From: an uncultured Bacteroidaceae bacterium
GTDB lineage: Bacteria > Bacteroidota > Bacteroidia > Bacteroidales > P3
DNA: 52,439 nt
NCBI GenBank assembly: GCA_964451895.1
Contig: CAYVJX010000001.1
Span: 7,802 to 60,240 of the forward strand
Direction of reading: 5' to 3'
Part shown: one piece after another, positions 1 to 52,439 of the stretch
Position numbering within the stretch: position 1 is the first letter of the stretch
Layout of the letters: each line of letters starts with the position of its first letter
Made by a program: the position numbers and the translations under genes
The notes under the pieces: model-generated
Database searches by the model: none
What the model saw: the letters and a program-made list of their open reading frames with translations, nothing else
What the model was told of the DNA's origin: nothing

Positions 1-680
1 ACCGTGTCGCATACCGTCTTTGTCTTCACCGTCGGCTTCGGATCCTCCGGTTCGGTCGGCGGAATCTCCGTCATACAACCCGTTATCGCCCTCACCGTAT
101 CGCTACTGCCGTCCGCCGAAGAAACCGTTTCATACGTAACCTCGCAGTCTTCCGGTACTTCGCGGCAGTTGATCTCCGTTCCAGGACCTTCCTCCCGAAC
201 ATAGTTCGGATTCTTCTTCGTTCCTATGTTGATCTTCGTATATACCGTGTCGCATACCGTCTTTGTCTTCACCGTCGGCTTCGGATCCTCCGGTTCGGGA
301 CATATAACCTCTGCCGTAATCACTTCTTCACTGTTATCTACGGCACGATTCTTTTCGTATTTCACCTCACAATTATCGGCAACTTCACGACAATTGGATA
401 CTGTCGCTTGATCATATACATAGTTCGGATTCTTCTTCGTTCCTATGTTTATCAACGTATATACCGTATCACAAATTGTTTTCTTCTTCTGTGGCAGATC
501 CGAGCATGTAATCTTAGCCATAACAAATTCTTCACTGTTATCTACAGCACGATTCTTTTCGTATTCTACCTCACAGTTTTCGGCAACTTCACGACAATTG
601 GATACTGTAACTTGATCATATACATAGTTCGGATTCTTCTTCGTTCCTATGTTTATCAACGTATATGTCGTATCACAAAC
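1..680 (-). repeat. In-frame tandem array of Cys/Lys/Asn/Pro-rich units (68, 73, 81 aa, then a fourth cut by the window edge)
   Basis: Nucleotide repeats: catagttcggattcttcttcgttcctatgtt at about 200, 420 and 623, and accgtgtcgcataccgtctttgtcttcaccgtcggcttcggatcctccggttcgg at 1 and 246. Hand translation of 257-3 gives VCDTVYTKINIGTKKNPNYVREEGPGTEINCREVPEDCEVTYETVSSADGSSDTVRAITGCMTEIPPTEPEDPKPTVKTKTVCDT. Unit boundaries are 477-680, 258-476 and 15-257. A more diverged copy lies at about 680-900. Confidence 0.85.
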
Positions 681-3600
681 TATTGTCGGACCTCCCGTCG
701 GTGGCTCACTAACAGAGCAATCCAATGTAAGGGTTACGGTGTCTTCATTCCAACTATTATTCAAATGGTCTTCCGTACCTACAACAACACATATACTATC
801 TACTTCTCGACAATTAACAAGCATTCCTTCACCGAAACGAAGAATTGTCAAACCTTCGAAATCCGGGAAACACATCACCATAAACAGCGTGTCGCAAACG
901 AACTTCTTGCCGGGGGCGGGTTCTTTGCAGAGAACTTCTACCTTGTTCCAATGCAGGAATTCCTTATAGACATCAATGTCTTCGGTCTTGGTGTCGTGCT
1001 TGGCGGAGCGTTTGCCGTCGTATGCCAACTCGATATACGGTTCGGAGTAAACGGTATCACAGAACGGACCGGCCGGAACCGTATCGCTTTCCTTCACCTT
1101 ATACGGATAAGGTATCACGTAGGCATGGTAGTAGAGCGAATCGGTGATTACCTGATGCTTGTTCCGAACCGTATCATCGAAGCAGAACTGCGTTTCAACC
1201 GGTTCGGAATGACCTGAGGTAAAGCGCAGCGTATCCAGATAGTACCATTCCACATAATCTATCTCAACTGAATCGATACCGATTTCGGTGGGACAATAGT
1301 CGCAAACCGCCGTATCGTGCAGGTTAAGACGGATAACATTCACTCGCAACCGGTTGTAGCATTCTGTTTCGCCACCACGCAGGTAAAGGGTATAATCGGT
1401 GGTCTTGGTGGCTTGCAGATGCCAGATGCTGTCGAGGTTGCAAATGGTAAGCGTATCGGTTTCGTTGAACCATTCGTACGGGCAAGCCGGGTCTTTTTCC
1501 GTAGGCCACGGACCGTGAACAACCACATCAATGGTGGTTCCTACGTAAACCGTAGTGTCGTAGAAGTTAAGCTTATAGAGGTTGCCACCGTAGGTAAGGC
1601 GCAATGTGTCGTGGTCTGTACAGCCGGTACTGTCATTCCATACGGTAAGGAAGAAAGTATGGTTGGACGAAACGGCCTTCATCATGAACGCACTGTCGGT
1701 GCTTATAACATCACCGGTGGCGCTGTCTATCCATTGGTAACGGTGTACGTTCTGCGAAACTTCGGTTACACCCACTTTCACATCGGTGATTTCGCAGACA
1801 TTGGTATCGCCGGCCGTTTCCACCAAGATGCGGTCTCTCACCACAATCGTCAATGTGTCTTCGGTAGTAATGCCCGTACAAGCAGGATCCGCACTTTCCA
1901 ACTGTGTAATCCTATACATAGTAGTATTTGCAGGGCTCAAGCGAACCTCATTTCCTCGCGTTACAAGTCTGCCGGTCTCGATATTTCTCCAAATGGGATC
2001 CAATTGGCTGTTAGGATTCGAAACCTTTACAGTAACCGTATCACCGGGACAGATGGTAAGTGTATCGGGTTTCACATAGGGTGCACCTCCCACAAATTCC
2101 ACACTGAACGGACGAACCAATTCACAACCCTCTTCATTCCATACTCTCAGTGTATCATGACACACCACATTGGTATCCCCGCCCGGATTATGATAAATCA
2201 GAGTACCCTGCTTGTGTTCACTACCCCAAACTTGATCCACCTTGACCTTCGTGGTATCAATCTTAAATTCATAACCCGCAATATTTTCGAAAGTCGGACG
2301 TAAATCAACCGCTATCTTGGCATCCTTACCGGTACTTATACATACGTACTGGTCATCGGAAACCAAAACTTCCAACGGATCTGTGAATACCAGATTAAAT
2401 GAATCGGCAACTTTAATACCCGCACATTCGTTCTTGCCTGTGGTGTACACTACAAAATGCGCCACACCTCCCAAAGCCTTAATTTCATCAGAAGGACGGT
2501 AGTCCACTTTGATACGTTGCGTCTTCAGAGTGGAAACAAAGGAAGGATCAATATATCCTGCTTTTTGACTTCCGTTGGAGAGATACTCCATGCAACTCCA
2601 TTGCGTTGCAGCGTCATCTTCTGCTTCAAACTGGCCTACATTGTCATAGGTAAATATATAAGTAGGTTCGTTAACACAAAGGGTATCATCCACTATATGT
2701 TTGAGCTTAGGCAATCTGGTTATATTAACCATTACCGAACCAGTATCCGTACACCCATTGGTTTTATTCTTCAATTCGAAGTAATAACGATGGCTTACCG
2801 TATCCGTAACGGCCAGTTCATGATATGTGGAATGCGGCAACTTGGTGGCGGAATCCAAACCTTTTCTAAGCCAAGTAACATTGTAGGTAGCATTCACAGA
2901 ACTATAATTGGGAATGAGGGTAATACCTTCCAAACCTTCGCAAACGGCTGTGTCGTGGATATTCAAATCCGGCCACATATATACGTTAACAGTATCTTTC
3001 TTCGTATAGATGCAACCCAAACGGTTGGTTACCTTCAAGTCGATATACAGAATGCTGTCGGAAGCCCCGGGTCTGAAAGTAATCGTATCACCGGTAAAGT
3101 TGTACGTGCCGGATACGGTATTTACTTCCCACTTGCATTCATCGGTGGAGTCGAGGTTGGGCAGACGCAATACCAACGGCTGGTTGGCGCAGGCTCCCGG
3201 ATTCACTATGTTCATGTCGGGCAAAGGCAGCACATGAACCATTACCGTGTCGCTGTTGCCGCAACCCAAGGTATCCGTAGCCGTTACGACAAGCACGGTA
3301 TCGTTGTAGAGCGAGGAAGTTTCCACATCGAACGCGGCGCTCGAAGCGGCATTGAACGATGCCCCGTTAAGGGTGTAGTTCTTTGTGGCAGCCGGCATGG
3401 CGAACTTAACCTTATCGCCATAGCAAGCGTAAAGCGTATCGGCAAGAACAAGCCTGTACTTATCGGTAGCCACCTTGTATTCGGCAACCGCACTCTGGCA
3501 ATGGGCTTCGGTATAAGCGTAGGCACGGTAAACGGTGTCTTGCGTAATGGTCATTACCGGACGGTTCTGTGCCGCATAGTTGCCGGCATCCACCGTATCA

Positions 3601-6600
3601 CCATGGCTGTTCTTCCATACATAGGTGGTCAACGGAGCTATCGAACCATAGCCGGGTGCCGAAATCTTCGGCAAACGTACATCGTTTCCAACACAAACCG
3701 TGGTGTCATTGCGACTCAAGGAAAGTGCAAACGGCTTATCAACGGCGATTTCTATCGTATCGTAACCCACACATCCGCCCTTGCTTGTAATCTTGACGAT
3801 TACAGAAGTGTCTTTGGTGGCGGTTACCGCGTAGGTATTGTTGGAAACGCCATCGCTTTCCGTACCGTCGGGCCAGATGTAAGTGTTGAGGCCGCTATCG
3901 TCGGTAACCACGATACGTGCCGTATCGTTGATACACATACTGATGGCGTTGTTGCCGCCCGGATAAATCAATTCGATGGTTCCTTCACCCGTGGGGATAG
4001 ATTGTATGTCGAGGTAGAACGTATCGGTAAGGACACAATTGGTAACGGTCTTCACATACAATTCGTACATACCCGGCGTGGGATCCGCGGGTTCCCACCT
4101 GGAGGAATCCGCATTCATATCGGAGTGTTCCACAGTATAGCCGGAACCGAATACGATATCGATAAAGCGCCATTCGTAATCTGCCTTCGGCGGAGTCAGC
4201 GCGGCATTGTCGCTGGCAAGCTTGCCGATAAAGGTAAGCGTTTCATCTCCACAGGCCACTACGGTATCGCCTCCATTGCGAACGATGCTGTAAACGCCGC
4301 ATTCGAGAATATAGAGCGTAAGGCTGTCTTTGAGCGGGCAGTAATTGTTGCTGTTCACGCTCAGGTAGAGTTTTACCTTACCGGCAACCACATCGGCATC
4401 AGACGGGATGTAAACCGGATGCAGGGTATCGGCATTGACAAAGGTACCCGTGCCGGAAGTGGTCCAATGCGGCGTGCCGGGAGCGGCCACGGTATCACCG
4501 TGAACACGGAAGGTCTGACCCGCCACGATAGTATCATCCGGACCGGCTTCTATCCAGGCGTCTATGGTTTGCGGAGCACGCTTGATATCGAGACGGTTAT
4601 TGGCGTCAATACAGCCATACTGGTTCTTCACAACCACCTGGAACATAGCCGAATCGGGCAGCGGCTTGAAGAGGGTGCTGGTCTGCCAGTTGGCACCGTT
4701 GTCAATGCTGTAGTACAGCGTTTGCGGCCAGCGGCTCTTGATTTGCGCCACCTTATACGAACCCTTTATTTCGAGAGAAGCGGTATCATCGCTGCACATA
4801 CGGCCAGGCGTATAGACCACATCGGAGGGTTTGAGCTTGGTGGGAACAGGATAGAGAACCGATTCCACCGTGTCGCTCACGGCTTCGCTATTGGCCAGAC
4901 ATTCTTCGGTGGAGGAAGCCACCACGAAGTAGCGGTCGGCATCGAGGGCATCAGTCGGAACCAGCATGGCACCGCCCATGCCAAGGTCGTAAACCACATT
5001 ATTGCGTACACGATACCAATGGTAGTTCACATTAGCGGCGGCCTGTCCGTTAAGCGTGGCGTGGGCATTCAGGCTGAACTCAACATTCTGGCAAACGCTG
5101 TCGGGTCTGTCGAGGCTTACCGCCAAGGTGTCTTTGCCGGTTACGGTAAGAGTAATCTGCGTTGTCTGAACAAGTTGCGAAGCCTCGCAATGAGCGGCAG
5201 CCAAGGCCGATGTATCGGTTACGGTAACCTGAATCGTGTAAACACCGGGCATGGAAGGCTTGATCCACAGATCGCTGTTGTTTTGTACAGGAACATATTC
5301 ATCGGCAGCCAAAGCGGGAGCAACCGTCCATTCGATAGTGTAGTTGCCGGGCATACCGCCGCTTACCAAAGCCTGCAGTTCCACTTGTTCGCCTTGACAG
5401 GAGGTCTGGTTGCCGGTGCGCGGTCCGGAAATCACCACATCCTGCAGGCAGGTATCTTTTACCGTTACCTTTACCTGGGCCGTAGCTTCACAACCGTGGG
5501 CGCCGGTAGCCGTTACGGTAAATACCGTGGTGGAAGCCAAAGGCTGGGTAAGCGTACGTCCTTCGGGCGTTACGGTAGTGCTCAAGGCAGGACTCCAAGT
5601 GTAGGTGTAAGGTGCGGTTCCGCCAATCGCCTGCGCGAAGAGCGCCGCCGTGGTGTTCTTGTCGATGACGGTATCGTTGCCGGCCACCACGCTCAGTTCA
5701 TCGCCTACCGCGATTTCGATGCTGTCGGCATAGGCTATCTGCGAAGCGCAATCACCGCTTGCCATCTGCCATAGCGCTTTCAAGATACCGCCCTTGCCAA
5801 GCTGTTCCTTGTTCAGATTCAGGGTGGCGATATCCTGACCTACCAGAATGTTGTTCAAGTACCAGAAGAAGTGGTCGCCGGCTTGAACGGAAGCGTTCAG
5901 GATATAGGCGAAGGTTTCGGCATTGGCGCAGAGTTCGCCATCGCCGTCAATGCTTATGTTGTGTTGACGCGAGCTGGTCTTCACCGCAAGCTTGAACGGC
6001 AAGGAATACAGTGTGTCGCAATGGCTGTGAGCCGCATCGGGAACTATTACGGCACGGTACAGACTGCCGTTCATCGAAGAGGTTACGGCCGGTATATGCA
6101 GGCTCGTGCCACGGTTCACATACAAGGGTGCCGCGATATCGTTCCAGGTATTGCCGTTGTCGGCGGAAATCTGCCAGTTATAACTGTAAGCATCAGGTTT
6201 GGAGCCGGATACAGTTACGGTAAAACTCGTGCTGTCGCCTTCGCATACCGCCGGGGCATTGATGGCGCTCTGAGCCGACAGATAGGCACATTCTTCCTTA
6301 TAGGGACTCTCCACATCCACCTGAACCTGAGCTTCGGCTTGGCAACCGTAAGCGTTCACGGCGGTAAAGGTATAGGTCGTGATGTTGGTAACAACCGCTG
6401 TGGTAAGCGTGTCGTTGGTGAGTGTTGCGGGCGACCATACGTACTGCATTCCGGGTGTCCAGCCGGCGGTAACGATACCGGTGAGGGGAACCGTCGCACC
6501 CCGGAGCACCGTGGTATCGGTAATGGCTTTCACCACCGGAACGGGGTTCACGCTAAGTTTAAGCGTATTGCTGCGCAAGGTCTTACCGCCCTGGCAATTT

Positions 6601-9600
6601 TCTTCGGCATCGAAGGTGGCCACCGCATAAATACTGTCGCCGGTCTTGGCATCGGCCAGCGTAAGGCTGTTGCCCGTGCCCTTATTCATACCGTTCACGA
6701 ACCATTCGATGGTAGGAGCGTACTTCAGACCTCTCATCACCGCAGTGAACTGCATTTCTTCACCTTCGCAGACGGCTGCCGCCGGTTGGATATCGAGCGC
6801 GAGTTCAACCTGTTCGGCTGTATCCACATTGAAGTAGAGCGTATTGCTGCGGGCAGGATTGCTCTTGCCGTTCAACAGGCAGAGGCCGTCCGCATAAACT
6901 TCCACATGGGCGTAATCGCCGTCGGCCACGTTGTTGTGCGTATAGGTGGCGGAAGTGTTGTCGAGGGCTACCGCCGTGCCGTTGATATACCAGTTGTAAC
7001 GTACATCGCCCAAGGATACGCCGTCGGGCAGACGGGTAATGTCGGCGGTGAGTTCAACCGCTTCGCCACGGCATACAGACTTACTGCCGGAGGTCAGGTT
7101 CACACCTATCGAAGCGTAAGCGTTCTGGCTGTCGATTACCAAGGTGTCGGCGCTCATGGCGGTGTCGCAGATGCCGTAGGAGGTTACCTGCCATACCACG
7201 GTATCACCTTCCACAAGGATATATCCGTTATCGAGAACACTGTCGTTGCTTACCGACATGCCGTTCACGAACCATGCATAGTGCAGGTCGTCGTAGCGGT
7301 GGTAGAGCGAGGTGCTGATCTGCGGAGCGGGTATGGAGGCCACACTCAACGGAGCGATGTCGCTGCCTTGATAGTAGTTGGAGGCGGAAATCCTCATGGC
7401 GTTCGACTTGAGCGCTTCGGGTTCTGCCACGCGACGCAACAAGGTGCCGTTATGGTAGTATTCCACATGACCGCCCGAGCGGCGAACGGTAAAGAGGTCG
7501 CCCATCCTATAATCGCCGGCGGCCGTGTAGTTCACTTCCCAACCGCTTTCGTAGAAGTAGAACTTCCTGCTGTCTTCGCTGCCGTTGTCGGAGAGGTAGA
7601 GGCTATACGGCTTGTTCCACAATCCACGGTTGTTGTCGATGTATTCGAGACCGATTACCATGGCGCGTTCTTGGCCGCTCACTACATAGTTGAGTTCGGC
7701 ATTGGCCTTGAGGGTGTCGGCGGCGTAAACGCTCTGCCATCCGTTGGCGGCGGTATGGAGCGTGCTGCCGTTCCACTTCATCGTGTCGGCCGTGATTTCA
7801 GCACAGGTATCGGCCACGGGGCTCAACGAAGCCACGAGACTGTCGGGTAAGATATAACGTATCTTAAGGGTATCGGTAGCACGACAAGCATCGTTGTAGA
7901 GGGTAATGGCCATGATACTGTCGCGGGTGATAGGTCCTACCGCCAACTTGCTTACGTACGGCATAAATATGCCGTTGATGCCGATGCTGTCGGCCGCCGG
8001 CAGGCTGATGCTGTCACTTTCGCCGCTGCAGAACGTCAGGCTGTCGGGAGCAAGTATGAAATTGTTCCGACGAACGCGGATACGGAGCGTATCGGTTACA
8101 GAAGGACAGCTTGCAAGAGAAGCGAAAGCCTGCGCCACATAAGTATAGTCCGTATAGTCGCCACTCTTCACCTTCAAACCGGAAAGCATTAATGAGCCAT
8201 TGTAATTGACATCTTGCTCATTGTATTCACCATCCGTATAATCCAGACCCGTTTTGTATCTCCATTCATAGTTCGAATACGGGGGATAAACCGTACCGCT
8301 GTCCATAATCTTGGGCAACATTATCGAAACTTTTGCTTCGTTACCCAAGCAGATAGTGGTATCGTTGTAAGACAACTTGATATATTGCTTCGGCAATACG
8401 ACAACCCGAACCGTCGTATCAACAGGACAATCGCCAATCACACTCTTTACCACAATCTTGACATCGGTGGCGGTATCGAAGTTTTTCGTGTAACTGTTAT
8501 TCCTGCTGGAATCCGGCCATACAACATAGTAGTCGGAGGTCATACAGTTAACACTTATCTTCACTTCTCCATCACCCGCACACATGGCAACCGCACCGGC
8601 AGTAGGATACGCGATATCGATGCAACCTGCACCAAACTTAGCGTATGAACCCATTTGGACACGAGATACATTACTATACATCACCGTATTCCAATAGGTA
8701 GTATCCACAATGCGGTAGTAACCGGTGTCTTTCACGAAGATGGTATCCATCTTGTCGAATCTGCTTACCACCACCGTAGTGGTATCGAACTTGCCATTGG
8801 CACTGTATTGGTAACTCCAATGCTTGGAGATATTGCGCGTGGCTTCATCGATAACGGCATACAGCTTCGTGCTGTCATCCGGACACAAGCCGGCCGGAGC
8901 AGGTTCAAGTCTGATGTTACATGTACCGGCAATGTAGATAACCTTCGTGGCCGGACCTTCACAATCGCCCAAACCTTTCTTGATGTAGAACAAATAACGT
9001 CCCGGCGTATCGATAACAGGCGTATAGACCATCGAATCGGCATCCTGTTCGCTTATGGCCAAACGATGGGTCAAGGCCGAATCGGTAAACCAACCCAGAT
9101 AGCCAGACTGTTTGTTATAAGCGACAATCGGTGTCAAATTATCAATGCAAGATACGATGGAATCGAATGCTACATCCGGTGCGGCAAAGTTAAGGTCGGG
9201 CTGTACATCGATATATACTGTCTGAACGCCTTGAGCTTCACAGCCGGCTTCACCCTTCACCATCACGTGGTACGTGCCCTTTTCGAGCGTATCGAAGAGA
9301 TACTTGGCATGCCAGGTGGCACCGCTGTCGATACTGTAGAGCAGGTGCAGGGAAGTATCGGCATCGATGCGGATATAGGCAACATCCTCAACACAGGAAA
9401 TATGGCTGTGGGCGTAAACCTGATAAGGCTTGAGCGGTTCCGGTACCGGATGAACGGTAACGGTATCGTTGTTGCTGCGGGCGTGGTTGTTTACATGGCA
9501 ATCGCCGTTTTCGGAAACGATTACGTAATAAACATCCCGGTCGGCGGCATTATAGATATTCAAGGTGTCGGAAGCACTGCCGATATAGCTGTTGAAGCCG

Positions 9601-12600
9601 TTACGGATGCGGAACCATTCGTAGGTCAAGGCGGCATCGGCATCAGGCGTGCTGTTGATGGTGGCGTGAGCCACCAAGGTGATGGTTTCACCTTCGCAAA
9701 CGCTATCCGCAAGCGAACTCAAGGAAACCGCCAGGGTATCGGGCGCGTAGATGTTCAGCACCGCAGTGTCGCTCATGACAACGCCGTCGGGATCGCAGTA
9801 GGTCTTCACCGCGGCACTGGTATCGGTTACGGTAAAGATAATCGTATAGTCGCCCGGTACGGCATCGGCTATGTTGAGCGTGGCGCCGGCATTGGGAACG
9901 AAGAGGCTGCCGTCGTTGGTGGACAAGGCAGGTTCGATGCGCCAACTCAGGTCATAGTTGCCGACCACACCGCCACCCGTTACCAGACCGGTAAACTGGG
10001 CCACCTCATCGGCACAAACCGAAGTCGGGCCATCCAATTCAACCTTGCGCACGCAGGTATCGCTTACAATCACCACTACCCTTCCCTTGGCACCGCAGGA
10101 AACGCTGTCGGTGGCTTCCACATTGAATACGGTGGATTCAAAGAGCGCGGTGGTGAAGGTATGCGCCGTATCGGCGTTGAGAACCTTGTCGGCCGGTGTC
10201 CAACTGTAAACAACCGGGCCTGTGCCATTCGTCAACTTGGCGTGCAGGGCAGCGAAATCACCATAGGCGATCGTGGTGTCGGTCCAGGCCGTCAAGGAAG
10301 GCTGCGGATGGAAATGAACCGTAAGTGTATCGGAAATCTGCAGGCGGTCGATGCAGGTATTGCCGCTGTACAGAACGCCGATTACCTTGTCGCCGTCGGC
10401 TACCGTGTAACCACGGCGGTGGTCATTGCCGTCGTATTCGAGAACGCCGCTGCCGTTCTGCTTCCAGGCCACTTCGTAGCCCGGAGTGATGTTCACACTG
10501 TAAACCGTGCCCACAGTAGCGCTATTGGTGCAGAAGTCGGATTGACCCACTATCTGGATGGTCGGCAGATTACGTGCCGTAATATCCACATTCAGCTTGA
10601 TGTCGGGCGTAATCACGGCCGGACAGAATGCCAACGCGCTGTCGGTAGCCTTCACCACGCAACGGAATATCGCCGTGCCGGCACTGATATCGGTGCTTAC
10701 ATTGCGAACCACCAACTGGCCGCCCAAGCGGTCTTGGCTCATCGCATAGCGGGATCCGGCAGACAAATCAGACCAAGTGGTACCGTTATTGGTGGAAATC
10801 TGCCATTTATAGCTGTTGGTCTCAGGCTTGAATCCATAAACGTTAACACGAACCACCGCGCTGTCGTTTTCGCAAATCACAGCAGGAACATCCACGCTTG
10901 CCAGCGAAGGACAATCGTAAACATCCACGAATACCGTATCAGGTTCGGAAGCACAACCTATGCTGTTGAATGCGGTAAGATAGTAAACACAGGAGTTGTT
11001 GGCTACCGCTGTGGTATGGAGCGTATCGGCACGTTCAATGCCACCGCAGCCGGTCCAGTGGTAAGTCATTACCGTATCGGCGTTGGCAACCACCTTGCCG
11101 TTCAAGGCTACGGCACTGCCCTTGTCAACCACCGTATCCGACCAAGCTTCCACTACAGGAGCGGGCAATACGTTTACGGTAAGCGTATCGGAATAAATCG
11201 TGTCGATATCGAGGCATACCGCGTCGTTCTTGGCATCCACACGGGCGTAAACGCTGTAGGTGGTGTCGGCACGCATGCTCAGGTTATCGCCAACGGCATG
11301 GAACTTGCCGTTCACGAACCAGTTCACTGTGTAGCTGCCGCCATTGGTAACGTTGGCCGTAAAGATAACTTCGGTGTTCGGACAAACGGCAGGTTCTACC
11401 GCAACATTCGTGGTAAGGGCAACACCCAATTCCTTGTTTTCCTTGAGATCGAAGGTTACCCGATGCGAAACGGCAGGCTTGGCCTGGTTGTTGACAACGC
11501 AGATATCATCGAGGATATAGGCTTCCGCATACGCGTAGTCGCCGATATGCGCGCTATCGAGCATATAAACGTTGCTTGTGGTACCGGTAGCCAAAACTTT
11601 ACCGTTCTGATACCAATTGTAACGGAGCCTGCTTGCATCGATGCCGGCCGGCAGGTTGTGTGCCGTGGCGGTCAGGGTGAATGCATCGCCGTCGCATTCG
11701 TTCATGCTGTCGCGTACCAAGGTAAGGTACATCGGTGAATAAACATCAATCGAGGAAATTGTAAGGCTGTCGCAAACGCTCACCGTATCGCAAACGGTAA
11801 TACCTTCCACACACAGTTTCACGCGGTCGCCGTCGTGTACATGGAATTTTTCGGCATTCCAGAGGCTGTCGGTGCTTACAATACTGTCGTTCAGACTCCA
11901 GGCATAGCTCAACTTACCCGGCAGCGGGTCAAACGTAATCTTGTTGCCAATCTTGGTGGCGGGCTGGTTCAGATACCAGATGTTGTTGAAGGTGGCGCCC
12001 ACACGGTAAGAACCGATCGCATAGTTCACACGGCGGCCAATGCCGTATTCAGGTTCATCCAATACCCGCAAGAGCTTGTGTTCGTTGTTCTGGTCAACAT
12101 AGAAGTAAACCTTGTCGTCGGTGCGGATAATCGTGAACACGTCCCCAGCCTGATAAGTGCCGATAGGCATATAATCGGTGGCATAACCCAAATAGTAGAG
12201 GTTGATGGTGCCGTAGTTGAAGTAAACCCCGTAGTCGAGTTCGGAGGAACGGCGGCCTTCGTAGTTGAAGCCCACCATGCCCGCCAGTTCGTTGCCCGTG
12301 GCCACATAACGCATCATCGTGTTGGCGGCGCCGAAGTCGGTGCTGACCAAATCGGAAGCGTTATTGCAATGGGTATGACTCAATACACCCGTGGAGGCGT
12401 TGTAATCCCAATGCAGGTCGTAGTGTCCGGGGGTAATGTCCCAATTGCCGGTATTGGCGGCAAAGTTCTGGCAAGTATCGTTGCCGTGCTGGGTCAATTC
12501 AACACTGATTTCATTAAGCGGCAACACGGTAACATTTACAGTGTCGGTATAAGGACAACCATAACCGTTGGAAGAACCGGTCAATACAAGGGTACGGGTC

Positions 12601-15600
12601 GTATCCACCACACCAGTCCAAGAGAAAGTCAGGTCGTTGCTCTTGGCCAACGTATCGGTAGCGTACGTGCCGGCAGACAAGGCCACCAAAGCATAATTCG
12701 CTTTTTCTACGGGATATACCGCACCGGGCTTGGCTTCAAGATGGTTGACTACCTCTATGGTCTTGTCGTGGCAGATGGTTACATCGGCAACATCGGTAAA
12801 CCAACCGTAATCCTCACAGTGCGAAACGAAGAGGAACATGCTGTCAAGAGCCGAACATCCGAAGGCGTTGGTCACTTCAAGAACCAACCATATGCCGTCG
12901 CTCTTCTTGTCTTCTTCACCCAACTTATACAACGGATGGATCGTGTCGGCATTGACGAACAAACCGTCGCCACGGGTAATCCAGTGCGGTTCGCCACCGA
13001 TGGCGGTATCGGAATAGAACCTGTAATCGGCATAGTTGTAGATACTGTCGTCCTTGCCGGCATCAGGAATAACGGGACGGAGCACCACATGCGCCGTATC
13101 ACTTATCAAGGCACTGTTCCATGTACAACGATACCTGCTGAACGCCATCACGCTGAACTCGTCCTCATTGGTGATGTCTTTGCTGATATACCGGAAATTC
13201 TTCTTGGTGTAACCGAACAACGGCTGGCCATTGCGGTACCATTGCAGGTCAGGTTCTTCCACATCGAAGGCAACTGCCCTGCCGGTAACGGTGGCTTTCA
13301 ATATCACTTCTATGTCACCGTTGAGATACGAGCAAGCCGTATCAATTTCGGGACTGATGGTTACCTGAAGCGTATCGGCGGGGAATACCACCAAGGTGGC
13401 GGTATCATCGTTGCGTACCGAATCATTGGCACAAGGCAGGCTGGATTTAACCCAACAGATAATATCGTAGTTGCTGCCATCCTCCTGTTGCTTGATGTTG
13501 ACAAGATCCAGATAAGGCATGTCGAGCGGTATCGTATTACCGCCATTATCCACCGTGGTTACCAAGGAACCGTTTACATACCAGTGGTAAACAGGATTGG
13601 TTCCACCGTTGGTTACATTGGCGACGATGCGGTAATCCTCGTTGGAGCAAACCGTATCCACTTTCAGGTCAAGGTCAACCTCAACCTTGGGTACGGGAAC
13701 GGAAGCCACCGTGAGTTCACGCGACCAAACGGGAGAATTCTTCGCATAGCAGTATTCGGTCTTATCCACATACAGGAGAGCCTTGATATGGCTGCCCACC
13801 GGCAGGTCGCCTTTGAAGGTTACGGTATCGGCAGTACGTACCAATGAACCGTCTTTATACCATTCGATATACCAGTTGTGGCTACCGTCTTCAAATACAG
13901 GTCCTGCTTCGGAAACGGCGGCGAACAGACGGGTGGTCTCACCCACGCAGATACGGATTGTATCGCCATCGATAGTACTGTTCGACTGGATGTTGATTCC
14001 CGCGTCGCGCGGCTGGATCACCACGATGGTATCAACAAGCGTGTCTTGCCTGTTGAGACGGCACCAACCGTTGTCCTGCAACACCACTTTAATGATGTAA
14101 GGAGCGCTGGAAGTAAAGTCAGCCCCCTTGAGGTCATTCAGAACGTTCCTGTTGTATCCGGCATGACCCAACCAGAATTCATTGTTGATATACCATGCGT
14201 AGTAGATGCTGTCTTTGTCGGCAGGCGTTACATTCGCCACCGCCGAGAAAGTTTCCCTCCAGCAGATGGAATCGGGCAGATGCAGAGTATTTTCGGCAAA
14301 ATCAACCGGACGGTTATCGTGGATATCCAGAAGGATTTCATCCGGACCGAACGGACAGCCGTAGGCATCCACGAAAGTGGCCTGAACCTTGACCTCATGC
14401 TTATGCGACATCATGGGCAACCTGAGGATAGCGCCGGTATCGCCCGTGCTCCAAAGTACATGCACGCCGGGATCTACATTAGCCACGATATGCGCCGTAT
14501 CATCACCGCAAATGGTCATCTTCGACTGAACCAGATGCGTATTGGCGGGACGTTTGCGGCTGACCACATTCACATCGATTACCGAATCGCAGTAATGGTC
14601 GGTATGAATGGTCAAAGTATATTTCCTGTCTATATCGGTGGCGATAAAGTCGCGGTTCGCACCCGTAGCGCCATCACTCCAAGTATAGGTTGTTCCACCC
14701 TGAGCCGCTACGCGCAAGGTATCGCCCAGACAGATGCTGGTATCGGGATTGATATTGAGCGAGCCTGCCACGGTGGTTCCCCTATGGATATACAATACCG
14801 GACTTTGTGCCGACTCGGTGACCGTACACATATTGTTGGCGAGAATAGCCACATACACGCTGTCGCCTTCGTGCCACGAGCGGCTGTAGGTCTGGCTTCC
14901 ATCCGCAGCGGCGATATGGTTGCCGTTGTAGTACCACTTGTAGCGCGGGTTATCGGTGTAACCGCTGTTGAACATCGCCGTAAACGTACCTTGCGTACCG
15001 CAGAAGAGCGTATCGGAGGCCTTAATCCACAGATCGGCTTCGATGGCCGTATCCACCTTGGCGTTTCCGGTAAGTATTACGGAATCAAATACAGGACACA
15101 AGGTATCGTAGAGCGGGTAAACCACCGCCTTAACCGCATCGCCGTCAAGAAGAGCGCCCAGATTTTCGCTGATCAGACCGTTCTTCTTAACCAATACATC
15201 GTTCACATACCAGTTGACGTAAGTGGTAACGGAATCAATGCCCTGTCCGCTTACCGAAGCGGTAAGGTCATAACCACGGCAAGTGCGCGGCAGATCCAGA
15301 ACGGGTTTGGGTATCGGCAACGGGTGGTAGTAGAAAGTTACCGGATCGCTGACACTGTAGCAGCCTTCGGCATATACCACACGGCGGACAGTAAGCTCCT
15401 TGCGCTGTTCGGGCGTTCCATATACGTGATAGAGAGACGAATGGTGGAGAGTATAGTTTTCTTCATCATTCACACCGGGAGCGAGACCCCACGACCACGA
15501 ACCCGAACCCAGATGCATCGTGAAATAGTGAGCTTCCCATCTGAAGGAGAAGGTCGTATCGAAATCCAACGAATCAATCGCATGGACAAGTACCGATGAA

Positions 15601-18600
15601 TCGGGACAAATCGAAACACCCGGAATCAAGGTGTTCGGCAACTGCGAGATATCGATCTTAAGCGTGTCGCTGTAAACGGTTTCCACTTTGCCCGTACATG
15701 CGGAGGTATAGGTAAAGGTGGCGTAAACCGTATTGGAATCCACGGTGGCTACCTGAACGCGGCTACCCGAACCCTTGAAGGCAACCGGATATACCGAGTA
15801 CCAGTTGTAAACACCCTCTACGTTGTTCTTTTCATGTTCGGCATATACATCCACCCAAACAGGCGTGCTGTCGGCGTTGCAGTTGTAACGTTTTACAAAA
15901 CCTAACTTGAAGCCGATCACCGTATCGCGTTCGCGAACCGTTACGGGAACCTGGGTCAATTCGCTCTGGCAACGACCCAAATGCTGGCCTGCGTAATAGA
16001 TGTATTCGCCCAAAGTCTTGTGAACCGAATCCGGAATGATATAGGCAACAGAGCTTTCTCCTTGCGCGCCCTCAACAAGCACCACGTTGCGGTCGGCATC
16101 GGCATACCAACCCACCACGGCACCGTTATAGCCGTCGTAAGCCACCAGTGTGTCGATAGGATTATAGAGGCAATATTCCCCATCGCCGCTTACCTTGATT
16201 GCCGGCATCGGCTTGGCAGGCGGAAGCTTGATAAGCACAGTATTGGGCGAATGGTATTCGCAACCGTTGGTGGAGAACTTCACGGCCGGATAGTAATAGC
16301 CGTCTGCTACCGGCTGGAACAGGGCATTGGAACTCCACGTATTACCGCCGTCGATACTGTAGAGGATACTGTCTCGCTGTTCAACGGGCACGGTAAGACC
16401 GATGGCCGCCGTATCGAACGTACAGGGCATGAGCCCGCTTATGTACATATCGCGAACATTGAGAGGACCGGGCGTGGTCATCACATACGGAGCCAACGTA
16501 TCATAAACCACCGTGCCGGCTTCACAATCGCCGCCATACAGAGTGGCTGCCACCACAATCTTTTCTCCCTTGCCCCAATTTCTAATGGTTTCGCCACAGA
16601 TATTATCATCATTCGGTGAGTCATGACGGTGGAAACTGAACAACGAACTGTTGCCGAACCTATCTACCCTATACCATGCAAACGTTCTGTAAATGCCGGT
16701 CTGAACGCCGTCAATTGTCAGAATAGCTCTCAAGGCATGCGTAGAACCTTCGCAAATCTGACTCGGACCATTAATCTTCACACGCACATCCTTTTTCGGA
16801 TCCACGGTAATGGTGGTGCTTACACTCATGGTCTGCGACTCTTCGGAACAATATTTTTTGGTCACTTCGGAAGTGTCGGATACGGTAAGGGTAAGCGTAT
16901 AGGTGCCCGGTTGCATCGCGCGGAACGAGATTTCCTTACCATTGGGAGCGATTACAGAAGTATCCATTTGCGGAGTCATGCTCCACATCATATGCAGGTT
17001 CGAACTTTCAAGACCGCCCGTAACAAAGGCTTCGAACTTGCCGGTCTTATCCATGCAGATGCTGTTAGGTCCATAGATAGAGGTAGCGACAAGGCAAGTG
17101 TCGGCAATACGTACCATCATGTTACCCCTTATACGGCAACCGTTGCTGTCGGTAACCGTTACCGTATAGCGTGTGGTATAGTATTGGTCTTTAGTCAACG
17201 ACTGGCTCAAGTAGGGAGTTTCGAGCGTGGTGTTGGGCAGACCGTTCCAAGAGTAGGAATACGGAGCGGAGTTACCGATTACCGTAACGCCCACAACCGC
17301 CGTATCACCCATTTGGATTACCGTATCGGGCAACATTACCAATTTGGATCCCGGATAAACATTAACACGCATCGAATCGACAGATTCTTTCACACAGATA
17401 TTTTCATCGTTGCGAATCTTGACGGTAACCAGAATGGATTCATCGCGGCCATCGATACTGTCGAGTATAAAGTTCGCTCCGTTCGAGGGTGCCAACACAT
17501 CGTTGCGGTACCACAGATAGTAGTCACCTTCGTTCACGGCACCGGTAGCCGTAAATTCGGCAGGAACATCCACACATGCGGCGGAATCACCCGACATCTG
17601 CGCCACAGGCTGAACATAATGGATAACCTTGACATAAACGTTGCTACTGTAAGCCGTATCGCAATATTCAAGACGCGGATCGGTGGCGATGGCCGCGCAA
17701 CGGAACAAAGCGTTGGACACATCGTGTGCCATCGTAGCCTTGTGGATAAGCAAGGTAACGTTATCGAGGCCTGTCCTGATGCTGTAATCATCGCCGCTCG
17801 TATCCACAACCGTCCAGGTAGTGCCATGGTCGGTTGACATTTCCCAGAAGTAGTTATTGGAGTAAGGTCTGTAACCCTGTACCTGCAGGTAAACGTATGC
17901 CGTATCACCCAAGCAAGTTTCGGTACCCGCACCACGCAGAATGAACTGCGGACAGGAAAGCACTTCCACATGAACAGAGGCTTCGTTGCTGGCGCAACCG
18001 ATCCTGTTGCGGGCCTGAACCGTATAGTAGTGGTCTATCTTGGCCCTTACCACGGTGGCGCTGTCGGTCTTCTTGTACGGCGAACGGATGTCGAACGAAG
18101 GATACCATTCGTAGGTAATACCGGATTCCCAATTTTCAATCACCTCAGCCCAGATATTGGCTTCCTTGTTGTATTCAACCACGGTATCCTTATGCGCCGT
18201 GATGACGGGTGTGGTCAATACATGCATACCTAAGGTCTTGGTCTGCATGCGGTTGGTATCCAAGCAAAGCACTTCAGGCGAAGCAGTGATGATGGCGTAG
18301 ATGCTGTCTCCTTCTTCAACGCTGTCGGTTCTGTAGGTCTTTTCGGCGCTTACAAACTTGCCGTTCAAGAACCATTCTACCGTGGGTTTTTCACCGGCAT
18401 CGAGCATACCCGAGATTACCTGCGTGGCGTTGAACAACACTTCGGCGAACCGGCAAACGCTGTCGCCGGGATAAACGTCGATGTTAACGCCCATCTTCTT
18501 GGAAGGTTCTATCGGCAGATAGAGGAATGGTGAACGAACCGGATTATGCCAGCTGTTAAACGCGCAACCCGAGTAAGAGGAATCCACATAAGCCTGGGCC

Positions 18601-21600
18601 CATACATATTCATCGCGGCCTACCTTGGTAAACAGGAAGCTGTCGGCCTGCGTACCGGCGGCCACCAATTCAGTCTGACGGTACCAATTGTAGCGAATGG
18701 CCGAATCGGGAATGGCTTCGGTACGGTTGATGATATGGGTATGAACCATGTAATCGCTGCCTTCGCACTTCTTGCCGTCGTGCGACAAAGTAAGGAATAC
18801 CGGTGAATAGCCTTCCGGCTTTTGGATAATAATGGTGTCGGAGGCCATCTGGAACTCGCCGCAGTTGGTGGTTCCGCTCACTTCATATACCAAGGTGTCG
18901 TTATCCGTCAAACCGGTGGAAAGGGTTCTCAGGATGCTGTCGGTGGATGCCAGTTCGCCGTTGATATACCACTTGTGGCTCTTCTTGCCGGCAATGTAGC
19001 CCGACTTGTTGTCCACCTTTATCTGCGGCAGGGCAACATAGTTGATCGGGTCAACCGCCGTACCGACATTATGGAGCGAAACTTCGGGATTGAAAGCACG
19101 GTTGGGTTCGCGTTCCTTAACACGGCGTACCAGCACTTCGTTCTGGTAGAAGTTGATATAGCCGTTCTGACGGATAATGTACAATATATCTCCTTCGTGC
19201 CACAGACTACCGCTCCACACGCGACCGCCGCGTTCGTAAATCATCAACTGAGGTTGGCCTCCTTCCTGGCTGATATAGAAGCAGTAATCGGCATCGTAAC
19301 CGCACCAGTTCCACCACCAGTAAGAGCAGTTGGTATGGGTGCGACCCTTGTAGTTGATACCCACCATGGCGGGAGCTTCCTTGCCACTGATTACGTAGCG
19401 GTAGATAAAGTCGCCTTCCATATCGGTAGTCGAAGTCAGATAGTTCCAATAATTGCCTGCATTGTGGATAATCTGAGCTCCGTTGATGTAAATCATCTCG
19501 CCCGAACTCCTCCACTGGGGCGTTTGCGGCGTAGGACTGTTGCAGGTGTCGATAATCTGTTCGGCCGTTACCCACAGGCTGTCAGAACGCATAAACTTCA
19601 CGTAAACCGTGTCGCGGCTCGTGCAACCGTAGCCGGTGGCTTCCACTTCGAAATAGGTGGAGGCATCGGGCATGGGCAGAACCACAACGCTCGTGTCTTT
19701 ACCTATGGTCTTGTGGTGAACATAAATGGAGGCACTGTCGTTGAACGCGGTCCACTTGTAGTGGATGCCCGTATCCTGCTTGGGCATGGCGTTCAAGGTC
19801 AAGTCGTAGTCAACACAAAGCGAATCGGGAACAGCATCTATCTTGGTGGGATAAACCACCGAAACGTATTCGTAGTTGGAAGTGACGGTCTTTGTGGTGA
19901 GACATTCGTCATTGCTGTTGATAACCACAAGGAAGATGTCTCCATGCTTGATTTCTCCACCGTAAACCAGCGTATCGGCCTGTTTCCTGCCGGCACGGCC
20001 TACGGTGTCGGTTTGAACAAGTACGTTATTGCGATACAATTGGGCGGTAGCGTTTTCAAGCCACCAATCGCCGCTGATCGCCATACGGAGGGTATCGCCT
20101 TCACAAATCCACCGGTCAAGCAAGGTGAGCTGGGCGGTGAGTTCATGTTTAACATTATAAACGTGAACCGTATCGTAGCTATGGCAACCGGCGGGCGTAG
20201 CCGCATCCACCACATAGGTGAACCAACCCGAATCAACGGAGTTGAACTTCACATAAGAAAGGTTTGCCGTTTGGCCGGACAGATAGGTGGAAGGATTCCA
20301 AGTGTAGCTGTAATCGGCTTTGGCGGCACTATTGTATGCCGAATCCTGAATATCGAGCGCATGGTTGGCGCAAGCATGCAGCGTGTCGGGGAAGTTGATT
20401 ACCGGCACGGTGTGGAGAGCCACACGCATGGTATCGACATAGCGGCAATCGAGGTCGTTTACGGTAGCGTGGAGAACATAGGTGCGCGTGGTGTCGAACA
20501 GACCGCTCCAGGCAAACGCGAGGTCTTTGGTAACCGCCAAGGTGTCGATAACCGTATCGGTGATCACCGTGAACCAATAGCTTGCGCTATCTACCGCCGA
20601 GAGGGCGCCCGATTTGGCAACCATACGGTTTTCGAGGCTTATGGTTTCAGAACCGCAGATAATCCGGTCTGCCCAATCTTTTTCAAGCTTGTAATCTTCG
20701 CAATGCGAGATAAAGAGGAACATGCTGTCTGCCGCGTAGCAACCGAACTTGTTGGTTACTTCCTGTACCAGCCAGATGCCTTCCGACTTCTTGTCGGCCA
20801 CACCCAATACATAGGTGGGATGCGAGGTATCGGTATATACGAAGTGGCCGTCGCCACGGGTAATCCAATGAGGTGTACCACCTATAGCCGTATCGGTGGA
20901 GAATACAAAGTCGGCATAATTGCGAACCGTGTCGTTCACACCGGCTTCCGAACTTATCGGCCACAGGAGGATGCGCGCCTTTTCACTTACCAACGAACTG
21001 TTCCAGGTGCAGAGATACTTGCTGAACGCCCGAACACTGAACACTTCGTTTCCGGTAAGGTTCTTGGTCGTGTAGTGCAGATCTTTGTCTGTCGCACCGG
21101 CGATAGGCGTAGGTGCATCGTTTTCGGTAGCCGCCACATACCACTGCAAGTCGGGTTCTTCGATATCGTAACCTTCGGCCATACCGATCACATCGGCATG
21201 CATGGTAACCACCACATTGCCGTTATCGTAGGCACAAGCCGTATCTACCTGCGGCGAGATAATCACATCCAGCGTATCGGCAGGGAATACCACCAAGGTG
21301 GAGACACCCTTGTTGCGGACACTGTCGGCGGCGCAAGGCAGGCTGGATTTAACCCAGCATACGATATCGTAGTTGGTGCCGTGCTGGGCGGCCTGCTGCT
21401 TGATGTCGATGATGTCGAGAATCGGCGAGTTGATGGGAACGGTATTGCCCCTTTCGTCGCCCATGGTGGCCAGGAAGCCGTTCACATACCAACGGTATTG
21501 CGGATCGGTTCCGCCATTGGTAACGTAAGCTTGAACCTGATATTCGCTGTTGGAGCAAATCGTATCCAATTTAAGGCTCAACTCAACCTGTACATCAGGC

Positions 21601-24600
21601 TGCGGAACCGAAACCACGGTAAGCACACGCGACTTGACAGGACTGTTGATCGCGTAGTTGCATTCGGTGGTATCCACGTACAGGATAGCATAAATCTGAC
21701 TGCCGATAGGCAGGTGGGCAAAGGTTACCGTATCGCCTCTTTGAACGAACGTACCGTTTCGATACCATTCGATATACCAGTTGTGGCTGCCGTCTTCGAA
21801 TACCGGACCGGCATTGGAAACGGCGGAGAACAGACGGGTGGCTTCACCCACGCAGATACGCAGGGTATCGTTGTCGATATGGCTGTTCGACTGGATGTTG
21901 ATACCGGCCTGTTTGGGCTGTTCCACCACAATCGTATCCACAATCGTATCCTGACGCATCCGCAAGCAGATACCGTTATCCTGAACGATTACCGTAATTT
22001 CATAGGGGGATGCCGAGGGGAAGTCGGTACCCTTCAAGGCCAGACTGTCGAGGTTGTAGCCCGATTTCCAATAAGCGCCGCTCCTGTACCAGGTAAAGTA
22101 CATATCGGCCTTGTCGTTGGGTTCAACCCGGGCAACCGCCGAGAACTGACTTCTCCAGCAAGCCGTATCGGGCAAGCCGAGGTTGTCTTTCACAAAGTTT
22201 ACGGGACGGCTGTCTCTTACCTGAACCGTAACGCTGTCAGGACCGAACTCACAACCGTAAACATCGGTAAACACCACCTTGATAGTAGAGTCTTTACCGT
22301 TGGGAACCACCACACGGATGGTATCGGAGGTATGACCCGTATTCCAAAGCACACCCGTACCCGGAGCCTTGGTTATCCAAAGGGTGGCCGTATCATCACC
22401 GCAAATCGTCAGTGAGTTCTGAACCAGTTTCGTATTGGCGGGACGTACACGGCTAACCACCGTTACGCTCAACGTGGTGTCGCAATAACCATCGGTATGA
22501 GCCGTTACACTATAAGTGGTAGGCGTTTGGATGGCCGTAAAGATACGTGCGCTATCGGTGGAATTATCGTTCCAAGCATAGGAATCAGCTCCGGAAACCT
22601 TCACACGCAAGGTGTCGCCCAAGCAAAGCGTATCGGTAGCGGCAACATCGATGGAAGCCGGAACGATCTGACCCTTGCGAGCATAGTAGTAGTCGCTGCG
22701 AACCGAATCGGAAGCCGGACAGTCGTTGCGGGCAAAGATTACCACACAAACGCTGTCGCCGTTCTTCACGTTATTGCTTGTATAAGATGCCATGCCGTTG
22801 GCGGAAGCCATGAGCACGCCGTTGTGATACCAGCGGTATTGCGGCGTATCGCTGTATTCGGCATTATAGGTGGCCTTAAACGTGTTGGAGAGGCTACAGA
22901 AGAGGGAGTCTTCCACACTGATGCTTACCTTGCCCTTGATGGCTTCGGTTACGGAAGCATATACGTTAAGTACAATCGAATCAACGGTGGCCGTACCGGC
23001 AGGCAACACCAAAGCGGAGTAGTCGGGATAAACCACCGCCGTAATGAGCGTGCTGTCTTTCCGTTTGCCGAAATTCTTGACAAGGGTATCGGCCGCAGCC
23101 ACAAGCGTGTCGTTCACATACCAGTTTACATAAGGCGAAACACCGAGGTTCGACCCCGTTACAAACGCATTCACATCCTGTTTTTCGCAAACCGGAGGAA
23201 CGGTGAGGCCGGCGGTGGGTATCACGGAACTTACGCACAATACCGTATCGCAATAGCCATCGGTGTGCAACTGAACGCAATATACGCTCTGACCGCTCTT
23301 GGCGTAAACATGGTGAACGCTGCCGGTGGCGTTATTGTCTTGCCACAGATAGCTGTCCGCGCCGGAAGCCACGAACTTGATGCTGTCGAGCTTCATCAGG
23401 CTGGTGTCGGGTACCGCCTCAACCGAACCGCTTACCGTAGGAGCCCTATGTCCCGCCAGAACAGACGCGCTGCGCACCGAATCGGCGGCAGGACAATCCA
23501 CGGTGGCGTGAATCATCACATAAACGCTGTCTCCCGGCTTGACGTTCATGCGGGTATAAGAGGATTTTCCGTCAGCGGAATCCACGCGAACGCCATTGTA
23601 GAACCACTTGTATTGCGGATCATTGCTGTATCCGATATTGTAAGAGGCCGTAAAGGTATTGCCGGGCGTACAGAAGAGCGTATCGGCAACCGTAATCTTG
23701 ATATCGGCCGCGATAGCCTCTTTAAGCTTAACGGTATCTTCTACCACAAGCGAATCAACGATGGGACACATCGTGTCGTAAACCGGGTAAACCACGGCGC
23801 GAACCTTGCTTCCCTGTGCCAGAACACCCAAGTTGACAGCCAAGGTGTCGTGCGTTTTCACAAGCATGTCGTTCACATACCAGTTGGCATAGGGGGCGGT
23901 TCCCAAGTAGGTGCCGCTTACCGTGGCGCCCACCATGTAACCCACGCAAACTTCAGGTACACTTATCGTAGCCGTGGCCGTGGGAGCGGGACTATAGTAG
24001 AATATAATCTCAGCACTGGTATCGCTGCAACCATCTACGCTCAGGATACGGCGTACCGACAATTGCTTGTAACCGGTGGGTTTGCCTTCAACGGGTTGCA
24101 GATAGCTGTGATATACCGTATAGTTTTCCTGCTTGCTGTTGCCTGTTGCGGCGTTCCATGTCCACTTGCCGGTAGAAGCATCGTAAGTCTTGGTCTGCCA
24201 TGTATATTTGAAGCTCGTGTCGCTCAAACCGCTTTCATCCAACGAATGGGCAACCGTCGAATCACCTATGCAAATCAACGAGCCGGGAGACAACGTATTC
24301 TCGATACCCGCCACTCTAATCGAAATGGTATCGCTATACAGCGTGCGGGTAGTGGCATCACAAGAGGAAACATAGGTAAATACGACGCAGATCCTGGCAC
24401 TATCCACCACATCCACGCTTACTTCTTTACCTGTTCCGGAAATAGCCTGACCGGTAAGCACCGTCCATTGATAGATACCTTCCACATTGATGGTGTCGAA
24501 TTGAACCGAAACCTTAACCGGAACGGCAACACCGTCGTCAACGCACTTAAAGCGTTTTACATAATGCAACTGCATGCCATTCGCCGTATCGGCTTCACGA

Positions 24601-27600
24601 ACGGTTACCGTGAAAGGCTTCGGATCACTCTTGCAATCTCCTGCATATTGGGCGGCATAGAAAGTATATACGCCTATCGTGTTCTTGATGGAATCGGGCA
24701 AACCGTAGGCAACTCTGCCTGCATTGACGGCACTCTGCGCCAACACTTGGGTCAGAGCCGAATCCGCGTACCAAACCATTATCGAGCCGCGATGACCGTC
24801 GTAGGCAACCAACGAATCAGCCAAAACACCCATGCATATACTGCTGTCGCCTTTTACCTGAACATCAGGCATCTTGGAAGGTTCGGGCAAGGAAACAATG
24901 ATAACCGTATCTGAGATGTATTCGCAACCGGTGGCGATAAACTTAACTCCCGGATAATAGTCGCCGTCTTCCACCGGAGTAAACAAACTGTCGGAATGCC
25001 ATGTCTTGCCACCGTCTATGGTGTATTGAACCTGTCCTTCTTGCGCCATGGGAACATTCAGACCGATAACCGCCGTGTCGAAAGTACAAGGTTCAAGACC
25101 GCCCACATAGATACGGCGAGCCTGGAGCGGGCCGGGCTGCGGGTTGATTACGGGACGCAGGGTATCATAAACCACCATACCCGTTTCGCATTCATCCCCA
25201 CCCATCGTGGCCGCAACGCTTACCCAATCGTATTCTGTCCAATTCTTCACCACGAACTGGGCGCTCGTGCTGTTTTGAGCCTTAACGATATTGCCGAGCC
25301 TGTCATACTGTTGCCAAGCATAAGATACCGCTATGGTAGCCGCACTGCCGTTCACGTAGGACGTTGCCGTAAGGGTGCTTTCGGTTCCGGCACAAAGGGC
25401 AGCCAAGGTATCGATGCGTACTTCGAAAGTCTTGGGAGGTTCTACCGTAAACTGGAAGGTAGCGGTTGCCGAATGAGGTTCATCCGGACAGAGTTCCTTA
25501 ACGTATTCGGAAGAGTCAACCGCCGCGAAAGTGAGGTTGTACGTGCCCGGCTTCAAGGCGCGAACCGTGAATTCCTTACCGGTAAAGGTAACTACCGTGG
25601 TATCGACAACCGGAACACACCGCCACATATAGTGGATGTCGGCATTCTGCAAGCCGCCCGTAACAAGACCCTTGAAAGTAACCGAGGAGTCGAAGCAAAC
25701 CGTCTTGGGCCCGTAGATAGATACATAGAGCTTGCAGGTATCTTCGATGCTTACGGTCATGCTGCCCTTGGCCGAGCAGTGGTTGCTGTCGGTAACCGTT
25801 ACGGTATAAATCGTGGTGAACAGCTGGTTCTTGGTGGCCGTAGAATCGGTATTCGTGGCAAACAAGGTGGTGTTGGGCAAACCGTTCCAACTATAGGTAT
25901 AAGGCGTTGTGCCACCGCTTACCAATACGCCCACAGGAGCCGTATCGCCGATATGGATGGCCGTGTCGGGATACATGACAAGCTGCGGTTGCGGATAAAC
26001 CGAGATATGCAGGGTATCGGTAGCTTTGGCATTGTCCACACAAGCGTTCTGGTCATTGCGGATAATGGTGGAGACAGAAATCTGGGTATTGCCCTTCACG
26101 CTGTCCAGACTCAATGTACTGCCGTTGCCGGCCGCCATCTGACCGTTCACATACCATTGGTAGTAGTCACCCGGATTAACGGCACCCGAAGCGGTAAAGA
26201 TAACCGGAGAGCGAGGACAGATAGCCGTATCGCCATAGACCTTGGCAACGGGAATTGTGTAATCCACCACATCAATGAACGCGCTACGGCTATAAACTGT
26301 GTCGCAAGTCAACAGCGTGTCGGTGGCGACAGCACCGCAACGGAACAAGGAATTCGCCTTGTCGTAAGCGGCCAGAGTCTTGGCCAATACCAATGTTACA
26401 CTATTGGTACCCACCCGAATATCGAAATCGCCATCCGTCAACGGGTCGAGCGTACGCCAGGTAGCACCGTTATCGTGCGAAATCTGCCAGAAGTAGATAT
26501 TGGTGTAAGGCCTGAAGCCTTGTACCTGCAAATAGATGAACGCTGTATCGCCGGCGCAAGCCTTGGTGCCCGAACCACGCAAGATAAACTGCGGGCAGGT
26601 AAGCACTTCCACATGAACGCTGGCCTCGTTACTGTAGCAACCGATAGAGTTGCGGGCCTGTACCGTGTAGATATGGTCGATTCTCGACTTAACCACCGTG
26701 GCGCTGTCGTTGGCGCTGTAAGGTTCACTGATATCGAAAGAGGGATACCATTCGTATTTAAGGTTCGGTTCCCAATTCTTGATCACTTCCGCCCACAACT
26801 TGGCTTCGCTGTTGTAGGTAACGATGGTGTCTTTGTGAGCCGCCAAAACAGGAGCCGGCAACACATCCATGTGAACCACCCTCGTTTGCTTGCGGTTGGT
26901 ATCGAGACACTGTACTTCGGCGCTGGCGGTAATGATGGCATAAACACTGTCGCCATCCTGCAGGCTGTCGGTTCTATAAGTCTTATCGGAGCTTACGAAT
27001 CGGCCGTTCAGATACCATTCCACCGTGGGATTCTCACCGGCATCGGGCAAACCGGAAACCACCTGCGTGGCATTGAACAACACATCGGAGAACAGGCAGA
27101 CGGTCTGACCCGGGAATACATCCACATTGACACCCAGAACCTTGGCAGGTTCCACAGGCAAAGTAAGGTAAGAAGAACGAACCGGGTTCTTGATGTTGTT
27201 GAATGCACAATGCTTGGCAATCGTATCCACATAGGCCTGCGCCCAGACATATTCGTTGATACCCGCGTTGGTGATTACGATGCTGTCGGCACGGGTCGCG
27301 CTGGCGATTCTAAGGTCGCCACGGTACCAATTGTAGCGGATCGCCGAATCGGGCACTTCGCCGCTGCGGTTAATCAGGTGGGCGCGTACGGTAAAGTCGC
27401 GACCTTGGCACTGGGTGCTGTCGGTGGTAAGCAAGAGGAATACAGGCGTATAACCCTTAGGACTTTGTACCGCCAAGGTATCGCGAACCGTCTGAAGCCC
27501 GTCACACTTAGTCTGGCCGCTCACCTCGTAAACCAAGGTATCGTTCATTCCCGTAAAGCCGGCTTCATGAACCTTCAGTATGCTGTCGGTCGAAACCACC

Positions 27601-30600
27601 TTGCCGTTTACATACCACTTGTGGTTTATCTTGGAGGCGATAGTGCCGGCACTGCTGGAAAGTTCGATGTTCTGCAATTCAACATAGCGTACAGGATCCA
27701 CCGACGTTCCGGGACTGTACATCGAGATTTCCGGGTTAAAGTTCAGGCTCGGGCTACGTTCCTTGACACGGCGAACCAAAACTTCGTTCTGATAGTAGTT
27801 GATATAACCGCTCTGGCGAACGATAAACAATACATCGCCTTCCTTATACGAGCCACCTGTCCAGACATGGTTGCCGCGTTCGTAAATCCGCAGGTTGTTT
27901 TCTCCCGAACCACCCACCAGATAGAATGTATAGTCGGCATCGTAGCCGCACCAGTTATACCACCAGCCGTAGCAACTGTTGTGGGAACGGCCTTCGTAGT
28001 TGATACCCACCATGGCATAACCTTCCTTACCGCTGATTACATAACGGTACATAAAGTTGCCGTGCAGTACGGTGGGCGAAGTGATATAATTCCAACCAGC
28101 ACCTTGGCTACCGTCTTTGATAATCTGACCGCCGGCCATAGGAATCAAGGCGGGAGAAGTGAAATCCCAGGTGGGGTATGCCATTTCCGGATTGTAGCAG
28201 GAATCGAGCGTTTGTTCCACATGCGCCCAAAGCGTGTCGGCTCTTATGATGCCTACATAGGCCGTGTCGCGGGTAACGCAACCGTGACCACCGTCGGCTT
28301 CCACCATAAAGTAGGTAGGCAAGGAAGGCATCGGAACAACCACCGTATTGGTATCGAAACCAAAAGCTCCATGGTTGATGTAAACGGTTTCGTGAACCGT
28401 ATCGGGGGTAGCCCCGATATAACGGATAACCGTTTGTTCATAACCGTTGAACATCGTCCACGTATAGTGAACGTTGGTGTCTTGCCTGGGCTGTGCCTGC
28501 AAGGTCAGATCATGTCCGATACAGAGCGAATCGGGCGTGGAAGCCAGAGTGGTGTTATAGATAACTCCCAACGTATCGAAGTTGCTCATTATCTGTTTAA
28601 CCACCAGACACGGGTTGAGGCTGGTAAGTTTGAACTGGAACCTGTCTTTGTTCGCCACCGTTCCTGTATAGGAAACCGTATCACGTTGGCTTTCACCCGT
28701 ATGGCCTACCGTATAGGTAGCCACCTGCGAACCGTTGCGGTAAAGAACCGCCGTAGCGAGCGTATCCCACCATTGACCGGTAAGGATGAACCGAGGCGTT
28801 TCGCCCTCGCAAATCGTTTGGCGGATCAGTTCGGCATTGAGCGCAAGTTCCTGCTTGATATTGCGTACATATACCGTATCGTAGGCATGGCAGTTCTTAG
28901 GTGTCTTGACATCTACGTAGTAGGTAAAGAAGCCTGTATCGGCGCTGTTGAAAATCTTGTACGAACCGTTCGTATAGCCGTTGCCGTTGCTGATTCGGGT
29001 GGTAGGTGTCCAGGTATAGGTGTTGACTTTCTTGTAGTCTTGGTCGTATGCCGAATCAAAGATGGCCAAGTCGTGGCTGATGCAGACCTGAAGCGTGTCG
29101 GGCATCTTGATATGCGGCAGCGGATGAACGGTAAGGTTCAAGGTGTCGAGCGTGTAGCAACCACTGTACTTGTTGACCATCTTGGCTACCAACACGCCGC
29201 TTTCCTCAGCATCGAAACTGATGGCGTTGTCGTAGGGCGAAGTCAGAGCCACGGTGTCGGTAGGCGTGATAAACGTCCATTCGGTACGATAGAAACGGTC
29301 GGTAACGCTATCGGGAACAGCACCGTTCCTTACGCTGAAATAGAGGCTGTCGGTGTAGCAGACTTCCCTGTCGGGACCCAAATTCGGATCAGGCAGTTCA
29401 AACACAACCACCACAATACGCTTAAAGTCGGAGCAACCTTCATCGTTTGCACCCGTTACGCGATAAGTGGTTGTTTGGGCAGGCCATACCACAATGCTGC
29501 TGTCGTGAACGGTGGCAGTATCCATATCCACCGGTAATGTCCATTCATAGGTTTTGGCACCGCTGGCAGTCAAACGAACCGAATCACCGCGGCATACGTA
29601 AGCCGTATCCGCCAACTGCAGGAAGTTGCCCGGATCGGTGGGATGAACCGTAATGGGGTTGGATTCCGCGTTCTCACGCTCCATGCAGACATCGTTGCTG
29701 TGAACCACAAGCGTTACCACATCATAGGGTTCAAAACGGTATTTATGGTCATAGAGGGTATCTTCGCCGTTGCCGAATTCGAACGGAACACCGTTAACCA
29801 TCCAATTGTAGTCGGGTTTGTTTACAGGCGGTTCATATACCGTTGAACCGAACACGATACTGGAATTCCGGTATTCGATATACGCACGCATATTGGGTCG
29901 CCTGCAATTATCCGCATGGAGCGAGAAACCGCCACGATACAAACCTATCGTATCGCGGGTCTGCGAAGTATGGAACACCACCCCGTCGCGCAGGTAGCGA
30001 ACCACACTGTCGGCTATTTCAACCGTATATTTCTGAGCCGTGTTGTAACCGCCGAACGAACCCTTATAGTCACCGTTTTCGTAAATCTGTATCGTGCCAT
30101 AGTCAAAATAGATGGCGTAATCGATATGCGAATAATGCGTAACGTCCTTGCGCGAGGTAAGACCGAACATCTGGTGGGAGGTGGTGTTGCCCGCATAGGC
30201 GCTCACACCGCCATTGTCTTCGATGGTCTGTTGCGAAACGGCACCCGTGTTCCAATATTGGTAGCTGCAATTGGCAATAATCGTGTTGCCGCTTACGCTA
30301 AGCGGTCCATAAACGTGCGTAAAGGCCACCTGTTCTTCTCTCAGCGAGTTGCAAGCCTGCAACACATCCTGTTCGATGATGACACCCAAGGCCTTGCGCG
30401 GTTTGATATAAACAAGCGTATCATCGGCATTCAGGTTAGAGGGTACGGCGCAGATATGCTTGGTTTCCAAACGGGCCGTTACCCTGCTCTGCCTATATGC
30501 GCTGTCGCGGTGGCCGGCAATAAAGGCAGAATAAGAAAGTGTCAAAGAGTTGGGTGTACCCACTTCCATACCGTCAACCAACCAAACCAAACGGTAGTCG

Positions 30601-33600
30601 CTGCCTTGGTCGGCAAGTCTGGCGGTAAAGACTGTTGTAGCCCCTTCACAAACAGTATCTCCGTTTCCATCTACACCCGAATTCAAGCCTACGATTTCAA
30701 CCTGTGGCTTGTAGAGCGGATAATTGTCGAACCTAAGCGTGTTACTTTGCTTGGGCGAATACTTGATACAGGTGTCTTTGGCCACATAGATGCAGTAAAC
30801 CTGATCGCCGGTAGCGAATCTCGATACCAAAGAGTCTCCGGTATGTACATGGGCAAAACGGCTGCTGTCGGCATACTTCACATACCATTCGAATATACCG
30901 GTATCGTAGGTGGGAGCATGCGCCTGGAAGATAACCACTTCTTCGTTAGGACAAACCTTAAGACCCTTGTTGCTGTTGATGGAGACAACCGCTTCAGGCA
31001 TCTTGGTGTATTTAACGAAGAACTTGTTGCTCTTTACTGTACGTTCCGTAACACAACGACGGGAAGATTCCATTTCCACATAAAGCGAGGAATGGTCAAC
31101 CATATAAGGATAATGGTCGGAGAAGAGGCTGTCGTGGCTTACGTCTTCGCCATTGAAAATCCATTTGTATTTGGGTTCATCGCCAGCCCACTCGCTTTCG
31201 TAACTGAAGAAATGTTCACGCTTGTCGCATTCGATAATATGAACGGTATCGTTGTAGCGGATACCTTCGTAGTCGATGCTTACTGCCGGCGTTTCGTTCT
31301 GTTCCACAAATACCCGGATGGTATCGGTAAACGAGCAATAGCGCGGTGCAGGCGTGTTGATGGTGTAGATATAGTAAGTAAGCGAATCCAAGGGGATGAC
31401 TGCCGGCGTTATCGTATTGCGTGCCGTATTGTCAGGCAAGGTCCTGGCCGTATTGGTATCACGCACGGCAACTTCGCGCCAGCTATAAGTAACCCCTCTG
31501 GTGCTGGCAGGTACAGCCTTGAGCGACAACTTCGAGCCGGCACAAATCGTGGTATCGGGCGTAAGGGCAGTGAACAAGGGTTCGGGCGTAAGGGTAACGC
31601 TATCAATACCCGTACATCCGTGCCTGTCTGTACCATATACATAGTAGGTGGTTACCACGGTAGGACTCACCTTGGTTACCGTATCAAAGTAAATGAACGA
31701 ATTACCCTTCATCGGCATCACCGCCGTATCATCCGTTCCGAAATATGCCCATCTGTAATACTGGGCGCTGTCGGCCCTAAGCTTTATGATATCACGACGG
31801 CAGAAAGTAAGGTCGGAAGCAGGTTCCACCATCTTGACCAAAGGAACATATACCAACGGCTTGATGGCGTTCGACATAGCCAGACGTTCCGTTACGCAGC
31901 CAATGCTGGAAGCCAATGCGCATTGAACACTGTCGCCCGGCAACAGGGTGCTGATATAAAGCGTCTTGCCGTCTTTTGAAGCATAAGCCAACGTATCCTT
32001 GCCTTTCTTGACGGGCAACGAAAGTTCGTTTCCGTTCACATACCAGTAGTACAACGGCTTCTTACCTTCAAAGTGAACCGAATCTACCGTAAAGGTTACA
32101 AAGTTGTTCAAGCAGACTTCCGTGGTGTCGGCACTGATGAATATGGCAACCGGCAGAGGATCGGTGGCGATAACATGGAATATGCCGGTGGTATCAGGTT
32201 CACAACTATTCTTCTGACCGATAGCACGATAGAAGAGCGTATCGCCGCGTTCCATCTGCTTGGTAGAGCAAGTGAAGGTTGTACCTCCCAACACTTCCGT
32301 CCAATCGGCGGAATCCTTGGTGGTATCGGTGGCCACTTCCCAACGATAGCTTGCCATCGAAGTATTGGGCACAGACATATAGCCTACCGAGTCGATGCAG
32401 ACATAGTTTTCACCTTCGATTTCTCCGATATTCGAATCATCATATACCGAAACCTTAATGGTTGAACTGATGAACGGACAGCCATCATAGTAAACCACAC
32501 GGCGGATATATCGGCTCGAATCTATCGCATTGATCCATGTGTATTTAAATGCCGTATCATCCGGAGCCGGGCAGGATTTGAAATGAACTTCATCCATTCC
32601 ATACTGCCACTGATAGGTATATCCGGAAGGCAGATCATTTCCTCCAAACTGAACGGAATCCGTTTCAGGACACAAAGTTCCACCCGGTACCGGCCCGCTG
32701 ATGATGTTGGTTATCGGCTGGTGGATATGAACACGATACTCTTCGGTAAGGTGGGCAGGACATACCCCGTTCGATACCCACGCACGATAGTGGTTGGTGG
32801 CGCACTCACCTGTACGCAGAACGCTATCGGAAGAAGCCCCCATGTCGCTCCAGATAACACCCTCGCAAGATTTTTCCCAAACGATGGCATCCCCAAAGTA
32901 GTCTTTCAGCAGAAGCAGATAAGACGTATCCTGACACATGGTTGTATCCGGCGTATAGATATGGCCGGCCACCGGCAGGTTATCCACCTTAACCGTTACC
33001 GTATCGCGCAAAGTGTCGGCAGCCGTATGACCTCCTTCGGTAAGGTTAACCACCATAACGGCAAATGTGGTCTGGCTATTGAGAACCGGCTTGGTGGTAG
33101 CCGTGCTATCGACAAACGCGCCCGAAGGCAATTCTTTCCAATGATAGGCGTATTTGCCCGAACCGCCTTCGGCAAGAACATTCAGCCTAGCCGTATCACC
33201 CTGACAAACAACTTCGGGTGCCGTTACCTTGATGCGGAACGGACCGCCGGCAATGGTAATATCCACATCGTCTTTGCCCACACAACCCGAAACGGTATCG
33301 GTGGCATACAAAGTTACCGTGGTGCCCGTATAGAGACGGTTGGTATATACCGGATAACGCAGACTGTCGTAACTGATGCCGTTGCCTTTCCAGCGATAGG
33401 TATATTCGCCCGAACCGCCGATAACCTGTGCCCCCATACCCACCTTGGCCTTTTCGCCATAGGGCAGGTCTATCACATCGGGACCCGCATAAACCACCGG
33501 GGTTTCAAACACCTTGACCTGAACCGTATCGTAGGTTTCCTGCGGAGTGGTGCAGAACTCTTTAGCCGTGGCTTTCACCACATAGGTATAGATACCGGCA

Positions 33601-36600
33601 TCCAGACTGTCGATACGCAGAATCTGCGCGGTGGCATCGTTCAAGTCCATGCCGTCCTTATACCATTGCAGGCTTACGGGAACGCTGTTGTCGCTCAAAA
33701 CGGCCTTGAGCTGATGTTTCTCTTGTGAGCAATAACGGTTGAAATCCTTTTCGATACCCACATAGGTAGGTTTGCCTTGCTTGCTTTCTACAGTATAGAT
33801 ATACTGCATATTGCAACCATCTTCAAAACCAACTTCAACAGGAATCTGAACCACCGAGCCCGCATTGCCCGCCACCACTTTATAGGTTTTGGTGGTGTCG
33901 CCATTGGGCCAAAGGAATCTCTTGCCGCCGGGAATGCTGATAAGAATCGTATCGCCCACGCAAACCGTAGCATTCATATATACCGGATCGGTGGTATAGT
34001 TCAAGGTAAAGGTTTGGGAACTCTGGCAGATGAAACCGTTTACGGTAAGCGTGGCTTCCAAACGACCCCTCTGCAGGGATGAAGGAACATCCACTCTCAG
34101 CGTGTCTCCCGTAGAACTGGGCGTGGCGGCCGTTTCGGGATAGAACCAACGATATTGAACGCTGTCGTTGTGGCGAGCCTTAATGGTTATCATGCCACCC
34201 GGACAACCCAGATAAGCGTCTTTGAGATCCGTTACAATCTGAGGCAGGATATTGACCTTAACCGTAGAAGGCTTGCTGTTACATTCGTCAACCACTTCAA
34301 CGGCACTGAAAATGTAGTTGCCGGAAGCCAAACCACTAATGTCATACGGATTGGCACGGCTTACCAACTGTTTGAGCGTAAGATCCTTGTACCAATTGAT
34401 AGCCCCACCGCGAGCCGCATCCACTTCCAAAGGCTTGCGCGCGCTTTCGGCACAATAGGTAGTGTCGGAACTGAGCATACGCGGCGCTTCGGGCGTGTTG
34501 TAGGCGTAGAACTCTACCGTATCATATACGTAGCAACCCGTAACCGTGCGGACCGCCACCGGATATGTTCCGTTGGGAATATCGATAAAGTCGGGATCCG
34601 GACCGAACGACTGTGGATCGAATATCGAGTATTCCAAAGTGGTATCGCCTTGGGCATAGATACTGATGATACCGTCGGTCAATTCGCAGGAAGAAGGATA
34701 TACTTCATCAATGTAGTTGATTACAGGCGCCGTACCGATAAATACTTCCACCTTGACCGTGGCGCTCTTGCAAGCACCCAACTGCTGATAGAGATAGAAC
34801 GTCTGACGACCCACGATAGGATCAAACGGCATGGAGTCGCCCGTATGCACCAAGGTTCTGCAAGTGTAGTCCGAGAACCATTTCACTTCCGCTTTCTTGG
34901 TTTTCGGATCCAGAATCAGGTATTGAGGCAGAACATCCCCCACGCAATACGGACCGGCGTTGGCCACCTTAGGTTCTATCGGGCCATTGGGATCACGCAG
35001 GCTGATTTCCGATTTCTTACTCCAGCAACCGTTGTTGTCTGACACTTGAAGCGTGTACATGCCGGCACCCACATTATCCAAAATGTTTGTGGACTTGGCG
35101 GTATCGTTGAAATAGTAGGTATAAGGCTGATTACCACGCGTAGCGTTTATCGCTATCTTACCGTCGGTGGCGGCACAAGCCTTAGGATTGGAAGCCAACG
35201 AAGTGAACGAAGGCGATTCCTTAACACCCAAGTTGATAGACTGCGAACGCATGGGGTTCGGATTAACGCACTGGGCAACGATGCCTTGCGGGGTAAGATA
35301 CGCCTGAACAATATCGTTGGGATATACCTCTTTTATAACAAATACGCTGTCGCGGGTAACATAAACACGCTTACCGTAAGAACCGCTGATAACAACGTCT
35401 ATCTTCTTCTGCAAACCGCTAAGGTTGGTGATGAAGCGAATCTTGGCGGGATCATTTTCGCAACGCGGCGTATCCACCAAAGCGATATCGAAGTAAACCG
35501 AATCGATAACGTGCAGGGTTATAGGATTGCTCGTGGAGTCAGGTTCACAGTAACCGCTTACGTGCAGACGGTACTGATCGCCGTCTTCTTCCCTCTGAAT
35601 ATTCTTAACCAACAACTGAGCGGTACCCGTGTTCGCATACTTGGTATCCGTTGAAGAGAGGCTGGTCCAAACACCGCCATCGAGTTTCTGCCAATCGTAG
35701 GTGAGCGAGGTTTCCCCGGGAGCCGGCTGTCCGCTTACCTTGGTGGTAAAGCGTGCCTGGCCGTCCAAGCAGGCATATATATCAGACTGTTGCGCTGTAG
35801 CCGCTGTAGAAGGCCAAACCTTTACAGAAATTTCCTTGCTGGCGGTACACTTCTTGTCGGAGAATACCGTTACCTTATACTTGACGGGAATAACGGGCTT
35901 AGCTTCCACCAACTGCGATTTGTTGGTGGCGTTGCGGCCGGTAACGATGGAGGTTTGCGGACTCCAAGACAAGCTGTCGATATGGTTGCCAACCACAAAC
36001 AGGCGCACGGCCGTACCCGGACAAATCGTGGTATCGGATGTACTCGATGCGATTTCGGGAGCCGGGTTGAGCTTGACGGTTACCGCCGGGGTACGCACCG
36101 GATTCTGAAGCGGACAAGCATAACTCAAAGTTACTTCGCAAGAAATGCGGTCGCCATCTTTAGGAGCTTTCGTATAGGAAGCGTTTCCATTAAACCCATC
36201 CTGCAAAGTATCATTCAAATACCAGCGATACTGGCTCAAATTACCCGAATAGGCATCGCCCGTCACATTCAATTTGAACCTGTTCGTTTCGTTGGAACAG
36301 AGAACGGTATCACCCACAATTACCGGATGGCTCAACTTACGTGCATTAACCGTAACCGTTATCTTGCCGAATACCGAATCCACCCCATCGAACACTTTGA
36401 TGATATATTCGGTTTTTCCTACCGGACTCACCGTAGAGAGAACGTTGGTGTCGGCCGAAACAAAGTTTGTATTGACCGGCGTGGTATCGAGAGGAACAGA
36501 CTTCCACGAGAAAGTATAGTTGCCCGAACCGCCGTAAGGTTCAAACGGCAGACGAACCGTATCGTTTTCGCAAACCGTGAGTTTTCCATTCTGCGGAAGC

Positions 36601-39600
36601 ACACCCAGCGGACCGCCCTTCAAGCTTACCTTATGGGAATGGCTACCCGAACAGCCATGAATATTGGTAGCGGTAAACGTGTAATCTACTGGACGCTTGA
36701 TAGGCTTGGTGGTTGCCGATAAAGCATTGCTGGCACTCGATAGCTCGTCAGCAGGAGTCCATTGGTAAACCAAGGCCTGACTTTCGCCGGGTTCAACGCC
36801 CGTGCTTTTAACCTCACCCAGCAAGGTATGCTGCGTATTGTATTGAACGATAACGGTAGTGTCCGAACCCGAATGAACCACCGGATTCTTGTGCGCTCTC
36901 AATAAGAATGTATCGGTAGGTTCGGGGTTGGATACCGGACATTCATAACCCGTGTAGATAAACGCTTGTATAAACGCACTGTCTTCCGCCTTGAACACGA
37001 ATTCCTTGCTCTTGCCGTTTTGTTTGCTTACGCCATTTACCCGCCAATCGATGGAATACTTCGAGGAAACCAGCGGATTCTGATGCGAAAGAACAAACTT
37101 AACCTGCGAGCCTTCGCACACCATGGTATCGGGCTGAACCGAAATGCTTCCGATAGCGTGCTGTATCGGATTGATGTACAAACGGGCAACCCCCGTAAGG
37201 TATTCAGGCGTATTGGAATATATGGTATCCCGTTTGGCGGTTTTGTCTTTAACCCCGCTTACACGGCAACGGAACTTGTAGCCGTTCATGCTCATGTTGA
37301 GCGGCGTGATGTTGGCGGGCATATTGCTCGAATCACGACCGATATGCAGACGGGAATAATTGGAGGTTGTGATAATCGTATAAGCGTTCACCAAACTCGG
37401 GTTGATATCCTCCCAGTTGCCCGTTCCGGGGTCAACCTGCCAATCGAACGACATGGACGCACCCGAAGCGGTTATCTCAAAATCGGCTACCGTGCTGTCG
37501 CAAACCGTAATCGGCTTGGGCTGGTTCAAGATGCGTACATCGGTATAGACTTCCACCAATACCGTATCATCCACCACACAACGCCACGGTTCGGTAAGCG
37601 TTACCTTGTAGCGGGTGGTGGCACCCGGCTTAACCGACACATCGCTTCCCGAACAGGAACTACCGCAAGGAGACCATTTATATTCGGCTTCAGGACTACC
37701 GCCCACGGCCTGCAAAGGAGCGGTCTCACCCAGATTGATACCGAAATGATTGGTAGGAACACCACCGTAGAGAATATCCAGATCGGGTTTATCCTTTACA
37801 ACAAAGTGCAGCACGTTGGAAACCTTGGGACGGCAATCCACACAATGGATACTCGATACCAGCAACATACGAACGCTGTCGCCATCCTGTACCGAATCCA
37901 ACGCCAGATAATCCCAACCGCCCTGCAATACGGTGTCTTCGTTGTATAGCCAGATGAACTGAGGCCTGTCGCCACCGTTCACATAACTGGAGCTGATACG
38001 GATCGGATAGTTGCGGCAAACAAGAACACTATCCAAGTCTTGATTGATATTGCTGGCAATCCTAACGTTAACCGTTTTCTTTTCATCTACCGCCGTGCGG
38101 ATAGAACGTGTTACAAAAGGTCTTGCCGTAACACATTCCAACGAAGAATAAACCGCCACGGAAACATTGAAGCCGTCATCGATACCCGCCAGCTTCACAA
38201 TCGAATCGCGGTTCGGGTCTCCAATCGGATTACCGTTGATGCGCCATTCGAACAAGGCACTGTCACCAAATCCGTAGCCGGTTACCCTAAAGACAGCCGT
38301 ATCGCCGAAACACATCCGTTCATAAGGCATATTCGGCACTACCGAATCAATAACGGCATAAACAGGATCCTGATTCCTGGCCGCCACCACTGCCATGGCC
38401 ATCGGCAAGTCTTCGGCATCGGCGCAACCCGGATCGATGGTAACCGTATAAGTACCCGCCATCCTTGCCGTAAAGCCGGCACGGAACGGGCTTTGTTCCC
38501 TGGCCACCCAACCGTCGGGACCCCTCCATATATAGGAGGCACCCGCTACCGTATCGGTGGTCAGGAAAAGCGTATCGCCGATACAAACCATCGAATCGGC
38601 GTATATCCTATACGTTGTAGTATCACAAGGAATCCCCTTGCGGGCAAAACCATCGGAACGACCGCCGGCATAAAGCGGATAGAAGATACCCGGTACACGC
38701 ATGGTGATATGGCCGTCGCCCAAACCACCCATATACGGCCAAGCTTTAGGCGCCATCATTCCCATCGAATGATGACCGTCGCCGATACCCCCTAGGAACG
38801 GAACGGCGAAGAATATCTTCATGGTGGATGTAACATGGCCATCGCCGATACCGCCCAGGAAGTTGGGGGCATAAATCATCTTCATGGAAGACGAGGTGTG
38901 ACCATCGCCGATACCCCCCAAATAATTGGTGGCGTAAATCATCGGTGTGCCTTCCGAAGTATGACCGTCGCCGATACCACCCAAGTAATTGGTGGCGTAA
39001 ATCATCGGTGTGCCTTCCGAGGTATGACCGTCGCCGATACCGCCCAAGTAAGTAGGCTTGTAAACCATTGGCGTGCCTTCCGAGGTATGACCATCACCGA
39101 TACCGCCCAAATAGGTAGGCTTGTAAATCATCGGCATGCTTTCCGAAGTATGACCATCACCGATACCGCCCAAATAAGAAGGCTTAAAGATTATGGGCTG
39201 CTGAACGCTCGAATGCCCGTCGCCGATACCGCCTAAATAGGCCGGTTTGTGTATAATAGGCAACTGTACGCTTGAATGGCCGTCACCGATCCCCCCCAAA
39301 TACACCGGCTTGTGAACTACCGGATTCTGAACAAAAGAACCGCCATCCCCGATACCCCCCATAGCCGGACGTGCCGGCTTTGGCGACTTATGGATGACCG
39401 ACGCCCCAGAAGTTCCAATACCACCAAAGAAAGGTCCTTCGTCTTCATCCCCCAAGGGAAAGTCTCCGGGAAGATCCGCCGGATACGAAATTGGAATAAA
39501 GGGTTCCGGCAAAAGCATATCCCCATCAGAGGCCTGCGGATACAGCATAGGCTCCGCCAACGAGAACGCCTGATAACCCCGCCTTTCGGATACCGAAACA

Positions 39601-39779
39601 GCCTGGTTCAAGTTGGGCAAAACAGCCGGAGCGGATACCGAAAGAGCGGCCTCCTCTCTTAAAGCCTCTTGCTTTAGAGACGAAAGCCGCGCCACCGTGG
39701 CACTGCCCGCGGCAACTCCGGTCAGACACAAACCGAGAATCGCCCACTTACGTATGTTCTGTCGGTTAAGAGCTTTCAA
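1..39779 (-). CDS. Giant secreted SprB-like / Ig-PKD-repeat cell-surface protein: 13,259 codons in the window, 3' end beyond the left edge, absent from the supplied ORF track
   Basis: The frame is the reverse complement with codons on plus coordinates 3n..3n+2. It was open and in the same register everywhere I hand-translated: 39,779-39,600; 39,023-38,961; 35,250-35,040; 33,440-33,360; 25,080-25,020; 19,427-19,200; 16,370-16,320; 9,345-9,300; 7,568-7,440; 5,640-5,590; 4,740-4,680; 257-3. The track lists about 40 minus-strand ORFs in 1-39,779 and none is in this register. A frame with any in-window stop would have been listed, as pieces or whole, so there is no stop before the window edge. An in-frame TAG at 39,783-39,785 bounds it upstream. 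The first start codon is TTG at 39,779-39,777, giving MKALNRQNIRKWAILGLCLTGVAAGSATVARLSSLKQEALREEAALSVSAPAVLPNLNQA. Examples read from sequence: AQAIGGTAPYTYTWSP (about 5.6 kb), QVIGGSGEYTYRWKGNGISYDSL (33.4 kb), ACAATDGKIAINATRGNQPYTYYFNDTAKSTNILDNVGAGMYTLQVSDNNGCW (35.1 kb, SprB-repeat-like). Confidence 0.93.
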   Translation of the reverse strand, partial: MKALNRQNIRKWAILGLCLTGVAAGSATVARLSSLKQEALREEAALSVSAPAVLPNLNQAVSVSERRGYQAFSLAEPMLYPQASDGDMLLPEPFIPISYPADLPGDFPLGDEDEGPFFGGIGTSGASVIHKSPKPARPAMGGIGDGGSFVQNPVVHKPVYLGGIGDGHSSVQLPIIHKPAYLGGIGDGHSSVQQPIIFKPSYLGGIGDGHTSESMPMIYKPTYLGGIGDGHTSEGTPMVYKPTYLGGIGDGHTSEGTPMIYATNYLGGIGDGHTSEGTPMIYATNYLGGIGDGHTSSSMKMIYAPNFLGGIGDGHVTSTMKIFFAVPFLGGIGDGHHSMGMMAPKAWPYMGGLGDGHITMRVPGIFYPLYAGGRSDGFARKGIPCDTTTYRIYADSMVCIGDTLFLTTDTVAGASYIWRGPDGWVAREQSPFRAGFTARMAGTYTVTIDPGCADAEDLPMAMAVVAARNQDPVYAVIDSVVPNMPYERMCFGDTAVFRVTGYGFGDSALFEWRINGNPIGDPNRDSIVKLAGIDDGFNVSVAVYSSLECVTARPFVTRSIRTAVDEKKTVNVRIASNINQDLDSVLVCRNYPIRISSSYVNGGDRPQFIWLYNEDTVLQGGWDYLALDSVQDGDSVRMLLVSSIHCVDCRPKVSNVLHFVVKDKPDLDILYGGVPTNHFGINLGETAPLQAVGGSPEAEYKWSPCGSSCSGSDVSVKPGATTRYKVTLTEPWRCVVDDTVLVEVYTDVRILNQPKPITVCDSTVADFEITASGASMSFDWQVDPGTGNWEDINPSLVNAYTIITTSNYSRLHIGRDSSNMPANITPLNMSMNGYKFRCRVSGVKDKTAKRDTIYSNTPEYLTGVARLYINPIQHAIGSISVQPDTMVCEGSQVKFVLSHQNPLVSSKYSIDWRVNGVSKQNGKSKEFVFKAEDSAFIQAFIYTGYECPVSNPEPTDTFLLRAHKNPVVHSGSDTTVIVQYNTQHTLLGEVKSTGVEPGESQALVYQWTPADELSSASNALSATTKPIKRPVDYTFTATNIHGCSGSHSHKVSLKGGPLGVLPQNGKLTVCENDTVRLPFEPYGGSGNYTFSWKSVPLDTTPVNTNFVSADTNVLSTVSPVGKTEYIIKVFDGVDSVFGKITVTVNARKLSHPVIVGDTVLCSNETNRFKLNVTGDAYSGNLSQYRWYLNDTLQDGFNGNASYTKAPKDGDRISCEVTLSYACPLQNPVRTPAVTVKLNPAPEIASSTSDTTICPGTAVRLFVVGNHIDSLSWSPQTSIVTGRNATNKSQLVEAKPVIPVKYKVTVFSDKKCTASKEISVKVWPSTAATAQQSDIYACLDGQARFTTKVSGQPAPGETSLTYDWQKLDGGVWTSLSSTDTKYANTGTAQLLVKNIQREEDGDQYRLHVSGYCEPDSTSNPITLHVIDSVYFDIALVDTPRCENDPAKIRFITNLSGLQKKIDVVISGSYGKRVYVTRDSVFVIKEVYPNDIVQAYLTPQGIVAQCVNPNPMRSQSINLGVKESPSFTSLASNPKACAATDGKIAINATRGNQPYTYYFNDTAKSTNILDNVGAGMYTLQVSDNNGCWSKKSEISLRDPNGPIEPKVANAGPYCVGDVLPQYLILDPKTKKAEVKWFSDYTCRTLVHTGDSMPFDPIVGRQTFYLYQQLGACKSATVKVEVFIGTAPVINYIDEVYPSSCELTDGIISIYAQGDTTLEYSIFDPQSFGPDPDFIDIPNGTYPVAVRTVTGCYVYDTVEFYAYNTPEAPRMLSSDTTYCAESARKPLEVDAARGGAINWYKDLTLKQLVSRANPYDISGLASGNYIFSAVEVVDECNSKPSTVKVNILPQIVTDLKDAYLGCPGGMITIKARHNDSVQYRWFYPETAATPSSTGDTLRVDVPSSLQRGRLEATLTVNGFICQSSQTFTLNYTTDPVYMNATVCVGDTILISIPGGKRFLWPNGDTTKTYKVVAGNAGSVVQIPVEVGFEDGCNMQYIYTVESKQGKPTYVGIEKDFNRYCSQEKHQLKAVLSDNSVPVSLQWYKDGMDLNDATAQILRIDSLDAGIYTYVVKATAKEFCTTPQETYDTVQVKVFETPVVYAGPDVIDLPYGEKAKVGMGAQVIGGSGEYTYRWKGNGISYDSLRYPVYTNRLYTGTTVTLYATDTVSGCVGKDDVDITIAGGPFRIKVTAPEVVCQGDTARLNVLAEGGSGKYAYHWKELPSGAFVDSTATTKPVLNSQTTFAVMVVNLTEGGHTAADTLRDTVTVKVDNLPVAGHIYTPDTTMCQDTSYLLLLKDYFGDAIVWEKSCEGVIWSDMGASSDSVLRTGECATNHYRAWVSNGVCPAHLTEEYRVHIHQPITNIISGPVPGGTLCPETDSVQFGGNDLPSGYTYQWQYGMDEVHFKSCPAPDDTAFKYTWINAIDSSRYIRRVVYYDGCPFISSTIKVSVYDDSNIGEIEGENYVCIDSVGYMSVPNTSMASYRWEVATDTTKDSADWTEVLGGTTFTCSTKQMERGDTLFYRAIGQKNSCEPDTTGIFHVIATDPLPVAIFISADTTEVCLNNFVTFTVDSVHFEGKKPLYYWYVNGNELSLPVKKGKDTLAYASKDGKTLYISTLLPGDSVQCALASSIGCVTERLAMSNAIKPLVYVPLVKMVEPASDLTFCRRDIIKLRADSAQYYRWAYFGTDDTAVMPMKGNSFIYFDTVTKVSPTVVTTYYVYGTDRHGCTGIDSVTLTPEPLFTALTPDTTICAGSKLSLKAVPASTRGVTYSWREVAVRDTNTARTLPDNTARNTITPAVIPLDSLTYYIYTINTPAPRYCSFTDTIRVFVEQNETPAVSIDYEGIRYNDTVHIIECDKREHFFSYESEWAGDEPKYKWIFNGEDVSHDSLFSDHYPYMVDHSSLYVEMESSRRCVTERTVKSNKFFVKYTKMPEAVVSINSNKGLKVCPNEEVVIFQAHAPTYDTGIFEWYVKYADSSRFAHVHTGDSLVSRFATGDQVYCIYVAKDTCIKYSPKQSNTLRFDNYPLYKPQVEIVGLNSGVDGNGDTVCEGATTVFTARLADQGSDYRLVWLVDGMEVGTPNSLTLSYSAFIAGHRDSAYRQSRVTARLETKHICAVPSNLNADDTLVYIKPRKALGVIIEQDVLQACNSLREEQVAFTHVYGPLSVSGNTIIANCSYQYWNTGAVSQQTIEDNGGVSAYAGNTTSHQMFGLTSRKDVTHYSHIDYAIYFDYGTIQIYENGDYKGSFGGYNTAQKYTVEIADSVVRYLRDGVVFHTSQTRDTIGLYRGGFSLHADNCRRPNMRAYIEYRNSSIVFGSTVYEPPVNKPDYNWMVNGVPFEFGNGEDTLYDHKYRFEPYDVVTLVVHSNDVCMERENAESNPITVHPTDPGNFLQLADTAYVCRGDSVRLTASGAKTYEWTLPVDMDTATVHDSSIVVWPAQTTTYRVTGANDEGCSDFKRIVVVVFELPDPNLGPDREVCYTDSLYFSVRNGAVPDSVTDRFYRTEWTFITPTDTVALTSPYDNAISFDAEESGVLVAKMVNKYSGCYTLDTLNLTVHPLPHIKMPDTLQVCISHDLAIFDSAYDQDYKKVNTYTWTPTTRISNGNGYTNGSYKIFNSADTGFFTYYVDVKTPKNCHAYDTVYVRNIKQELALNAELIRQTICEGETPRFILTGQWWDTLATAVLYRNGSQVATYTVGHTGESQRDTVSYTGTVANKDRFQFKLTSLNPCLVVKQIMSNFDTLGVIYNTTLASTPDSLCIGHDLTLQAQPRQDTNVHYTWTMFNGYEQTVIRYIGATPDTVHETVYINHGAFGFDTNTVVVPMPSLPTYFMVEADGGHGCVTRDTAYVGIIRADTLWAHVEQTLDSCYNPEMAYPTWDFTSPALIPMAGGQIIKDGSQGAGWNYITSPTVLHGNFMYRYVISGKEGYAMVGINYEGRSHNSCYGWWYNWCGYDADYTFYLVGGSGENNLRIYERGNHVWTGGSYKEGDVLFIVRQSGYINYYQNEVLVRRVKERSPSLNFNPEISMYSPGTSVDPVRYVELQNIELSSSAGTIASKINHKWYVNGKVVSTDSILKVHEAGFTGMNDTLVYEVSGQTKCDGLQTVRDTLAVQSPKGYTPVFLLLTTDSTQCQGRDFTVRAHLINRSGEVPDSAIRYNWYRGDLRIASATRADSIVITNAGINEYVWAQAYVDTIAKHCAFNNIKNPVRSSYLTLPVEPAKVLGVNVDVFPGQTVCLFSDVLFNATQVVSGLPDAGENPTVEWYLNGRFVSSDKTYRTDSLQDGDSVYAIITASAEVQCLDTNRKQTRVVHMDVLPAPVLAAHKDTIVTYNSEAKLWAEVIKNWEPNLKYEWYPSFDISEPYSANDSATVVKSRIDHIYTVQARNSIGCYSNEASVHVEVLTCPQFILRGSGTKACAGDTAFIYLQVQGFRPYTNIYFWQISHDNGATWRTLDPLTDGDFDIRVGTNSVTLVLAKTLAAYDKANSLFRCGAVATDTLLTCDTVYSRSAFIDVVDYTIPVAKVYGDTAICPRSPVIFTASGAVNPGDYYQWYVNGQMAAGNGSTLSLDSVKGNTQISVSTIIRNDQNACVDNAKATDTLHISVYPQPQLVMYPDTAIHIGDTAPVGVLVSGGTTPYTYSWNGLPNTTLFATNTDSTATKNQLFTTIYTVTVTDSNHCSAKGSMTVSIEDTCKLYVSIYGPKTVCFDSSVTFKGLVTGGLQNADIHYMWRCVPVVDTTVVTFTGKEFTVRALKPGTYNLTFAAVDSSEYVKELCPDEPHSATATFQFTVEPPKTFEVRIDTLAALCAGTESTLTATSYVNGSAATIAVSYAWQQYDRLGNIVKAQNSTSAQFVVKNWTEYDWVSVAATMGGDECETGMVVYDTLRPVINPQPGPLQARRIYVGGLEPCTFDTAVIGLNVPMAQEGQVQYTIDGGKTWHSDSLFTPVEDGDYYPGVKFIATGCEYISDTVIIVSLPEPSKMPDVQVKGDSSICMGVLADSLVAYDGHRGSIMVWYADSALTQVLAQSAVNAGRVAYGLPDSIKNTIGVYTFYAAQYAGDCKSDPKPFTVTVREADTANGMQLHYVKRFKCVDDGVAVPVKVSVQFDTINVEGIYQWTVLTGQAISGTGKEVSVDVVDSARICVVFTYVSSCDATTRTLYSDTISIRVAGIENTLSPGSLICIGDSTVAHSLDESGLSDTSFKYTWQTKTYDASTGKWTWNAATGNSKQENYTVYHSYLQPVEGKPTGYKQLSVRRILSVDGCSDTSAEIIFYYSPAPTATATISVPEVCVGYMVGATVSGTYLGTAPYANWYVNDMLVKTHDTLAVNLGVLAQGSKVRAVVYPVYDTMCPIVDSLVVEDTVKLKEAIAADIKITVADTLFCTPGNTFTASYNIGYSNDPQYKWFYNGVRVDSADGKSSYTRMNVKPGDSVYVMIHATVDCPAADSVRSASVLAGHRAPTVSGSVEAVPDTSLMKLDSIKFVASGADSYLWQDNNATGSVHHVYAKSGQSVYCVQLHTDGYCDTVLCVSSVIPTAGLTVPPVCEKQDVNAFVTGSNLGVSPYVNWYVNDTLVAAADTLVKNFGKRKDSTLITAVVYPDYSALVLPAGTATVDSIVLNVYASVTEAIKGKVSISVEDSLFCSLSNTFKATYNAEYSDTPQYRWYHNGVLMASANGMASYTSNNVKNGDSVCVVIFARNDCPASDSVRSDYYYARKGQIVPASIDVAATDTLCLGDTLRVKVSGADSYAWNDNSTDSARIFTAIQTPTTYSVTAHTDGYCDTTLSVTVVSRVRPANTKLVQNSLTICGDDTATLWITKAPGTGVLWNTGHTSDTIRVVVPNGKDSTIKVVFTDVYGCEFGPDSVTVQVRDSRPVNFVKDNLGLPDTACWRSQFSAVARVEPNDKADMYFTWYRSGAYWKSGYNLDSLALKGTDFPSASPYEITVIVQDNGICLRMRQDTIVDTIVVEQPKQAGINIQSNSHIDNDTLRICVGEATRLFSAVSNAGPVFEDGSHNWYIEWYRNGTFVQRGDTVTFAHLPIGSQIYAILYVDTTECNYAINSPVKSRVLTVVSVPQPDVQVELSLKLDTICSNSEYQVQAYVTNGGTDPQYRWYVNGFLATMGDERGNTVPINSPILDIIDIKQQAAQHGTNYDIVCWVKSSLPCAADSVRNKGVSTLVVFPADTLDVIISPQVDTACAYDNGNVVVTMHADVIGMAEGYDIEEPDLQWYVAATENDAPTPIAGATDKDLHYTTKNLTGNEVFSVRAFSKYLCTWNSSLVSEKARILLWPISSEAGVNDTVRNYADFVFSTDTAIGGTPHWITRGDGHFVYTDTSHPTYVLGVADKKSEGIWLVQEVTNKFGCYAADSMFLFISHCEDYKLEKDWADRIICGSETISLENRMVAKSGALSAVDSASYWFTVITDTVIDTLAVTKDLAFAWSGLFDTTRTYVLHATVNDLDCRYVDTMRVALHTVPVINFPDTLHACANHALDIQDSAYNSAAKADYSYTWNPSTYLSGQTANLSYVKFNSVDSGWFTYVVDAATPAGCHSYDTVHVYNVKHELTAQLTLLDRWICEGDTLRMAISGDWWLENATAQLYRNNVLVQTDTVGRAGRKQADTLVYGGEIKHGDIFLVVINSNDECLTTKTVTSNYEYVSVVYPTKIDAVPDSLCVDYDLTLNAMPKQDTGIHYKWTAFNDSASIYVHHKTIGKDTSVVVLPMPDASTYFEVEATGYGCTSRDTVYVKFMRSDSLWVTAEQIIDTCNSPTPQTPQWRSSGEMIYINGAQIIHNAGNYWNYLTSTTDMEGDFIYRYVISGKEAPAMVGINYKGRTHTNCSYWWWNWCGYDADYCFYISQEGGQPQLMIYERGGRVWSGSLWHEGDILYIIRQNGYINFYQNEVLVRRVKEREPNRAFNPEVSLHNVGTAVDPINYVALPQIKVDNKSGYIAGKKSHKWYINGELASTDSILRTLSTGLTDNDTLVYEVSGTTNCGEFQMASDTIIIQKPEGYSPVFLTLSHDGKKCEGSDYMVHTHIINRTEAIPDSAIRYNWYRQTELVAAGTQADSFLFTKVGRDEYVWAQAYVDSSYSGCAFNSWHNPVRSPFLYLPIEPSKKMGVNIDVYPGDSVCRFAEVLFNATQVISGMLDAGEKPTVEWFLNGKFVSAEKTYRTDSVEEGDSIYAIITASPEVLCLDTNRMQTKTLGMHVLTTPVITAHKDTVVEYNKEANIWAEVIENWESGITYEWYPSFDIRSPYKKTDSATVVRAKIDHYYTVQARNRIGCASNEASVHVEVLSCPQFILRGAGTETCLGDTAYVYLQVQGYRPYSNNYFWEMSTDHGTTWTVVDTSGDDYSIRTGLDNVTLLIHKATMAHDVSNALFRCAAIATDPRLEYCDTAYSSNVYVKVIHYVQPVAQMSGDSAACVDVPAEFTATGAVNEGDYYLWYRNDVLAPSNGANFILDSIDGRDESILVTVKIRNDENICVKESVDSMRVNVYPGSKLVMLPDTVIQMGDTAVVGVTVIGNSAPYSYSWNGLPNTTLETPYLSQSLTKDQYYTTRYTVTVTDSNGCRIRGNMMVRIADTCLVATSIYGPNSICMDKTGKFEAFVTGGLESSNLHMMWSMTPQMDTSVIAPNGKEISFRAMQPGTYTLTLTVSDTSEVTKKYCSEESQTMSVSTTITVDPKKDVRVKINGPSQICEGSTHALRAILTIDGVQTGIYRTFAWYRVDRFGNSSLFSFHRHDSPNDDNICGETIRNWGKGEKIVVAATLYGGDCEAGTVVYDTLAPYVMTTPGPLNVRDMYISGLMPCTFDTAAIGLTVPVEQRDSILYSIDGGNTWSSNALFQPVADGYYYPAVKFSTNGCEYHSPNTVLIKLPPAKPMPAIKVSGDGEYCLYNPIDTLVAYDGYNGAVVGWYADADRNVVLVEGAQGESSVAYIIPDSVHKTLGEYIYYAGQHLGRCQSELTQVPVTVRERDTVIGFKLGFVKRYNCNADSTPVWVDVYAEHEKNNVEGVYNWYSVYPVAFKGSGSRVQVATVDSNTVYATFTYTSACTGKVETVYSDTLKIDISQLPNTLIPGVSICPDSSVLVHAIDSLDFDTTFSFRWEAHYFTMHLGSGSWSWGLAPGVNDEENYTLHHSSLYHVYGTPEQRKELTVRRVVYAEGCYSVSDPVTFYYHPLPIPKPVLDLPRTCRGYDLTASVSGQGIDSVTTYVNWYVNDVLVKKNGLISENLGALLDGDAVKAVVYPLYDTLCPVFDSVILTGNAKVDTAIEADLWIKASDTLFCGTQGTFTAMFNSGYTDNPRYKWYYNGNHIAAADGSQTYSRSWHEGDSVYVAILANNMCTVTESAQSPVLYIHRGTTVAGSLNINPDTSICLGDTLRVAAQGGTTYTWSDGATGANRDFIATDIDRKYTLTIHTDHYCDSVIDVNVVSRKRPANTHLVQSKMTICGDDTAHIVANVDPGVHVLWSTGDTGAILRLPMMSHKHEVKVQATFVDAYGCPFGPDEILLDIHDNRPVDFAENTLHLPDSICWRETFSAVANVTPADKDSIYYAWYINNEFWLGHAGYNRNVLNDLKGADFTSSAPYIIKVVLQDNGWCRLNRQDTLVDTIVVIQPRDAGINIQSNSTIDGDTIRICVGETTRLFAAVSEAGPVFEDGSHNWYIEWYKDGSLVRTADTVTFKGDLPVGSHIKALLYVDKTEYCYAKNSPVWSRELTVASVPVPKVEVDLDLKVDTVCSNEDYRIVANVTNGGTNPVYHWYVNGSLVTTVDNGGNTIPLDMPYLDLVNIKQQEDGSNYDIICWVKSSLPCANDSVRNDDTATLVVFPADTLQVTISPEIDTACSYLNGDIEVILKATVTGRAVAFDVEEPDLQWYRNGQPLFGYTKKNFRYISKDITNEDEFSVMAFSRYRCTWNSALISDTAHVVLRPVIPDAGKDDSIYNYADYRFYSDTAIGGEPHWITRGDGLFVNADTIHPLYKLGEEDKKSDGIWLVLEVTNAFGCSALDSMFLFVSHCEDYGWFTDVADVTICHDKTIEVVNHLEAKPGAVYPVEKANYALVALSAGTYATDTLAKSNDLTFSWTGVVDTTRTLVLTGSSNGYGCPYTDTVNVTVLPLNEISVELTQHGNDTCQNFAANTGNWDITPGHYDLHWDYNASTGVLSHTHCNNASDLVSTDFGAANTMMRYVATGNELAGMVGFNYEGRRSSELDYGVYFNYGTINLYYLGYATDYMPIGTYQAGDVFTIIRTDDKVYFYVDQNNEHKLLRVLDEPEYGIGRRVNYAIGSYRVGATFNNIWYLNQPATKIGNKITFDPLPGKLSYAWSLNDSIVSTDSLWNAEKFHVHDGDRVKLCVEGITVCDTVSVCDSLTISSIDVYSPMYLTLVRDSMNECDGDAFTLTATAHNLPAGIDASRLRYNWYQNGKVLATGTTSNVYMLDSAHIGDYAYAEAYILDDICVVNNQAKPAVSHRVTFDLKENKELGVALTTNVAVEPAVCPNTEVIFTANVTNGGSYTVNWFVNGKFHAVGDNLSMRADTTYSVYARVDAKNDAVCLDIDTIYSDTLTVNVLPAPVVEAWSDTVVDKGSAVALNGKVVANADTVMTYHWTGCGGIERADTLHTTAVANNSCVYYLTAFNSIGCASEPDTVFVDVYDCPSLASVDVPAVICENDSAVVRVNVYGFKPETNSYKWQISTNNGTTWSDLSAGSRYAMSQDRLGGQLVVRNVSTDISAGTAIFRCVVKATDSALAFCPAVITPDIKLNVDITARNLPTIQIVGQSDFCTNSATVGTVYSVNITPGYEVAWKQNGSGVLEYDGNDHRRGYTVADGDKVIGVLYSGNTCIDRLQISDTLTVHFHPQPSLTAWTDTTIAYGDFAALHAKLTNGTGPVVYSWTPADKVLNADTAHTFTTALFESTVFNVEATDSVSCGAKGRVVVIVSDTCVRKVELDGPTSVCADEVAQFTGLVTGGGVVGNYDLSWRIEPALSTNDGSLFVPNAGATLNIADAVPGDYTIIFTVTDTSAAVKTYCDPDGVVMSDTAVLNIYAPDTLAVSLSSLADSVCEGETITLVAHATINSTPDADAALTYEWFRIRNGFNSYIGSASDTLNIYNAADRDVYYVIVSENGDCHVNNHARSNNDTVTVHPVPEPLKPYQVYAHSHISCVEDVAYIRIDADTSLHLLYSIDSGATWHAKYLFDTLEKGTYHVMVKGEAGCEAQGVQTVYIDVQPDLNFAAPDVAFDSIVSCIDNLTPIVAYNKQSGYLGWFTDSALTHRLAISEQDADSMVYTPVIDTPGRYLFYIKKGLGDCEGPATKVIYIAGTCNIRLEPAPAGLCPDDSTKLYAVIDEATRNISKHWSYQYSANGKFDTTTVVVSRFDKMDTIFVKDTGYYRIVDTTYWNTVMYSNVSRVQMGSYAKFGAGCIDIAYPTAGAVAMCAGDGEVKISVNCMTSDYYVVWPDSSRNNSYTKNFDTATDVKIVVKSVIGDCPVDTTVRVVVLPKQYIKLSYNDTTICLGNEAKVSIMLPKIMDSGTVYPPYSNYEWRYKTGLDYTDGEYNEQDVNYNGSLMLSGLKVKSGDYTDYTYVAQAFASLASCPSVTDTLRIRVRRNNFILAPDSLTFCSGESDSISLPAADSIGINGIFMPYVSKLAVGPITRDSIMAITLYNDACRATDTLKIRYILPDSLVASLSPVADTCAEITADTMKWNGSTLHTAANGWQSVYAADTLKANAELNYVVSGQERAMVIGLEYIDNNRGLWNKPYSLYLSDNGSEDSRKFYFYESGWEVNYTAAGDYRMGDLFTVRRSGGHVEYYHNGTLLRRVAEPEALKSNAMRISASNYYQGSDIAPLSVASIPAPQISTSLYHRYDDLHYAWFVNGMSVSNDSVLDNGYILVEGDTVVWQVTSYGICDTAMSADTLVIDSQNAYASIGVNLTSGSKSVCRGEAVELTADITRLPDGVSLGDVRYNWYINGTAVALDNTSATYTHNNVADGDYAHVEVYADGLCLLNGKSNPARSNTLYFNVDTAEQVELALDIQPAAAVCEGEEMQFTAVMRGLKYAPTIEWFVNGMNKGTGNSLTLADAKTGDSIYAVATFDAEENCQGGKTLRSNTLKLSVNPVPVVKAITDTTVLRGATVPLTGIVTAGWTPGMQYVWSPATLTNDTLTTAVVTNITTYTFTAVNAYGCQAEAQVQVDVESPYKEECAYLSAQSAINAPAVCEGDSTSFTVTVSGSKPDAYSYNWQISADNGNTWNDIAAPLYVNRGTSLHIPAVTSSMNGSLYRAVIVPDAAHSHCDTLYSLPFKLAVKTSSRQHNISIDGDGELCANAETFAYILNASVQAGDHFFWYLNNILVGQDIATLNLNKEQLGKGGILKALWQMASGDCASQIAYADSIEIAVGDELSVVAGNDTVIDKNTTAALFAQAIGGTAPYTYTWSPALSTTVTPEGRTLTQPLASTTVFTVTATGAHGCEATAQVKVTVKDTCLQDVVISGPRTGNQTSCQGEQVELQALVSGGMPGNYTIEWTVAPALAADEYVPVQNNSDLWIKPSMPGVYTIQVTVTDTSALAAAHCEASQLVQTTQITLTVTGKDTLAVSLDRPDSVCQNVEFSLNAHATLNGQAAANVNYHWYRVRNNVVYDLGMGGAMLVPTDALDADRYFVVASSTEECLANSEAVSDTVESVLYPVPTKLKPSDVVYTPGRMCSDDTASLEIKGSYKVAQIKSRWPQTLYYSIDNGANWQTSTLFKPLPDSAMFQVVVKNQYGCIDANNRLDIKRAPQTIDAWIEAGPDDTIVAGQTFRVHGDTVAAPGTPHWTTSGTGTFVNADTLHPVYIPSDADVVAGKVKLYLSVNSNNYCPLKDSLTLYILECGVYSIVRNGGDTVVACGDETLTFIGKLASDNAALTPPKADYEWRFIDIVFGSGYTVEHSDMNADSSRWEPADPTPGMYELYVKTVTNCVLTDTFYLDIQSIPTGEGTIELIYPGGNNAISMCINDTARIVVTDDSGLNTYIWPDGTESDGVSNNTYAVTATKDTSVIVKITSKGGCVGYDTIEIAVDKPFALSLSRNDTTVCVGNDVRLPKISAPGYGSIAPLTTYVWKNSHGDTVDAGNYAAQNRPVMTITQDTVYRAYAYTEAHCQSAVAEYKVATDKYRLVLADTLYACYGDKVKFAMPAATKNYTLNGASFNAASSAAFDVETSSLYNDTVLVVTATDTLGCGNSDTVMVHVLPLPDMNIVNPGACANQPLVLRLPNLDSTDECKWEVNTVSGTYNFTGDTITFRPGASDSILYIDLKVTNRLGCIYTKKDTVNVYMWPDLNIHDTAVCEGLEGITLIPNYSSVNATYNVTWLRKGLDSATKLPHSTYHELAVTDTVSHRYYFELKNKTNGCTDTGSVMVNITRLPKLKHIVDDTLCVNEPTYIFTYDNVGQFEAEDDAATQWSCMEYLSNGSQKAGYIDPSFVSTLKTQRIKVDYRPSDEIKALGGVAHFVVYTTGKNECAGIKVADSFNLVFTDPLEVLVSDDQYVCISTGKDAKIAVDLRPTFENIAGYEFKIDTTKVKVDQVWGSEHKQGTLIYHNPGGDTNVVCHDTLRVWNEEGCELVRPFSVEFVGGAPYVKPDTLTICPGDTVTVKVSNPNSQLDPIWRNIETGRLVTRGNEVRLSPANTTMYRITQLESADPACTGITTEDTLTIVVRDRILVETAGDTNVCEITDVKVGVTEVSQNVHRYQWIDSATGDVISTDSAFMMKAVSSNHTFFLTVWNDSTGCTDHDTLRLTYGGNLYKLNFYDTTVYVGTTIDVVVHGPWPTEKDPACPYEWFNETDTLTICNLDSIWHLQATKTTDYTLYLRGGETECYNRLRVNVIRLNLHDTAVCDYCPTEIGIDSVEIDYVEWYYLDTLRFTSGHSEPVETQFCFDDTVRNKHQVITDSLYYHAYVIPYPYKVKESDTVPAGPFCDTVYSEPYIELAYDGKRSAKHDTKTEDIDVYKEFLHWNKVEVLCKEPAPGKKFVCDTLFMVMCFPDFEGLTILRFGEGMLVNCREVDSICVVVGTEDHLNNSWNEDTVTLTLDCSVSEPPTGGPTIVCDTTYTLINIGTKKNPNYVYDQVTVSNCREVAENCEVEYEKNRAVDNSEEFVMAKITCSDLPQKKKTICDTVYTLINIGTKKNPNYVYDQATVSNCREVADNCEVKYEKNRAVDNSEEVITAEVICPEPEDPKPTVKTKTVCDTVYTKINIGTKKNPNYVREEGPGTEINCREVPEDCEVTYETVSSADGSSDTVRAITGCMTEIPPTEPEDPKPTVKTKTVCDT
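4640..7700 (-). repeat. Core cassette IV (~3.0 kb) of the giant ORF; boundaries approximate
   Basis: It starts with ...RKFYFYESGWEVNYTAAGDYRMGDLFTVRRSGGHVEYYHNGTL (hand-translated 7,568-7,440). It ends with KSRWPQTLYYSIDNGANWQT (4,740-4,680). It contains YSYNWQISADNGNTWNDIAAPLY (about 6.15 kb) and AQAIGGTAPYTYTWSP (about 5.6 kb) at positions equivalent to those in cassettes I-III. Confidence 0.6.
9250..12330 (-). repeat. Core cassette III (~3.0 kb) of the giant ORF; boundaries approximate
   Basis: It starts with RYVATGNELAGMVGFNYEGRR...INLYYLG...GDVFTIIRTDDKVYFYVDQN (about 12.3-12.0 kb). It ends with DTSLHLLYSIDSGATWHAKY (9,345-9,300). The intervening module order matches cassettes I, II and IV. 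Confidence 0.6.
16280..19430 (-). repeat. Core cassette II (~3.1 kb) of the giant ORF; boundaries approximate
   Basis: Hand-translated start: TDMEGDFIYRYVISGKEAPAMVGINYKGRTHTNCSYWWWNWCGYDADYCFYISQEGGQPQLMIYERGGRVWSGSLW (19,427-19,200). It ends with QRDSILYSIDGGNTWSSNAL (16,370-16,320). In a 60-nt stretch I counted, 17941-18000 versus 26584-26643, 50 of 60 positions are identical. Confidence 0.7.
24950..28110 (-). repeat. Core cassette I (~3.1 kb, about 1,000 aa) of the giant ORF; boundaries approximate
   Basis: It begins on the N-terminal (high-coordinate) side with the module FMYRYVISGKEGYAMVGINYEGRSHNSCYGWWYNWCGYDADY...IYERG...YINYYQNEVLVRRV. It ends with the SprB-like module QVQYTIDGGKTWHSD (about 25.0 kb). 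Module order is the same as in cassettes II-IV. Anchor nucleotide match: 27996 aligns with 19350 and 12261 (gtagttga.acccaccatg). Confidence 0.7.
38646..39422 (-). repeat. In-frame tandem array of 13 units of 63 nt (21 aa) with a GG[IL]GDGH core
   Basis: The His codon (plus-strand atg or gtg) recurs at exact 63-nt spacing at 38709, 38772, 38835, 38898, 38961, 39024, 39087, 39150, 39213 and 39276. A GGIGDGG unit sits at 39339, and degenerate units flank the array (GGIGTSG near 39402, GGRSDGF near 38646). One unit translated by hand reads TSEGTPMIYATNYLGGIGDGH. The units at 38898 and 38961 differ at 5 of 63 nt. Confidence 0.92.
39690..39779 (-). other. Predicted N-terminal signal peptide of the giant ORF
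   Basis: The translated N-terminus is MKALNRQNIRKWAILGLCLTGVAAGSATVA. It has a basic n-region (K, R, R, K), a hydrophobic core (WAILGLCLTGVAAG) and a small-residue A-T-V-A stretch. The cleavage site is not determined. Confidence 0.55.
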
Positions 39780-39789
39780 AACCTATACT

Positions 39790-41427
39790 TTACAAATCAA
39801 ATCTAGTGCCCGCCGGCGGATACCGGCAACCCCGGAAACCCGACCACGGATTCCGGCGGCCTTCGCCTGCATTCACCTGCACGCTTTCAGCATAACGGCG
39901 ATTGGAAATCTGAAATCCCCTGAATCCTCCTCCTTCTTCAGACGGCCAATACACCTGTCCGCTCACTATATCATCCACCAAGGCATCGCCATTGTCGTCC
40001 AATACCCCGTCGCCATCCACGGGAACGAACGAACGCCCCTCCTCGGTACTTACATTGATGCAACGTTCCCAAAGATTATCGCTCATATTCATAATGCCGT
40101 AGTAGCTGGCTCCGGCTTCGTTGCGCATGGTGCTGTCTTTGGCAAACGCCCCCACGCGCATTACCCAAGGCGCCTTGCCCGTTTCTAAATAACAAGCTTC
40201 GGAATTCGAACTGACCTCGGTAGGCAAGCCCGCATCGGTAATGGCATAATTGTTGGCGGCAATGCCGTATTGTTCACCCCATGCCATACCCCGGCGCAAA
40301 AACTGATGCCCGCGGCAGGCTTTTTCAAATTCCATCTCGGTCATGGGGCGCAGACAGGCCCAATCGAGATAGGCCAGGCCATCGTTCCACGAAAGGAAGT
40401 TGCAGGCTATATTGCCGCCGTTGTTTTCCATGGTCCACATGGTATCGACATCAATTCCCGTTATATTATGGCCATAAATGGCGCCCTTGGCGGGATAATC
40501 GTCGGTTTCGGCCTCCGCCGGAATACGGATGCGCACATAGTTCCGGTACGAAGTATTGATGGCATACGGAGAAGCGGGCAACGCCAGACTGCCCTTGCCC
40601 GCAAACGGACTCACATTGGCACGTTCATCCTGCTGTTCGGGCGTAAGCGTATTCAAAAAATCGGCGTAAGCGTGCTGGCTTATCTCGTATTTCATCATAT
40701 ACACGGCCTTGAATCCTTTGGGGAAAGTATCGGACACCGGCGTTCCGAGATAAGACCAACCTTTTTCATCGGTAACCTTGCCCATCAAAGCAGTGCGCCC
40801 ATCGCTTACATCGGTTTTTATAATTAAGTTTTTGCCCTCAGCATAGAGCGATTTTTCGGAAACCCCGTCCCCTATAATATAGGTATTGGCCGGCACATAC
40901 ACCATCTCGATGGCAAAGACTGCCACCTGTATTTCGTCCTGGTCTAGATAATCGTGGTCGCGATAGTTGAACTGCAGACGGATATCCTGAATCACATTGC
41001 TTCCATTCCCCACCTCCTTGCGGTAGATAAAAACGCCGGAAGTTACCAGACTGTCGATGGTAGGCGAAGTGGCGAATTCAGACCAATACTCCACATTGCC
41101 CGAACCTATGCTGTGGGGCAAGGCCATATATGAGCCCGAACCGCTGTTTACCGGATTGCCCTGCGGCTTGGTAAGATATACATGACGCCAAGTGCGGAAA
41201 TCGGAATTATAGCATTTTACAAAGACCCAGGCCGCATCCCAATTACGGTGCAGACGGTCTTTCCAGGAATGATCCCAGGAAAGGCTGAAACGCACAAAAG
41301 CCGTGCCCGTCAGGGTATCACGACCTTCCACCGATACGGTGCCTATTTGGATATTGTTGGCATAAACACCCTTTAGGCCACCCCAAGCCAACAACAGCAA
41401 CAAACCTATTTTAACAATGCTTTTCAA
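39790..41427 (-). CDS. Secreted FGE-sulfatase (SUMF1) fold protein, GldJ/GldK-like, paralog 2 (545 aa); TTG start
   Basis: Listed ORF. N-terminus (M)KSIVKIGLLLLLAWGGLKGVYA|NN looks like a type I signal peptide. FGE-fold hallmarks: FPKGFKAVYMMKYEISQHAYADFLNTL, NDGLAYLDWACLRPMTEMEFEKACRG, GASYYGIMNMSDNLWERCI and a C-terminal GFRGCRY. The start codon at 41427-41425 is TTG. The first in-frame ATG is about 100 codons in and would remove the signal peptide and a region conserved with the paralog. Confidence 0.85.
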   Translation of the reverse strand: MKSIVKIGLLLLLAWGGLKGVYANNIQIGTVSVEGRDTLTGTAFVRFSLSWDHSWKDRLHRNWDAAWVFVKCYNSDFRTWRHVYLTKPQGNPVNSGSGSYMALPHSIGSGNVEYWSEFATSPTIDSLVTSGVFIYRKEVGNGSNVIQDIRLQFNYRDHDYLDQDEIQVAVFAIEMVYVPANTYIIGDGVSEKSLYAEGKNLIIKTDVSDGRTALMGKVTDEKGWSYLGTPVSDTFPKGFKAVYMMKYEISQHAYADFLNTLTPEQQDERANVSPFAGKGSLALPASPYAINTSYRNYVRIRIPAEAETDDYPAKGAIYGHNITGIDVDTMWTMENNGGNIACNFLSWNDGLAYLDWACLRPMTEMEFEKACRGHQFLRRGMAWGEQYGIAANNYAITDAGLPTEVSSNSEACYLETGKAPWVMRVGAFAKDSTMRNEAGASYYGIMNMSDNLWERCINVSTEEGRSFVPVDGDGVLDDNGDALVDDIVSGQVYWPSEEGGGFRGFQISNRRYAESVQVNAGEGRRNPWSGFRGCRYPPAGTRFDL

Positions 41428-41541
41428 AGCCTCTGTGTTAAATAAACCCTTGTTTTATAACACCTATCCTCAACAAAGCCAACAAAGCAGGACGTGTGCC
41501 GAAACACACATCCCACCCTATCTATTATTGTAGCACTTCTA

Positions 41542-43443
41542 TTATTTGGCCGCACCGGCGGTACGTACGCAACGGATACCACGCATACCTACCGTTCCCC
41601 GTTGATCCGGATAATATCTGTCTTCTAAGCTCAACGTATGGGTGGAACCTCGACGGTTGGAAACCAAACCGGCCCACTGCCATTCATGCGCTGGCACCGT
41701 TATATCAAACCTATAGTTGGCCACTAACATTCCACGAACAATATAATACCTATAGTTAGTGTAGTCGGTACCCGGAGTGTTGGATGCAGCAAAGGTTAAC
41801 CAATCTTTGTTCATGGCATCGCCATTTCCATCCAACTGACCGGAACCATGCGAACCCTTGAAATTTCTACCCGTGGTATCGTAAACCGAAATACAGATTT
41901 CACCCACATTGTCGCTCATATTCATCACACCCCAGAAACTGGCACCCGAAGAAGCCCGCGTGGTAGTGGAATCTGCAAAACAACCCACACGTACCGGACC
42001 GGAGCACGTAGCCCCCCACCAACAACTCCACCAATTATCACTAACATGTGCGCCAGAATTATATACTTCCTTAGGTCTTTCTGTTCCTGTCCATTGATCT
42101 ATATATCCCCAATTCCTTGCCGGCCAAAAACGCATGGTAACACTCCCCCAAGCAAACTCATCGTTAGCTGGTTTCTTGGGACCACGGCAGGCTTTTTCGT
42201 ATTCTAATTCAGTCATAGGACGCAATCCAGAAAATTCTGCATAAGCCAAAAAGTCTAATACGTTAATCCAGTTCATCGCCAAATCCTGACCATCGATATT
42301 ACGGGTCATGAATTTGTTCTTGGATGAATCGCAACGATAGTCGTAGCAAACTTTGTCGGTTTCATTATATATATTGTTGTTGTTTCCATCACAACCAAAA
42401 ACAACCACAGGTGAAGGCTGCTTAACCTTGATAACATTGCAGTAAAAATCCCAACCGTGTCCATCAAGATCCCGAGTCAACCAAGAGTTTTGCGCAAAAG
42501 TGGACAAAGTACCCTGAATTCTACCGTCCTGCTGACCCTGACTCAAAGTATTCAAAAATTCCACATAGGCTTCCTGGGTCATTTCATACTTCATAATATA
42601 AAATGCTTGATACCCTTTGGGAAACTCTGCAGGAATCGTACCAGCCGTAATACCCGCGCCGCCAACGGTCCACAAGGTGCTTTCTGCCGTGGAATTCGCC
42701 ACTGTAATGGGATCTTCAGATTCAATCACCATCGGACGCCCAAGCGTTGCCTCATCGGTGGTAAACGCAGCATAATGGCGGTTGTCTGCGACAGAACCCG
42801 CGCCGCCCAAATAATAGGCGCCGGTGGGAACATACACCATTTCTACGGCAAACACTTTTACCACCAAGTCGTCTTCATCTACAAAGCCTTGACGCACATA
42901 ATCCCATATCAGCGAAACTCCGGGCACCACGATATGACCAGCGCCATAATCCACCCGACGCAAAAAGAAACCCACCACACATTGTTCTTCTTCTTCTGCC
43001 GGTTCCACATGCCATTTGGGATAAGCCAAAGAAAAACCAGGTTCCAGCATCATCGCCATTGTGGTATTGCTAGCATCGCGGTTAGAAACATAATATTCTT
43101 CATAGCAGGAGGTATCCCCATAGCAGACCGCATCAGTCGGAACAAGACTACCCGGAACATTGGCTATGGTATCTTTTAGATACACATGGTTCCAAGATTC
43201 CCCATCCCAGCATTTTACAAAAATCCAAGCGGCATCGTGGTTCTGCGGCTTGGTGGTTCTCCAGCTATTGTCCCACGCGATATCAAAACTGATAATGGCA
43301 TGGTGCATATTGGTATCCTGCACCAATTTCGGCTTTCCAAGAATACGGATATTGTTGGCATTGGCCAAGCCCGAAAGCATACCCACCAAGGCACAAACAA
43401 AGAGGCCGCGGAGCATACGCCCCATAAGATTACTGCTTTTCAT
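41542..43443 (-). CDS. Secreted FGE-sulfatase (SUMF1) fold protein, GldJ/GldK-like, paralog 1 (633 aa from ATG 43443)
   Basis: Listed ORF 41542..43503, whose first codon is TTG. The ATG at 43443 gives MKSSNLMGRMLRGLFVCALVGMLSGLANA|NN, which is signal-peptide-like. The 20 codons upstream lie in an AT-rich stretch that looks non-coding. It matches the downstream gene block for block: NNIRILG / NNIQIGT, FDIAWDNSWR...HDAAWIFVKCW / FSLSWDHSWK...WDAAWVFVKCY, FAVEMVYVP / FAIEMVYVP, FPKGYQAFYIMKYEMTQEAYVEFLNTL, LRPMTELEYEKACRG, GASFWGVMNMSDNVGEICI, GIRCVR. Confidence 0.85.
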   Translation of the reverse strand: MKSSNLMGRMLRGLFVCALVGMLSGLANANNIRILGKPKLVQDTNMHHAIISFDIAWDNSWRTTKPQNHDAAWIFVKCWDGESWNHVYLKDTIANVPGSLVPTDAVCYGDTSCYEEYYVSNRDASNTTMAMMLEPGFSLAYPKWHVEPAEEEEQCVVGFFLRRVDYGAGHIVVPGVSLIWDYVRQGFVDEDDLVVKVFAVEMVYVPTGAYYLGGAGSVADNRHYAAFTTDEATLGRPMVIESEDPITVANSTAESTLWTVGGAGITAGTIPAEFPKGYQAFYIMKYEMTQEAYVEFLNTLSQGQQDGRIQGTLSTFAQNSWLTRDLDGHGWDFYCNVIKVKQPSPVVVFGCDGNNNNIYNETDKVCYDYRCDSSKNKFMTRNIDGQDLAMNWINVLDFLAYAEFSGLRPMTELEYEKACRGPKKPANDEFAWGSVTMRFWPARNWGYIDQWTGTERPKEVYNSGAHVSDNWWSCWWGATCSGPVRVGCFADSTTTRASSGASFWGVMNMSDNVGEICISVYDTTGRNFKGSHGSGQLDGNGDAMNKDWLTFAASNTPGTDYTNYRYYIVRGMLVANYRFDITVPAHEWQWAGLVSNRRGSTHTLSLEDRYYPDQRGTVGMRGIRCVRTAGAAK

Positions 43444-43705
43444 AATCCCTTTATTTATAATATTTAAAATTATCAACAATTTGTTGAAAACATTTTTTAC
43501 CAACCGCTAAGATACTCATTCCTCGGCAACCAACCAAAAAAGTTAATAAGTTTTTTAGGGGGAGAGTAAAACAGGGTATTGCTTACAAGAAAAATCCTCG
43601 GTATCTTTCTCCGCGTTTTTGTTACCGGGCTGGCGAAACTTTACTTTTTTATCCTAAAATTTCAACCTATCCCGATAGTTTCATGCCCCAAACCGCAAAA
43701 AAACG

Positions 43706-43713
43706 TATATTTG
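43706..43713 (+). promoter_or_regulatory. Candidate Bacteroidota -7 promoter box (TATATTTG = TAnnTTTG) for the 43737 gene
   Basis: Exact match to the TAnnTTTG consensus, 23 nt upstream of the ATG at 43737. No clear TTTG -33 element was seen. Confidence 0.35.
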
Positions 43714-43736
43714 CAACCCATTAAAAGGATTTTAAA

Positions 43737-44237
43737 ATGAGGAGACTATCTCTACGGCTTCCGATCGGAGTTTTAGTTTTAACCATAGTTTCTATGGTAG
43801 TGGTTGCCTGCGGCGGCAAGAATGAGGCAAGCCAAGTAGCCAAAGCTTTTCTGCAAGCCTATTATGTGGACTTGGACTTTGACAAGGCGCAAACCTTGTG
43901 TTCAGATGTATCCCGACCTGTCGTGGCCGAACAGGGGCAAATGGTTGCCCTGAACCCCTATGCCACCGAAGAAATTCCCGCTTTGGCTTTTAGGCAATTG
44001 GAATGGAAGGCCGACAATCCGAATACGGCTGTTTTTACTTATACCGTGAACCGCAGTGAACGCACCCTGCCCTTGCGCAAGTTTAACGGAAAGTGGTTGG
44101 TAGATTTGCAAGGAGGCACGGTAGAAATGGGCGGTGCCGCCAACCGCATGGAATTGGGCAACGATTCTAAAGGCGGATTTGCCGTCTCGGAAGCCAGCGG
44201 CCCTATCGTTTATAAAAAACGAAAGAAAAACAATTAG
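43737..44237 (+). CDS. Small lipoprotein (166 aa), possibly DUF4878/NTF2-like
   Basis: Listed ORF with an ATG start. Signal peptide with a lipobox: MRRLSLRLPIGVLVLTIVSMVVVAC|GGK. The family call rests only on size and the AKAFLQAYY..D motif recalled from memory. Confidence 0.75.
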   Translation: MRRLSLRLPIGVLVLTIVSMVVVACGGKNEASQVAKAFLQAYYVDLDFDKAQTLCSDVSRPVVAEQGQMVALNPYATEEIPALAFRQLEWKADNPNTAVFTYTVNRSERTLPLRKFNGKWLVDLQGGTVEMGGAANRMELGNDSKGGFAVSEASGPIVYKKRKKNN

Positions 44238-44262
44238 TTATAAGAATTTAAAATAACTTATC

Positions 44263-44913
44263 ATGAAGACTCTCTTGAAAGTATGCCTTAGTTTGGCTTT
44301 AGGTGGCATGTTGATGCAATACGGCTTCTCGCAAGCCGCCGCGAGTGCCAGTAAAGATGTAACTCCTCCGCCCTCTACCGAAGAGGTGCCCGAACAATAT
44401 CTGACCTCTGAAGACACTACTTTGGGCGAAGAAGCCCTTACACATCATGGCATTCAATTGCCAGCCTCCATCAACATGAAAATTGCAGCCGGAGATATTG
44501 ACGGTGCCTGGAAAGAATTTGAAAACTTTAAACAAGAAGTGGGCAAAGAACAACGCAATCAAGTGCTCGAAGCCGAAGTGATGCTTTGCAACAGATTTAT
44601 CTACGAAGGTTCTAATTACAATAAATGGGCAGCCCAACGAGGGGAAGCACAGCAAGCTCTTTTAAAAGAATTTCCCAAATGGGCGGGTACGTACCGCGCC
44701 TTGATTAATCCCAATGCCAAGCCGGCTCAAATTATTGAATACACCACCAAGGCTATTCAATATGATTCCAAGGAAAACCCCGACTATCTGCTGTATGAAC
44801 AGCGCGGAAGAGCCTACCTCCAAGTAGGCCGCACCACCGAAGCTTGCGCAGATTTTGAAAAATGCCCGGATAAGAGCAGGATTTGGGAATACAAGAGCAC
44901 TTGCGGGAAATAG
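44263..44913 (+). CDS. Exported hypothetical protein (216 aa) with a TPR-like C-terminal region
   Basis: Listed ORF with an ATG start, 25 nt after the previous gene. Signal-like N-terminus MKTLLKVCLSLALGGMLMQYGFSQAAA. The C-terminal stretch AIQYDSKENPDYLLYEQRGRAYLQVGRTTEACADFEK resembles a TPR unit. Confidence 0.7.
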   Translation: MKTLLKVCLSLALGGMLMQYGFSQAAASASKDVTPPPSTEEVPEQYLTSEDTTLGEEALTHHGIQLPASINMKIAAGDIDGAWKEFENFKQEVGKEQRNQVLEAEVMLCNRFIYEGSNYNKWAAQRGEAQQALLKEFPKWAGTYRALINPNAKPAQIIEYTTKAIQYDSKENPDYLLYEQRGRAYLQVGRTTEACADFEKCPDKSRIWEYKSTCGK

Positions 44914-44949
44914 CGAAAAAACTTACGTTTAAATAGTTTTTTAACCCCA

Positions 44950-44990
44950 AAAGCGGCAGAGAATAGTGTTCTTTGCCGCTTTTGTTTTTT
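44950..44990 (+). terminator. Rho-independent terminator after the 44263 gene
   Basis: Stem aaagcggcagag (44950-44961) pairs with ctttgccgcttt (44971-44982): 12 bp including one G-U pair, with a 9-nt loop. It is followed by tgtttttt. Confidence 0.7.
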
Positions 44991-45223
44991 GGGAGGGAAC
45001 TTCACCAGCAAGGTATCACTTTAAATCATTGAGATTCTACGAATCGTATTTCAAACCCAAACTCTCCACAAAAAGCCTTTCTTCTGCTTGAAGCTTTTCT
45101 TTTCTGATTCTTAAATCTTGTTGGTACCTGATTTTCCATTGAATGAAATATTGAAAACAAACTATTAATTCTTTATTCCAAAATAACTCTTTATATTCGC
45201 AAAAACAATTTAACCCAAACGAT

Positions 45224-47002
45224 ATGTGCCATTATCAAGAAACGTGTGAAAAGAAAGAATGTTATTGGGAAGAATACTATAATAAGCACATAGATCAAGA
45301 AAAACATGACATCGTAAATACTGCACTTCCAATTGATGTTAATGGGTTTTGCTTGTTTCATAGCCCCGACATAAAATGGAAACGCAAACAGCATTTCTGC
45401 AAACGTTTAAAAGCATTGCTTAATTGGGCTGAAGAAGATTCAGATATTGAAGATATATCCTTTACTGATTTCATTTTTATAGGATGTCAATCCATAGAAA
45501 CCATAGATAATAATGTATGGGATCAACACGAGAACAAACTGGACACAAAAAAGAAAGATATTTTACTTCTTGATTTTTTAAAAGGAAAGAAAAACCTTAT
45601 ACTTCAAGATTCAAAATTTATAGATCCCTTAATCATTGAAAACGCAACATTAGCACAAGACCTCATTATTGATCATTGTGTCTTTGAAGACAGTATATCA
45701 ATAAACAAACTTATCATCAAATCTGATTTATTTATTCAATACTCTGAATTTAAAAAACATTTCATCTGGGATGGCAAAAACAAAATAAAGGGGAATACCT
45801 CCATTTTGGACAACAAATTCAAAGGAAGAATCAACTTTTGGGGCTTGATTTTTGAAAATTTTGTTGTAATAGATAATAATATCTTTAATAAATCTGACTA
45901 TGTGACCGGCTTTACTTGTTCTTTCAAAGAAGGTTTGGACTTTACCCGTAATAAATTTACAGACATATATTTCGATGGGTGTTGTTTTATGAAAGATTGT
46001 ACTTTTGCCGAATTACATCAACAATACCATTCTTTTACTATCAGAAAACCTAGTATCCAAGGACAACTATCCTTTGTGGGAACATCTGATAATTTGTTGT
46101 TTAATACAAATTCTAGAATCCATATTTCCAAAGAATGTTTCCATGATACGGGACGTGTTTCTTTTGATTATTGTAATATTGAAAGTTTAGGAACAATCTT
46201 TATTGAAAACATTAAATCTCTTGAAGATCTTGGCCTAGCTTATATTTCTCCTACTTGTCAGATTGAAAGATTAACTATTATACATGAATACAAACCATAT
46301 ACATCATTGACTGCTAATATCATCGAAGACTTTGCACACTTAATCGCCCGTTATTTCAGTCGATGGCATACCGTGAATCTTATGGTGCGAATAAATAGAG
46401 ACAAGGCCAATCAACGCTTTTTGTTGGTTTTTAAAACAACTGATAATCTTTCAGAGGATGAATTTCGTGATATAATGAAAAGATTCCACCACACAATGTA
46501 TCAACATATACCATCAAAAGATGACGAAATCAAAGATATTATTGCCACCTATTACAATATTGTCGAACGCCTAAGTAAAAATAGCAATATTATCGGCATT
46601 GAAAATATCAAACGTATTTTATCAATGCAAAACACAATAAATATAGAAACGTTAAATATAAATACTGCACAAATGGAAATTAAAAATTCACAAATAGGAG
46701 CTATCGCAATGGGAGACAATGCCCATTTCGAAAACATTTTGGTCGAAAAAACAAATTTAGAATCGAATTATCAATCATTAATTGATGAATTAAATGGATT
46801 AATTCGATTATTACAAAGAGAACATAAAGATTGTGAAAACATCATCGCACAATTACAAAAAGCCATCGAAGCCGCAAAACAAAAAAAAGATACAGTACTG
46901 AAAGAAACTTTAAAAAAGTTACCTCATTGGGTTGTAAAAACAACACATAATATTGGTGTTGGAGTATTGAGTTCTTACATATCTCAAATACTTGGAATAT
47001 AA
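45224..47002 (+). CDS. AT-rich orphan protein (592 aa): N-terminal Cys/His cluster, pentapeptide-like or beta-helix-like repeats, coiled coil, C-terminal hydrophobic tail
   Basis: Listed ORF with an ATG start. It is clearly more AT-rich than its neighbours. N-terminus MCHYQETCEKKEC...FCLFHS. Loosely periodic hydrophobic repeats such as FIDPLIIENATLAQDLIIDHCVFEDSISINKLIIKSDLFIQYSEF and FTCSFKEGLDFTRNKFTDIYFDGCCFMKDCTFAEL. Coiled-coil-like LIDELNGLIRLLQREHKDCENIIAQLQKAIEAAKQKK. The last 18 aa, HNIGVGVLSSYISQILGI, are hydrophobic. Confidence 0.75.
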   Translation: MCHYQETCEKKECYWEEYYNKHIDQEKHDIVNTALPIDVNGFCLFHSPDIKWKRKQHFCKRLKALLNWAEEDSDIEDISFTDFIFIGCQSIETIDNNVWDQHENKLDTKKKDILLLDFLKGKKNLILQDSKFIDPLIIENATLAQDLIIDHCVFEDSISINKLIIKSDLFIQYSEFKKHFIWDGKNKIKGNTSILDNKFKGRINFWGLIFENFVVIDNNIFNKSDYVTGFTCSFKEGLDFTRNKFTDIYFDGCCFMKDCTFAELHQQYHSFTIRKPSIQGQLSFVGTSDNLLFNTNSRIHISKECFHDTGRVSFDYCNIESLGTIFIENIKSLEDLGLAYISPTCQIERLTIIHEYKPYTSLTANIIEDFAHLIARYFSRWHTVNLMVRINRDKANQRFLLVFKTTDNLSEDEFRDIMKRFHHTMYQHIPSKDDEIKDIIATYYNIVERLSKNSNIIGIENIKRILSMQNTINIETLNINTAQMEIKNSQIGAIAMGDNAHFENILVEKTNLESNYQSLIDELNGLIRLLQREHKDCENIIAQLQKAIEAAKQKKDTVLKETLKKLPHWVVKTTHNIGVGVLSSYISQILGI

Positions 47003-47021
47003 ACATGAAAGCAGATTGCTC

Positions 47022-47145
47022 TTATGATGCAACACGCAAGCCGGCTTCGAGCCAGATATCCATATCCACCGGATAATCCCATTGGGAGTTGTATTCGGAG
47101 GCACGTTTGTGCTTTAAGATGTTGCGGTTATGGGGTAAAATCGAA
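47022..47145 (-). repeat. Remnant copy 1 of the serine-hydrolase 3' end (direct repeat, att-like)
   Basis: The minus strand translates to RNILKHKRASEYNSQWDYPVDMDIWLEAGLRVAS*. The intact gene end is RGILGQYIIVIPDLNTVIVRLGHKRASEYNAEWDYPVDMDIWLEAGLRVAR*. This copy has the same 17-codon gap as copy 2. Confidence 0.8.
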
Positions 47146-47169
47146 TAAGAAATGAAAATCCTTATATCT

Positions 47170-47940
47170 TCAATTCTCATGTCCGCTCTTTTTTACTGAG
47201 GTTTGGATTTCATCAAAAAGAGATTTTTTCTCCTCCAAAGGTTCTTTCAGCAAAGGAGATACTTGAAAGGTGCTCAACATTTCTATGGTCTCTTGCCTCA
47301 TTTTGGTTTTGACAAAACTCTTTGCTTTCGGATCTGTCAGCAGTTCTCCCACCCCATAGATGATAAGTTTGTCGGAGGTATCTTTCAACAGTGTGATACA
47401 TTTTGAAAGATAGTTGTTGAAGGGCATCTGCATGCGTCTTTCCACGGTTTGTGCATGAATGGGCGTTCGCGTCTTTAAGAAAAACCAACAATCGAACACA
47501 TCCCTTCCCGTCACATCTTTTCTGTCGGACAAAGCGCAAAGCTTATGCGCGAACATATCGGATTTCTCCATTACCCGAATCGCCGTTCCTCCCAAATCAA
47601 GCATGGTGTAACTATCCTGATTGTCCCGATTGGAGATTTCGATTTTCATATTCCTTTCGCCAGGAGCATAATTCACAACTGCCAACGAGCCAAAATGTTT
47701 CATGGCTCTATCTTCAATCTTTCCGTATTTCTTTGCCAACGAGAAAACTTTGTTGTAAACAAAATCTTCTTTGGATTTATCCAACAAGTTAAAATCCAAA
47801 TCAACCGAAAAACGGGGCAAGTGATAGAAGAACATGAGCGCACTTCCCCCCTTGAATCCAAGCAGAGGTGCGAGTGAAGCATCCGTAAAAATGTCACGGA
47901 GCATCTGTGTCATGTAGTATTTGTGCAAAGCATTATCCAT
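47170..47940 (-). CDS. abiEii: AbiEii/AbiGii-family nucleotidyltransferase toxin (type IV TA), 256 aa
   Basis: Listed ORF with an ATG start. It carries the hallmark FKGGSALMFFYHLPRFSVDLDF (GGxAL ... RFSxDLDF) of the DUF1814/AbiEii family. Its start lies 1 nt from the stop of the upstream AbiEi-like gene. Confidence 0.85.
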   Translation of the reverse strand: MDNALHKYYMTQMLRDIFTDASLAPLLGFKGGSALMFFYHLPRFSVDLDFNLLDKSKEDFVYNKVFSLAKKYGKIEDRAMKHFGSLAVVNYAPGERNMKIEISNRDNQDSYTMLDLGGTAIRVMEKSDMFAHKLCALSDRKDVTGRDVFDCWFFLKTRTPIHAQTVERRMQMPFNNYLSKCITLLKDTSDKLIIYGVGELLTDPKAKSFVKTKMRQETIEMLSTFQVSPLLKEPLEEKKSLFDEIQTSVKKSGHEN

Positions 47941-47941
47941 C

Positions 47942-48520
47942 TCACTTTTGTTTAAAAAGTTTATTCACGTCTCTTTCCAACGTTTTACTTCCATAAATCG
48001 GAAGGATCTCCTTTATCTTTTTGTAGGAAAGGATGTGGGTGTTATCAAACTCTCTTTGCTTATTCAGGTACATAAGGTCGAGCAAGGCACGCTCGGGCGT
48101 GGCAATACTGTAACCATCCTTTTGAACAATCCCTGCATCTTGACACAAAATCGAGCCTTTTATTTTGCGATAGCGGAATGTATTTCCGTCCACCTCTACA
48201 TCTCGCGACAGGTAACTGACGGCCGTAATGGAGGAATCATATTGAAAGACCACACCAACGCGTTGCAACACATATTCCAAGGAAATGTAAGAGGGGCGGT
48301 ACAGGCGATTGCACAGTTCCTCAACACGATAACCAGGTTTGGCATAAATACCGCGGCGAGGATTCAAAAGCCGCCCTCTCTGCACTTGATAATTCAAACG
48401 TTTTACGAGTACCGACATGTTTTCCTTAAAATCGGTAAGCATTGCCACCATAGGCAAAGTAAATACCGTATAATAAGAACTATAGATAACAAGCAATTCG
48501 TTGCATCGTGAACTATACAT
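47942..48520 (-). CDS. abiEi: AbiEi-family antitoxin / transcriptional regulator, 192 aa
   Basis: Listed ORF with an ATG start. RRGIYAKPGY and RPSYISLEYVLQRVGV match the AbiEi pattern (RG.Y..., SYISLE.AL...G) as I recall it. Gene order and tight coupling with AbiEii support the call. Confidence 0.75.
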   Translation of the reverse strand: MYSSRCNELLVIYSSYYTVFTLPMVAMLTDFKENMSVLVKRLNYQVQRGRLLNPRRGIYAKPGYRVEELCNRLYRPSYISLEYVLQRVGVVFQYDSSITAVSYLSRDVEVDGNTFRYRKIKGSILCQDAGIVQKDGYSIATPERALLDLMYLNKQREFDNTHILSYKKIKEILPIYGSKTLERDVNKLFKQK

Positions 48521-48545
48521 ACCAACAAATAGGATTTTCAGTTCA

Positions 48546-48553
48546 CAAAGTTA
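48546..48553 (-). promoter_or_regulatory. Candidate -7 promoter box (TAACTTTG on the minus strand) for the abiEi-abiEii operon
   Basis: Plus-strand caaagtta at 48546-48553 is an exact TAnnTTTG on the minus strand, 25 nt upstream of the ATG at 48520. Confidence 0.4.
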
Positions 48554-48596
48554 CAATAAATCCTTACAAATAAAACATCATCTGAGCCACCACTTC

Positions 48597-48722
48597 AAAG
48601 CGCAGCCCGCAACCCGGCTTCAAGCCAGATATCCATATCTACGGGATAATCCCATTCGGCATTGTATTCGGAAGCGCGTTTATGACCTAAGATGTTGCGG
48701 TGGGGGTAAATCAAATAAGTTC
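48597..48722 (-). repeat. Remnant copy 2 of the serine-hydrolase 3' end (direct repeat, att-like)
   Basis: The minus strand translates to YPHRNILGHKRASEYNAEWDYPVDMDIWLEAGLRAAL*. About 79 nt (48609-48687) align almost base for base with 49965-50043. Confidence 0.8.
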
Positions 48723-48735
48723 GCTATTTTTGCAT

Positions 48736-49936
48736 ATGGCATTACCTGTCAATATAGAGGAATTGCTTTCCAAGCATAAAGTCGAATCCAGCCGAATAGA
48801 ATTTAAGCGCGGATGGAATCCGGAAGGGATTTATCGATCCATTTGCGCTTTTGCCAATGATTTCGATAACCTCGGTGGAGGATACATTCTGGTTGGCGTA
48901 GAGGAAGAACATGGTATTGCAAAACGTCCGGTAAAGGGACTGGATTTGGCGCATATAGATGGCATCCTTAAGGATATGGTCGGGTACAACAACAAGATTT
49001 ATCCATATTACCTGCCCCGCACCGAAATAGCGGAAATCGACCATCAAAAGATCTTGGTAATATGGGTTCCTTCCGGAGTTAACCGCCCTTACAGTGTGGC
49101 GGAAAATGTTCTATCTCCCAAAAGTGTATCCAAATACTATATCCGTTCCGGAAGCACCACTATCGAAGCCAAGGGAGAAGTCCTTGAGGAACTACGGGAT
49201 TCAGTTTCCCGTACCCCTTTCGATGAACGGGGAAATCCGGACATAAAAATCGAAGACATTCGTCATTCGGGAACACATCATTAAGCCTAATGACCGAGCG
49301 GAATCCGTACGCGTGTTCAACTATCCTTATCAAGCTCTTGAGGAAAGCATCGTAAATGCTTTGTATCATCGGGATTATATGGAGCGTGAACCAGTAGAGA
49401 TAACCATTGAACCGAACTTGATAAGCATTCTCAGTTTTGCCGGACCGGATCGCTCCATCAGCATGGAAGCCATCCAACAAGCCCGCCGATTGAAATCCCG
49501 TAGATACCGAAACCGGAGACTGGGTGATTTCTTAAAGGAATTGAATTTTACCGAGGGACGTTCTACCGGTATTCCTACTATTCAAGACTCGCTTGAAAAA
49601 AACGGATCCGCTCCGGCAAGAATCATCACCGATGAAGACAGAACCTCTTTTCTGATGGAAATACCCTGCCGCAACGGGGAAGAAGGAGTTCCAGCCATAG
49701 AGAATCTTGCAAATGAGCAAATAAATGAGCAAATAAACTTATCTGACCAACAAAAGGTTATCTTAAGGATGATTGCCGACAACCCTTCGATTTCTTTTGC
49801 AAAAATCGCTGCAGTATTGAATGTAAAGCCAAGTCTTATACGTTCCCAGTGCAAAGCCATGGAAAAACATGTCGTACTTAAACGCAATGGTTCCAAGAAA
49901 ACCGGAACATGGCAGATTCTATTCGTGAAACAGTAA
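48736..49936 (+). pseudogene. AlbA_2 (Schlafen-like) plus RecG-like HATPase_c_4 / wHTH ATP-binding regulator gene, disrupted by an internal out-of-frame deletion
   Basis: First ORF, from ATG 48736: MALPVNIEELLSKHKVESSRIEFKRGWNPEGIYRSICAFANDFDNLGGGYILVGV, an AlbA_2 pattern, ending at the stop at 49282-49284. The +1 frame is open from 49247 and reads ...IKPNDRAESVRVFNYPYQALEESIVNALYHRDY, the start of the HATPase_c_4-like half. The listed second ORF begins only at a GTG (49313). As I recall intact homologs, about 100 aa separate these two points. Confidence 0.55.
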
Positions 49937-49950
49937 CTGCCCCCTCTTTC

Positions 49951-51126
49951 TTAACGCGCAACGCGCAACCCGGCTTCAAGCCAGATATCCATATCTACGG
50001 GATAATCCCATTCGGCGTTGTATTCGGAGGCACGTTTATGACCCAGGCGCACAATAACGGTGTTCAGGTCGGGAATCACGATAATATATTGCCCCAAGAT
50101 GCCGCGGAAATATTTTACGGGGTGGCCTTGGTATTCCATAAGCCAGAACTGGTAGCCGTACATTGTGCAGGGGGCTTCCTGGCCGTTGGGAAGAATGGCC
50201 TTGAGATAGGTGGCGGGGGTGGTTGCCTGAGTTATATAGGCCGAATCCACCACGCTGAGGCGGCCTTGGGGTGTGTTCCAATAGCCGTTTTGCAACACTA
50301 ACTGCCCCAAGCGCGCAAAGTCGCGGGCGTTGCTGTTAAAGCAGCAGTAGGCTTTTTCCATACCGTCTTGGCGGTCAAGGCTCCAAAGAGCGTCTTCTTC
50401 GGCTTGGATGGGAGTCCAGATCTTTTCGGAGGCGTAATCGGCTATGTGCTTGCCGGTGGCTTTCTTGAGCAGGAACGCCAGAATCTGCGTAACGCCGCTC
50501 TGGTAGTTGAAATACTCGCCCGGTGTGGACTCCAGCACTTCCCGCCGGGTCAGGCTCCATAAATCTCTGCCGTAATAGGCTTCGGTGGTGGTGGAAAAAA
50601 GCGAGGTGGAGCTTTCGTCCCACTTCACACCGGCGCTCATGGTAAGCAAATCCTTGATGGTAAGCGGTTTTCCGTTAAACGAGCCCCATTCTGGCAGGAA
50701 ATCGGAAACGGGCTGGTCAACGCTTTTGATATAACCGTCGGTTATGGCACAGCCCACCAGCAGGGAAACGATGCTTTTGGCCATCGAGAACGAGTTGCTG
50801 TGCGAATGGGGACCATATCCATCCCAATACTGTTCGGTAACGATGATGCCGTCTTTCAGCACCAAGAAAGCCACCGTGCCGTAACGGGCAAATTCTTCTT
50901 CCAAACCGCTGTCGGACTTGCGCTCGGCCACGCCCGGCGCAAAGGGCATCGGTGCGGGATTGCCGGCCTTTACCACCCGGTTATCGAAAATGGGGTATTG
51001 GTCTATCTTGGGATAGGTATGCCATAAGGCCCGATGCACATAATAGTTGCCCGGAAACACCAGCACCGCCACACATCCGAGCACAAGCAAGAACAGGAGT
51101 ATCAGGATTGTTTTCTTTAGGTTCAT
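49951..51126 (-). CDS. Membrane-anchored serine hydrolase, beta-lactamase/PBP4* family (391 aa)
   Basis: Listed ORF with an ATG start. N-terminal anchor MNLKKTILILLFLLVLGCVAVLVF. S-x-x-K active-site motif in NSFSMAKSIVSLLVG. Confidence 0.85.
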   Translation of the reverse strand: MNLKKTILILLFLLVLGCVAVLVFPGNYYVHRALWHTYPKIDQYPIFDNRVVKAGNPAPMPFAPGVAERKSDSGLEEEFARYGTVAFLVLKDGIIVTEQYWDGYGPHSHSNSFSMAKSIVSLLVGCAITDGYIKSVDQPVSDFLPEWGSFNGKPLTIKDLLTMSAGVKWDESSTSLFSTTTEAYYGRDLWSLTRREVLESTPGEYFNYQSGVTQILAFLLKKATGKHIADYASEKIWTPIQAEEDALWSLDRQDGMEKAYCCFNSNARDFARLGQLVLQNGYWNTPQGRLSVVDSAYITQATTPATYLKAILPNGQEAPCTMYGYQFWLMEYQGHPVKYFRGILGQYIIVIPDLNTVIVRLGHKRASEYNAEWDYPVDMDIWLEAGLRVAR

Positions 51127-51151
51127 TAGAAACTATCGTAAGGGTATATAA

Positions 51152-51418
51152 CTAATCGTAATGTCCATACGCCGACAGAACCAACACCTTGATTTCTTTG
51201 TCATTAACTTCATAAACAAGGCGATGTTTCTGACTTATTCTTCGAGACCATGTGGGAGTGTCAAAACCTTTCAGTTGCTCTGGATGCCCTGTTCCGGTGG
51301 TCGGGTGTTCAGAAAGCTCTTCCAGCAGTTTCATCGCTTTTTTGTAATGAGCCGGTTCAGACTTTCTGATTTTGATTAGGCCTTCCAAGGCTTTTATGGT
51401 ATAATCAACCTTGTACAT
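51152..51418 (-). CDS. yoeB: Txe/YoeB-family type II toxin (88 aa from ATG 51418)
   Basis: MYKVDYT...HPTTGTGHPEQLKGFDTPTWSRRISQKHRLVYEVNDKEIKVLVLSAYGHYD matches the YoeB pattern (G.G.PE.L ... SRRI...HRLVY ... GHY). The listed ORF start at 51427 is a TTG. The ATG at 51418 overlaps the antitoxin stop by 14 nt. Confidence 0.85.
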   Translation of the reverse strand: MYKVDYTIKALEGLIKIRKSEPAHYKKAMKLLEELSEHPTTGTGHPEQLKGFDTPTWSRRISQKHRLVYEVNDKEIKVLVLSAYGHYD

Positions 51419-51683
51419 GACCTTCAATAATCATACGGTCTAAAAACTCATCAAAAGATTCTTCAGGTTTTTTGGAATACACCAAACCCTGCGCTGCCTG
51501 TTCTTTAGCACGCCTTATCTTGGCATAAAACTCCTCTTTGGTCATCAAGGTATCGTCTTTCTCAACCTTCGATATCTTAAAGGCATCTTTCTTGCGCGTG
51601 ATAAGCAACTCGATACCCTGTGCCACCTGGTCTAAGTAATGGCGTTGGTTGGTTCGGAACTCCCGGGAACTGATTGCAAGCAT
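51405..51683 (-). CDS. Phd/YefM-like antitoxin (92 aa from ATG 51683)
   Basis: MLAISSREFRTNQRHYLDQVAQGIELLITRKKD resembles a Phd/YefM N-terminus. It overlaps the toxin start. A TAnnTTTG box lies inside the longer listed ORF, which favours the downstream ATG. Confidence 0.7.
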   Translation of the reverse strand: MLAISSREFRTNQRHYLDQVAQGIELLITRKKDAFKISKVEKDDTLMTKEEFYAKIRRAKEQAAQGLVYSKKPEESFDEFLDRMIIEGHVQG

Positions 51684-51704
51684 ATCATTATGATTTTGAT
51701 GATT

Positions 51705-51712
51705 CAAAGGTA
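51705..51712 (-). promoter_or_regulatory. Candidate -7 promoter box (TACCTTTG on the minus strand) for the antitoxin-yoeB operon
   Basis: Plus-strand caaaggta at 51705-51712 is an exact TAnnTTTG on the minus strand, 21 nt upstream of the ATG at 51683. Confidence 0.45.
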
Positions 51713-51728
51713 CAGAAAAAAACATAAT

Positions 51729-51743
51729 GTACCAAAATGGTAC
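51729..51743. promoter_or_regulatory. Perfect 6-3-6 palindrome GTACCA-AAA-TGGTAC, candidate antitoxin operator
   Basis: Read directly at 51729-51743. It sits 17 nt upstream of the -7 box, over the expected -33 region of the TA operon promoter. Confidence 0.35.
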
Positions 51744-51787
51744 ACACTAATCCAGTTATATCAAAACGATTCTCTTGTATTTCACGG

Positions 51788-52099
51788 CTAACTTATTGTA
51801 AGGCTTACTTGTCTTCCAAGTCCCTCAAATATACGGAAGAGCGTACTTAACTGTACATCGGCTTTGCCATTTTCCAAACGGGATATATAGGTTTTTTGTG
51901 TACCGATCTTTTCGGCAAGCTGTTCTTGAGTAAGCCCTGCCCGATGACGTTCTTCTTTTAATGTCTGCGCAAGACAAAAAGCCCGTGTTTCTTCGTCAAA
52001 TTTATCACGAGAACGCGTACCTTTTACGCCATATTCAACATCAAGAAGTTCTTCAAGGTTGTTGCAAGCCAACAACTTTTCTCTTTTATCTTTTTTCAT
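51788..52099 (-). CDS. XRE-family HTH antitoxin, HigA-like (103 aa from ATG 52099)
   Basis: The HTH segment GLTQEQLAEKIGTQKTYISRLENGKADVQLSTLFRIFEGLG is typical of XRE/Cro-C1 proteins. The listed start at 52114 is a TTG. The ATG at 52099 lies 1 nt after the toxin stop codon (52101-52103). Confidence 0.8.
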   Translation of the reverse strand: MKKDKREKLLACNNLEELLDVEYGVKGTRSRDKFDEETRAFCLAQTLKEERHRAGLTQEQLAEKIGTQKTYISRLENGKADVQLSTLFRIFEGLGRQVSLTIS

Positions 52100-52100
52100 C

Positions 52101-52409
52101 TTATTTGGTATCAAAATATTCTTTCATTAACCTTTCGGCTTTCTCTATTTCTTTTTGCGGTGTCTTTTGTGTTTTCTTTTGAAAAGCATTAAACAACACT
52201 ACAATCTTACCTTTATCAAAACAACAAAATATGCGGAAGATATTGCTTCCCACCTCCACCCGGATTTCAAACAAGCCTTTAACGCTCTCTATGCTACGAA
52301 AGATAGATAAAGGCAATCGGTCAACTTCTTGTATCCAAACAAGTGTCTGTGCTATCTTTTTTCGCACTTGTGCTGTTTGGAAATGCGGCACGTTCCAAGA
52401 GAACCACAC
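52101..52409 (-). CDS. RelE/ParE-superfamily toxin, HigB / phage Gp49-like (102 aa, GTG start)
   Basis: LFEIRVEVGSNIFRIFCCFDKGKIVVLFNAFQKKTQKTPQKEIEKAERLMKEY matches the Gp49-like HigB pattern (l.ElR ... riff ... ivl...f.KKtqktP..ei..A). The toxin-first gene order is typical of HigBA. The start is a GTG at 52409, bounded by an in-frame TAG at 52413-52415. Confidence 0.75.
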   Translation of the reverse strand: MWFSWNVPHFQTAQVRKKIAQTLVWIQEVDRLPLSIFRSIESVKGLFEIRVEVGSNIFRIFCCFDKGKIVVLFNAFQKKTQKTPQKEIEKAERLMKEYFDTK

Positions 52410-52439
52410 TTTCTACGTGGTCTGTAAACGGAAACATAT

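Follow-up and report, generated by a model that had tools for sequence, protein, structure and literature searches.

The minus strand of the window (the whole stretch of 52,439 nucleotides analysed here) carries a single giant gene, real and so far intact, of which 13,259 codons lie inside the window (3..39779, minus strand). We translated the reverse complement of 3..39779 and found no stop codon from 39779 down to 3, in agreement with the preliminary description of this DNA, which had claimed an open minus-strand frame of that length leaving the window. Over the same span, four out-of-register frames contain 540-726 stops each versus none in the giant frame, and the chance of such an open frame is about 1e-240 to 1e-324. 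Upstream the frame is closed by a TAG at 39785-39783; between this TAG and the TTG at 39779 there is one codon only, GTT, which is not a start, and the TTG is the earliest start possible. In P0014/L008, a relative, the same TTG is called as the start (MKTSNRLDIRRW...), and the DNA alignment keeps it. At the other end, the left edge of the window cuts the frame within a tandem 62-aa repeat (...KTKTVCDT); the stop is not reached inside the window and the C-terminus lies beyond base 1. An exact 51-mer taken from this left end had no match among the genome contigs or metagenome contigs searched. The product is thus at least 13,259 aa long and at least 1,454 kDa in mass for its in-window part. No tRNA or Rfam feature was found in the window.

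The giant gene is missing from the ORF track, as had been remarked, because open reading frames running off the source go unlisted. What the track did show was a series of ORFs on the plus strand, the longest of 1,513 aa. One could imagine that these ORFs are the true genes and the minus frame a by-product, all the more so as they are long and are called as genes in GCA_948621625.1. However, all of them are in precise antisense register with the codons of the giant gene, and the 37 stops of the plus register are nothing else than its rare sense codons (10 TTA, 5 CTA and 22 TCA). In the relative L001, an independent assembly, 14.5 kb align to the giant gene at 82% identity, and the mismatches at codon positions 1/2/3 of the minus frame are 0.122/0.093/0.287. 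This concentration of substitutions at position 3 shows that it is the minus strand that codes for protein and that purifying selection acts on it. Moreover, every Pfam, PDB and homologue match belongs to the minus-frame product, while the products of the plus-strand ORFs have no match in Pfam. The long ORFs of the plus strand are shadows cast by the codon register of the giant gene, and their reading as genes is already effectively refuted. The open frame and the position-3 substitutions together bear out the earlier claim of one real giant gene on the minus strand; the remark that gene callers fragment or mis-strand such genes is illustrated by GCA_948621625.1, in which the opposite-strand shadow ORFs are annotated instead.

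The data show the following order of domains from the N-terminus: a signal peptide or signal anchor, a proline-rich linker, GGxGDG repeats, a chain of Ig-like domains and four-cysteine 62-aa repeats. The protein begins with MKALNRQNIRK followed by WAILGLCLTGVAAGSATVA and RLSS. A basic n-region, a 19-aa hydrophobic stretch and then 'TVA|R' can be recognised (39687..39779, minus strand); this segment is conserved in P0014 (MKTSNRLDIRRWLIAGLCLTVVAIGGATVARLSS), and both a cleaved signal and an anchor fit it. The N-terminus had rightly been described as signal-peptide-like. A lipoprotein was also considered and rejected: the cysteine of the h-region has Leu at -1 and is followed by hydrophobic residues, and there is no lipobox. 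After a Pro/Asp-rich linker (aa about 33-118) comes the GGxGDG[H] module (38628..39428, minus strand), in which 12 motifs follow one another at an exact spacing of 21 aa between aa 142 and 373 (TRF period of 63 bp, and regular-expression spacing). Homologous GGxGDG repeats make up the entire passenger of small proteins of 280-460 aa ending in a type A C-terminal domain (CTD) of the type IX secretion system (T9SS), PF18962.

Along the protein the cysteines are autocorrelated with a period of ~95 aa, which suggests a chain of about 120 diverged two-cysteine Ig-like domains of ~95 aa each, this count being an estimate by periodicity. It was obtained from the cysteine period and from a phmmer comparison of tiles of the protein against itself; an iterative HMM segmentation seeded with Ig_7 did not propagate because the Ig domains are too diverged. 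That the protein is modular and Ig/PKD-like, as first noticed by eye, is confirmed by Pfam: Ig_7 ('CHU_C associated') is matched at E about 1e-24 and PKD_3 with 27.1 bits for a cut-off of 26.3. A first Ig_7 match (aa 1764-1847, E 5e-25) falls in a group of Ig_7/SprB-like domains resembling the stem repeats of GhpA (33864..35273, minus strand; aa about 1504-1973), and a second strong Ig_7 domain stands far downstream (9447..9710, minus strand; aa about 10025-10112; E 4e-24). With phmmer against the PDB, GhpA (9flp_A) was matched at E 2.7e-60 in 13 stretches, all within aa about 1,500-2,000. By sequence similarity, then, one Ig segment is shown to be detectably homologous to the GhpA stem; the same search detected no GhpA similarity in the middle and C-terminal thirds. 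The remote matches to the giant protein are all Ig proteins with a T9SS CTD, carrying PF13585 or PF18962.

A large part of the chain is itself repeated. Chunked self-BLASTP pairs aa 3801-5520 with 6687-8407 and aa 5521-6475 with 8157-9108, at a minimum identity of about 38-39%, and so delimits two super-repeat copies, the first at 20358..28382 (minus strand; aa about 3801-6475) and the second at 12459..19724 (minus strand; aa about 6687-9108). These alignments show that the region from aa 3,300 to 11,800 consists mostly of super-repeats which, by their divergence, are old. The relatives L006 and L007 pass directly from aa ~6335 to aa ~8964 of the giant protein and appear to be without one super-repeat copy; growth and shrinkage of the gene by gain and loss of super-modules of ~2,600 aa is the best explanation.

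Spaced over the chain are five inserts with a predicted jelly-roll fold of the ConA/SPRY type, all on the minus strand: copy A (29778..30410), the most diverged; copy B (27648..28250); copy C (18978..19580), 55% identical to copy B; copy D (11898..12530); and copy E (7233..7850). Copies A, D and E were delimited by sequence alignment of the copies. Copy B was modelled with AF2 (pLDDT 75, pTM 0.76), and a Foldseek search of this model against the PDB returned SPRY/B30.2, GH16, CBM66 and ERGIC-53 structures at E about 1e-6 and TM about 0.58. We assign the ConA/SPRY-like fold with moderate confidence, as it depends on a model.

The existence of super-repeats within the gene raises the question of an assembly artefact, in which several shorter paralogous adhesin genes would have been concatenated into a chimera. 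Short-read public assemblies are indeed interrupted at the repeats of both termini, L006 and L007 are devoid of one super-repeat copy, and aa about 264-6,027 are without independent assembly support. Across the super-repeat junction (aa 5,800-7,000) there were no close relatives, only remote T9SS Ig proteins being matched. Against this, the super-repeat copies, ~38-55% identical as protein and at most 70% as DNA, are too diverged for mis-joining; there are no near-identical internal DNA repeats able to mis-join, the best pair being 77% identical over 528 bp. The 39.8 kb are free of any stop or frame break, and codon bias and sequon density (see below) are uniform over the whole gene. Relatives in three independent assemblies are collinear with the giant protein at 46-92% amino acid identity: L001 is collinear over the final 4,850 aa, and from aa ~8,960 on L006 and L007 are so too. 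We consider a chimera very unlikely. In L001 there is a frame break (overlapping ORFs 4-9459 and 9251-14521), which could mean that some copies of the gene are in decay or contain sequencing errors. The family is very rare. The metagenome contigs scanned for related loci yielded no relatives, the Logan contigs with genes of the window are short and end within the N-terminal repeats, and the public records found for the family are all named "hypothetical protein, partial".

From the IPYPYKVKE motif onward, the C-terminal region (3..1385, minus strand) is family-specific: it has no match in Pfam, NCBIfam or the PDB, and of 1.84 billion cluster representatives only 12 match it. Its in-window end (3..917, minus strand) is made of tandem repeats of ~62 aa with four invariant cysteines, separated by Pro/Glu-rich linkers. 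Full units lie at 717-896, 504-677, 300-473 and 75-254, and a fifth begins at the window edge, giving at least 4.2 repeats with the consensus KKTVCDTVYTL.N.GTK..P.Y...NCREV..xCxVxYE...A.D....T..A...C. For the C-terminal 461 aa, AF2 gave a model that is poor as a whole (pLDDT 44); its repeat units, at 65-79, were modelled as beta hairpins.

The preliminary description had seen in this protein the architecture of a T9SS-dependent gliding adhesin. We defined a type A CTD by TIGR04183 or PF18962 and a type B CTD by TIGR04131 or PF13585. Across the 13,259 aa of the window copy, whose true C-terminus is outside the window, neither NCBIfam (TIGR04183) nor Pfam (Por_Secre_tail, CHU_C) gave a match. 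In the seven relatives with a complete C-terminus, the protein stops 1-6 residues past the last Cys-rich repeat, with neither a type A nor a type B CTD. Compared by hhalign, the Cys-repeat profile reaches a probability of 0.5% against the type A CTD and 0.1% against the type B CTD, although the two CTD types, compared with each other as a control, match at E 3.5e-4. A PorP/SprF gene, which had been expected downstream, was absent within about 10 kb in L001, L007 and L009, and the ORFs of the window over about 12 kb upstream of the giant gene had no PorP_SprF match. The modules that had suggested SprB repeats reduce to one stretch of 17.4 bits with PF13573, for a gathering cut-off of 28, and those taken for Asp-boxes to BNR/Asp-box scores of 17.6-21.2 bits, for a cut-off of 27. 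Neither the window nor the loci retrieved from relatives contain a core T9SS gene. What stands of the proposed architecture is the domain types, which are those of T9SS cargo; the CTD, judged from the relatives, and the PorP/SprF partner do not.

A canonical SprB-type gliding adhesin, which would have an as yet unseen type B CTD and a PorP/SprF partner as anchor and would travel along the cell surface, has several points in its favour: the Ig_7 'CHU_C-associated' domains, the homology to GhpA, itself a T9SS substrate, the PF13585 or PF18962 domains of all remote relatives, and the T9SS cargo genes that adjoin the giant gene in relatives. ChiA of F. johnsoniae is, furthermore, a T9SS cargo whose CTD fits neither model. 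The seven C-termini that stop after the last Cys repeat, the hhalign result, the loci devoid of PorP/SprF and the sub-threshold SprB repeat all argue against it, and gut Bacteroidales are not known to glide. We regard this reading as rather unlikely. Since the window copy's own C-terminus lies outside the window, membership of the SprB/T9SS-adhesin class cannot be affirmed, and the closest evidence speaks against it. Judged from the seven relatives, the family probably has neither known CTD type, so that export would need a non-canonical signal or a partner. No route other than T9SS is known for such Ig-rich giants in Bacteroidota. An RTX adhesin of the T1SS (LapA/MpIBP type), in which nonapeptide repeats stand close to the C-terminus, was rejected (the GGxGDG period is 21 aa, the module is N-terminal, the signal is Sec-like and there are no transporter genes nearby), and so was a T5SS protein, whose signatures are absent.

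The genes around the giant gene offer candidates for such a partner. Immediately upstream lies a gene for a protein with a signal peptide and an FGE-sulfatase fold (39790..41427, minus strand; PF03781, 33 bits). Only 10 nt separate its stop from the giant start, so the two genes are probably in one operon; an FGE-fold gene is also upstream of the giant gene in L008 and L002. A second FGE-sulfatase-fold gene lies at 41542..43503 (minus strand; PF03781, 39 bits); its product is a paralogue with 30% identity to the first protein. A profile of both proteins matches in the PDB only the FGE/SUMF1 core (E 1e-6). NCBIfam, which presumably includes GldJ/GldK models, gave no match to either protein at E <= 0.01. 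Inspection by eye of their C-terminal region revealed no paired-Cys FGE active-site motif, and both are probably non-catalytic. An FGE-type modification of the giant protein was considered and is unlikely, there being no CxPxR motif in it. Downstream of the giant gene, L001 and L007 have a gene for a CTD protein and then a peptidase C69; L009 has the same order, with no CTD recorded for its 952-aa protein. The CTD is of type A, at 27 bits with TIGR04183 in L001 (for 23) and 27.0 bits with PF18962 in L007, equal to the cut-off of 27. The neighbourhood of L009 also includes a 3,171-aa CHU_C protein with a type B CTD. These CTD-bearing neighbours imply a T9SS in the relatives' genomes. An impression of cohesin/dockerin in the downstream 1,010-aa protein was dismissed, having no Pfam support even at E <= 10.

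Assembled from separate loci, the composite order is FGE - FGE - giant - CTD protein of about 1,000 aa - peptidase C69. It can be conceived that the two FGE-fold genes, the CTD-less giant and the type A CTD protein form a conserved cassette for an undescribed mode of export and anchoring of megadalton fibres, the giant being carried or tethered by a partner. The four-Cys terminal beads might for example be bound to the CTD-bearing neighbour, or the solenoid of 12 x 21-aa GGxGDG repeats might be the cell-proximal anchor, and the FGE-fold pair would be structural like PorK/GldJ, not enzymatic. This proposal is speculative and, in our estimation, has only a small chance of being right.

The motif D-(S/T)-(A/I/L/V/M/T), the O-glycosylation sequon of Bacteroidota, is confined to non-cytoplasmic proteins of that phylum (PMC8550257, PMC12871550). 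It occurs 342 times in the giant protein, for 65 +/- 8 expected from 500 shuffles, a ~5-fold enrichment, and at an even density of 18-37 per 1,000 aa. The control motifs (E/N variants and the reversed motif) were not enriched in the same shuffles. Part of the enrichment could reflect a structural 'DT' motif of the Ig domains. Bearing sequons and being presumably non-cytoplasmic, the giant protein corresponds to a predicted substrate of the general O-glycosylation system of Bacteroidota.

Our preferred reading, which we hold to be reasonably probable, is that of a giant, heavily O-glycosylated, non-cytoplasmic fibre acting as a long-reach cell-surface adhesin of a host-associated Bacteroidales bacterium. 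The protein would be exported by Sec through its N-terminal signal, O-glycosylated on the periplasmic side at many of the 342 sequons, as are other non-cytoplasmic proteins of Bacteroidota, and presented at the surface as a fibre with a length of a few hundred nm. It would cross the outer membrane by a non-canonical signal or with a partner, for which the conserved CTD-bearing protein encoded downstream and the FGE-fold pair encoded upstream are examples. The ConA-like modules and the Cys-rich terminal beads may then bind glycan or protein ligands on the host, on food particles or on other cells. Display at the surface is suggested by analogy and by the sequon enrichment. The protein might also be pictured as a periplasmic or envelope scaffold, held in the inner membrane by an uncleaved signal anchor and never passing the outer membrane: the h-region is long (19 aa), the n-region and the sequence after the transmembrane segment are conserved, a Pro-rich linker follows, no outer-membrane export signal was recognised, and most O-glycosylated proteins belong to the periplasm or to membranes (PMC12871550). 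However, a chain of 1.45 MDa and about 120 Ig domains would be much longer than the width of the periplasm, the detectable relatives of its domains are all extracellular T9SS cargo, and modules of the ConA-like and Cys-rich kinds typically serve in extracellular binding. We find a scaffold distinctly unlikely.

The only solved structure with sequence similarity to the giant protein is GhpA, the grappling hook of Aureispira sp. CCB-QB1 (PDB 9flp, 5,898 aa). Both are giant Bacteroidota proteins with Ig-like domains, joined in GhpA by inter-domain disulfide cysteines, and with a Sec signal, a putative one in the giant protein. GhpA bears O-glycans on every Ig domain, and the sequon-rich giant protein is predicted to be O-glycosylated; long-reach adhesion is likewise, for the latter, a prediction. 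In contrast, GhpA has a C-terminal T9SS domain and PorP/PorE homologues downstream (ghpB/C), and the giant family has neither. GhpA has an N-terminal hook and a heptameric stem. The giant protein is more than 2.2 times as long and adds the five ConA-like inserts, the N-terminal GGxGDG module and the C-terminal Cys-rich repeats. It is also, as had been estimated, about twice the size of SprB of Flavobacterium johnsoniae (at least 13,259 aa against 6,497 aa; bioRxiv 10.1101/2024.01.29.577165). The likeness to SprB is that of a giant repetitive Ig-like surface filament of Bacteroidota (predicted here), with a weak SprB-repeat resemblance (17.4 bits); the giant family differs in lacking a type B CTD and a gene like sprF, and in its host, which belongs to the gut Bacteroidales and is not known as a glider. 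With the generic Ig/PKD T9SS cargo of 1-2 thousand aa ending in CHU_C ('gliding motility-associated C-terminal domain') or Por_Secre_tail it has in common domains of the Ig_7, PKD and Ig_3 types, at 21-29% identity. One such cargo protein, P0033, also has a legume-lectin-like domain, and small members have the GGxGDG module too. These proteins all end in PF13585 or PF18962, whereas the giant family ends in its own four-Cys repeat, and the sizes differ 7-10 fold.

Few genes exceed 10,000 codons, and those that do are routinely broken in assembly and annotation. The copy of 13,259 codons is the first near end-to-end view of its family, minus the last few repeats, and its product may be one of the largest proteins in gut Bacteroidales. 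With the domains of T9SS cargo, no known sorting domain and CTD genes adjacent, it provides a test case for how large substrates are recognised, exported and anchored. Should the protein be exposed as a glycosylated fibre bearing lectin-like modules, it could play a part in attaching the cell to mucus, to dietary particles or to other gut microbes. Other giants share with it the rarity of genes for more than 10,000 aa, their fragmentation in assemblies and an inferred role in adhesion, cell-cell or cell-surface (bioRxiv 10.1101/2023.11.21.568195). No homology was detected between them and the giant protein, domain vocabulary and phylum differ, and the size record is far larger; these giants reach 85,804 aa in Omnitrophota and include a protein of 36,805 aa in Chlorobi and proteins of 10-30 thousand aa in gut Clostridia (bioRxiv 10.1101/2023.11.21.568195).

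Translation of the reverse complement of window positions 3..39779 gave 13,259 codons without a single stop, as the preliminary description had claimed for a giant minus-strand gene, and the frame, still open, crosses the window edge at base 3, within a tandem repeat (...KPTVKTKTVCDT). The four out-of-register frames of the same span contain 540-726 stops; with stops this dense, 13,259 codons would stay open by chance with a probability of at most 1e-240. Upstream, the minus frame is closed by a TAG at 39785-39783. As the sole codon between this TAG and the TTG at 39779 is GTT, which is not a start codon, the TTG is the first possible start (residues are numbered here with the GTT as 1 and the TTG as 2). 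TTG is also the called start of the relative P0014 (locus L008; MKTSNRLDIRRW...), with its context kept, 10-11 nt past the stop of the upstream gene. The in-window part of the product has a mass of 1,454.5 kDa and a pI of 4.9.

Opposite this gene lies a chain of 19 plus-strand ORFs of 202-1,513 aa (408-38795), all of them antisense to the minus frame in exact codon register. In this register there are only 37 stops, one for each TTA (10), CTA (5) and TCA (22) codon that the minus-strand gene contains: the plus-strand ORFs are shadow ORFs which arise from the avoidance of these three codons. All the Pfam, PDB and homologue matches which we obtained are to the minus-frame product. L001, a locus from an independent ENA assembly reached via the protein P0001, is 82% identical in nucleotides to the giant gene over 14.5 kb aligned, with 0.122, 0.093 and 0.287 mismatches per site at minus-frame codon positions 1, 2 and 3, a pattern that marks the minus-strand product as being under purifying selection. 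Such a shadow chain is a trap for gene callers. In the assembly GCA_948621625.1 (locus L009; CAPGVE010000005.1), five shadow ORFs of 734, 1,321, 417, 168 and 541 aa are annotated on the opposite strand at L009 1-9273, and of the real giant gene only a 192-aa C-terminal scrap is annotated. The expectation that genes of this size are fragmented or mis-stranded by callers thus holds literally in this family.

One might suppose that so long a frame was created by the misjoining of shorter sequences, the more so as the part from aa ~264 to ~6,027 has no independent assembly among the collections searched. However, this part has no frame break, and its codon bias and motif density are uniform (this support is internal only). 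Moreover, the closest internal DNA repeats, the 63-bp units near the N-terminus, share 77% identity over 528 bp, and the next ones share 68-70% over 1.3-1.7 kb; an assembler would not be misled by copies this diverged. The product is also collinear with L001 across its final ~4,850 aa and, from aa ~8,960 on, with L006 and L007, two GTDB-representative MAG contigs. We therefore regard a mis-assembly artefact as very improbable: the giant gene is real and remarkable. The L001 copy itself (ENA scaffold_133) is read in two ORFs of different frames, 4-9459 and 9251-14521, overlapping at 9251-9459, owing either to a frameshift in this copy or to an error in its assembly. In L009, a 97-N scaffold gap is found at 9899-9995, within the C-terminal Cys repeats.

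The product begins with a basic n-region, MKALNRQNIRK, followed by a 19-residue hydrophobic stretch, WAILGLCLTGVAAGSATVA, and by RLSS, all of which is conserved in P0014; this may serve as a signal peptide and be cleaved, or as a signal anchor. A lipobox is unlikely, as the embedded Cys is preceded by Leu (-1) and followed by hydrophobic residues. After a Pro/Asp-rich linker (aa ~33-118) come twelve GGxGDG motifs spaced by exactly 21 residues (aa 142-373), a module homologous to the whole passenger of small (280-460 aa) Bacteroidota proteins with a terminal type A C-terminal sorting domain (CTD; PF18962) of type IX secretion (T9SS).

There follows a long all-beta chain, rich in V, T, S, D and G and containing 308 Cys, whose autocorrelation peaks at ~30 and ~60, then at ~95, 190, 290 and 385 residues. 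This periodicity implies Ig-like domains of ~95 aa with two Cys apiece, about 120 in all, few of which are recognised by Pfam. Of the modules proposed in the preliminary description, the Ig/PKD-like ones are borne out by Ig_7 "CHU_C associated" (E ~1e-24; found in two segments, with two stretches in each) and by PKD_3, marginally above threshold; the SprB repeat (17.4 bits vs 28) and the BNR/Asp-box (17.6-21.2 vs 27) remain below threshold. Ig_3, I-set, BiPBP_C and K319L-like PKD score close to the Pfam cut-offs. The only solved-structure match is GhpA (9flp), the 5,898-aa grappling-hook protein of Aureispira, many stem repeats of which align with aa ~1,504-1,973 (E 2.7e-60); the middle and C-terminal thirds have no match in the PDB.

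Five copies of an insert of ~170 aa interrupt the chain at aa ~3125-3335, 3845-4045, 6735-6935, 9085-9295 and 10645-10850. Its AF2 model (pLDDT 75, pTM 0.76) resembles SPRY/B30.2, GH16, CBM66 and ERGIC-53/Emp47 lectin domains (E ~1e-6, TM ~0.58), so that the inserts can be classed as binding modules with a concanavalin-A-like jelly roll. The region of aa ~3,300-11,800 is built of old super-repeats: aa 3801-6475 match aa 6687-9108, each segment at a minimum identity of 38-39%, and a third and a fourth copy are weaker. Essentially unique sequence makes up aa 400-3,300 and 11,800-12,900. When residues 1-600 of the L006 and L007 copies are compared with aa 6,028-9,258, the alignment jumps from aa ~6,335 to aa ~8,964, two paralogous positions. 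This means that L006 and L007 apparently do not have one unit of ~2,630 aa, which is evidence that super-modules may be gained or lost in register within the family.

The family-specific C-terminal stretch begins near an invariant IPYPYKVKE motif. Its tandem units of 62 aa have four invariant Cys (...CDTxY...NCREV..xCxVxYE...C) and are joined by Pro/Glu-rich linkers; four of them and the start of a fifth are inside the window. AF2 modelled the units as beta hairpins at pLDDT 65-79, although the region as a whole came out poorly (pLDDT 44). As the C-terminus of the giant gene is beyond the window edge, tests for a CTD were run on relatives. All seven stop-bearing family members end 1-6 residues past the last Cys of the last repeat: ...AVVTCN (P0001 of L001), ...AVVHCE (L007), ...AASDCE (P0037 of L009), ...KVTCN (P0038), ...AICKE (P0039), ...VTDCE (P0041) and ...SCKAIKED (P0043), none with a type A or type B CTD. 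P0001 matched no NCBIfam family and the L007 C-terminus no Pfam entry. A profile of 33 Cys-repeat units showed no similarity to the type A and type B CTD profiles built from the matches of this analysis (probability 0.5% and 0.1%), which as a control recognised each other (E 3.5e-4, 59 columns). Hence the defining feature of T9SS cargo is absent from the nearest relatives, although their genomes evidently encode T9SS cargo adjoining the giant gene.

This cargo is a protein of 1,010-1,017 aa, followed by a C69 peptidase, at L001 14592-17624 and L007 13737-16790; it has a long N-terminal hydrophobic leader and a type A CTD (L001: TIGR04183, 27 bits vs 23; L007: PF18962, 27.0 bits, exactly at its cut-off of 27). 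Its paired "NGNDAT..Q..V" motifs look dockerin-like to the eye; Pfam gave no cohesin or dockerin match even at E <= 10. In L009 the giant gene is followed by a 952-aa protein (no CTD recorded), a C69 peptidase, a 53-aa ORF and, four called genes downstream at 15733-20579, a second very large gene coding for a 3,171-aa PKD_6 + CHU_C protein (T9SS type B cargo). A partial PKD_6 gene in the same position at L001 19594-22650 probably corresponds to it, and large surface proteins may be clustered at this locus. A search for a PorP/SprF-family gene, as suggested in the preliminary description, gave none on either side (about 12 kb upstream in the window; about 10 kb downstream in L001, L007 and L009).

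The giant gene is directly preceded, on its own strand, by two paralogous genes (39790..41427 and 41542..43503, minus strand; products 30% identical) for FGE-sulfatase-fold proteins with signal peptides, the stop of the nearer one being 10 nt ahead of the giant gene start; this arrangement is repeated in L002 and L008. No NCBIfam family matched either protein, and the FGE/SUMF1 core was the only PDB match of their joint profile. On inspection by eye, the catalytic Cys pair of FGE was not seen in either protein, and the CxPxR motif is absent from the giant product; the two proteins are probably non-catalytic. That the conserved CTD-bearing neighbour and/or this pair form a partner-mediated export or anchoring cassette seems doubtful to us. 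A few T9SS substrates, such as ChiA of F. johnsoniae, have non-canonical C-terminal signals, so T9SS export of the giant product is still conceivable, though unsupported.

The general O-glycosylation motif of Bacteroidota, D-(S/T)-(A/I/L/V/M/T) (PMC8550257), concerns non-cytoplasmic proteins only, which are glycosylated on the periplasmic side (PMC12871550). The giant product has 342 occurrences, compared with 65 +/- 8 (maximum 88) in 500 composition-preserving shuffles, evenly distributed at 18-37 per 1,000 aa; no enrichment is seen for the reversed motif or for its E and N variants. This is good evidence that the product would be non-cytoplasmic and is suggestive of dense O-glycosylation; the enrichment may be partly structural, if "DT" is a motif of the Ig-like domains themselves. 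GhpA likewise carries putative O-glycans on every Ig-like domain.

The best-supported reading is that of a giant Sec-exported, densely O-glycosylated fibre that a host-associated Bacteroidales bacterium would use as a long-reach adhesin: some 120 Ig-like domains would be interspersed with five lectin-like jelly rolls and end in disulfide-rich beads. Ig-domain fibres measure ~4 nm per domain, and by analogy this one could reach several hundred nanometres. The earlier label of SprB-like T9SS gliding adhesin is only partly right. The product would work like GhpA, SprB and other T9SS Ig-repeat adhesins and has domain ancestry in common with them. Unlike these families, it has no CTD (judged from relatives), no PorP/SprF partner and no above-threshold SprB repeats, and it has N- and C-terminal modules of its own; it is not demonstrably a member of the GhpA or SprB family. 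Giant adhesin-like genes are already known, and far larger ones reach 85,804 aa in Omnitrophota (bioRxiv 10.1101/2023.11.21.568195). What is new here is a family of Bacteroidales proteins that is very rare, has never been annotated and has T9SS-type domains without the T9SS tag. Of 1.84 billion cluster representatives, just 12 matched the C-terminal 461 aa of the giant product (E <= 1e-3), each of them a fragment of 71-1,505 aa, and JGI metagenome contigs yielded no relatives. The matching records are titled "hypothetical protein, partial", from MAGs labelled Bacteroidales bacterium, Bacteroides sp. and Lentimicrobiaceae bacterium; one GTDB contig is titled "Ruminococcus flavefaciens", which we consider a binning or label problem given its T9SS-CTD neighbour.

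Finally, a low-GC stretch (36-38%) at 44-48 kb (the GC of the giant gene is 50-56%) holds a complete AbiE toxin-antitoxin/abortive-infection pair (47170-48520, minus strand): the AbiEii nucleotidyltransferase toxin (47170-47940; PADLOC E 1e-89) and the AbiEi antitoxin (47942-48520; E 3e-73). Adjoining the pair in this islet, a 592-aa Lys/Asn/Ile-rich orphan protein (45224-47002, plus strand), which has no match in Pfam or PADLOC, may be mobile or defence cargo. Two adjoining plus-strand ORFs in different frames, 48700-49284 (Schlafen AlbA_2) and 49313-49936 (HATPase_c_4 + wHTH, with weak PADLOC matches to pAgo-associated SIR2/PNTD models), look like the two halves of one AlbA_2-type gene, regulatory or defence-associated, that a frameshift has divided, through pseudogenisation or sequencing error. 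A serine beta-lactamase/penicillin-binding family protein (49951-51126, minus strand; PF00144, E 1e-26) appears unrelated to the giant gene.

Follow-up and report, generated by a model that had tools for sequence, protein, structure and literature searches.

Canonical members of the FGE family target a short linear motif in Sec-exported, unfolded proteins, and their genes often lie next to those of the substrates; the FGE fold is classed as C-type-lectin-like. In RTX β-rolls, Gly/Asp-rich turns bind Ca2+. Among the Bacteroidota, PorK has an FGE-like fold without catalytic cysteines, and the former substrate groove serves as a docking hub for PorN loops (PMC12421860). In Flavobacterium johnsoniae, the sprC-sprD-sprB-sprF locus has two accessory genes directly upstream of a giant Ig-like adhesin gene, which support the function of the adhesin (PMC5879114). 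For cargo of T9SS, the type IX secretion system, the C-terminal domain provides the anchor (review PMC10202324). The N-terminal, presumably outward ends of giant SprB-like fibres and of many small T9SS surface proteins are largely uncharacterised.

The window analysed in this study is a stretch of 52,439 nucleotides from an uncultured Bacteroidaceae bacterium, in which a first-pass annotation had described a 21-residue tandem repeat. The repeat is real and is a member of a previously undescribed Bacteroidota repeat family. The features of the locus are as follows.

3..39779, minus strand: gene for a giant, SprB-like surface protein of 13,259 codons or more; the region has no other long open frame
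39690..39746, minus strand: N-terminal hydrophobic segment WAILGLCLTGVAAGSATVA, putative signal peptide or signal anchor (Kyte-Doolittle 19-residue mean peak 1.66)
39435..39689, minus strand: acidic, Pro-rich linker of ~85 aa (translation and leader alignment), variable in sequence between orthologues
38616..39434, minus strand: 13-unit array, each unit 21 aa (63 nt) long, at aa 117-389, delimited by Tandem Repeats Finder (TRF) period, motif spacing and unit alignment
38931..39182, minus strand: central units 5-8, with nearly identical nucleotides (5-15 differences per 63 nt in the pairwise difference matrix)
38616..38678, minus strand: final degenerate unit PLYAGGRSDGFARKGIPCDTT, the junction between the array and the first Ig-like module, conserved in every orthologous giant
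38373..38615, minus strand: first Ig-like module, aa ~390-470, directly following the array and conserved in orthologues
39790..41427, minus strand: FGE-fold protein of 545 aa, its gene upstream of the giant one by 10 nt (Pfam FGE-sulfatase 33.2 bits, cutoff 23.3)
41542..43443, minus strand: second, paralogous FGE-fold protein, 633 aa, from the gene call on contig L120 (Pfam FGE-sulfatase 38.8 bits, cutoff 23.3)

The array is encoded on the minus strand, where the sole long frame covers window positions 3..39782 (13,260 codons). A plus-strand reading was rejected: the plus strand has 22 long ORFs across 400-38,800, but these are antisense shadows, codon-aligned with the giant gene. For the start, gene calling done independently on L120, an identical contig, chose the TTG at 39779. 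The frame runs off the left end of the window and the C-terminus lies beyond it; scanning metagenome contigs for exact 40-mers did not recover the flanking DNA, and the orthologous giant genes mostly run off their contigs. The N-terminus has a basic n-region and the 19-residue hydrophobic segment, with a candidate cleavage site between TVA and R, and the leader RKWxIAGLCLxGVAxGSATVARLSSL is conserved among orthologues in the leader alignment. Pfam Ig_7 'CHU_C associated' matched at 87.8 and 89.8 bits (cutoff 27.3), Ig_3 and BiPBP_C exceeded their cutoffs, PKD_3 fell just below its cutoff and the SprB repeat reached 25.9 bits, under the cutoff of 28. This long array of Ig-like, SprB-repeat or CHU_C-associated modules classes the protein as a SprB-like giant adhesin. 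The first Ig-like module gave a weak Pfam PKD_6 match (aa 390-453), and its best Foldseek match, to an Ig-like piece of GhpA (a grappling-hook protein), was not significant. Compared by gene order and modules, the locus resembles sprC-sprD-sprB-sprF in having two upstream genes and SprB-type, CHU_C-associated Ig modules, but the pairing of FGE fold and repeat described below also occurs with small, non-SprB cargo. Any sprF/porP-like gene would, like the 3' end of the giant gene, fall beyond the window.

The first-pass annotation had placed 13 units at 38646-39422 with the strand unstated; this range falls inside the true array, and its inventory of ten GG[IL]GDGH units, one GGIGDGG unit and two degenerate flanks is correct. 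The units comprise a leading degenerate GGIGTSG, nine GGIGDGH, one GGLGDGH, one GGIGDGG and a final degenerate GGRSDGF, with the consensus P-x-Y-L-G-G-I-G-D-G-H-T-S-x-x-x-P-M-I-Y-K. A 63-nt period was returned by Tandem Repeats Finder with scores of 372-416. The pattern GG.GDG occurs 11 times across the 13,260 aa, always inside the array at exact 21-aa spacing and nowhere else, and the chance expectation for GG[IL]GDGH from the giant's own composition is ~5e-5. The array had also been described as lying right after the signal peptide, which is not directly so: ~85 residues separate it from the signal sequence, and these form the acidic, Pro-rich leader that the same description mentioned. Leader, array, last unit and first Ig-like module are common to the orthologous giants in Bacteroidales MAGs, where the final unit reads PLY.GG.SDGFAKR..PCDTT in L086, L067 and L006 and is similar in L122, L003 and P0002. 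The codons for the core Gly and Asp differ synonymously among units (GGG/GGC/GGT, GAT/GAC); thus, selection on the protein holds the core, and recent duplication alone does not account for it.

The repeat extends far beyond the window. Related loci were gathered with a degenerate DNA pattern for the motif; the matches in Actinomycetota, Acidobacteriota and Kordiimonas proved on inspection to be GC-rich chance matches and unrelated repeats and were dropped. A word-index homologue search with a 63-aa profile gave a single match, and a three-unit-segment profile searched exhaustively against 1.84 billion representatives recovered 662 protein clusters with E<=1e-3, 335 of them with E<=1e-10. The family core, [FY]-x-G-G-x-G-D-G-[FWHY], recurs every 21-22 aa; in the family unit table, G5, G6, D9 and G10 are invariant or nearly so, and positions 3 and 11 are aromatic. 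The median family protein has 338 aa and five units, with the first motif at residue 29. Most members are of ~340 aa, with 4-8 units right behind the signal peptide and a C-terminal T9SS sorting domain; this domain, of which a type A (PF18962/TIGR04183) and a type B (PF13585/TIGR04131) are distinguished, marks the repeat family as a whole, Por_Secre_tail standing at the C-terminus of 88 of the 123 small members. The signal peptides of small members are canonical and end in A-Q, and their units have conserved Q and N positions. Giants with an N-terminal array of the same kind, which a consensus search had been proposed to reveal, were found in L003, L006, L067, L086, L122, L126, L127 and P0033. 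The first-pass annotation had further read an invariant Asp-Gly-His as a metal ligand. Conservation of the core in orthologues holds for G-G and D-G but not for His, whose position is F, N, Y or W in orthologous giants and the wider family, and S, N or A frequently takes the place of the fourth Gly. As judged from these alignments, only G-G and D-G are invariant, and a His-based metal site is not supported.

No described repeat accounts for the family. No Pfam or NCBIfam model covers the repeat, either on the giant N-terminus or in the 123 family members, and a literature search returned nothing on the GGxGDG repeat core. RTX β-rolls (GGxGxDxUx, HemolysinCabind) are likewise secreted tandem Gly/Asp-rich turns with β structure, which is predicted here, and a Ca2+ role of the Asp is conceivable. 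The array is nevertheless not the RTX nonapeptide, as had been proposed: its period is exactly 21 aa (21-22 aa in the family) against 9, its core is GGIGDGH (GGxGDG), each 21-aa unit has one acidic residue, and PF00353 gave no match at E<=1 on the giant N-terminus or at E<=1e-3 in the 123 members. CsgA and FapC, functional-amyloid β-solenoids, share with the family 5-13 imperfect repeats of ~21-23 aa and a Gly-rich turn, and the conserved Q and N positions of small members add to the likeness. However, Curlin_rpt (S-x5-Q-x-G-x-G-N-x-A-x3-Q) gave no Pfam match on the giant N-terminus or among the 123 members, hhalign of a 7-unit profile with mature CsgA gave a probability of 0.15%, the proteins leave by T9SS, and csgG/E/F-like genes are absent. 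A repeat-profile search of PDB sequences reached E=0.1 at best, with designed WD40-like Ika proteins, and FG-GAP_3 matched one of the 123 members. A WD40 or FG-GAP β-propeller, with blades of ~40-60 aa, was rejected: a blade would need two units, which disagrees with unit counts of 4-13 that are in part odd.

Structure prediction of the array alone was carried out with AlphaFold2. Two runs gave pLDDT values of 46 and 58, which is low to moderate confidence; the latter, with seven units and an in-register alignment, showed strictly periodic short strands (pTM 0.51). The leading Foldseek matches were all β-solenoids (CsgA and FapC fibrils), and none was significant; the top match was the CsgA fibril (E=0.53, TM 0.25), whose solenoid has one strand-turn-strand unit per repeat. 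The models may also fit a hairpin-stack geometry instead of a solenoid.

The main result comes from the gene neighbourhood. In 45 of 45 evaluable Bacteroidota loci, the repeat gene has next to it a gene for a Sec-exported FGE-fold protein, which lies directly upstream in all but one (L093), usually within ~30 nt, and some gaps are only a few nucleotides. This far exceeds what had been suggested from the position of the array next to the FGE-fold genes in the window, and is stronger than the sequence by itself could show. Expressed by ORFs with spaced motifs, 43 of 66 have an FGE-fold homologue (27-31% identity, ~500 aa) beside them on the same strand. The 23 unpaired ORFs comprise L109 and L113, with partial FGE matches at the locus edge, four Bacteroidota loci cut at the upstream edge, and chance matches outside the Bacteroidota. 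When neighbour ORFs were clustered all against all, only the two partner families were universal (49 and 44 loci); the other neighbours in Ferruginibacter are housekeeping genes. The pairing holds whether the repeat protein is giant or small (200-500 aa without an Ig-like rod), and an FGE-fold gene also stands beside the gene of a Pmp-like β-helix protein, an unrelated cargo with nothing but the N-terminal motif in common.

Starting conversely from FGE-fold homologues, seven of eight are followed, after the last FGE paralogue, by a protein with N-terminal GG-type motifs, while L129 has no GG-motif neighbour. Three of these proteins are giants: one is complete with 15,517 aa (L127), and the other two reach at least 8,281 and at least 13,416 aa; another is a minimal protein of 130 aa that consists of a signal peptide, one motif and a T9SS C-terminal domain. 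Giants carry one to five FGE-fold genes, and the window giant has two. An equal number of FGE paralogues and motifs fitted three loci (1:1, 2:2, 4:4) and was rejected when more loci were included: one paralogue occurs with ~8 units, two with 12-13, five with at least 10, one with 1 and one with 3. Fusion of the FGE fold with the repeat was not found among 120 homologues, and the T9SS and gliding papers searched gave no report of a pairing between FGE fold and cargo repeat. The linkage suggests, from gene order, a two-part docking module.

Both FGE-fold proteins of the window exceed the PF03781 gathering score, and they are ~30% identical to each other. Orthologues of the 545-aa protein occupy the same position in L051, L086, L067, L006 and L004, and the synteny of the second FGE-fold gene is likewise conserved. 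The family profile matches human and bacterial FGE at E ~1e-6, and the FGE-fold motifs are conserved in the family. The active-site cysteines have been lost. The 545-aa protein lacks the catalytic Cys pair, which in FGE lies in the C-terminal RGGS...C....C...R segment; no Cys lies between the RG and GFR motifs in eight of the eight family members whose C-terminal segment was displayed, no column in the catalytic region reaches 40% Cys in 30 aligned members, and neither Cys nor His is invariant across 28-30 aligned members. At least 2,917 homologues are currently annotated as 'formylglycine-generating enzyme family protein', which is probably misleading for them.

In residing in the Bacteroidota and having an FGE-like fold minus the two catalytic cysteines, these proteins resemble PorK, GldK and GldJ; the partner of PorK is also encoded nearby, and the same principle is proposed here. 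There are also differences. The 545-aa protein has a type-I signal peptide, cleaved between VYA and NNI, and all 28 N-termini inspected for a lipobox end in A followed by NNI, with no Cys at +1. The family also carries a conserved N-terminal domain of ~200 aa (SWENSWR...AAWIFVK), and the presumed partner is an N-terminal tandem repeat of the cargo rather than a machine component. NCBIfam includes models for GldJ and GldK. No NCBIfam model matched the FGE-fold proteins, and no PDB chain named PorK or GldK matched each protein singly or the family profile, in both cases at E<=0.01 and with the presence of those entries in the searched libraries assumed.

The reading that we tentatively prefer, with a probability a little short of even, is that the array serves as a β-rich docking platform for the neighbouring FGE-fold partners. 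The repeat, placed at the mature N-terminus of T9SS cargo, would work with the FGE-fold protein or proteins encoded next to it. Its 12-13 units, each with about three short strands, would stack into a rod that is β-rich and probably solenoid-like, in which the invariant G-G-x-G-D-G would form a repeated exposed turn and the aromatics at unit positions 3 and 11 would form ladders. The Sec-exported FGE-fold proteins without catalytic cysteines would dock onto these turns via the former substrate groove, after the example of PorK and the PorN loops in the T9SS ring. The annotation had assigned the array to the cell-proximal end of the fibre. Cargo is anchored C-terminally (PMC10202324) and 88 of the 123 small members have the C-terminal domain, so the N-terminal array is expected to be distal; by this sequence argument it probably lies at the cell-distal end, the giant's own C-terminus being beyond the window. 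The array-FGE complex of the giant would then sit at the distal fibre tip, and might assemble in the periplasm before export. The FGE-fold proteins have no recognisable T9SS C-terminal domain, and they may be retained in the periplasm while the array ends outside. A bolder version, in which [FY]xGGxG(DG/RGD) would be an unrecognised N-terminal tag of T9SS cargo whose FGE-fold partners bind in the periplasm, ride out via the T9SS and end at the distal tip, is in our estimate unlikely.

The analysis establishes a repeat family, for which it provides a profile and a consensus unit, and this gives a testable handle on the outward end of these proteins, and a near-obligate genetic partnership between this family and a large family of catalytically degenerate FGE-fold proteins. 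If the partners bind, the use of a repurposed FGE fold as a docking hub, recently described for PorK/GldK/GldJ, would extend from the secretion machine to its cargo and hint at how cargo tips are built or handled. If the tag reading is true, FGE-fold subunits would sit at the tips of cargo as short as a 130-aa stub and as long as fibres of 15,000 aa. Such a modular system of tip adhesins or hitch-hikers would be new for type IX secretion.

Among the alternatives, the first is that of enzyme and substrate: the FGE-fold proteins would modify the repeated motif (e.g. an aromatic, Asp or Gly) of the newly exported neighbour in the periplasm, and multi-site modification would create the function of the array. 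We give this a minor but appreciable chance. It has the precedent of canonical FGE, whose short-motif substrates are encoded nearby, as the FGE (SUMF1) and sulfatase CxPxR system similarly pairs an FGE-fold protein with a short linear motif of a Sec-exported neighbour, and the Pfam match here is above threshold; however, that match is restricted to profile positions 34-195 of 255 and the copper-binding-pair region is free of Cys. The best PDB matches of the family profile are true FGE and EgtB enzymes rather than PorK, the tight pairing with gaps of a few nucleotides agrees with such a system, and the 130-aa protein with signal peptide, motif and T9SS domain would suit a processed tag. Against these points, the motif has no fixed Cys or Ser that could become formylglycine, D-G may be followed by F, W, H, Y or N, and invariant Cys or His is missing from the aligned members as noted above. 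As a further difference from the FGE and sulfatase system, the neighbourhood contains no sulfatase genes.

A dedicated periplasmic chaperone, which would hold or cap an aggregation-prone β-solenoid until T9SS export and be absent from the final surface structure, is rather improbable. The FGE-fold proteins do have Sec signal peptides without a T9SS C-terminal domain, and folding of T9SS cargo is believed to take place in the periplasm, ahead of export (PMC10202324). The imperfect 21-22-aa repeats and the non-significant CsgA and FapC matches also recall functional amyloids, which have dedicated periplasmic chaperones, although the hhalign result speaks against a sequence relation to curlin. 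A chaperone would leave unexplained both the protein with a single motif and no other domains and the two to five diverged paralogues that giants keep.

The array could also be an autonomous tip module, a self-sufficient and possibly Ca2+-stabilised β-rich adhesive or spacer, with the FGE-fold proteins serving the fibre otherwise (as track or support, like SprC and SprD) without touching the array. This too has a slim chance. The Ca2+ binding of Gly/Asp-rich turns in RTX β-rolls lends it a model, the sprC-sprD-sprB order likewise sets two accessory genes before a giant adhesin (PMC5879114), and the 12 units in five of six orthologues would be natural for a structural element of fixed length. 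Yet the FGE-fold gene tracks the repeat and not the giant fibre: it stands equally beside the 200-500-aa repeat proteins without an Ig-like rod, and beside the Pmp-like β-helix cargo with only the N-terminal motif in common.

Neutral low-complexity expansion or an assembly artefact without specific function is very improbable, since the near-identical central units at which short-read assemblies break are outweighed by synonymous codon variation around fixed core residues, by the recurrence of architecture and unit count in diverged MAGs (FGE-fold proteins only 56-72% identical between orthologous loci) and by a family of 662 clusters, conservation data that contradict it.

The central units bear on copy number in their own right. 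Units 7 (38994-39056) and 8 (38931-38993) differ at 5 of 63 nt, as had been reported for two central units, and units 5 and 6 differ at 7 of 63. Two contigs of short-read assemblies, L120 and L121, match the window with 100% identity and stop within the central units at 38991 and 39110, so that the copy number of units 5-8 is assembly-dependent. As near-identical units break short-read assemblies, repeat genes are systematically truncated in MAGs. The copy-number change that had been thought plausible is seen in two close relatives with 12 and 10 units, whose central units were homogenised separately in each lineage. Yet four orthologues likewise count 12 in-register units, and exactly 12 are present in five of the six. 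On sequence grounds, this near-constant number points to a constraint on the length of the array.

The tandem 21-aa array described in the first-pass annotation was real: its coordinates fell in one minus-strand open frame (window 3..39782, 13,260 codons), still open where the window ends on the left, and Tandem Repeats Finder gave a period of 63 nt. On a contig of 100% identity, this giant gene was called independently with its start at TTG 39779, 10 nt past the stop of the upstream gene. The two upstream genes and the giant's N-terminus, up to the first Ig-like module, were ordered as follows:

41542-43443, minus strand: FGE-fold gene, 633 aa (gene call), Pfam FGE-sulfatase above threshold
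39790-41427, minus strand: FGE-fold gene, 545 aa, Pfam FGE-sulfatase above threshold
Giant N-terminal end, minus strand: basic stretch
After the basic stretch, minus strand: hydrophobic segment, 19 residues
Between hydrophobic segment and array, minus strand: acidic, Pro-rich linker, ~85 aa
38616-39434 (aa 117-389), minus strand: array, 13 units of exactly 21 aa

The unit cores were GGIGTSG (one, degenerate), GGIGDGG (one), GGIGDGH (nine), GGLGDGH (one) and GGRSDGF (one, final), and all 11 matches to GG.GDG in the giant lay inside the array. Per 63 nt, units 7 and 8 had 5 differences and units 5 and 6 had 7, while the outer units had 20-40. The codons for the invariant Gly and Asp of the core varied synonymously from unit to unit, so the core is kept by selection on the protein. 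Downstream of the array, Pfam assigned Ig-like modules (Ig_7 'CHU_C associated', Ig_3, PKD_3 and BiPBP_C), with the SprB repeat below threshold; by its domains, the giant is a SprB-like surface protein. In Foldseek, the first Ig-like module (38373-38615, minus strand) came closest, without significance, to Ig-like fragments of GhpA, the grappling-hook protein of Aureispira (39% identity, 67 columns). A single plus-strand frame across window 400-38800 contained 17 ORFs, 251-1,513 aa long and with up to 1,540 codons in an open stretch, which were rejected as genes and regarded as codon-aligned antisense shadows of the giant gene. Stops in this frame are possible only opposite sense TTA, CTA and TCA codons, so the length of the shadows is probably a result of these codons being avoided.

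The array matched nothing in Pfam-A or NCBIfam, nor did the repeat part of related proteins (n = 123 and n = 10, respectively), and the best that a profile reached against all PDB sequences was E = 0.1, with designed WD40-like proteins; it is thus not a described repeat. Alignment of CsgA with the repeat gave an hhalign probability of 0.15%, and the string 'GGxGDG' was not found in the literature searched. A word-index search with the giant N-terminus returned two orthologous fragments and 16 other proteins, 14 of which were small repeat-bearing Bacteroidota proteins in which a signal peptide is accompanied by 4-9 xxFxGGxGDG[FWHY] units, a ~100-aa domain and a T9SS sorting domain of type A. 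Exhaustive searching of 1.84 billion representatives with a three-unit-segment profile gave 662 clusters at E<=1e-3, and 335 at the stricter E<=1e-10. Among the best 150 of these matches and the earlier hits, unit spacing had a mode of 21-22 aa (range 19-28), the median member had 338 aa and 5 units, and the first motif lay at residue 29 (median), right after the signal peptide. Por_Secre_tail was detected in 88 of 123 small members; Gln was nearly invariant at their predicted cleavage site, in agreement with the Bacteroidota 'Q-rule'.

Comparison of 67 giant-type with 231 small-type units revealed that G5, G6, D9 and G10 were invariant or nearly so and that position 3 was aromatic (Y/F). The fourth Gly of the core was A, S or N in many units, and GG[ILMFV][SNTA]DG[FVN] was used throughout in the orthologue P0002 and at L003 and L122 (L-numbers denote other genomic loci). 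At position 11, giants had H/F/N/Y and small proteins W/F/Y/H; the His stressed in the first-pass annotation is thus one option among aromatics. Pro-rich repeats PVEPDGGIGDGAGP with the same GGIGDG hexapeptide at the Kordiimonas loci L038 and L098 lack the aromatic positions and an FGE-fold neighbour, and were dismissed as look-alikes. Near-identical 63-bp tandem repeats with stops in the matching frame at L033, L044 and L069 (Acidobacteriota MAG CAVUJU01) were apparently non-coding and unrelated, a chance match of the DNA pattern.

One genome per species was scanned with a degenerate DNA pattern, which located Bacteroidales MAG loci L003, L004, L006, L051, L067 and L086; later look-ups added L122, L126 and L127. 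Most orthologous giants shared a layout of leader, variable acidic linker, array, last unit and first Ig-like module. The leader RKWxIAGLCLxGVAxGSATVARLSSL was divergent in L006 and L122, the penultimate unit WPYMGG.. was kept in L086, L067 and L006, and the last unit of orthologous arrays was PLYxGGxSDGFAKRxxPCDTT. Strict-register units numbered 12 in the window, L086, L067, L006 and L122, some with an additional degenerate leading unit, and 10 in L003, a close relative of L122; central units were homogenised separately in each lineage (neighbours in L086 differ at 4 nt). Array copy number can therefore change, yet mostly stays at 12: the proposed variation was partly borne out, by the close relatives, whereas five loci all at 12 point to a constraint on length. 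The giants' leader (39690-39779, minus strand; L004, L051, L067, L086) was conserved far above an ordinary signal peptide, lacked the A-Q cleavage context of small members and had a hydrophobicity borderline between signal peptide and membrane anchor. Two independent short-read assemblies 100% identical to the window, L120 (SRR9130099, end at window 38991) and L121 (SRR9129758, end at window 39110), both stop in near-identical central units, and most orthologous giant genes run off contigs too; giant genes of this kind are systematically truncated in MAGs.

Both FGE-fold genes lie directly upstream of the giant gene on the same strand, with ~30% identity between them. The same two-gene order precedes the giant gene in L051, L067, L086 and L006, and the nearer gene is visible in L004, cut by the locus edge. 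Both proteins were searched against the ORFs of all loci from the repeat pattern, and almost all Bacteroidota loci that encode a small repeat protein also had a homologue (470-520 aa, 27-31% identity over ~500 aa), including Ferruginibacter, Ginsengibacter, Flavisolibacter, other Chitinophagaceae, Saprospirales and Flavobacterium caeni. A same-strand FGE-fold neighbour stood beside 43 of 66 spaced-motif ORFs, upstream of the repeat gene except at L093 (downstream) and usually within ~30 nt. Among the 23 unpaired ORFs, two (L109, L113) had partial FGE matches at the locus edge, four (L003, L014, L032, L065) were cut at the upstream edge and the remainder were rejected as chance matches or unrelated repeats outside Bacteroidota; with the two partial matches, pairing thus held in 45 of 45 evaluable loci. 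In all-against-all ORF clustering, only two families were universal: that of the repeat protein, seen in 49 loci, and that of the FGE-fold protein, seen in 44. Other neighbours in Ferruginibacter were housekeeping genes (rpoD, a thioredoxin-reductase-like gene and folB).

Conversely, the FGE-fold family proved large: a cutoff of E<=1e-10 gave at least 2,917 homologues, and their only names were 'formylglycine-generating enzyme family protein' or 'SUMF1/EgtB/PvdO'. Eight members were examined in their contigs:

L122: two FGE-fold genes, then a giant of at least 8,281 aa, 12 units
L126: one FGE-fold gene, then a giant of at least 13,416 aa, FLG[ST]INDGY units
L127: five FGE-fold genes in tandem, then a complete 15,517-aa giant, GG.SDGF units from aa 260
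L128: FGE-fold genes in two separate pairs, then two small cargo proteins that have T9SS C-terminal domains
L123: one FGE-fold gene, then a 130-aa protein with signal peptide, single YTGGNGRGD and T9SS C-terminal domain
L124: four FGE-fold genes, then a protein with at least four F.GG.G[NKR]GD motifs
L125: two FGE-fold genes, then a Pmp-like β-helix protein starting YTGGNGRGDH...FSGGSGRGDH
L129: one FGE-fold gene, partner of this kind absent

These converse look-ups and the 45 evaluable loci strongly support, as a genetic association, the link between array and FGE-fold genes that had been suspected. The general rule is that at least one FGE-fold gene is followed by an exported protein whose N-terminal region carries 1 to ~13 [FY]xGGxG-type motifs. 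The motifs lie at the start of the mature N-terminus in small proteins and after the leader or N-terminal domain in giants. The 130-aa protein (L123 7560-7952), with nothing but the signal peptide, one motif, a short linker and the T9SS C-terminal domain, is encoded directly after the FGE-fold gene and is the minimal form of the pair. A sister motif form, [FY]xGGxG[RKN]GD, with the acidic residue moved two positions (L124 13209-13755; L125 7278-9368), heads unrelated cargo including the Pmp-like protein, 3' of two to four FGE-fold genes. At L127 5845-17617 (GCA_003324365.1, QMCD01000178.1), one of the tandem FGE-fold genes also encodes an F5/8 type C (discoidin) domain, and the giant's array starts after an extra ~230-aa N-terminal domain, similar to one in the giant P0033 (6,725 aa).

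The FGE-fold proteins share a conserved ~200-aa N-terminal domain and the fold motifs KYE..FLN, RPxTExExEKACRG, WG, NMSxNxxE, RG and GxR. Their catalytic residues are lost: between RG and GFR, where FGE carries its copper-binding pair, eight displayed members have no Cys and no column reaches 40% Cys among 30 aligned members, and the family alignment has no invariant Cys or His. Neither window protein matched NCBIfam at E<=0.01, and in the PDB the family profile matched canonical FGE and EgtB alone (E ~1e-6). A type-I signal peptide ending A|NNI, without lipobox Cys, was present in 28 of 28 inspected proteins, whereas GldJ, GldK and PorK are lipoproteins. No recognisable T9SS C-terminal domain was seen in this family, and no fusion of FGE fold and repeat among 120 homologues.

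AlphaFold2 with a shallow alignment gave the N-terminus a mean pLDDT of 46 (53-78 over units 3-8), and a model of seven units, built on 20 arrays aligned in register, reached pLDDT 58 and pTM 0.51. The latter model was strictly periodic: each unit had three short strands, which lie at Y-L, G-H-S-S and M-I. Foldseek against the PDB returned nothing significant for either model; the leading matches of the seven-unit model were all β-solenoids (CsgA fibril, FapC, left-handed β-helices, ice-binding proteins), and a solenoid-like stack is our best, weakly supported guess. T9SS cargo is recognised and anchored by its C-terminal domain, type A being cleaved and linked to the surface and type B held by PorP/SprF-like proteins (PMC10202324), and the last 448 residues of SprB are enough for surface attachment (PMC12635249). 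The array would therefore be expected at the cell-distal end, not at the 'cell-proximal' position first proposed; the giant's C-terminus lies outside the window, and an exact 40-mer scan of metagenome contigs did not recover it.

The best-supported explanation sees the array as a β-rich platform whose repeated G-G-x-G-D-G turns would serve as docking sites for the non-catalytic FGE-fold proteins encoded alongside. The repeat family, its place within the proteins, the pairing of the genes and the lost catalytic residues are established, and the fold, binding and compartment are presumed. In working principle, the nearest known parallel is the PorK/GldK/GldJ docking hub: in the PorKN structure, an FGE-like fold without catalytic cysteines acts as a docking hub in Bacteroidota, and its former substrate groove binds PorN loops (PMC12421860). 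The closest known gene arrangement is sprC-sprD-sprB, comparable in gene order. Four rivals remain. The FGE-fold protein may modify the repeat, against which the missing Cys and His count, or it may be a periplasmic chaperone for an aggregation-prone solenoid. As a third rival, an autonomous tip module, with FGE-fold proteins acting elsewhere, fits poorly with a pairing independent of the rest of the cargo; the fourth, neutral expansion or artefact, is contradicted by the conservation data. Repeat family and FGE-fold pairing were absent from Pfam, NCBIfam, PDB sequences and the literature searched, and there is a realistic chance that this finding represents a distinct tag-and-partner system for T9SS cargo.

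Elsewhere in the window, an AbiEii toxin gene (Pfam E=4.5e-17) adjoins a weak AbiEi-like antitoxin gene (47170-48520, minus strand), which looks like a type IV toxin-antitoxin pair. The best NCBIfam match of a β-lactamase-fold protein (49951-51126, minus strand), 3-succinylated cholic acid synthase (E=3.4e-29, far under cutoff), gives a hint that the DNA comes from a gut member of the Bacteroidales; a genome from a mouse-gut catalogue is among the related MAGs. Three divergently oriented genes of 166, 216 and 592 aa (45224-47002 and 43737-44913, plus strand) had no Pfam or NCBIfam match except a sub-threshold TPR_8 on the 216-aa one, and the 166-aa and 216-aa genes recur beside FGE-fold genes in L051 and L086.

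Follow-up and report, generated by a model that had tools for sequence, protein, structure and literature searches.

The fold of formylglycine-generating enzymes (FGEs) is known in a non-catalytic form from PorK, GldK and GldJ, in which the two catalytic cysteines are lost (PMC12421860, PMC12635249) and the fold has become a hub to which partner proteins dock (PMC12421860). In Flavobacterium johnsoniae, the gliding track consists of FGE-fold proteins and carries SprB through SprF (PMC12635249). PorK, GldK and GldJ are lipoproteins from gldKLMN/porKLMN or gldJ, have PorN or GldN partners and expose a reactive cysteine in an R-G-C-F loop. The sprC-sprD-sprB-sprF operon of F. johnsoniae contains two accessory genes directly upstream of the gene of a giant surface protein and on the same strand. 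A related fold in a non-enzymatic binding role is present in Lcl_C/DUF1566, Fib_succ_major and variable proteins of diversity-generating retroelements (DGRs) such as TvpA.

In the window (the whole stretch of 52,439 nucleotides that was analysed), two genes, ProtA and ProtB, precede a giant open reading frame (ORF). Their products have in common with PorK, GldK and GldJ that they are Bacteroidota envelope proteins with an FGE fold minus the two catalytic cysteines. They are distinguished from them by apparent type I signal peptides, an extra beta-sandwich N-domain, location beside a cargo gene and lack of a PorN-like neighbour. Unlike the surface domains with the C-type-lectin/FGE fold, the ProtA/ProtB family possesses an N-domain and a cargo partner of its own, both conserved, and no DGR was found nearby. 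The gene layout resembles that of the sprB operon. It differs in that no T9SS sorting domain was found in the last ~4,800 aa of the giant ortholog at the related locus L093 (one assembly), and in that the accessory family is mostly associated with non-giant cargos.

Architecture of ProtA and ProtB

The ProtA gene (41542..43443, minus strand) encodes 633 aa from the ATG at 43443, a product identical to database cluster P0001; the ORF listing has it begin further upstream, at the TTG at 43503 (653 aa). The protein consists of a signal peptide (aa 1-29), a beta-sandwich N-domain (aa 30-205; 42829..43356, minus strand) and an FGE-fold domain with insertions (aa 206-633). ProtB (39790..41427, minus strand; TTG start at 41427, stop at 39790) is a 545-aa protein of the same architecture, with a signal peptide at aa 1-22, the N-domain at about aa 23-178 and the FGE fold extending to the C-terminus. 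The spacing is 114 nt between ProtA and ProtB and 10 nt between ProtB and the giant ORF. BLASTP aligns the two proteins over 548 columns (31% identity, E 3e-62), and the N-terminal motifs quoted in the earlier note fall within this alignment. A terminator-like hairpin with a T-rich tail was found by consensus scan in the gap between the two genes (41481..41522, minus strand). It is a candidate only, because the five such sites of the region are not above the shuffled-sequence count and because the ProtA-ProtB spacing varies across orthologs, from overlapping genes to a gap of 635 nt.

Both proteins belong to the FGE-sulfatase superfamily, as indicated by significant matches to Pfam FGE-sulfatase PF03781 (39.2 bits for ProtA and 33.2 bits for ProtB; cutoff 23.3) and by the FGE/C-type-lectin-like fold. 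Bacterial and human FGEs, OvsA and EgtB are the top Foldseek matches of the AF2 model of ProtA (pLDDT 87, pTM 0.90), the catalytic FGEs being matched with E about 4e-4 and a target TM of 0.5-0.57. FGEs were also the best sequence-profile matches in the PDB profile search (E about 1e-8). The C-x4-C pair expected ahead of G(I/F)R, in the C-terminal segment, is absent from ProtA and ProtB, and this segment contains no cysteine. A CxxxxC at residues 366-371 of ProtA lies within an insertion and is unconserved among orthologs. The only nearly invariant cysteine across 85 family members is C419, which we take to be the counterpart of a structural cysteine in human FGE.

ProtA and ProtB are predicted to be Sec-exported, secreted proteins. 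An A-x-A cleavage context, recognised by eye before 'NNI', suggests type I signal peptides, and no conserved lipobox cysteine was seen by eye in the family alignment. Cys17 of ProtA lies outside any lipobox and is unconserved; the signal peptide of ProtB is devoid of cysteine. Neither protein shows a lipid anchor, a membrane-spanning segment or a sorting domain of the T9SS. The earlier note had described two tandem same-strand paralogs of 633 and 545 aa with these gaps, an FGE-sulfatase fold, type I signal peptides and the loss of the Cys-x4-Cys pair, and this description is borne out.

The N-domain is specific to the family and matched by no Pfam or NCBIfam model; W57, N68, D70, W73, K77 and W84 of ProtA are invariant in the alignments. 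A phmmer search with this domain against 1.84 billion representatives returned 1,044 matches at E<=1e-3. Among the matches listed, nearly all N-domain alignments begin within the first ~130 residues, and the proteins are mostly 470-750 aa long. At 50% identity, the wider family falls into about 1,000 clusters. One family gene per locus is the usual case, and arrays of 2-4 tandem paralogs next to a single cargo gene are frequent. Some members are fused to Lcl_C or Fib_succ_major (Pfam); other fusions, identified by eye, involve Pro/Thr linkers and further extracellular-looking regions. Some members come from MAGs with labels outside Bacteroidota, namely Verrucomicrobiota, Planctomycetota or Omnitrophota.

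The giant gene and conservation of the locus

The giant ORF (3..39779, minus strand) runs off the window start and encodes more than 13,259 aa with Ig-like and PKD-like repeats. No stop interrupts its frame between 39782 and the window start; the first start codon is the TTG at 39779, which gives 13,259 codons. The Pfam match to Ig_7 reaches 87.8 bits, while those to PKD, Ig and SprB repeats are weak. Orthologous giants have 8,277 to 10,624 aa. A hydrophobic N-terminal segment (aa 12-30; 39690..39746, minus strand), conserved in the orthologs, is a putative signal peptide or signal anchor; AF2 models residues 2-49 as a helix (pLDDT 83-94). Further downstream, 'Y-L-G-G-I-G-D-G-H' occurs 12 times with a spacing of exactly 21 aa (aa 139-379; 38643..39365, minus strand), and the underlying DNA has a 63-nt tandem period. 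This array is confined to the N-terminus, with zero regex copies in the other 12,800 aa, and is kept in the orthologous giants with 10-13 copies. Its AF2 model is poor (pLDDT ~53-68), and the array may be either a folded solenoid or a peptide ligand of linear form.

The giant had been called SprB-like, a likeness that was not supported. The SprB repeat PF13573 is sub-threshold in the first 5,000 aa (25.9 bits, cutoff 28) and was not detected in the next 5,000 aa; the TANFOR domain (TIGR02542), which marks the N-terminus of a class of large Bacteroidetes proteins, gave no NCBIfam match in the first 5,000 aa. SprB has a C-terminal sorting domain of type B, whereas the C-terminus of the giant lies outside the window. 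The L093 ortholog, which shares 66% identity with the final 1,000 aa that the window shows of the giant, ends with '...VVTCN*'. No T9SS sorting domain was found in its last ~4,800 aa, as judged from one assembly with at least one frameshift: the last 1,695 aa contain none in Pfam or NCBIfam, and the preceding 3,152 aa have no match in an NCBIfam scan. Behind this giant lies a distinct gene whose 1,010-aa product carries a type A sorting domain and matches no further curated model.

The order ProtA-ProtB-giant was found in 9/9 related loci with room downstream. Loci containing ProtA, ProtB and a giant with 10-13 repeats are L001-L004, L081, L082/83, L089/90 and L091/92. The gap between ProtB and the giant is 7-10 nt in most loci and 84 nt in L091/L092; in L002, the giant frame opens 40 nt past the ProtB stop. 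The ProtA orthologs in L001-L005 are 47-59% identical, and those of ProtB, the second gene in every case, 48-72%. The functional tie with the giant proposed earlier, together with the co-occurrence anticipated in related genomes, is supported by this order and spacing. Two plus-strand genes may also belong to the triad. The first (43737..44237) encodes a predicted lipoprotein of 166 aa with no Pfam family match; its homologs (38-58% identity) adjoin the triad in L001, L003, L004, L081 and L082. The second (44263..44913) encodes a secreted TPR-like protein of 216 aa with a weak TPR_8 match, with homologs in L001 (there between ProtA and ProtB), L003, L004, L081 and L082.

Linkage of the family to a glycine-rich motif

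In the wider family, the conserved partner is the next-encoded secreted protein, which has 1-13 N-terminal copies of [YF]xGGxGxG / GGxxDG and is mostly not a giant. The strict motif GG..DG[FYHWN] was present in 16/62 adjacent downstream ORFs versus 16/4,451 other ORFs. A looser motif was found downstream of 43/77 family genes versus 29/2,250 (1.3%) other ORFs (Fisher p ~1e-50), and additional variants were noticed by eye at the mature N-terminus of neighbours. About 40% of the family genes have no regex-detectable motif neighbour, some of them being located at contig ends or next to variant motifs. The linkage holds in the opposite direction as well. Searching with the N-terminus of the giant retrieved small Gly-repeat proteins with a T9SS tail, and all of those looked up (5/5) have a family member immediately upstream (HMM E 1e-52 to 1e-111).

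Most family members are paired with ordinary proteins of 230-1,200 aa, which share the N-terminal Gly motif only. Several of the small cargos comprise the repeats, a beta-sandwich and a sorting domain, and nothing more. Family gene and cargo gene are adjacent on the same strand, often 0-40 nt apart, across orders and phyla despite a complete change in the remainder of the cargo. The motif class follows the FGE-like phylogeny in 32/51 nearest neighbours versus 13.9 expected, for which shared ancestry alone may account. The GGIGDGH array, to which the earlier note had pointed, proved to be the productive lead, its motif being enriched downstream of family genes in general. The proposed link specifically to a giant SprB-like adhesin was not upheld, given the size of most partners and the MAGs labelled outside Bacteroidota.

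Docking and its alternatives

The analysis establishes the FGE fold, its missing catalytic cysteines, the conserved gene order and the reciprocal linkage of family and motif. Together with its Gly motif, the family looks like an undescribed partner-and-handle module and not a gliding-track component. The preferred reading, with chances that seem about even, is that ProtA and ProtB recognise the 21-residue Tyr-x-Gly-Gly-x-Gly-Asp-Gly repeats at the N-terminus of the giant as their cognate partners, and such recognition of the repeat handle probably happens by docking. After Sec export, proteins made of the family-specific beta-sandwich N-domain and a non-catalytic FGE (C-type-lectin-like) fold would make direct contact with the motif, either in the periplasm or at the cell surface. 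Modelled on PorK/GldK, whose non-catalytic FGE fold is a docking hub, the docking would be stoichiometric, and the repeat array would form a multi-site scaffold decorated or held by FGE-fold proteins. The giant would then be merely the largest cargo bearing the handle. By analogy only, cohesin-dockerin scaffolds also carry their docking site in several copies, with no sequence or fold relationship to this module. In two-partner secretion, another analogy, an N-terminal element is read by a partner encoded next door; there the partner is an outer-membrane barrel, and here it is not.

The route of ProtA and ProtB, which have neither anchor nor sorting domain, is left unexplained by docking if the handle ends outside the cell. 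Tentatively, and with a rather modest likelihood, the module could be extended to an undescribed system of modular envelope display. The 21-23-residue YxGGxGDG repeats would provide 1-13 docking sites, and the unit of N-domain and FGE fold would be the plug that fits them. The handle protein would bring proteins that lack a sorting domain (ProtA/ProtB alone or lectin-like/extracellular-looking fusions) to the surface, or retain them there. The giant would be a very long stalk bearing up to twelve lectin-like heads at its N-terminal tip. Plug and handle might pass the T9SS as a folded complex.

A catalytic role towards the same motif is unlikely, yet deserves consideration. In this case ProtA and ProtB would be maturation enzymes causing a post-translational change (e.g. 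oxidation, cross-linking, hydroxylation) of a YxGGxGDG(H/W/F/Y) residue. They would act on the unfolded N-terminus emerging from Sec, in the manner of FGE on the sulfatase CxPxR motif. The case for such an enzyme draws on the genomic linkage that also underlies docking. In most cargos the motif follows the signal peptide immediately, a position well suited to a co-translocational enzyme, and a single enzyme could serve 1-13 repeats. The nearest solved structures are all enzymes (FGE, OvsA, EgtB, CalU17). PvdO has the FGE fold without the FGE cysteines and is nevertheless enzymatic, a precedent that counts against docking. Catalytic FGEs (human SUMF1, T. curvata and S. coelicolor FGE), the best profile and structural matches, are similarly associated with a short linear motif of proteins that Sec exports. 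However, ProtA and ProtB have neither the Cu-binding Cys pair nor a sulfatase substrate, they contain long insertions and the added N-domain, and their motif is Gly-rich and not CxPxR. The solved sulfoxide synthases EgtB and OvsA were aligned through their FGE-like part only; their iron is bound by another domain, which is N-terminal and DinB-like. No conserved metal-ligand constellation is evident beyond the fold-defining residues, and binding modules are a better fit for the lectin-like/extracellular fusions and the tandem sets of paralogs.

It is quite improbable that ProtA and ProtB are functionally independent of their neighbours, i.e. free lectin-like binders that are merely co-regulated, the Gly motif being, for instance, a spacer or a calcium-binding beta-roll. 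Surface-protein genes frequently cluster, and some family genes have no detectable motif neighbour. Independence is opposed by the immediate same-strand adjacency, which is kept in different orders and phyla although the cargo is otherwise completely different, and by the agreement of the forward and reverse tests.

The earlier note had likened ProtA and ProtB to GldJ and GldK/PorK and suggested a private track, anchor or export module for a giant SprB-like gliding adhesin, comparable to sprC-sprD-sprB. The non-catalytic FGE fold, the conserved order upstream of the giant and the F. johnsoniae track, in which FGE-fold proteins carry SprB through SprF (PMC12635249), agree with this. Only the fold part of the likeness stood, and a GldJ/GldK-like track or anchor role is very improbable, being weakened because the membership tests failed. 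No NCBIfam family matched ProtA or ProtB at E<=1 (the TIGRFAM-derived GldJ and GldK models presumably being included), no lipobox is present, and PorK is missing from the PDB profile hits at E<=1 and from the best 50 Foldseek matches. No PorN/GldN-like gene occurs in the window flank or the neighbourhoods examined. Membership of ProtA and ProtB in the GldJ/GldK/PorK group was rejected on these grounds. The sub-threshold SprB repeat, the L093 giant end without a sorting domain of any type (one assembly), the mostly small, non-adhesin cargos and the phyla assigned to some MAGs also speak against a gliding track.

That ProtA and ProtB are ordinary, catalytic aerobic FGEs maturing sulfatases, as their Pfam match and database names like 'formylglycine-generating enzyme family protein' imply, is effectively refuted because the catalytic residues are missing; neither these nor the nearby sulfatase genes that the earlier note had named as signs of ordinary maturation were found in the proteins, the window flank or the related neighbourhoods examined, and the extra N-domain and conserved cargo linkage are foreign to sulfatases.

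The non-enzymatic docking use of the FGE fold was recognised recently, in the core T9SS/gliding machinery (PorK, GldK, GldJ). The ProtA/ProtB family points to a second and far larger branch, which has an N-domain of its own and forms about 1,000 clusters at 50% identity, and to a cargo-encoded recognition motif covered by no Pfam or NCBIfam model. The small two-gene modules, each with a ~480-aa protein and a ~330-aa cargo, are easily tested. If the pairing is physical, it would give a partner-prediction rule for hundreds of T9SS cargos and unannotated giant proteins and a possible display route for proteins without a sorting domain. It would also offer an experimental entry to the routinely mis-annotated giant genes of Bacteroidales from the gut.

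The tandem paralogs and the giant frame

ProtA and ProtB, two paralogs each combining a family-specific beta-sandwich behind the signal peptide (the N-domain) with an FGE fold, are encoded on the minus strand directly upstream of a giant ORF. The ProtA gene (41542-43443) starts with ATG and encodes 633 aa identical to the database protein cluster P0001; the ProtB gene (39790-41427) starts with TTG and encodes 545 aa. The giant frame, also on the minus strand, runs open between 39782 and the start of the window; its first start codon, a TTG, lies at 39779, and its 13,259 codons contain no stop. The two proteins share 31% identity (E 3e-62), including the motifs cited in the earlier note, and the gaps amount to 114 nt between A and B and 10 nt between B and the giant, which confirms the earlier observation of two paralogs preceding the giant gene. 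A terminator-like hairpin in the A-B gap (41,481-41,522) was dropped as a lead because it matches the consensus only and A-B spacing varies among orthologs.

A search of species-representative genomes returned at least 575 relatives, from which 79 loci were retained. In close relatives the order is always an A-type gene, a B-type gene and a giant ORF running past the end of the locus. The A-type genes share 47-59% identity with ProtA, the B-type genes 48-72% with ProtB. The gap between B and the giant is mostly 7-10 nt, reaching 84 nt in L091/L092, while in L002 the giant frame opens 40 nt past the B stop. The giant of the L081 triad is called complete at 10,624 aa; further triads occur in L082/L083, L089/L090 (giant of at least 8,277 aa) and L091/L092 (at least 10,572 aa). 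The triad is present in all nine loci with room downstream, which bears out the proposal that A and B are functionally tied to the giant. Since the distance between A and B equals that of each to the rest of the family, they represent two old orthologous lineages.

The plus strand across 0.4-38 kb carries many ORFs of 600-1,500 aa that are shadows of the giant frame. This long antisense run (408-37949; for example 2457-5774, 18822-22415 and 24996-29537) includes ORFs of up to 1,513 aa. In L082, a related public assembly (GCA_949025385.1), antisense ORFs of 1,841 and 1,647 aa were called as genes in place of the giant; the giant gene family is thus being mis-annotated.

The plus strand at 43737-44913 encodes a lipoprotein of 166 aa and a TPR-like secreted protein of 216 aa. 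Five other genomes have homologs of the two beside the triad, in varying order and orientation; in L001 the TPR-like ORF lies between A and B. In L081, L082, L089 and L090 the A gene is closely preceded by genes for a DUF6057 and a PD40 (beta-propeller) protein, both absent from the window. The window flank encodes an AbiEii toxin, a Schlafen/AlbA_2 protein, a beta-lactamase-family protein and HTH proteins. Positions 44000-48000 form a low-GC island (36-38% vs about 50%), in which the AbiEii toxin gene (47170-47940) neighbours an ORF of 192 aa and a 592-aa protein without a family match is also encoded. L082, L089 and L090 likewise have AbiEii genes close to the triad, so mobile or defence genes may have a hotspot here. 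Two adjacent plus-strand ORFs at 48700-49936 encode a Schlafen/AlbA_2 protein (194 aa) and a HATPase_c_4 plus winged HTH protein (207 aa). As these domains usually belong to one protein, the pair may represent a single gene interrupted by a stop or frameshift.

A family-wide link to N-terminal Gly repeats

In relatives at 30-35% identity, the family gene is usually single and the next downstream gene is not giant. It encodes a secreted cargo of 230-1,200 aa whose signal peptide often ends in '...AQ'. The mature N-terminus opens with '[YF]-x-G-G-x-G-x-G' or 'G-G-x-x-D-G-[FYHW]'; the copies number 1 to 13 and recur every 21-24 residues. The strict form of this motif was found in 16 of 62 adjacent ORFs vs 16 of 4,451 others, and a looser form in 43 of 77 vs 29 of 2,250 (Fisher p about 1e-50). 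A T9SS type A sorting domain closes many cargos, scoring above cutoff for TIGR04183 or PF18962. It is missing from others, among which are proteins of MAGs labelled Brocadiaceae, Omnitrophota and Verrucomicrobiota; one of these proteins has 3,184 aa.

The reverse search, using the first 460 aa of the giant as the query, returned mostly proteins of 280-460 aa consisting of Gly repeats, a beta-sandwich and Por_Secre_tail; the giants themselves were not returned. In all five matches looked up, a family member was encoded directly upstream (gap 0-41 nt; HMM E 1e-52 to 1e-111). The motif is therefore linked to the family genes in both directions, and the Gly array was rightly singled out earlier for examination. 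From the forward counts together with the reverse test, it follows that the conserved unit is an N-domain/FGE-fold protein followed by a secreted protein that bears a Gly-repeat handle at its N-terminus. The largest version of this unit, with two paralogous partners, is the one in the window. The link had been attributed to a giant adhesin, but most relatives precede the 230-1,200-aa cargos and gigantism is not required. The motif class tracks the phylogeny of the family (32 of 51 nearest neighbours vs 13.9 expected), a pattern that shared ancestry could account for.

Many family loci, L021, L029, L036, L055, L070 and L073 among them, are cut off by a contig edge shortly after the FGE-like gene. 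This is in keeping with cargo genes whose repeats break short-read assemblies, and the linkage is thus probably higher than the counts show. Of five small two-gene modules, three (L084, in which a 477-aa protein is paired with P0126, L086 and L087) have genes for a TPR-HisKA_3 histidine kinase and a response regulator of the LuxR type directly upstream of the FGE-like gene, which suggests dedicated regulation in this clade.

Architecture of the giant protein

Every giant starts alike, with a hydrophobic helix, a linker and 10-13 repeats of 'Y-L-G-G-(I/F/L)-(G/A)-D-G-(H/F/N)'. The giant of the window has 12 repeats at an exact 21-residue spacing (aa 139-379; window 38643-39365), and the repeat is absent from its other 12,800 residues. 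Neither Pfam nor NCBIfam has a model for this repeat or for the N-domain. The AF2 model of the N-terminal 460 aa (pLDDT 53) was too weak for a fold search or to separate a solenoid from a linear ligand. A relation of this region to the TANFOR polymorphic toxins (PMC7073777) was considered and rejected, there being no match.

The body consists of Ig-like and PKD-like repeats (Ig_7, 87.8 bits), and the NCBIfam scan of the first 5,000 aa of the giant gave no match. The C-terminus lies outside the window, and L093 was the single orthologous C-terminal contig found. Over the final 1,000 aa that the window covers, the giant shares 66% identity with the end of P0282, which is encoded on that contig. 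The C-terminal part turns to Cys repeats of the form 'KTKTVCDTVYT..NPNYV..NCREV..C.V.YE' (window 3-700, minus strand; L093 13,000-14,521). The L093 giant terminates in '...VVTCN*' after Cys-containing repeats of about 55-60 aa each. No sorting domain was found in it by Pfam and NCBIfam in the last 1,695 aa, or by NCBIfam alone in the preceding 3,152 aa. A separate gene 70 nt after the giant (L093 14592-17624) encodes a 1,010-aa protein that has a signal sequence of its own and a sorting domain of type A (TIGR04183, 27 bits vs cutoff 23). Two dockerin-like 'G(L/N)(N/D)GNDAT' segments were noted in it by eye, and it is a possible further partner of the giant.

The proposal of a track module specific for SprB was not upheld. 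The SprB repeat in the giant is sub-threshold (25.9 bits vs cutoff 28), and the end of the L093 giant also argues against a SprB-like protein, though as one assembly with at least one frameshift it is suggestive only.

Fold of ProtA and ProtB and its possible role

The Pfam FGE-sulfatase model, proposed earlier as a check, matches both A (39.2 bits) and B (33.2 bits) above its cutoff of 23.3. A search of the PDB with the ProtA sequence gave no match. The AF2 model of A, built with 85 homologs (pLDDT 87, pTM 0.90), comprises a disordered signal peptide (1-29), an all-beta domain (30-205) and an FGE-type domain with insertions (206-633). Foldseek matched this model to bacterial and human FGEs, OvsA, EgtB and CalU17 in the PDB (E about 4e-4, target-normalised TM 0.5-0.57), and PorK was absent from the best 50 matches. 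The family profile matched only catalytic FGEs, EgtB and CalU17 among PDB sequences, through the central 'LRPMTELEYEKACRG' region, and again did not match PorK.

The catalytic Cys pair of FGEs is missing from both proteins, which have no Cys between the R-G-M and S-x-R/G-I-R segments; the fold had been described as non-catalytic, and this holds. The only nearly invariant Cys among the 85 sequences, C419, is aligned to a human FGE Cys that is presumably structural, and the lone CxxxxC of A (366-371) lies within an unconserved insertion. Ordinary sulfatase maturation would have been indicated by intact catalytic FGE residues and nearby sulfatase genes; A and B lack the Cys pair, and no sulfatase gene is nearby. 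Membership in GldJ/GldK also fails: no NCBIfam model matched A or B at E<=1, PorK is missing from the best 50 structural matches and from the profile matches, and, as judged by eye, no lipobox Cys is conserved and the N-termini are type I-like, with A-x-A preceding the conserved 'NNI'. A disulfide tether modelled on PorK was rejected, since Cys356 of PorK lies in an R-G-C-F loop whereas C419 lies in 'EKACRG', and no Cys close to the motif is conserved among the cargos.

The N-domain alone as a query returned 1,044 clusters at 50% identity. Among the matches listed, the proteins are mostly 470-750 aa long, and in nearly all of them the N-domain match begins within the first ~130 residues. W57, N68, D70, W73 and K77 of the N-domain are invariant. 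Some members carry additional C-terminal Lcl_C (DUF1566) or Fib_succ_major domains, some longer ones have Pro/Thr linkers followed by other extracellular-looking regions (by eye), and P0162 contains the complete N-domain and FGE-fold module in tandem duplicate. In P0157 (2,958 aa), a 33-residue N-domain stretch was matched 14 times, apparently via a different repeated domain, and may be spurious. Tandem sets of 2-4 paralogs per cargo are common, and several small cargos consist of the repeats, a beta-sandwich and a sorting domain, with nothing more.

The position of the N-domain, the fusions, the tandem paralogs and the minimal cargos fit a binding module with its scaffold better than an enzyme with its substrate. 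In the PorKN structures, an FGE fold without cysteines has been called a docking hub (PMC12421860; PMC12635249). On these grounds we favour, at about an even chance, docking, by which A and B, themselves without a sorting domain, would directly recognise the repeats of the giant. The main rival, enzymatic modification of the repeats by A and B, would be in line with the enzymes that Foldseek matched to the model of A, and we consider it rather improbable.

Non-catalytic FGE-fold envelope proteins are already known. The pairing with a Gly-repeat cargo appears to be new, no description of it having been found in the literature on FGE-fold, SUMF1 or nonheme iron proteins with T9SS cargo or giant genes. 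Should docking or display indeed be the role of the family, the pairing might turn out more distinct than another case of the non-catalytic FGE-fold envelope proteins.

What the first reader, a model, noticed from the sequence alone, without database searches (positions are those of the whole stretch)
47022..50107. The serine-hydrolase 3' end occurs three times and brackets the AbiE and AlbA_2 cassettes: serial insertion at one att-like site
The last ~30 codons of the hydrolase gene (49951-50043) recur as remnants at 48,597-48,722 and 47,022-47,145. The orientation is the same and each keeps its stop codon. The remnants translate to ...RNILGHKRASEYNAEWDYPVDMDIWLEAGLRAAL* and ...RNILKHKRASEYNSQWDYPVDMDIWLEAGLRVAS*. 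Both share a 17-codon gap relative to the intact gene, so they derive from a common variant rather than independently from the resident gene. The layout is: AT-rich orphan gene, remnant 1, abiEii-abiEi, remnant 2, AlbA_2 pseudogene, intact hydrolase. That is the footprint of successive site-specific integrations into a gene 3' end, each bringing a replacement end, or of cassette exchange by recombination at this repeat. No integrase or recombinase gene is in the window, so the mobilising function is missing, remote or lost.
Basis: seen in the sequence. Interest (0 to 1): 0.65.

Follow-up and report, generated by a model that had tools for sequence, protein, structure and literature searches.

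The report
Displaced gene ends mark stacked defence cassettes
Behind a conserved serine-hydrolase gene of an uncultured Bacteroidales bacterium, defence genes have been added one after another, each arriving with a fresh copy of the gene's last 30 codons and pushing the old end outward; this is a clear natural record of how an integrase-free defence hotspot grows, but the kind of process is already known.

Summary
The last 31 codons of the PF00144 hydrolase gene occur three times in the same orientation, each with a stop codon: 49951-50043 (intact), 48595-48687 (R2) and 47022-47114 (R1). Chance expects none. They bracket an AlbA_2 pseudogene and an AbiEi/AbiEii pair.

- Empty sites in about 100 loci.
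- AlbA_2 plus one remnant (L001, L028).
- AbiE, R1 and the orphan gene without AlbA_2 (L008).
- An independent case in a hydrolase only 64% identical (L033).

Each remnant is a former working gene end. R2 carries the stop and tail that follow the intact gene in L008. The L001 remnant carries the native tail seen in L030.

Recent exchange looks like homologous recombination. Identical tracts run past the repeats into the flanking core genes, and one remnant has been gene-converted by its intact copy. I found no integrase in the window or downstream of the hydrolase in 110 related loci. The junctions are not at one fixed position.

The "17-codon gap" is not statistically supported. A site-specific founding step cannot be excluded, because the same junction codon recurs in two distant lineages. 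My verdict is sequential 3'-end displacement at a defence hotspot, a new member of a known kind.

The parts
49951..51126 (-). Intact serine hydrolase gene (391 aa, PF00144 beta-lactamase/CubicO-type). It is a conserved core gene that sits next to rumA across Bacteroidales.
   Evidence: Pfam E 1.4e-26. 6364 homologues at E<=1e-60. The rumA-hydrolase pairing is seen in L002, L003, L012 and L014-L026.
49951..50043 (-). R3: the current functional 3' end of the hydrolase (codons G362 to the stop, ending ...LEAGLRVAR*). This is the copy that the remnants repeat.
48736..49936 (+). AlbA_2 (Schlafen-type) / HATPase_c_4 / wHTH gene, here a pseudogene and the newest cargo module. It has a 314-nt internal deletion at about 49254 that shifts the frame. 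Its 12-nt NEQI-coding repeat has 4 fewer units than in L001.
   Evidence: Pfam PF04326, PF13749 and HTH_24 on the two fragments. About 90% nt identity to the intact 523-aa L001 copy, with the indels listed. Intact copies at the same position in L001 and L028.
48688..48719 (-). Linker of R2 (CTTATTTGATTTACCCCCACCGCAACATCTTA). It lies between the AlbA_2 5' region and the displaced gene end. It is homologous to the R1 linker, and its first 12 nt also precede the L001/L028 remnant.
   Evidence: R1-R2 p<2e-4. Not significantly like hydrolase sequence. No hairpin.
48595..48687 (-). R2: displaced gene end (G362 to the stop, ...LEAGLRAAL*). It is the positional homologue of the functional gene end of strain L008.
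   Evidence: L008 1563-7239 aligns with window 48687-43000. Same stop (TGA) and same tail as the L008 intact gene.
48550..48594 (-). Native tail of the R2-type gene end (AGTGGTGGCTCAGATG...), leading into the AbiE module.
   Evidence: Same tail (one mismatch) follows the intact hydrolase stop codon in L008. It lies outside the AbiE homology with L027.
47203..48549 (-). AbiE cargo module: AbiEi antitoxin/regulator (47942-48520) and AbiEii nucleotidyltransferase toxin (47170-47940).
   Evidence: PADLOC AbiEi 2.9e-73 and AbiEii 1.3e-89. Pfam PF08843. The same pair occurs at 84.6% nt identity in L027, without linker or remnant, which delimits the cargo as 47203-48549.
47115..47149 (-). Linker of R1 (CTTATTCGATTTTACCCCATAACCGCAACATCTTA).
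47022..47114 (-). R1: the oldest displaced gene end (K/G362 to the stop, ...LEAGLRVAS*). About 20 nt of tail follow it (47000-47021) and resemble the tail behind the intact gene in L001/L028.
   Evidence: (R1 49-152 against L001 1510-1614, 87.6%). 100% identical in L007-L011 and in L008.
45224..47002 (+). AT-rich (about 30% GC) 592-aa gene of unknown function. It is the outermost cargo, between R1 and the TPR gene. It is absent from L001, L002 and L028.
   Evidence: GC profile. No Pfam, PADLOC, NCBIfam or PHROG hit. 111 representative relatives, the best at 43% identity. AF2 model at pLDDT 85 with a beta-helix, and no PDB fold match.
44263..44913 (+). TPR-like lipoprotein gene, the right-hand core flank of the hotspot. 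The window/L008 near-identical tract ends about 100 nt inside its 3' end (about 44807). A hairpin terminator lies at 44948-44984.
   Evidence: Orthologues in L001, L002, L008 and L028. Identity profile. Terminator.
51152..52409 (-). Second variable interval on the 5' side of the hydrolase. It holds YoeB (51152-51427) with YefM (51405-51725), and HigA-like HTH (51788-52114) with HigB/Gp49 (52101-52409), between the rumA 3' end (52321-52437) and the hydrolase. No remnants here.
   Evidence: Pfam. This interval is absent in L003, L012 and L014-L026, and is replaced by a PDC-S01 ATPase in L002/L029.

Best explanation
This is sequential 3'-end displacement at an integrase-free defence and accessory-gene hotspot.

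The interval between the conserved hydrolase gene and the conserved TPR-lipoprotein gene is a hotspot that relatives fill differently. New cargo enters directly behind the hydrolase reading frame, together with a copy of the gene's last codons. The former gene end, with its stop codon and native tail, is pushed outward and survives as a remnant. The array therefore reads newest to oldest going away from the gene: R3 + AlbA_2, then R2 + tail + AbiE, then R1 + tail + orphan.

The incoming DNA is most likely chromosomal DNA from related strains.
- On the left it recombines homologously within the hydrolase body.
- On the right it joins just upstream of the resident gene end. In founding events this join is illegitimate or uses very short homology. 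In later stacking events a donor remnant pairs out of register with the resident intact end.

Once direct repeats exist, ordinary RecA-type recombination does the rest. It exchanges whole blocks between strains through the flanking core genes, converts remnants against the intact copy, and can delete cassettes.

Steps shown:
- Variable content across relatives.
- Remnants are former functional ends.
- Tract ends lie in the flanking genes.
- Gene conversion occurs between copies.
- No recombinase gene is present.

Steps inferred:
- The nature of the right-hand join.
- The direction of individual events.
For: 1. Content varies between the same flanks.
- Empty or otherwise occupied sites occur in L012, L014-L026 and L030.
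- A PDC-S01 ATPase follows the hydrolase in L002.
- Intact AlbA_2 plus one remnant occurs in L001 and L028.
- AbiE + R1 + orphan without AlbA_2 occurs in L008.

2. Remnants are former gene ends.
- R2 has the stop and tail of L008's intact gene.
- The L001/L028 remnant ends in the 16-nt native tail CCGAAAGTAAAATAAC of the cassette-free L030 gene.
- The R1 tail resembles the L001 intact tail.

3. Recombination tracts ignore the repeats.
- Window and L008 are about 100% identical from the R2 tail through AbiE, R1 and the orphan, to about 100 nt inside the TPR gene. There are 3 mismatches in about 3700 nt. The hydrolase body is a 92-100% mosaic, and the TPR and lipoprotein genes are 90-97%.
- L028 and L001 share a 100% identical AlbA_2 cassette. 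Identity decays gradually into the hydrolase, from 98% down to 66%, and into the TPR gene.

4. Gene conversion occurs between copies. The L028 remnant is an island of 7 mismatches in 108 nt inside otherwise identical DNA. At 5 of 6 aligned sites it carries the base of L028's own intact copy.

5. No recombinase was found.
- None in the window.
- None in the Pfam-annotated contexts.
- No tyrosine-recombinase box II motif downstream of the hydrolase in 110 loci.
- Phage_integrase is not among the 8 Pfam families that recur in 81 representative downstream ORFs. Only 25 of the 109 families found are shown, so a single occurrence could be hidden.
- The gene-end pattern is absent from viral contigs.

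6. Junctions are not at one fixed site (G362 against Q346/Y347). The sequences after R3 and R2 share nothing (p 0.86).

7. Cargo is separable from the repeat. An AbiE pair 91% (aa) identical lies elsewhere without linker or remnant.

8. In L033 the duplication includes the native terminator and about 40 nt beyond it. The incoming copy therefore came from a chromosomal hydrolase locus.

9. Precedent exists.
- Hotspots without mobility genes recombine at their flanking core genes (PMC5635113).
- Displaced-3'-end arrays have been explained by a homologous anchor plus an illegitimate join (PMC5361080).
Against: - R1 and R2 have the same junction and share a 32-35 nt linker next to unrelated cargo. 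This is what shared att arms would look like.
- The remnant junction falls at the same codon, Q346/Y347 in the invariant GxLGQY motif, in L001/L028 and in L033. Those hydrolases are only about 64% identical, and their cargo and 5' flanks are unrelated. The chance of this is about 0.6-5%.
- All junctions lie in the last 45 codons. Donors carrying a whole gene could leave remnants of any length.
- All 93 nt of R2 look like the L008 gene end right up to the linker. A purely homologous crossover would therefore have to lie within about 11 nt of the junction, unless conversion homogenised R2 afterwards.
- The founding join is inferred, not observed.
- Physical linkage across R2 rests on the window assembly alone. 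Logan contigs L007, L009 and L010 all start at 48637, inside the 52-nt stretch shared by R2 and R3.
Confidence: 0.5

Rival explanations
1. Site-specific accretion. Each module is a decayed or naturally minimal integrative element, like a CIME. It inserted into an att site in the hydrolase 3' end through a tyrosine or serine recombinase that is now lost or encoded elsewhere. In this reading R3, R2 and R1 are attL/attR copies and the linker is the element's P arm.
For: - The direct repeats restore the gene each time, and the order is polar, as in ICE/IME/CIME tandem arrays (PMC5704250).
- R1 and R2 share both the junction and the linker.
- All 93 nt of R2 are the former resident end.
- The same junction codon recurs independently in L033 and in L001/L028.
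- All junctions lie in the last 45 codons.
Against: - No integrase in the window or downstream of the hydrolase in 110 loci, and no match in viral contigs.
- There are two different junction positions for homologous AlbA_2 cargo: Y347 in L001 and G362 in the window.
- No shared sequence follows R3 and R2, and none lies 5' of the L033 and L001 remnants.
- The modules are 1.0-1.6 kb with a single system and no mobility gene. Three independent decays would each have had to spare both ends.
- Recently shared tracts run through the repeats into the core genes.
- AbiE occurs elsewhere without the repeat.
- The L033 duplication includes the host terminator.
Confidence: 0.3
2. Assembly chimera. The two-cassette stack in the window is an artefact that joins two co-existing strains. 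One strain would be hyd-AlbA_2-remnant and the other hyd-AbiE-R1-orphan, joined through the 52-nt stretch that is identical in R2 and R3. Each real genome would then hold only one remnant.
For: - No independent contig spans R2. L007, L009 and L010 start at 48637, inside the shared stretch.
- Both single-cassette arrangements exist in nature (L001/L028 and L008).
Against: - On both sides of the shared stretch, R2 matches neither L008 exactly nor R3. Its left part carries its own variants plus the linker.
- A break at that point is equally expected if both copies are in one genome.
- Even if the stack were chimeric, the remnants, the linker and the variable content would all remain.
Confidence: 0.08
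3. Decayed tandem paralogues. The hydrolase was duplicated in tandem and the extra copies eroded to their 3' ends. The genes between them would be unrelated to any insertion process.
For: The copies are in the same orientation and the remnants are decaying. The L033 remnant has internal stops.
Against: - Content between the copies varies among close relatives, and about 100 loci are empty.
- Each remnant carries a different native tail that matches the intact gene end of another strain.
- No trace of hydrolase sequence was found 5' of the junctions.
Confidence: 0.03

Closest known systems
C-terminal / 3'-end displacement arrays of Rhs, CDI and T6SS effector-immunity loci (Jackson 2009, cited in PMC5361080; Kirchberger 2017, PMC5361080)
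   Same: - A constant gene is followed by a same-orientation string of orphaned 3' fragments.
- Each new module arrives with a new 3' end and shifts the old one downstream.
- No integrase is involved.
- The proposed mechanism is a homologous anchor in the conserved part plus an illegitimate join.
- The arrays are later moved between strains by ordinary homologous recombination.
   Different: - The gene here is a housekeeping-type serine hydrolase, not a polymorphic toxin.
- The displaced ends encode nearly the same 30 residues, so nothing is diversified apart from the last 2-3 residues.
- The passengers are defence or toxin-antitoxin genes rather than toxin tips with immunity genes.
Tandem accretion of ICE/IME/CIME elements at the 3' end of a gene (for example ICESt1/ICESt3-related CIMEs at fda; review PMC5704250)
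   Same: - Direct repeats of the target gene's end flank each module.
- The gene is restored at each insertion.
- Integrase-less modules are flanked by repeats.
- The cargo includes abortive-infection genes.
   Different: - No cognate integrase or element was found at this site anywhere.
- Junction positions are not fixed.
- The repeats are 93-140 nt of diverging gene end rather than a short identical core.
- Recent exchange tracts do not end at the repeats.
Horizontal-transfer and defence hotspots without mobility genes, turned over by recombination at flanking core genes (Oliveira 2017, PMC5635113; core defence hotspots, PMC10250203)
   Same: - Variable defence content between two conserved genes.
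- No integrase or transposase.
- Mosaic, recombined flanking core genes.
   Different: This locus also keeps a physical record of the order of insertion, in the form of displaced gene ends. Hotspot descriptions do not usually report that.
Integron gene-cassette arrays
   Same: Small, promoter-poor, single-function cassettes are stacked in a polar order next to one insertion point.
   Different: - There is no IntI.
- There is no attC-like hairpin (z about 0).
- The repeats are gene ends.
- Cassette orientation is not uniform: AlbA_2 is on the plus strand and AbiE on the minus strand.

Membership tests
Site-specific integrative element arrays (ICE/IME/CIME accretion) | [quoted passage not shown] | tested here: met
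   R3, R2 and R1 are in the same orientation and bracket AlbA_2 and AbiE.
Site-specific integrative element arrays (ICE/IME/CIME accretion) | A cognate integrase, either in the array or in related elements at the same site in other genomes | tested here: not met
   None in the window. None in the Pfam-annotated related contexts. No recombinase box II motif downstream of the hydrolase in 110 loci; the only hits are a Xer-like gene about 6 kb upstream in L051-L055 and L060. Flanks were limited to 6-10 kb.
Site-specific integrative element arrays (ICE/IME/CIME accretion) | One fixed crossover core shared by all att copies | tested here: inconclusive
   R1 and R2 share one junction (G362). L001, L028 and L033 share another (Q346/Y347). 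So there are two positions, each of them recurrent.
Site-specific integrative element arrays (ICE/IME/CIME accretion) | Excision as a circle with a precise attP junction and a precise empty site | not testable with these tools
   No read data were available. Assembled contigs show only linear arrangements.
[quoted passage not shown] | Different gene content between the same two core genes in related genomes | tested here: met
   Window, L008, L001/L028 and L002/L029 all lie between the hydrolase and TPR-lipoprotein orthologues and carry different cargo.
[quoted passage not shown] | Recombination breakpoints or mosaicism in the flanking core genes | tested here: met
   Identity profiles for window against L008 and L028 against L001. 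This rests on only two strain pairs.
3'-end (C-terminal) displacement arrays (Rhs / CDI / T6SS type) | A constant gene followed by orphaned 3' fragments, each a former functional end | tested here: met
   R2 matches the L008 functional end plus tail. The L001 remnant matches the L030 native end plus tail.
3'-end (C-terminal) displacement arrays (Rhs / CDI / T6SS type) | The displaced part encodes a variable toxin domain paired with an immunity gene | tested here: not met
   The displaced ends encode the same ...HKRASEYN..WDYPVDMDIWLEAGLR sequence, and only the last 2-3 residues differ. The gene is a PF00144 hydrolase. The locus works like this family but is not a member of it.
Integron cassettes | attC hairpin recombination sites and an IntI integrase | tested here: not met
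   DNA folding z-scores run from -0.3 to +1.0 on both strands. No integrase was found (calls above).
AbiE type IV toxin-antitoxin / abortive infection system (the cargo) | Adjacent AbiEi (wHTH antitoxin) and AbiEii (nucleotidyltransferase) genes | tested here: met
   PADLOC AbiEi 2.9e-73 and AbiEii 1.3e-89. Pfam PF08843 4.5e-17. The two genes abut, at 47942-48520 and 47170-47940.

The most novel reading that the evidence does not exclude
The 1.0-1.6 kb modules may be true mini-cassettes, each made of a gene end, one cargo system and a ~35-nt arm. A trans-acting site-specific recombinase would insert them at conserved coding motifs of the hydrolase gene (GQY / GHK). That would amount to an integron-like cassette platform in Bacteroidota with no attC hairpins and no linked integrase, used independently in lineages only 64% identical.
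Probability: 0.1. Interest if true: 0.75.

Novelty: new member of a known kind. Interest (0 to 1): 0.4.

Why it matters
Many defence islands sit in hotspots that have no integrase or transposase, and how genes get into them is usually inferred only statistically. This locus keeps a physical record. Every insertion left the previous gene end behind, with its stop codon and native tail. The order of arrival can therefore be read directly: orphan, then AbiE, then AlbA_2.

Related strains capture the intermediate states. The locus also shows gene conversion between the copies, and exchange tracts that end in the flanking core genes.

That makes it a compact natural test case for how much of defence-island growth is plain homologous or illegitimate recombination rather than dedicated mobile elements. 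In practice, displaced ends of core genes could serve as a search key for hotspots of this type in metagenomes.

Tried and rejected
- Scanning viral contigs and JGI metagenome contigs for the degenerate gene-end pattern gave 0 matches.
- An exact-protein look-up of the window hydrolase found nothing on record.
- A protein search with the 52-aa R1 ORF, meant to find other remnants called as small genes, returned only itself.
- The homologue search with the intact L001 AlbA_2 protein timed out twice. Contexts of AlbA_2 relatives outside this locus were therefore not examined.
- I tested the linker as decayed hydrolase sequence, which is the 17-codon-gap idea. It was not significant for R1, R2 or the L001 remnant.
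- I looked for shared arms 5' of the remnants across lineages, and for shared sequence after R3 and R2. There is none.
- I tested for attC-like or other secondary structure in the repeats, and for any Rfam family in 44800-52439. There is none.
- A tRNA or tmRNA target does not apply. There are none in the window.
- The look-up of the window TPR protein, meant to find alternative neighbours, returned only the same arrangement.
- The long plus-strand ORFs at 408-38795 could have been a hidden phage or ICE carrying an integrase. I rejected this. They have no Pfam or PHROG hits and are antisense shadows of one giant minus-strand ORF.

Full report
**Observation**

The window's minus strand carries a 391-aa PF00144 serine hydrolase at 49951-51126. 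Its last 31 codons, G362 to the stop (49951-50043, "R3"), recur twice downstream in the same orientation.
- R2 lies at 48595-48687 and ends ...LEAGLRAAL* with TGA.
- R1 lies at 47022-47114 and ends ...LEAGLRVAS* with TAA.

Identities are 93% (R2/R3), 90% (R1/R3) and 83% (R1/R2 over 121 nt), with E-values from 1e-28 to 1e-35. A 34-nt core pattern matches three times, against none in 100 shuffles.

The copies bracket two modules.
- An AlbA_2/HATPase_c_4/wHTH gene at 48736-49936 (+). It is a pseudogene, with a 314-nt frame-breaking deletion.
- An AbiEi/AbiEii pair at 47942-48520 and 47170-47940 (-).

Beyond R1 lies an AT-rich 592-aa gene at 45224-47002 (+), followed by a conserved TPR-like lipoprotein gene.

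No integrase or transposase is present anywhere in the window. Positions 3-39782 are a single giant minus-strand ORF, and the long plus-strand "ORFs" there are its antisense shadows. The window has no tRNA.

- R1 and R2 do share a 32-35 nt extension ("linker", 47115-47149 and 48688-48719; p<2e-4).
- Its resemblance to hydrolase sequence 17 codons upstream is not above chance (p 0.04-0.27).
- A different alignment with a 12-nt gap scores about as well.

**What relatives show**

The hydrolase is a core gene that follows rumA in many Bacteroidales. I examined 110 related loci from genomes, Logan/ENA assemblies and JGI metagenomes. I could score 103 of them for a second copy of their own gene end, and 84 of those had at least 1 kb of downstream sequence. 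Only four showed a remnant.

| Locus | Hydrolase identity to window | Arrangement |
|---|---|---|
| L001, L028 | 93% and 83% aa | hydrolase, intact AlbA_2, one remnant, TPR gene |
| L008 | 94% nt (97% aa) | YoeB, hydrolase, AbiEi-AbiEii, R1, orphan, TPR gene; no AlbA_2 |
| L002 | 86% aa | a PDC-S01 (DUF4143) ATPase in the interval, no remnant |
| L029 | 85% aa | as L002, but that gene is deleted down to its last 12 codons |
| L012, L014-L026, L030 | 80-94% aa | no cassette |
| L033 | 64% aa | hydrolase + terminator, RDD-family gene, remnant + duplicated terminator, DUF4395 gene, next core gene |

In the relatives of L033, hydrolase, terminator and the next core gene are directly adjacent.

**Remnants are former functional ends**

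- L008's intact gene runs straight into what is R2 and its downstream DNA in the window. It has the same TGA stop, the same tail (AGTGGTGGCTCAG...), and then AbiE.
- The L001/L028 remnant ends with CCGAAAGTAAAATAAC. That is the native end and tail of the cassette-free L030 gene, and the remnant shares L030's variants.
- The first 20 nt or so of the R1 tail resemble the tail behind the intact gene in L001/L028.

Each insertion therefore happened upstream of the then-current gene end and supplied a new end. The array reads newest (AlbA_2) to oldest (orphan) going away from the gene. The last 2-8 codons and the tail are hypervariable even among cassette-free genomes (VAR*, VAL*, VTF*, ATN*, AVRLIP*, STAAPRK*). 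That suggests repeated joining events at the very end of this gene.

**How exchange happens now**

Two strain pairs are informative.

Window against L008:
- The two are about 100% identical from the R2 tail through AbiE, R1 and the orphan, to about 100 nt inside the TPR gene. There are 3 mismatches in about 3700 nt.
- The hydrolase body is a 92-100% mosaic.
- The TPR and lipoprotein genes are 90-97% identical.

L028 against L001:
- The AlbA_2 cassette is 100% identical apart from a repeat-number change.
- Identity falls gradually into the hydrolase, from 98% to 66%, and into the TPR gene.

In both pairs the tract ends lie in the flanking core genes, not at the repeats. Inside the identical L028/L001 block the remnant is an island of 7 mismatches in 108 nt. 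At 5 of 6 aligned sites L028's remnant carries the base of L028's own intact copy, which indicates gene conversion between the copies.

The AbiE pair occurs at 84.6% nt identity in another context (L027) with neither linker nor remnant. The cargo is therefore separable from the repeat.

The repeats have no hairpin potential and no Rfam match. The gene-end pattern is absent from viral contigs.

Integrases were searched for in three ways.
- A recombinase box II motif scan of all 110 loci found only a Xer-like gene about 6 kb upstream of the hydrolase in one Bacteroides-like group.
- Among 81 representative downstream ORFs, Phage_integrase is not among the 8 Pfam families that recur. The listing shows only 25 of 109 families, so a single occurrence could be hidden.
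- None of the Pfam-annotated contexts contains one.

**Best explanation**

I read this as sequential 3'-end displacement at an integrase-free hotspot. DNA from a related strain carries hydrolase sequence, a gene end and cargo.
- It recombines homologously in the hydrolase body.
- It joins just upstream of the resident gene end. In founding events this join is illegitimate. In later stacking events a donor remnant pairs out of register with the resident intact end.

Ordinary homologous recombination then moves whole blocks between strains, converts the copies and can delete cassettes.

This is the model proposed for orphan 3'-end arrays in Rhs and T6SS effector-immunity loci (PMC5361080). It also fits the finding that hotspots lacking mobility genes recombine at their flanking core genes (PMC5635113). 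In L033 the duplicated segment includes the native terminator and about 40 nt beyond it. That points to a chromosomal hydrolase locus, not an element's att arm, as the source of the incoming copy.

**What does not fit, and the main rival**

Four observations sit awkwardly with pure homologous recombination.
- R1 and R2 share both the junction and a linker, next to unrelated cargo.
- The remnant junction falls at the same codon, Q346/Y347 in the invariant GxLGQY motif, in L001/L028 and in L033. The hydrolases are only 64% identical, and the cargo and 5' flanks are unrelated. I estimate the chance at 0.6-5%.
- All junctions lie within the last 45 codons.
- All 93 nt of R2 look like the L008 gene end right up to the linker. 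A homologous crossover would have to sit within about 11 nt of the junction, unless conversion homogenised R2 afterwards.

These are the features expected of att sites in ICE/IME/CIME accretion (PMC5704250). I give that rival 0.3.

Against the rival:
- No integrase was found at this site anywhere.
- Homologous AlbA_2 cargo has two different junction positions.
- No sequence is shared after R3 and R2, or across lineages.
- The modules are small, at 1.0-1.6 kb, with no mobility gene.
- The exchange tracts do not stop at the repeats.

A caveat applies to the two-cassette stack itself. No independent contig spans R2, and the Logan contigs L007, L009 and L010 begin at 48637, inside the 52-nt stretch shared by R2 and R3. 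I give an assembly chimera 0.08. Even then each genome would still carry a remnant with a linker.

**Novelty and score**

Serial insertion with replacement ends and variable cassettes is supported. A dedicated att/integrase mechanism is not. The process belongs to known kinds: hotspot turnover by recombination, 3'-end displacement arrays, and possibly att accretion. What is new is the setting, a housekeeping hydrolase in uncultured Bacteroidales with defence cargo, and the unusually legible order of insertion.

Interest is 0.4. The most novel reading not excluded is a trans-mobilised mini-cassette platform that targets conserved coding motifs. I give it probability 0.1 and interest 0.75 if true.

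Noticed in passing
window 3-39782 (- strand): A single stop-free reading frame of at least 13,260 aa runs off the left end of the window. It is a giant V/T/S/A/D/G-rich, repeat-containing surface-type protein with a signal-like N-terminus. Every long plus-strand ORF at 408-38795 is its antisense shadow and has no Pfam or PHROG hit. Two FGE-sulfatase-domain proteins follow it (39790-41427 and 41542-43503). An orthologous start is visible in L002 at about 17702.
   Followed up: partly
window 51152-52437; L002 8501-9859; L003, L012, L014-L026: The 5' side of the hydrolase is a second variable interval. YefM/YoeB and HigB(Gp49)/HigA pairs sit between rumA and the hydrolase in the window. L002/L029 have a PDC-S01 ATPase there instead. 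In most relatives rumA abuts or overlaps the hydrolase. The rumA C-terminus in the window is extended and altered (…VVLLERAAFPNSTS…). No remnants mark this side.
   Followed up: partly
window 45224-47002 (+): The 'orphan' is not unique. It belongs to a sparse family: 111 representatives among 1.84 billion proteins, the nearest at 43% identity, with no Pfam model. It has conserved N-terminal Cys/His residues. The AlphaFold model (pLDDT 85) shows a right-handed beta-helix at about residues 110-300, then an alpha/beta domain and a helical tail. There is no PDB fold match at E<0.01. It is a candidate unknown defence or accessory gene.
   Followed up: partly
L033 5447-8475 (Ga0302265_1000212): This is an independent 3'-end duplication at the same gene in a lineage only 64% identical. 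A 138-nt gene end plus terminator is duplicated around an RDD-family membrane-protein gene, and a DUF4395 gene lies beyond the remnant. Relatives L034-L048 have the empty site. The remnant junction falls at the same codon (Q346/Y347) as in L001/L028.
   Followed up: yes
L002 11076-12431 vs L029 2633-2700: The PDC-S01 (AAA_14/DUF4143) gene downstream of the hydrolase in L002 is deleted in L029, leaving only its last 12 codons or so. This shows cargo loss by simple deletion at the same hotspot. A second locus also has a DUF4143 gene downstream of the hydrolase.
   Followed up: partly
window ~49709; L001 1922-1969; L028 ~1556: A 12-nt tandem repeat encoding NEQI inside AlbA_2 varies in copy number. 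L001 has 4 more units than both the window copy and the otherwise identical L028 copy.
   Followed up: no
hydrolase C-termini in window, L001, L002, L008, L012, L028, L030: The last 2-8 codons after the conserved ...WLEAGLR, together with the downstream tail, differ in almost every lineage, including cassette-free ones (VAR*, VAL*, VTF*, ATN*, AVRLIP*, STAAPRK*). It looks as if the extreme gene end has been rewritten repeatedly by joining events.
   Followed up: partly
L007, L009, L010 (position 1 = window 48637): Three Logan contigs from different samples all start at the same base inside R2, within the 52-nt stretch that is identical to R3. This is the expected de Bruijn break at the repeat. 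It means that no independent assembly confirms the linkage across R2.
   Followed up: partly
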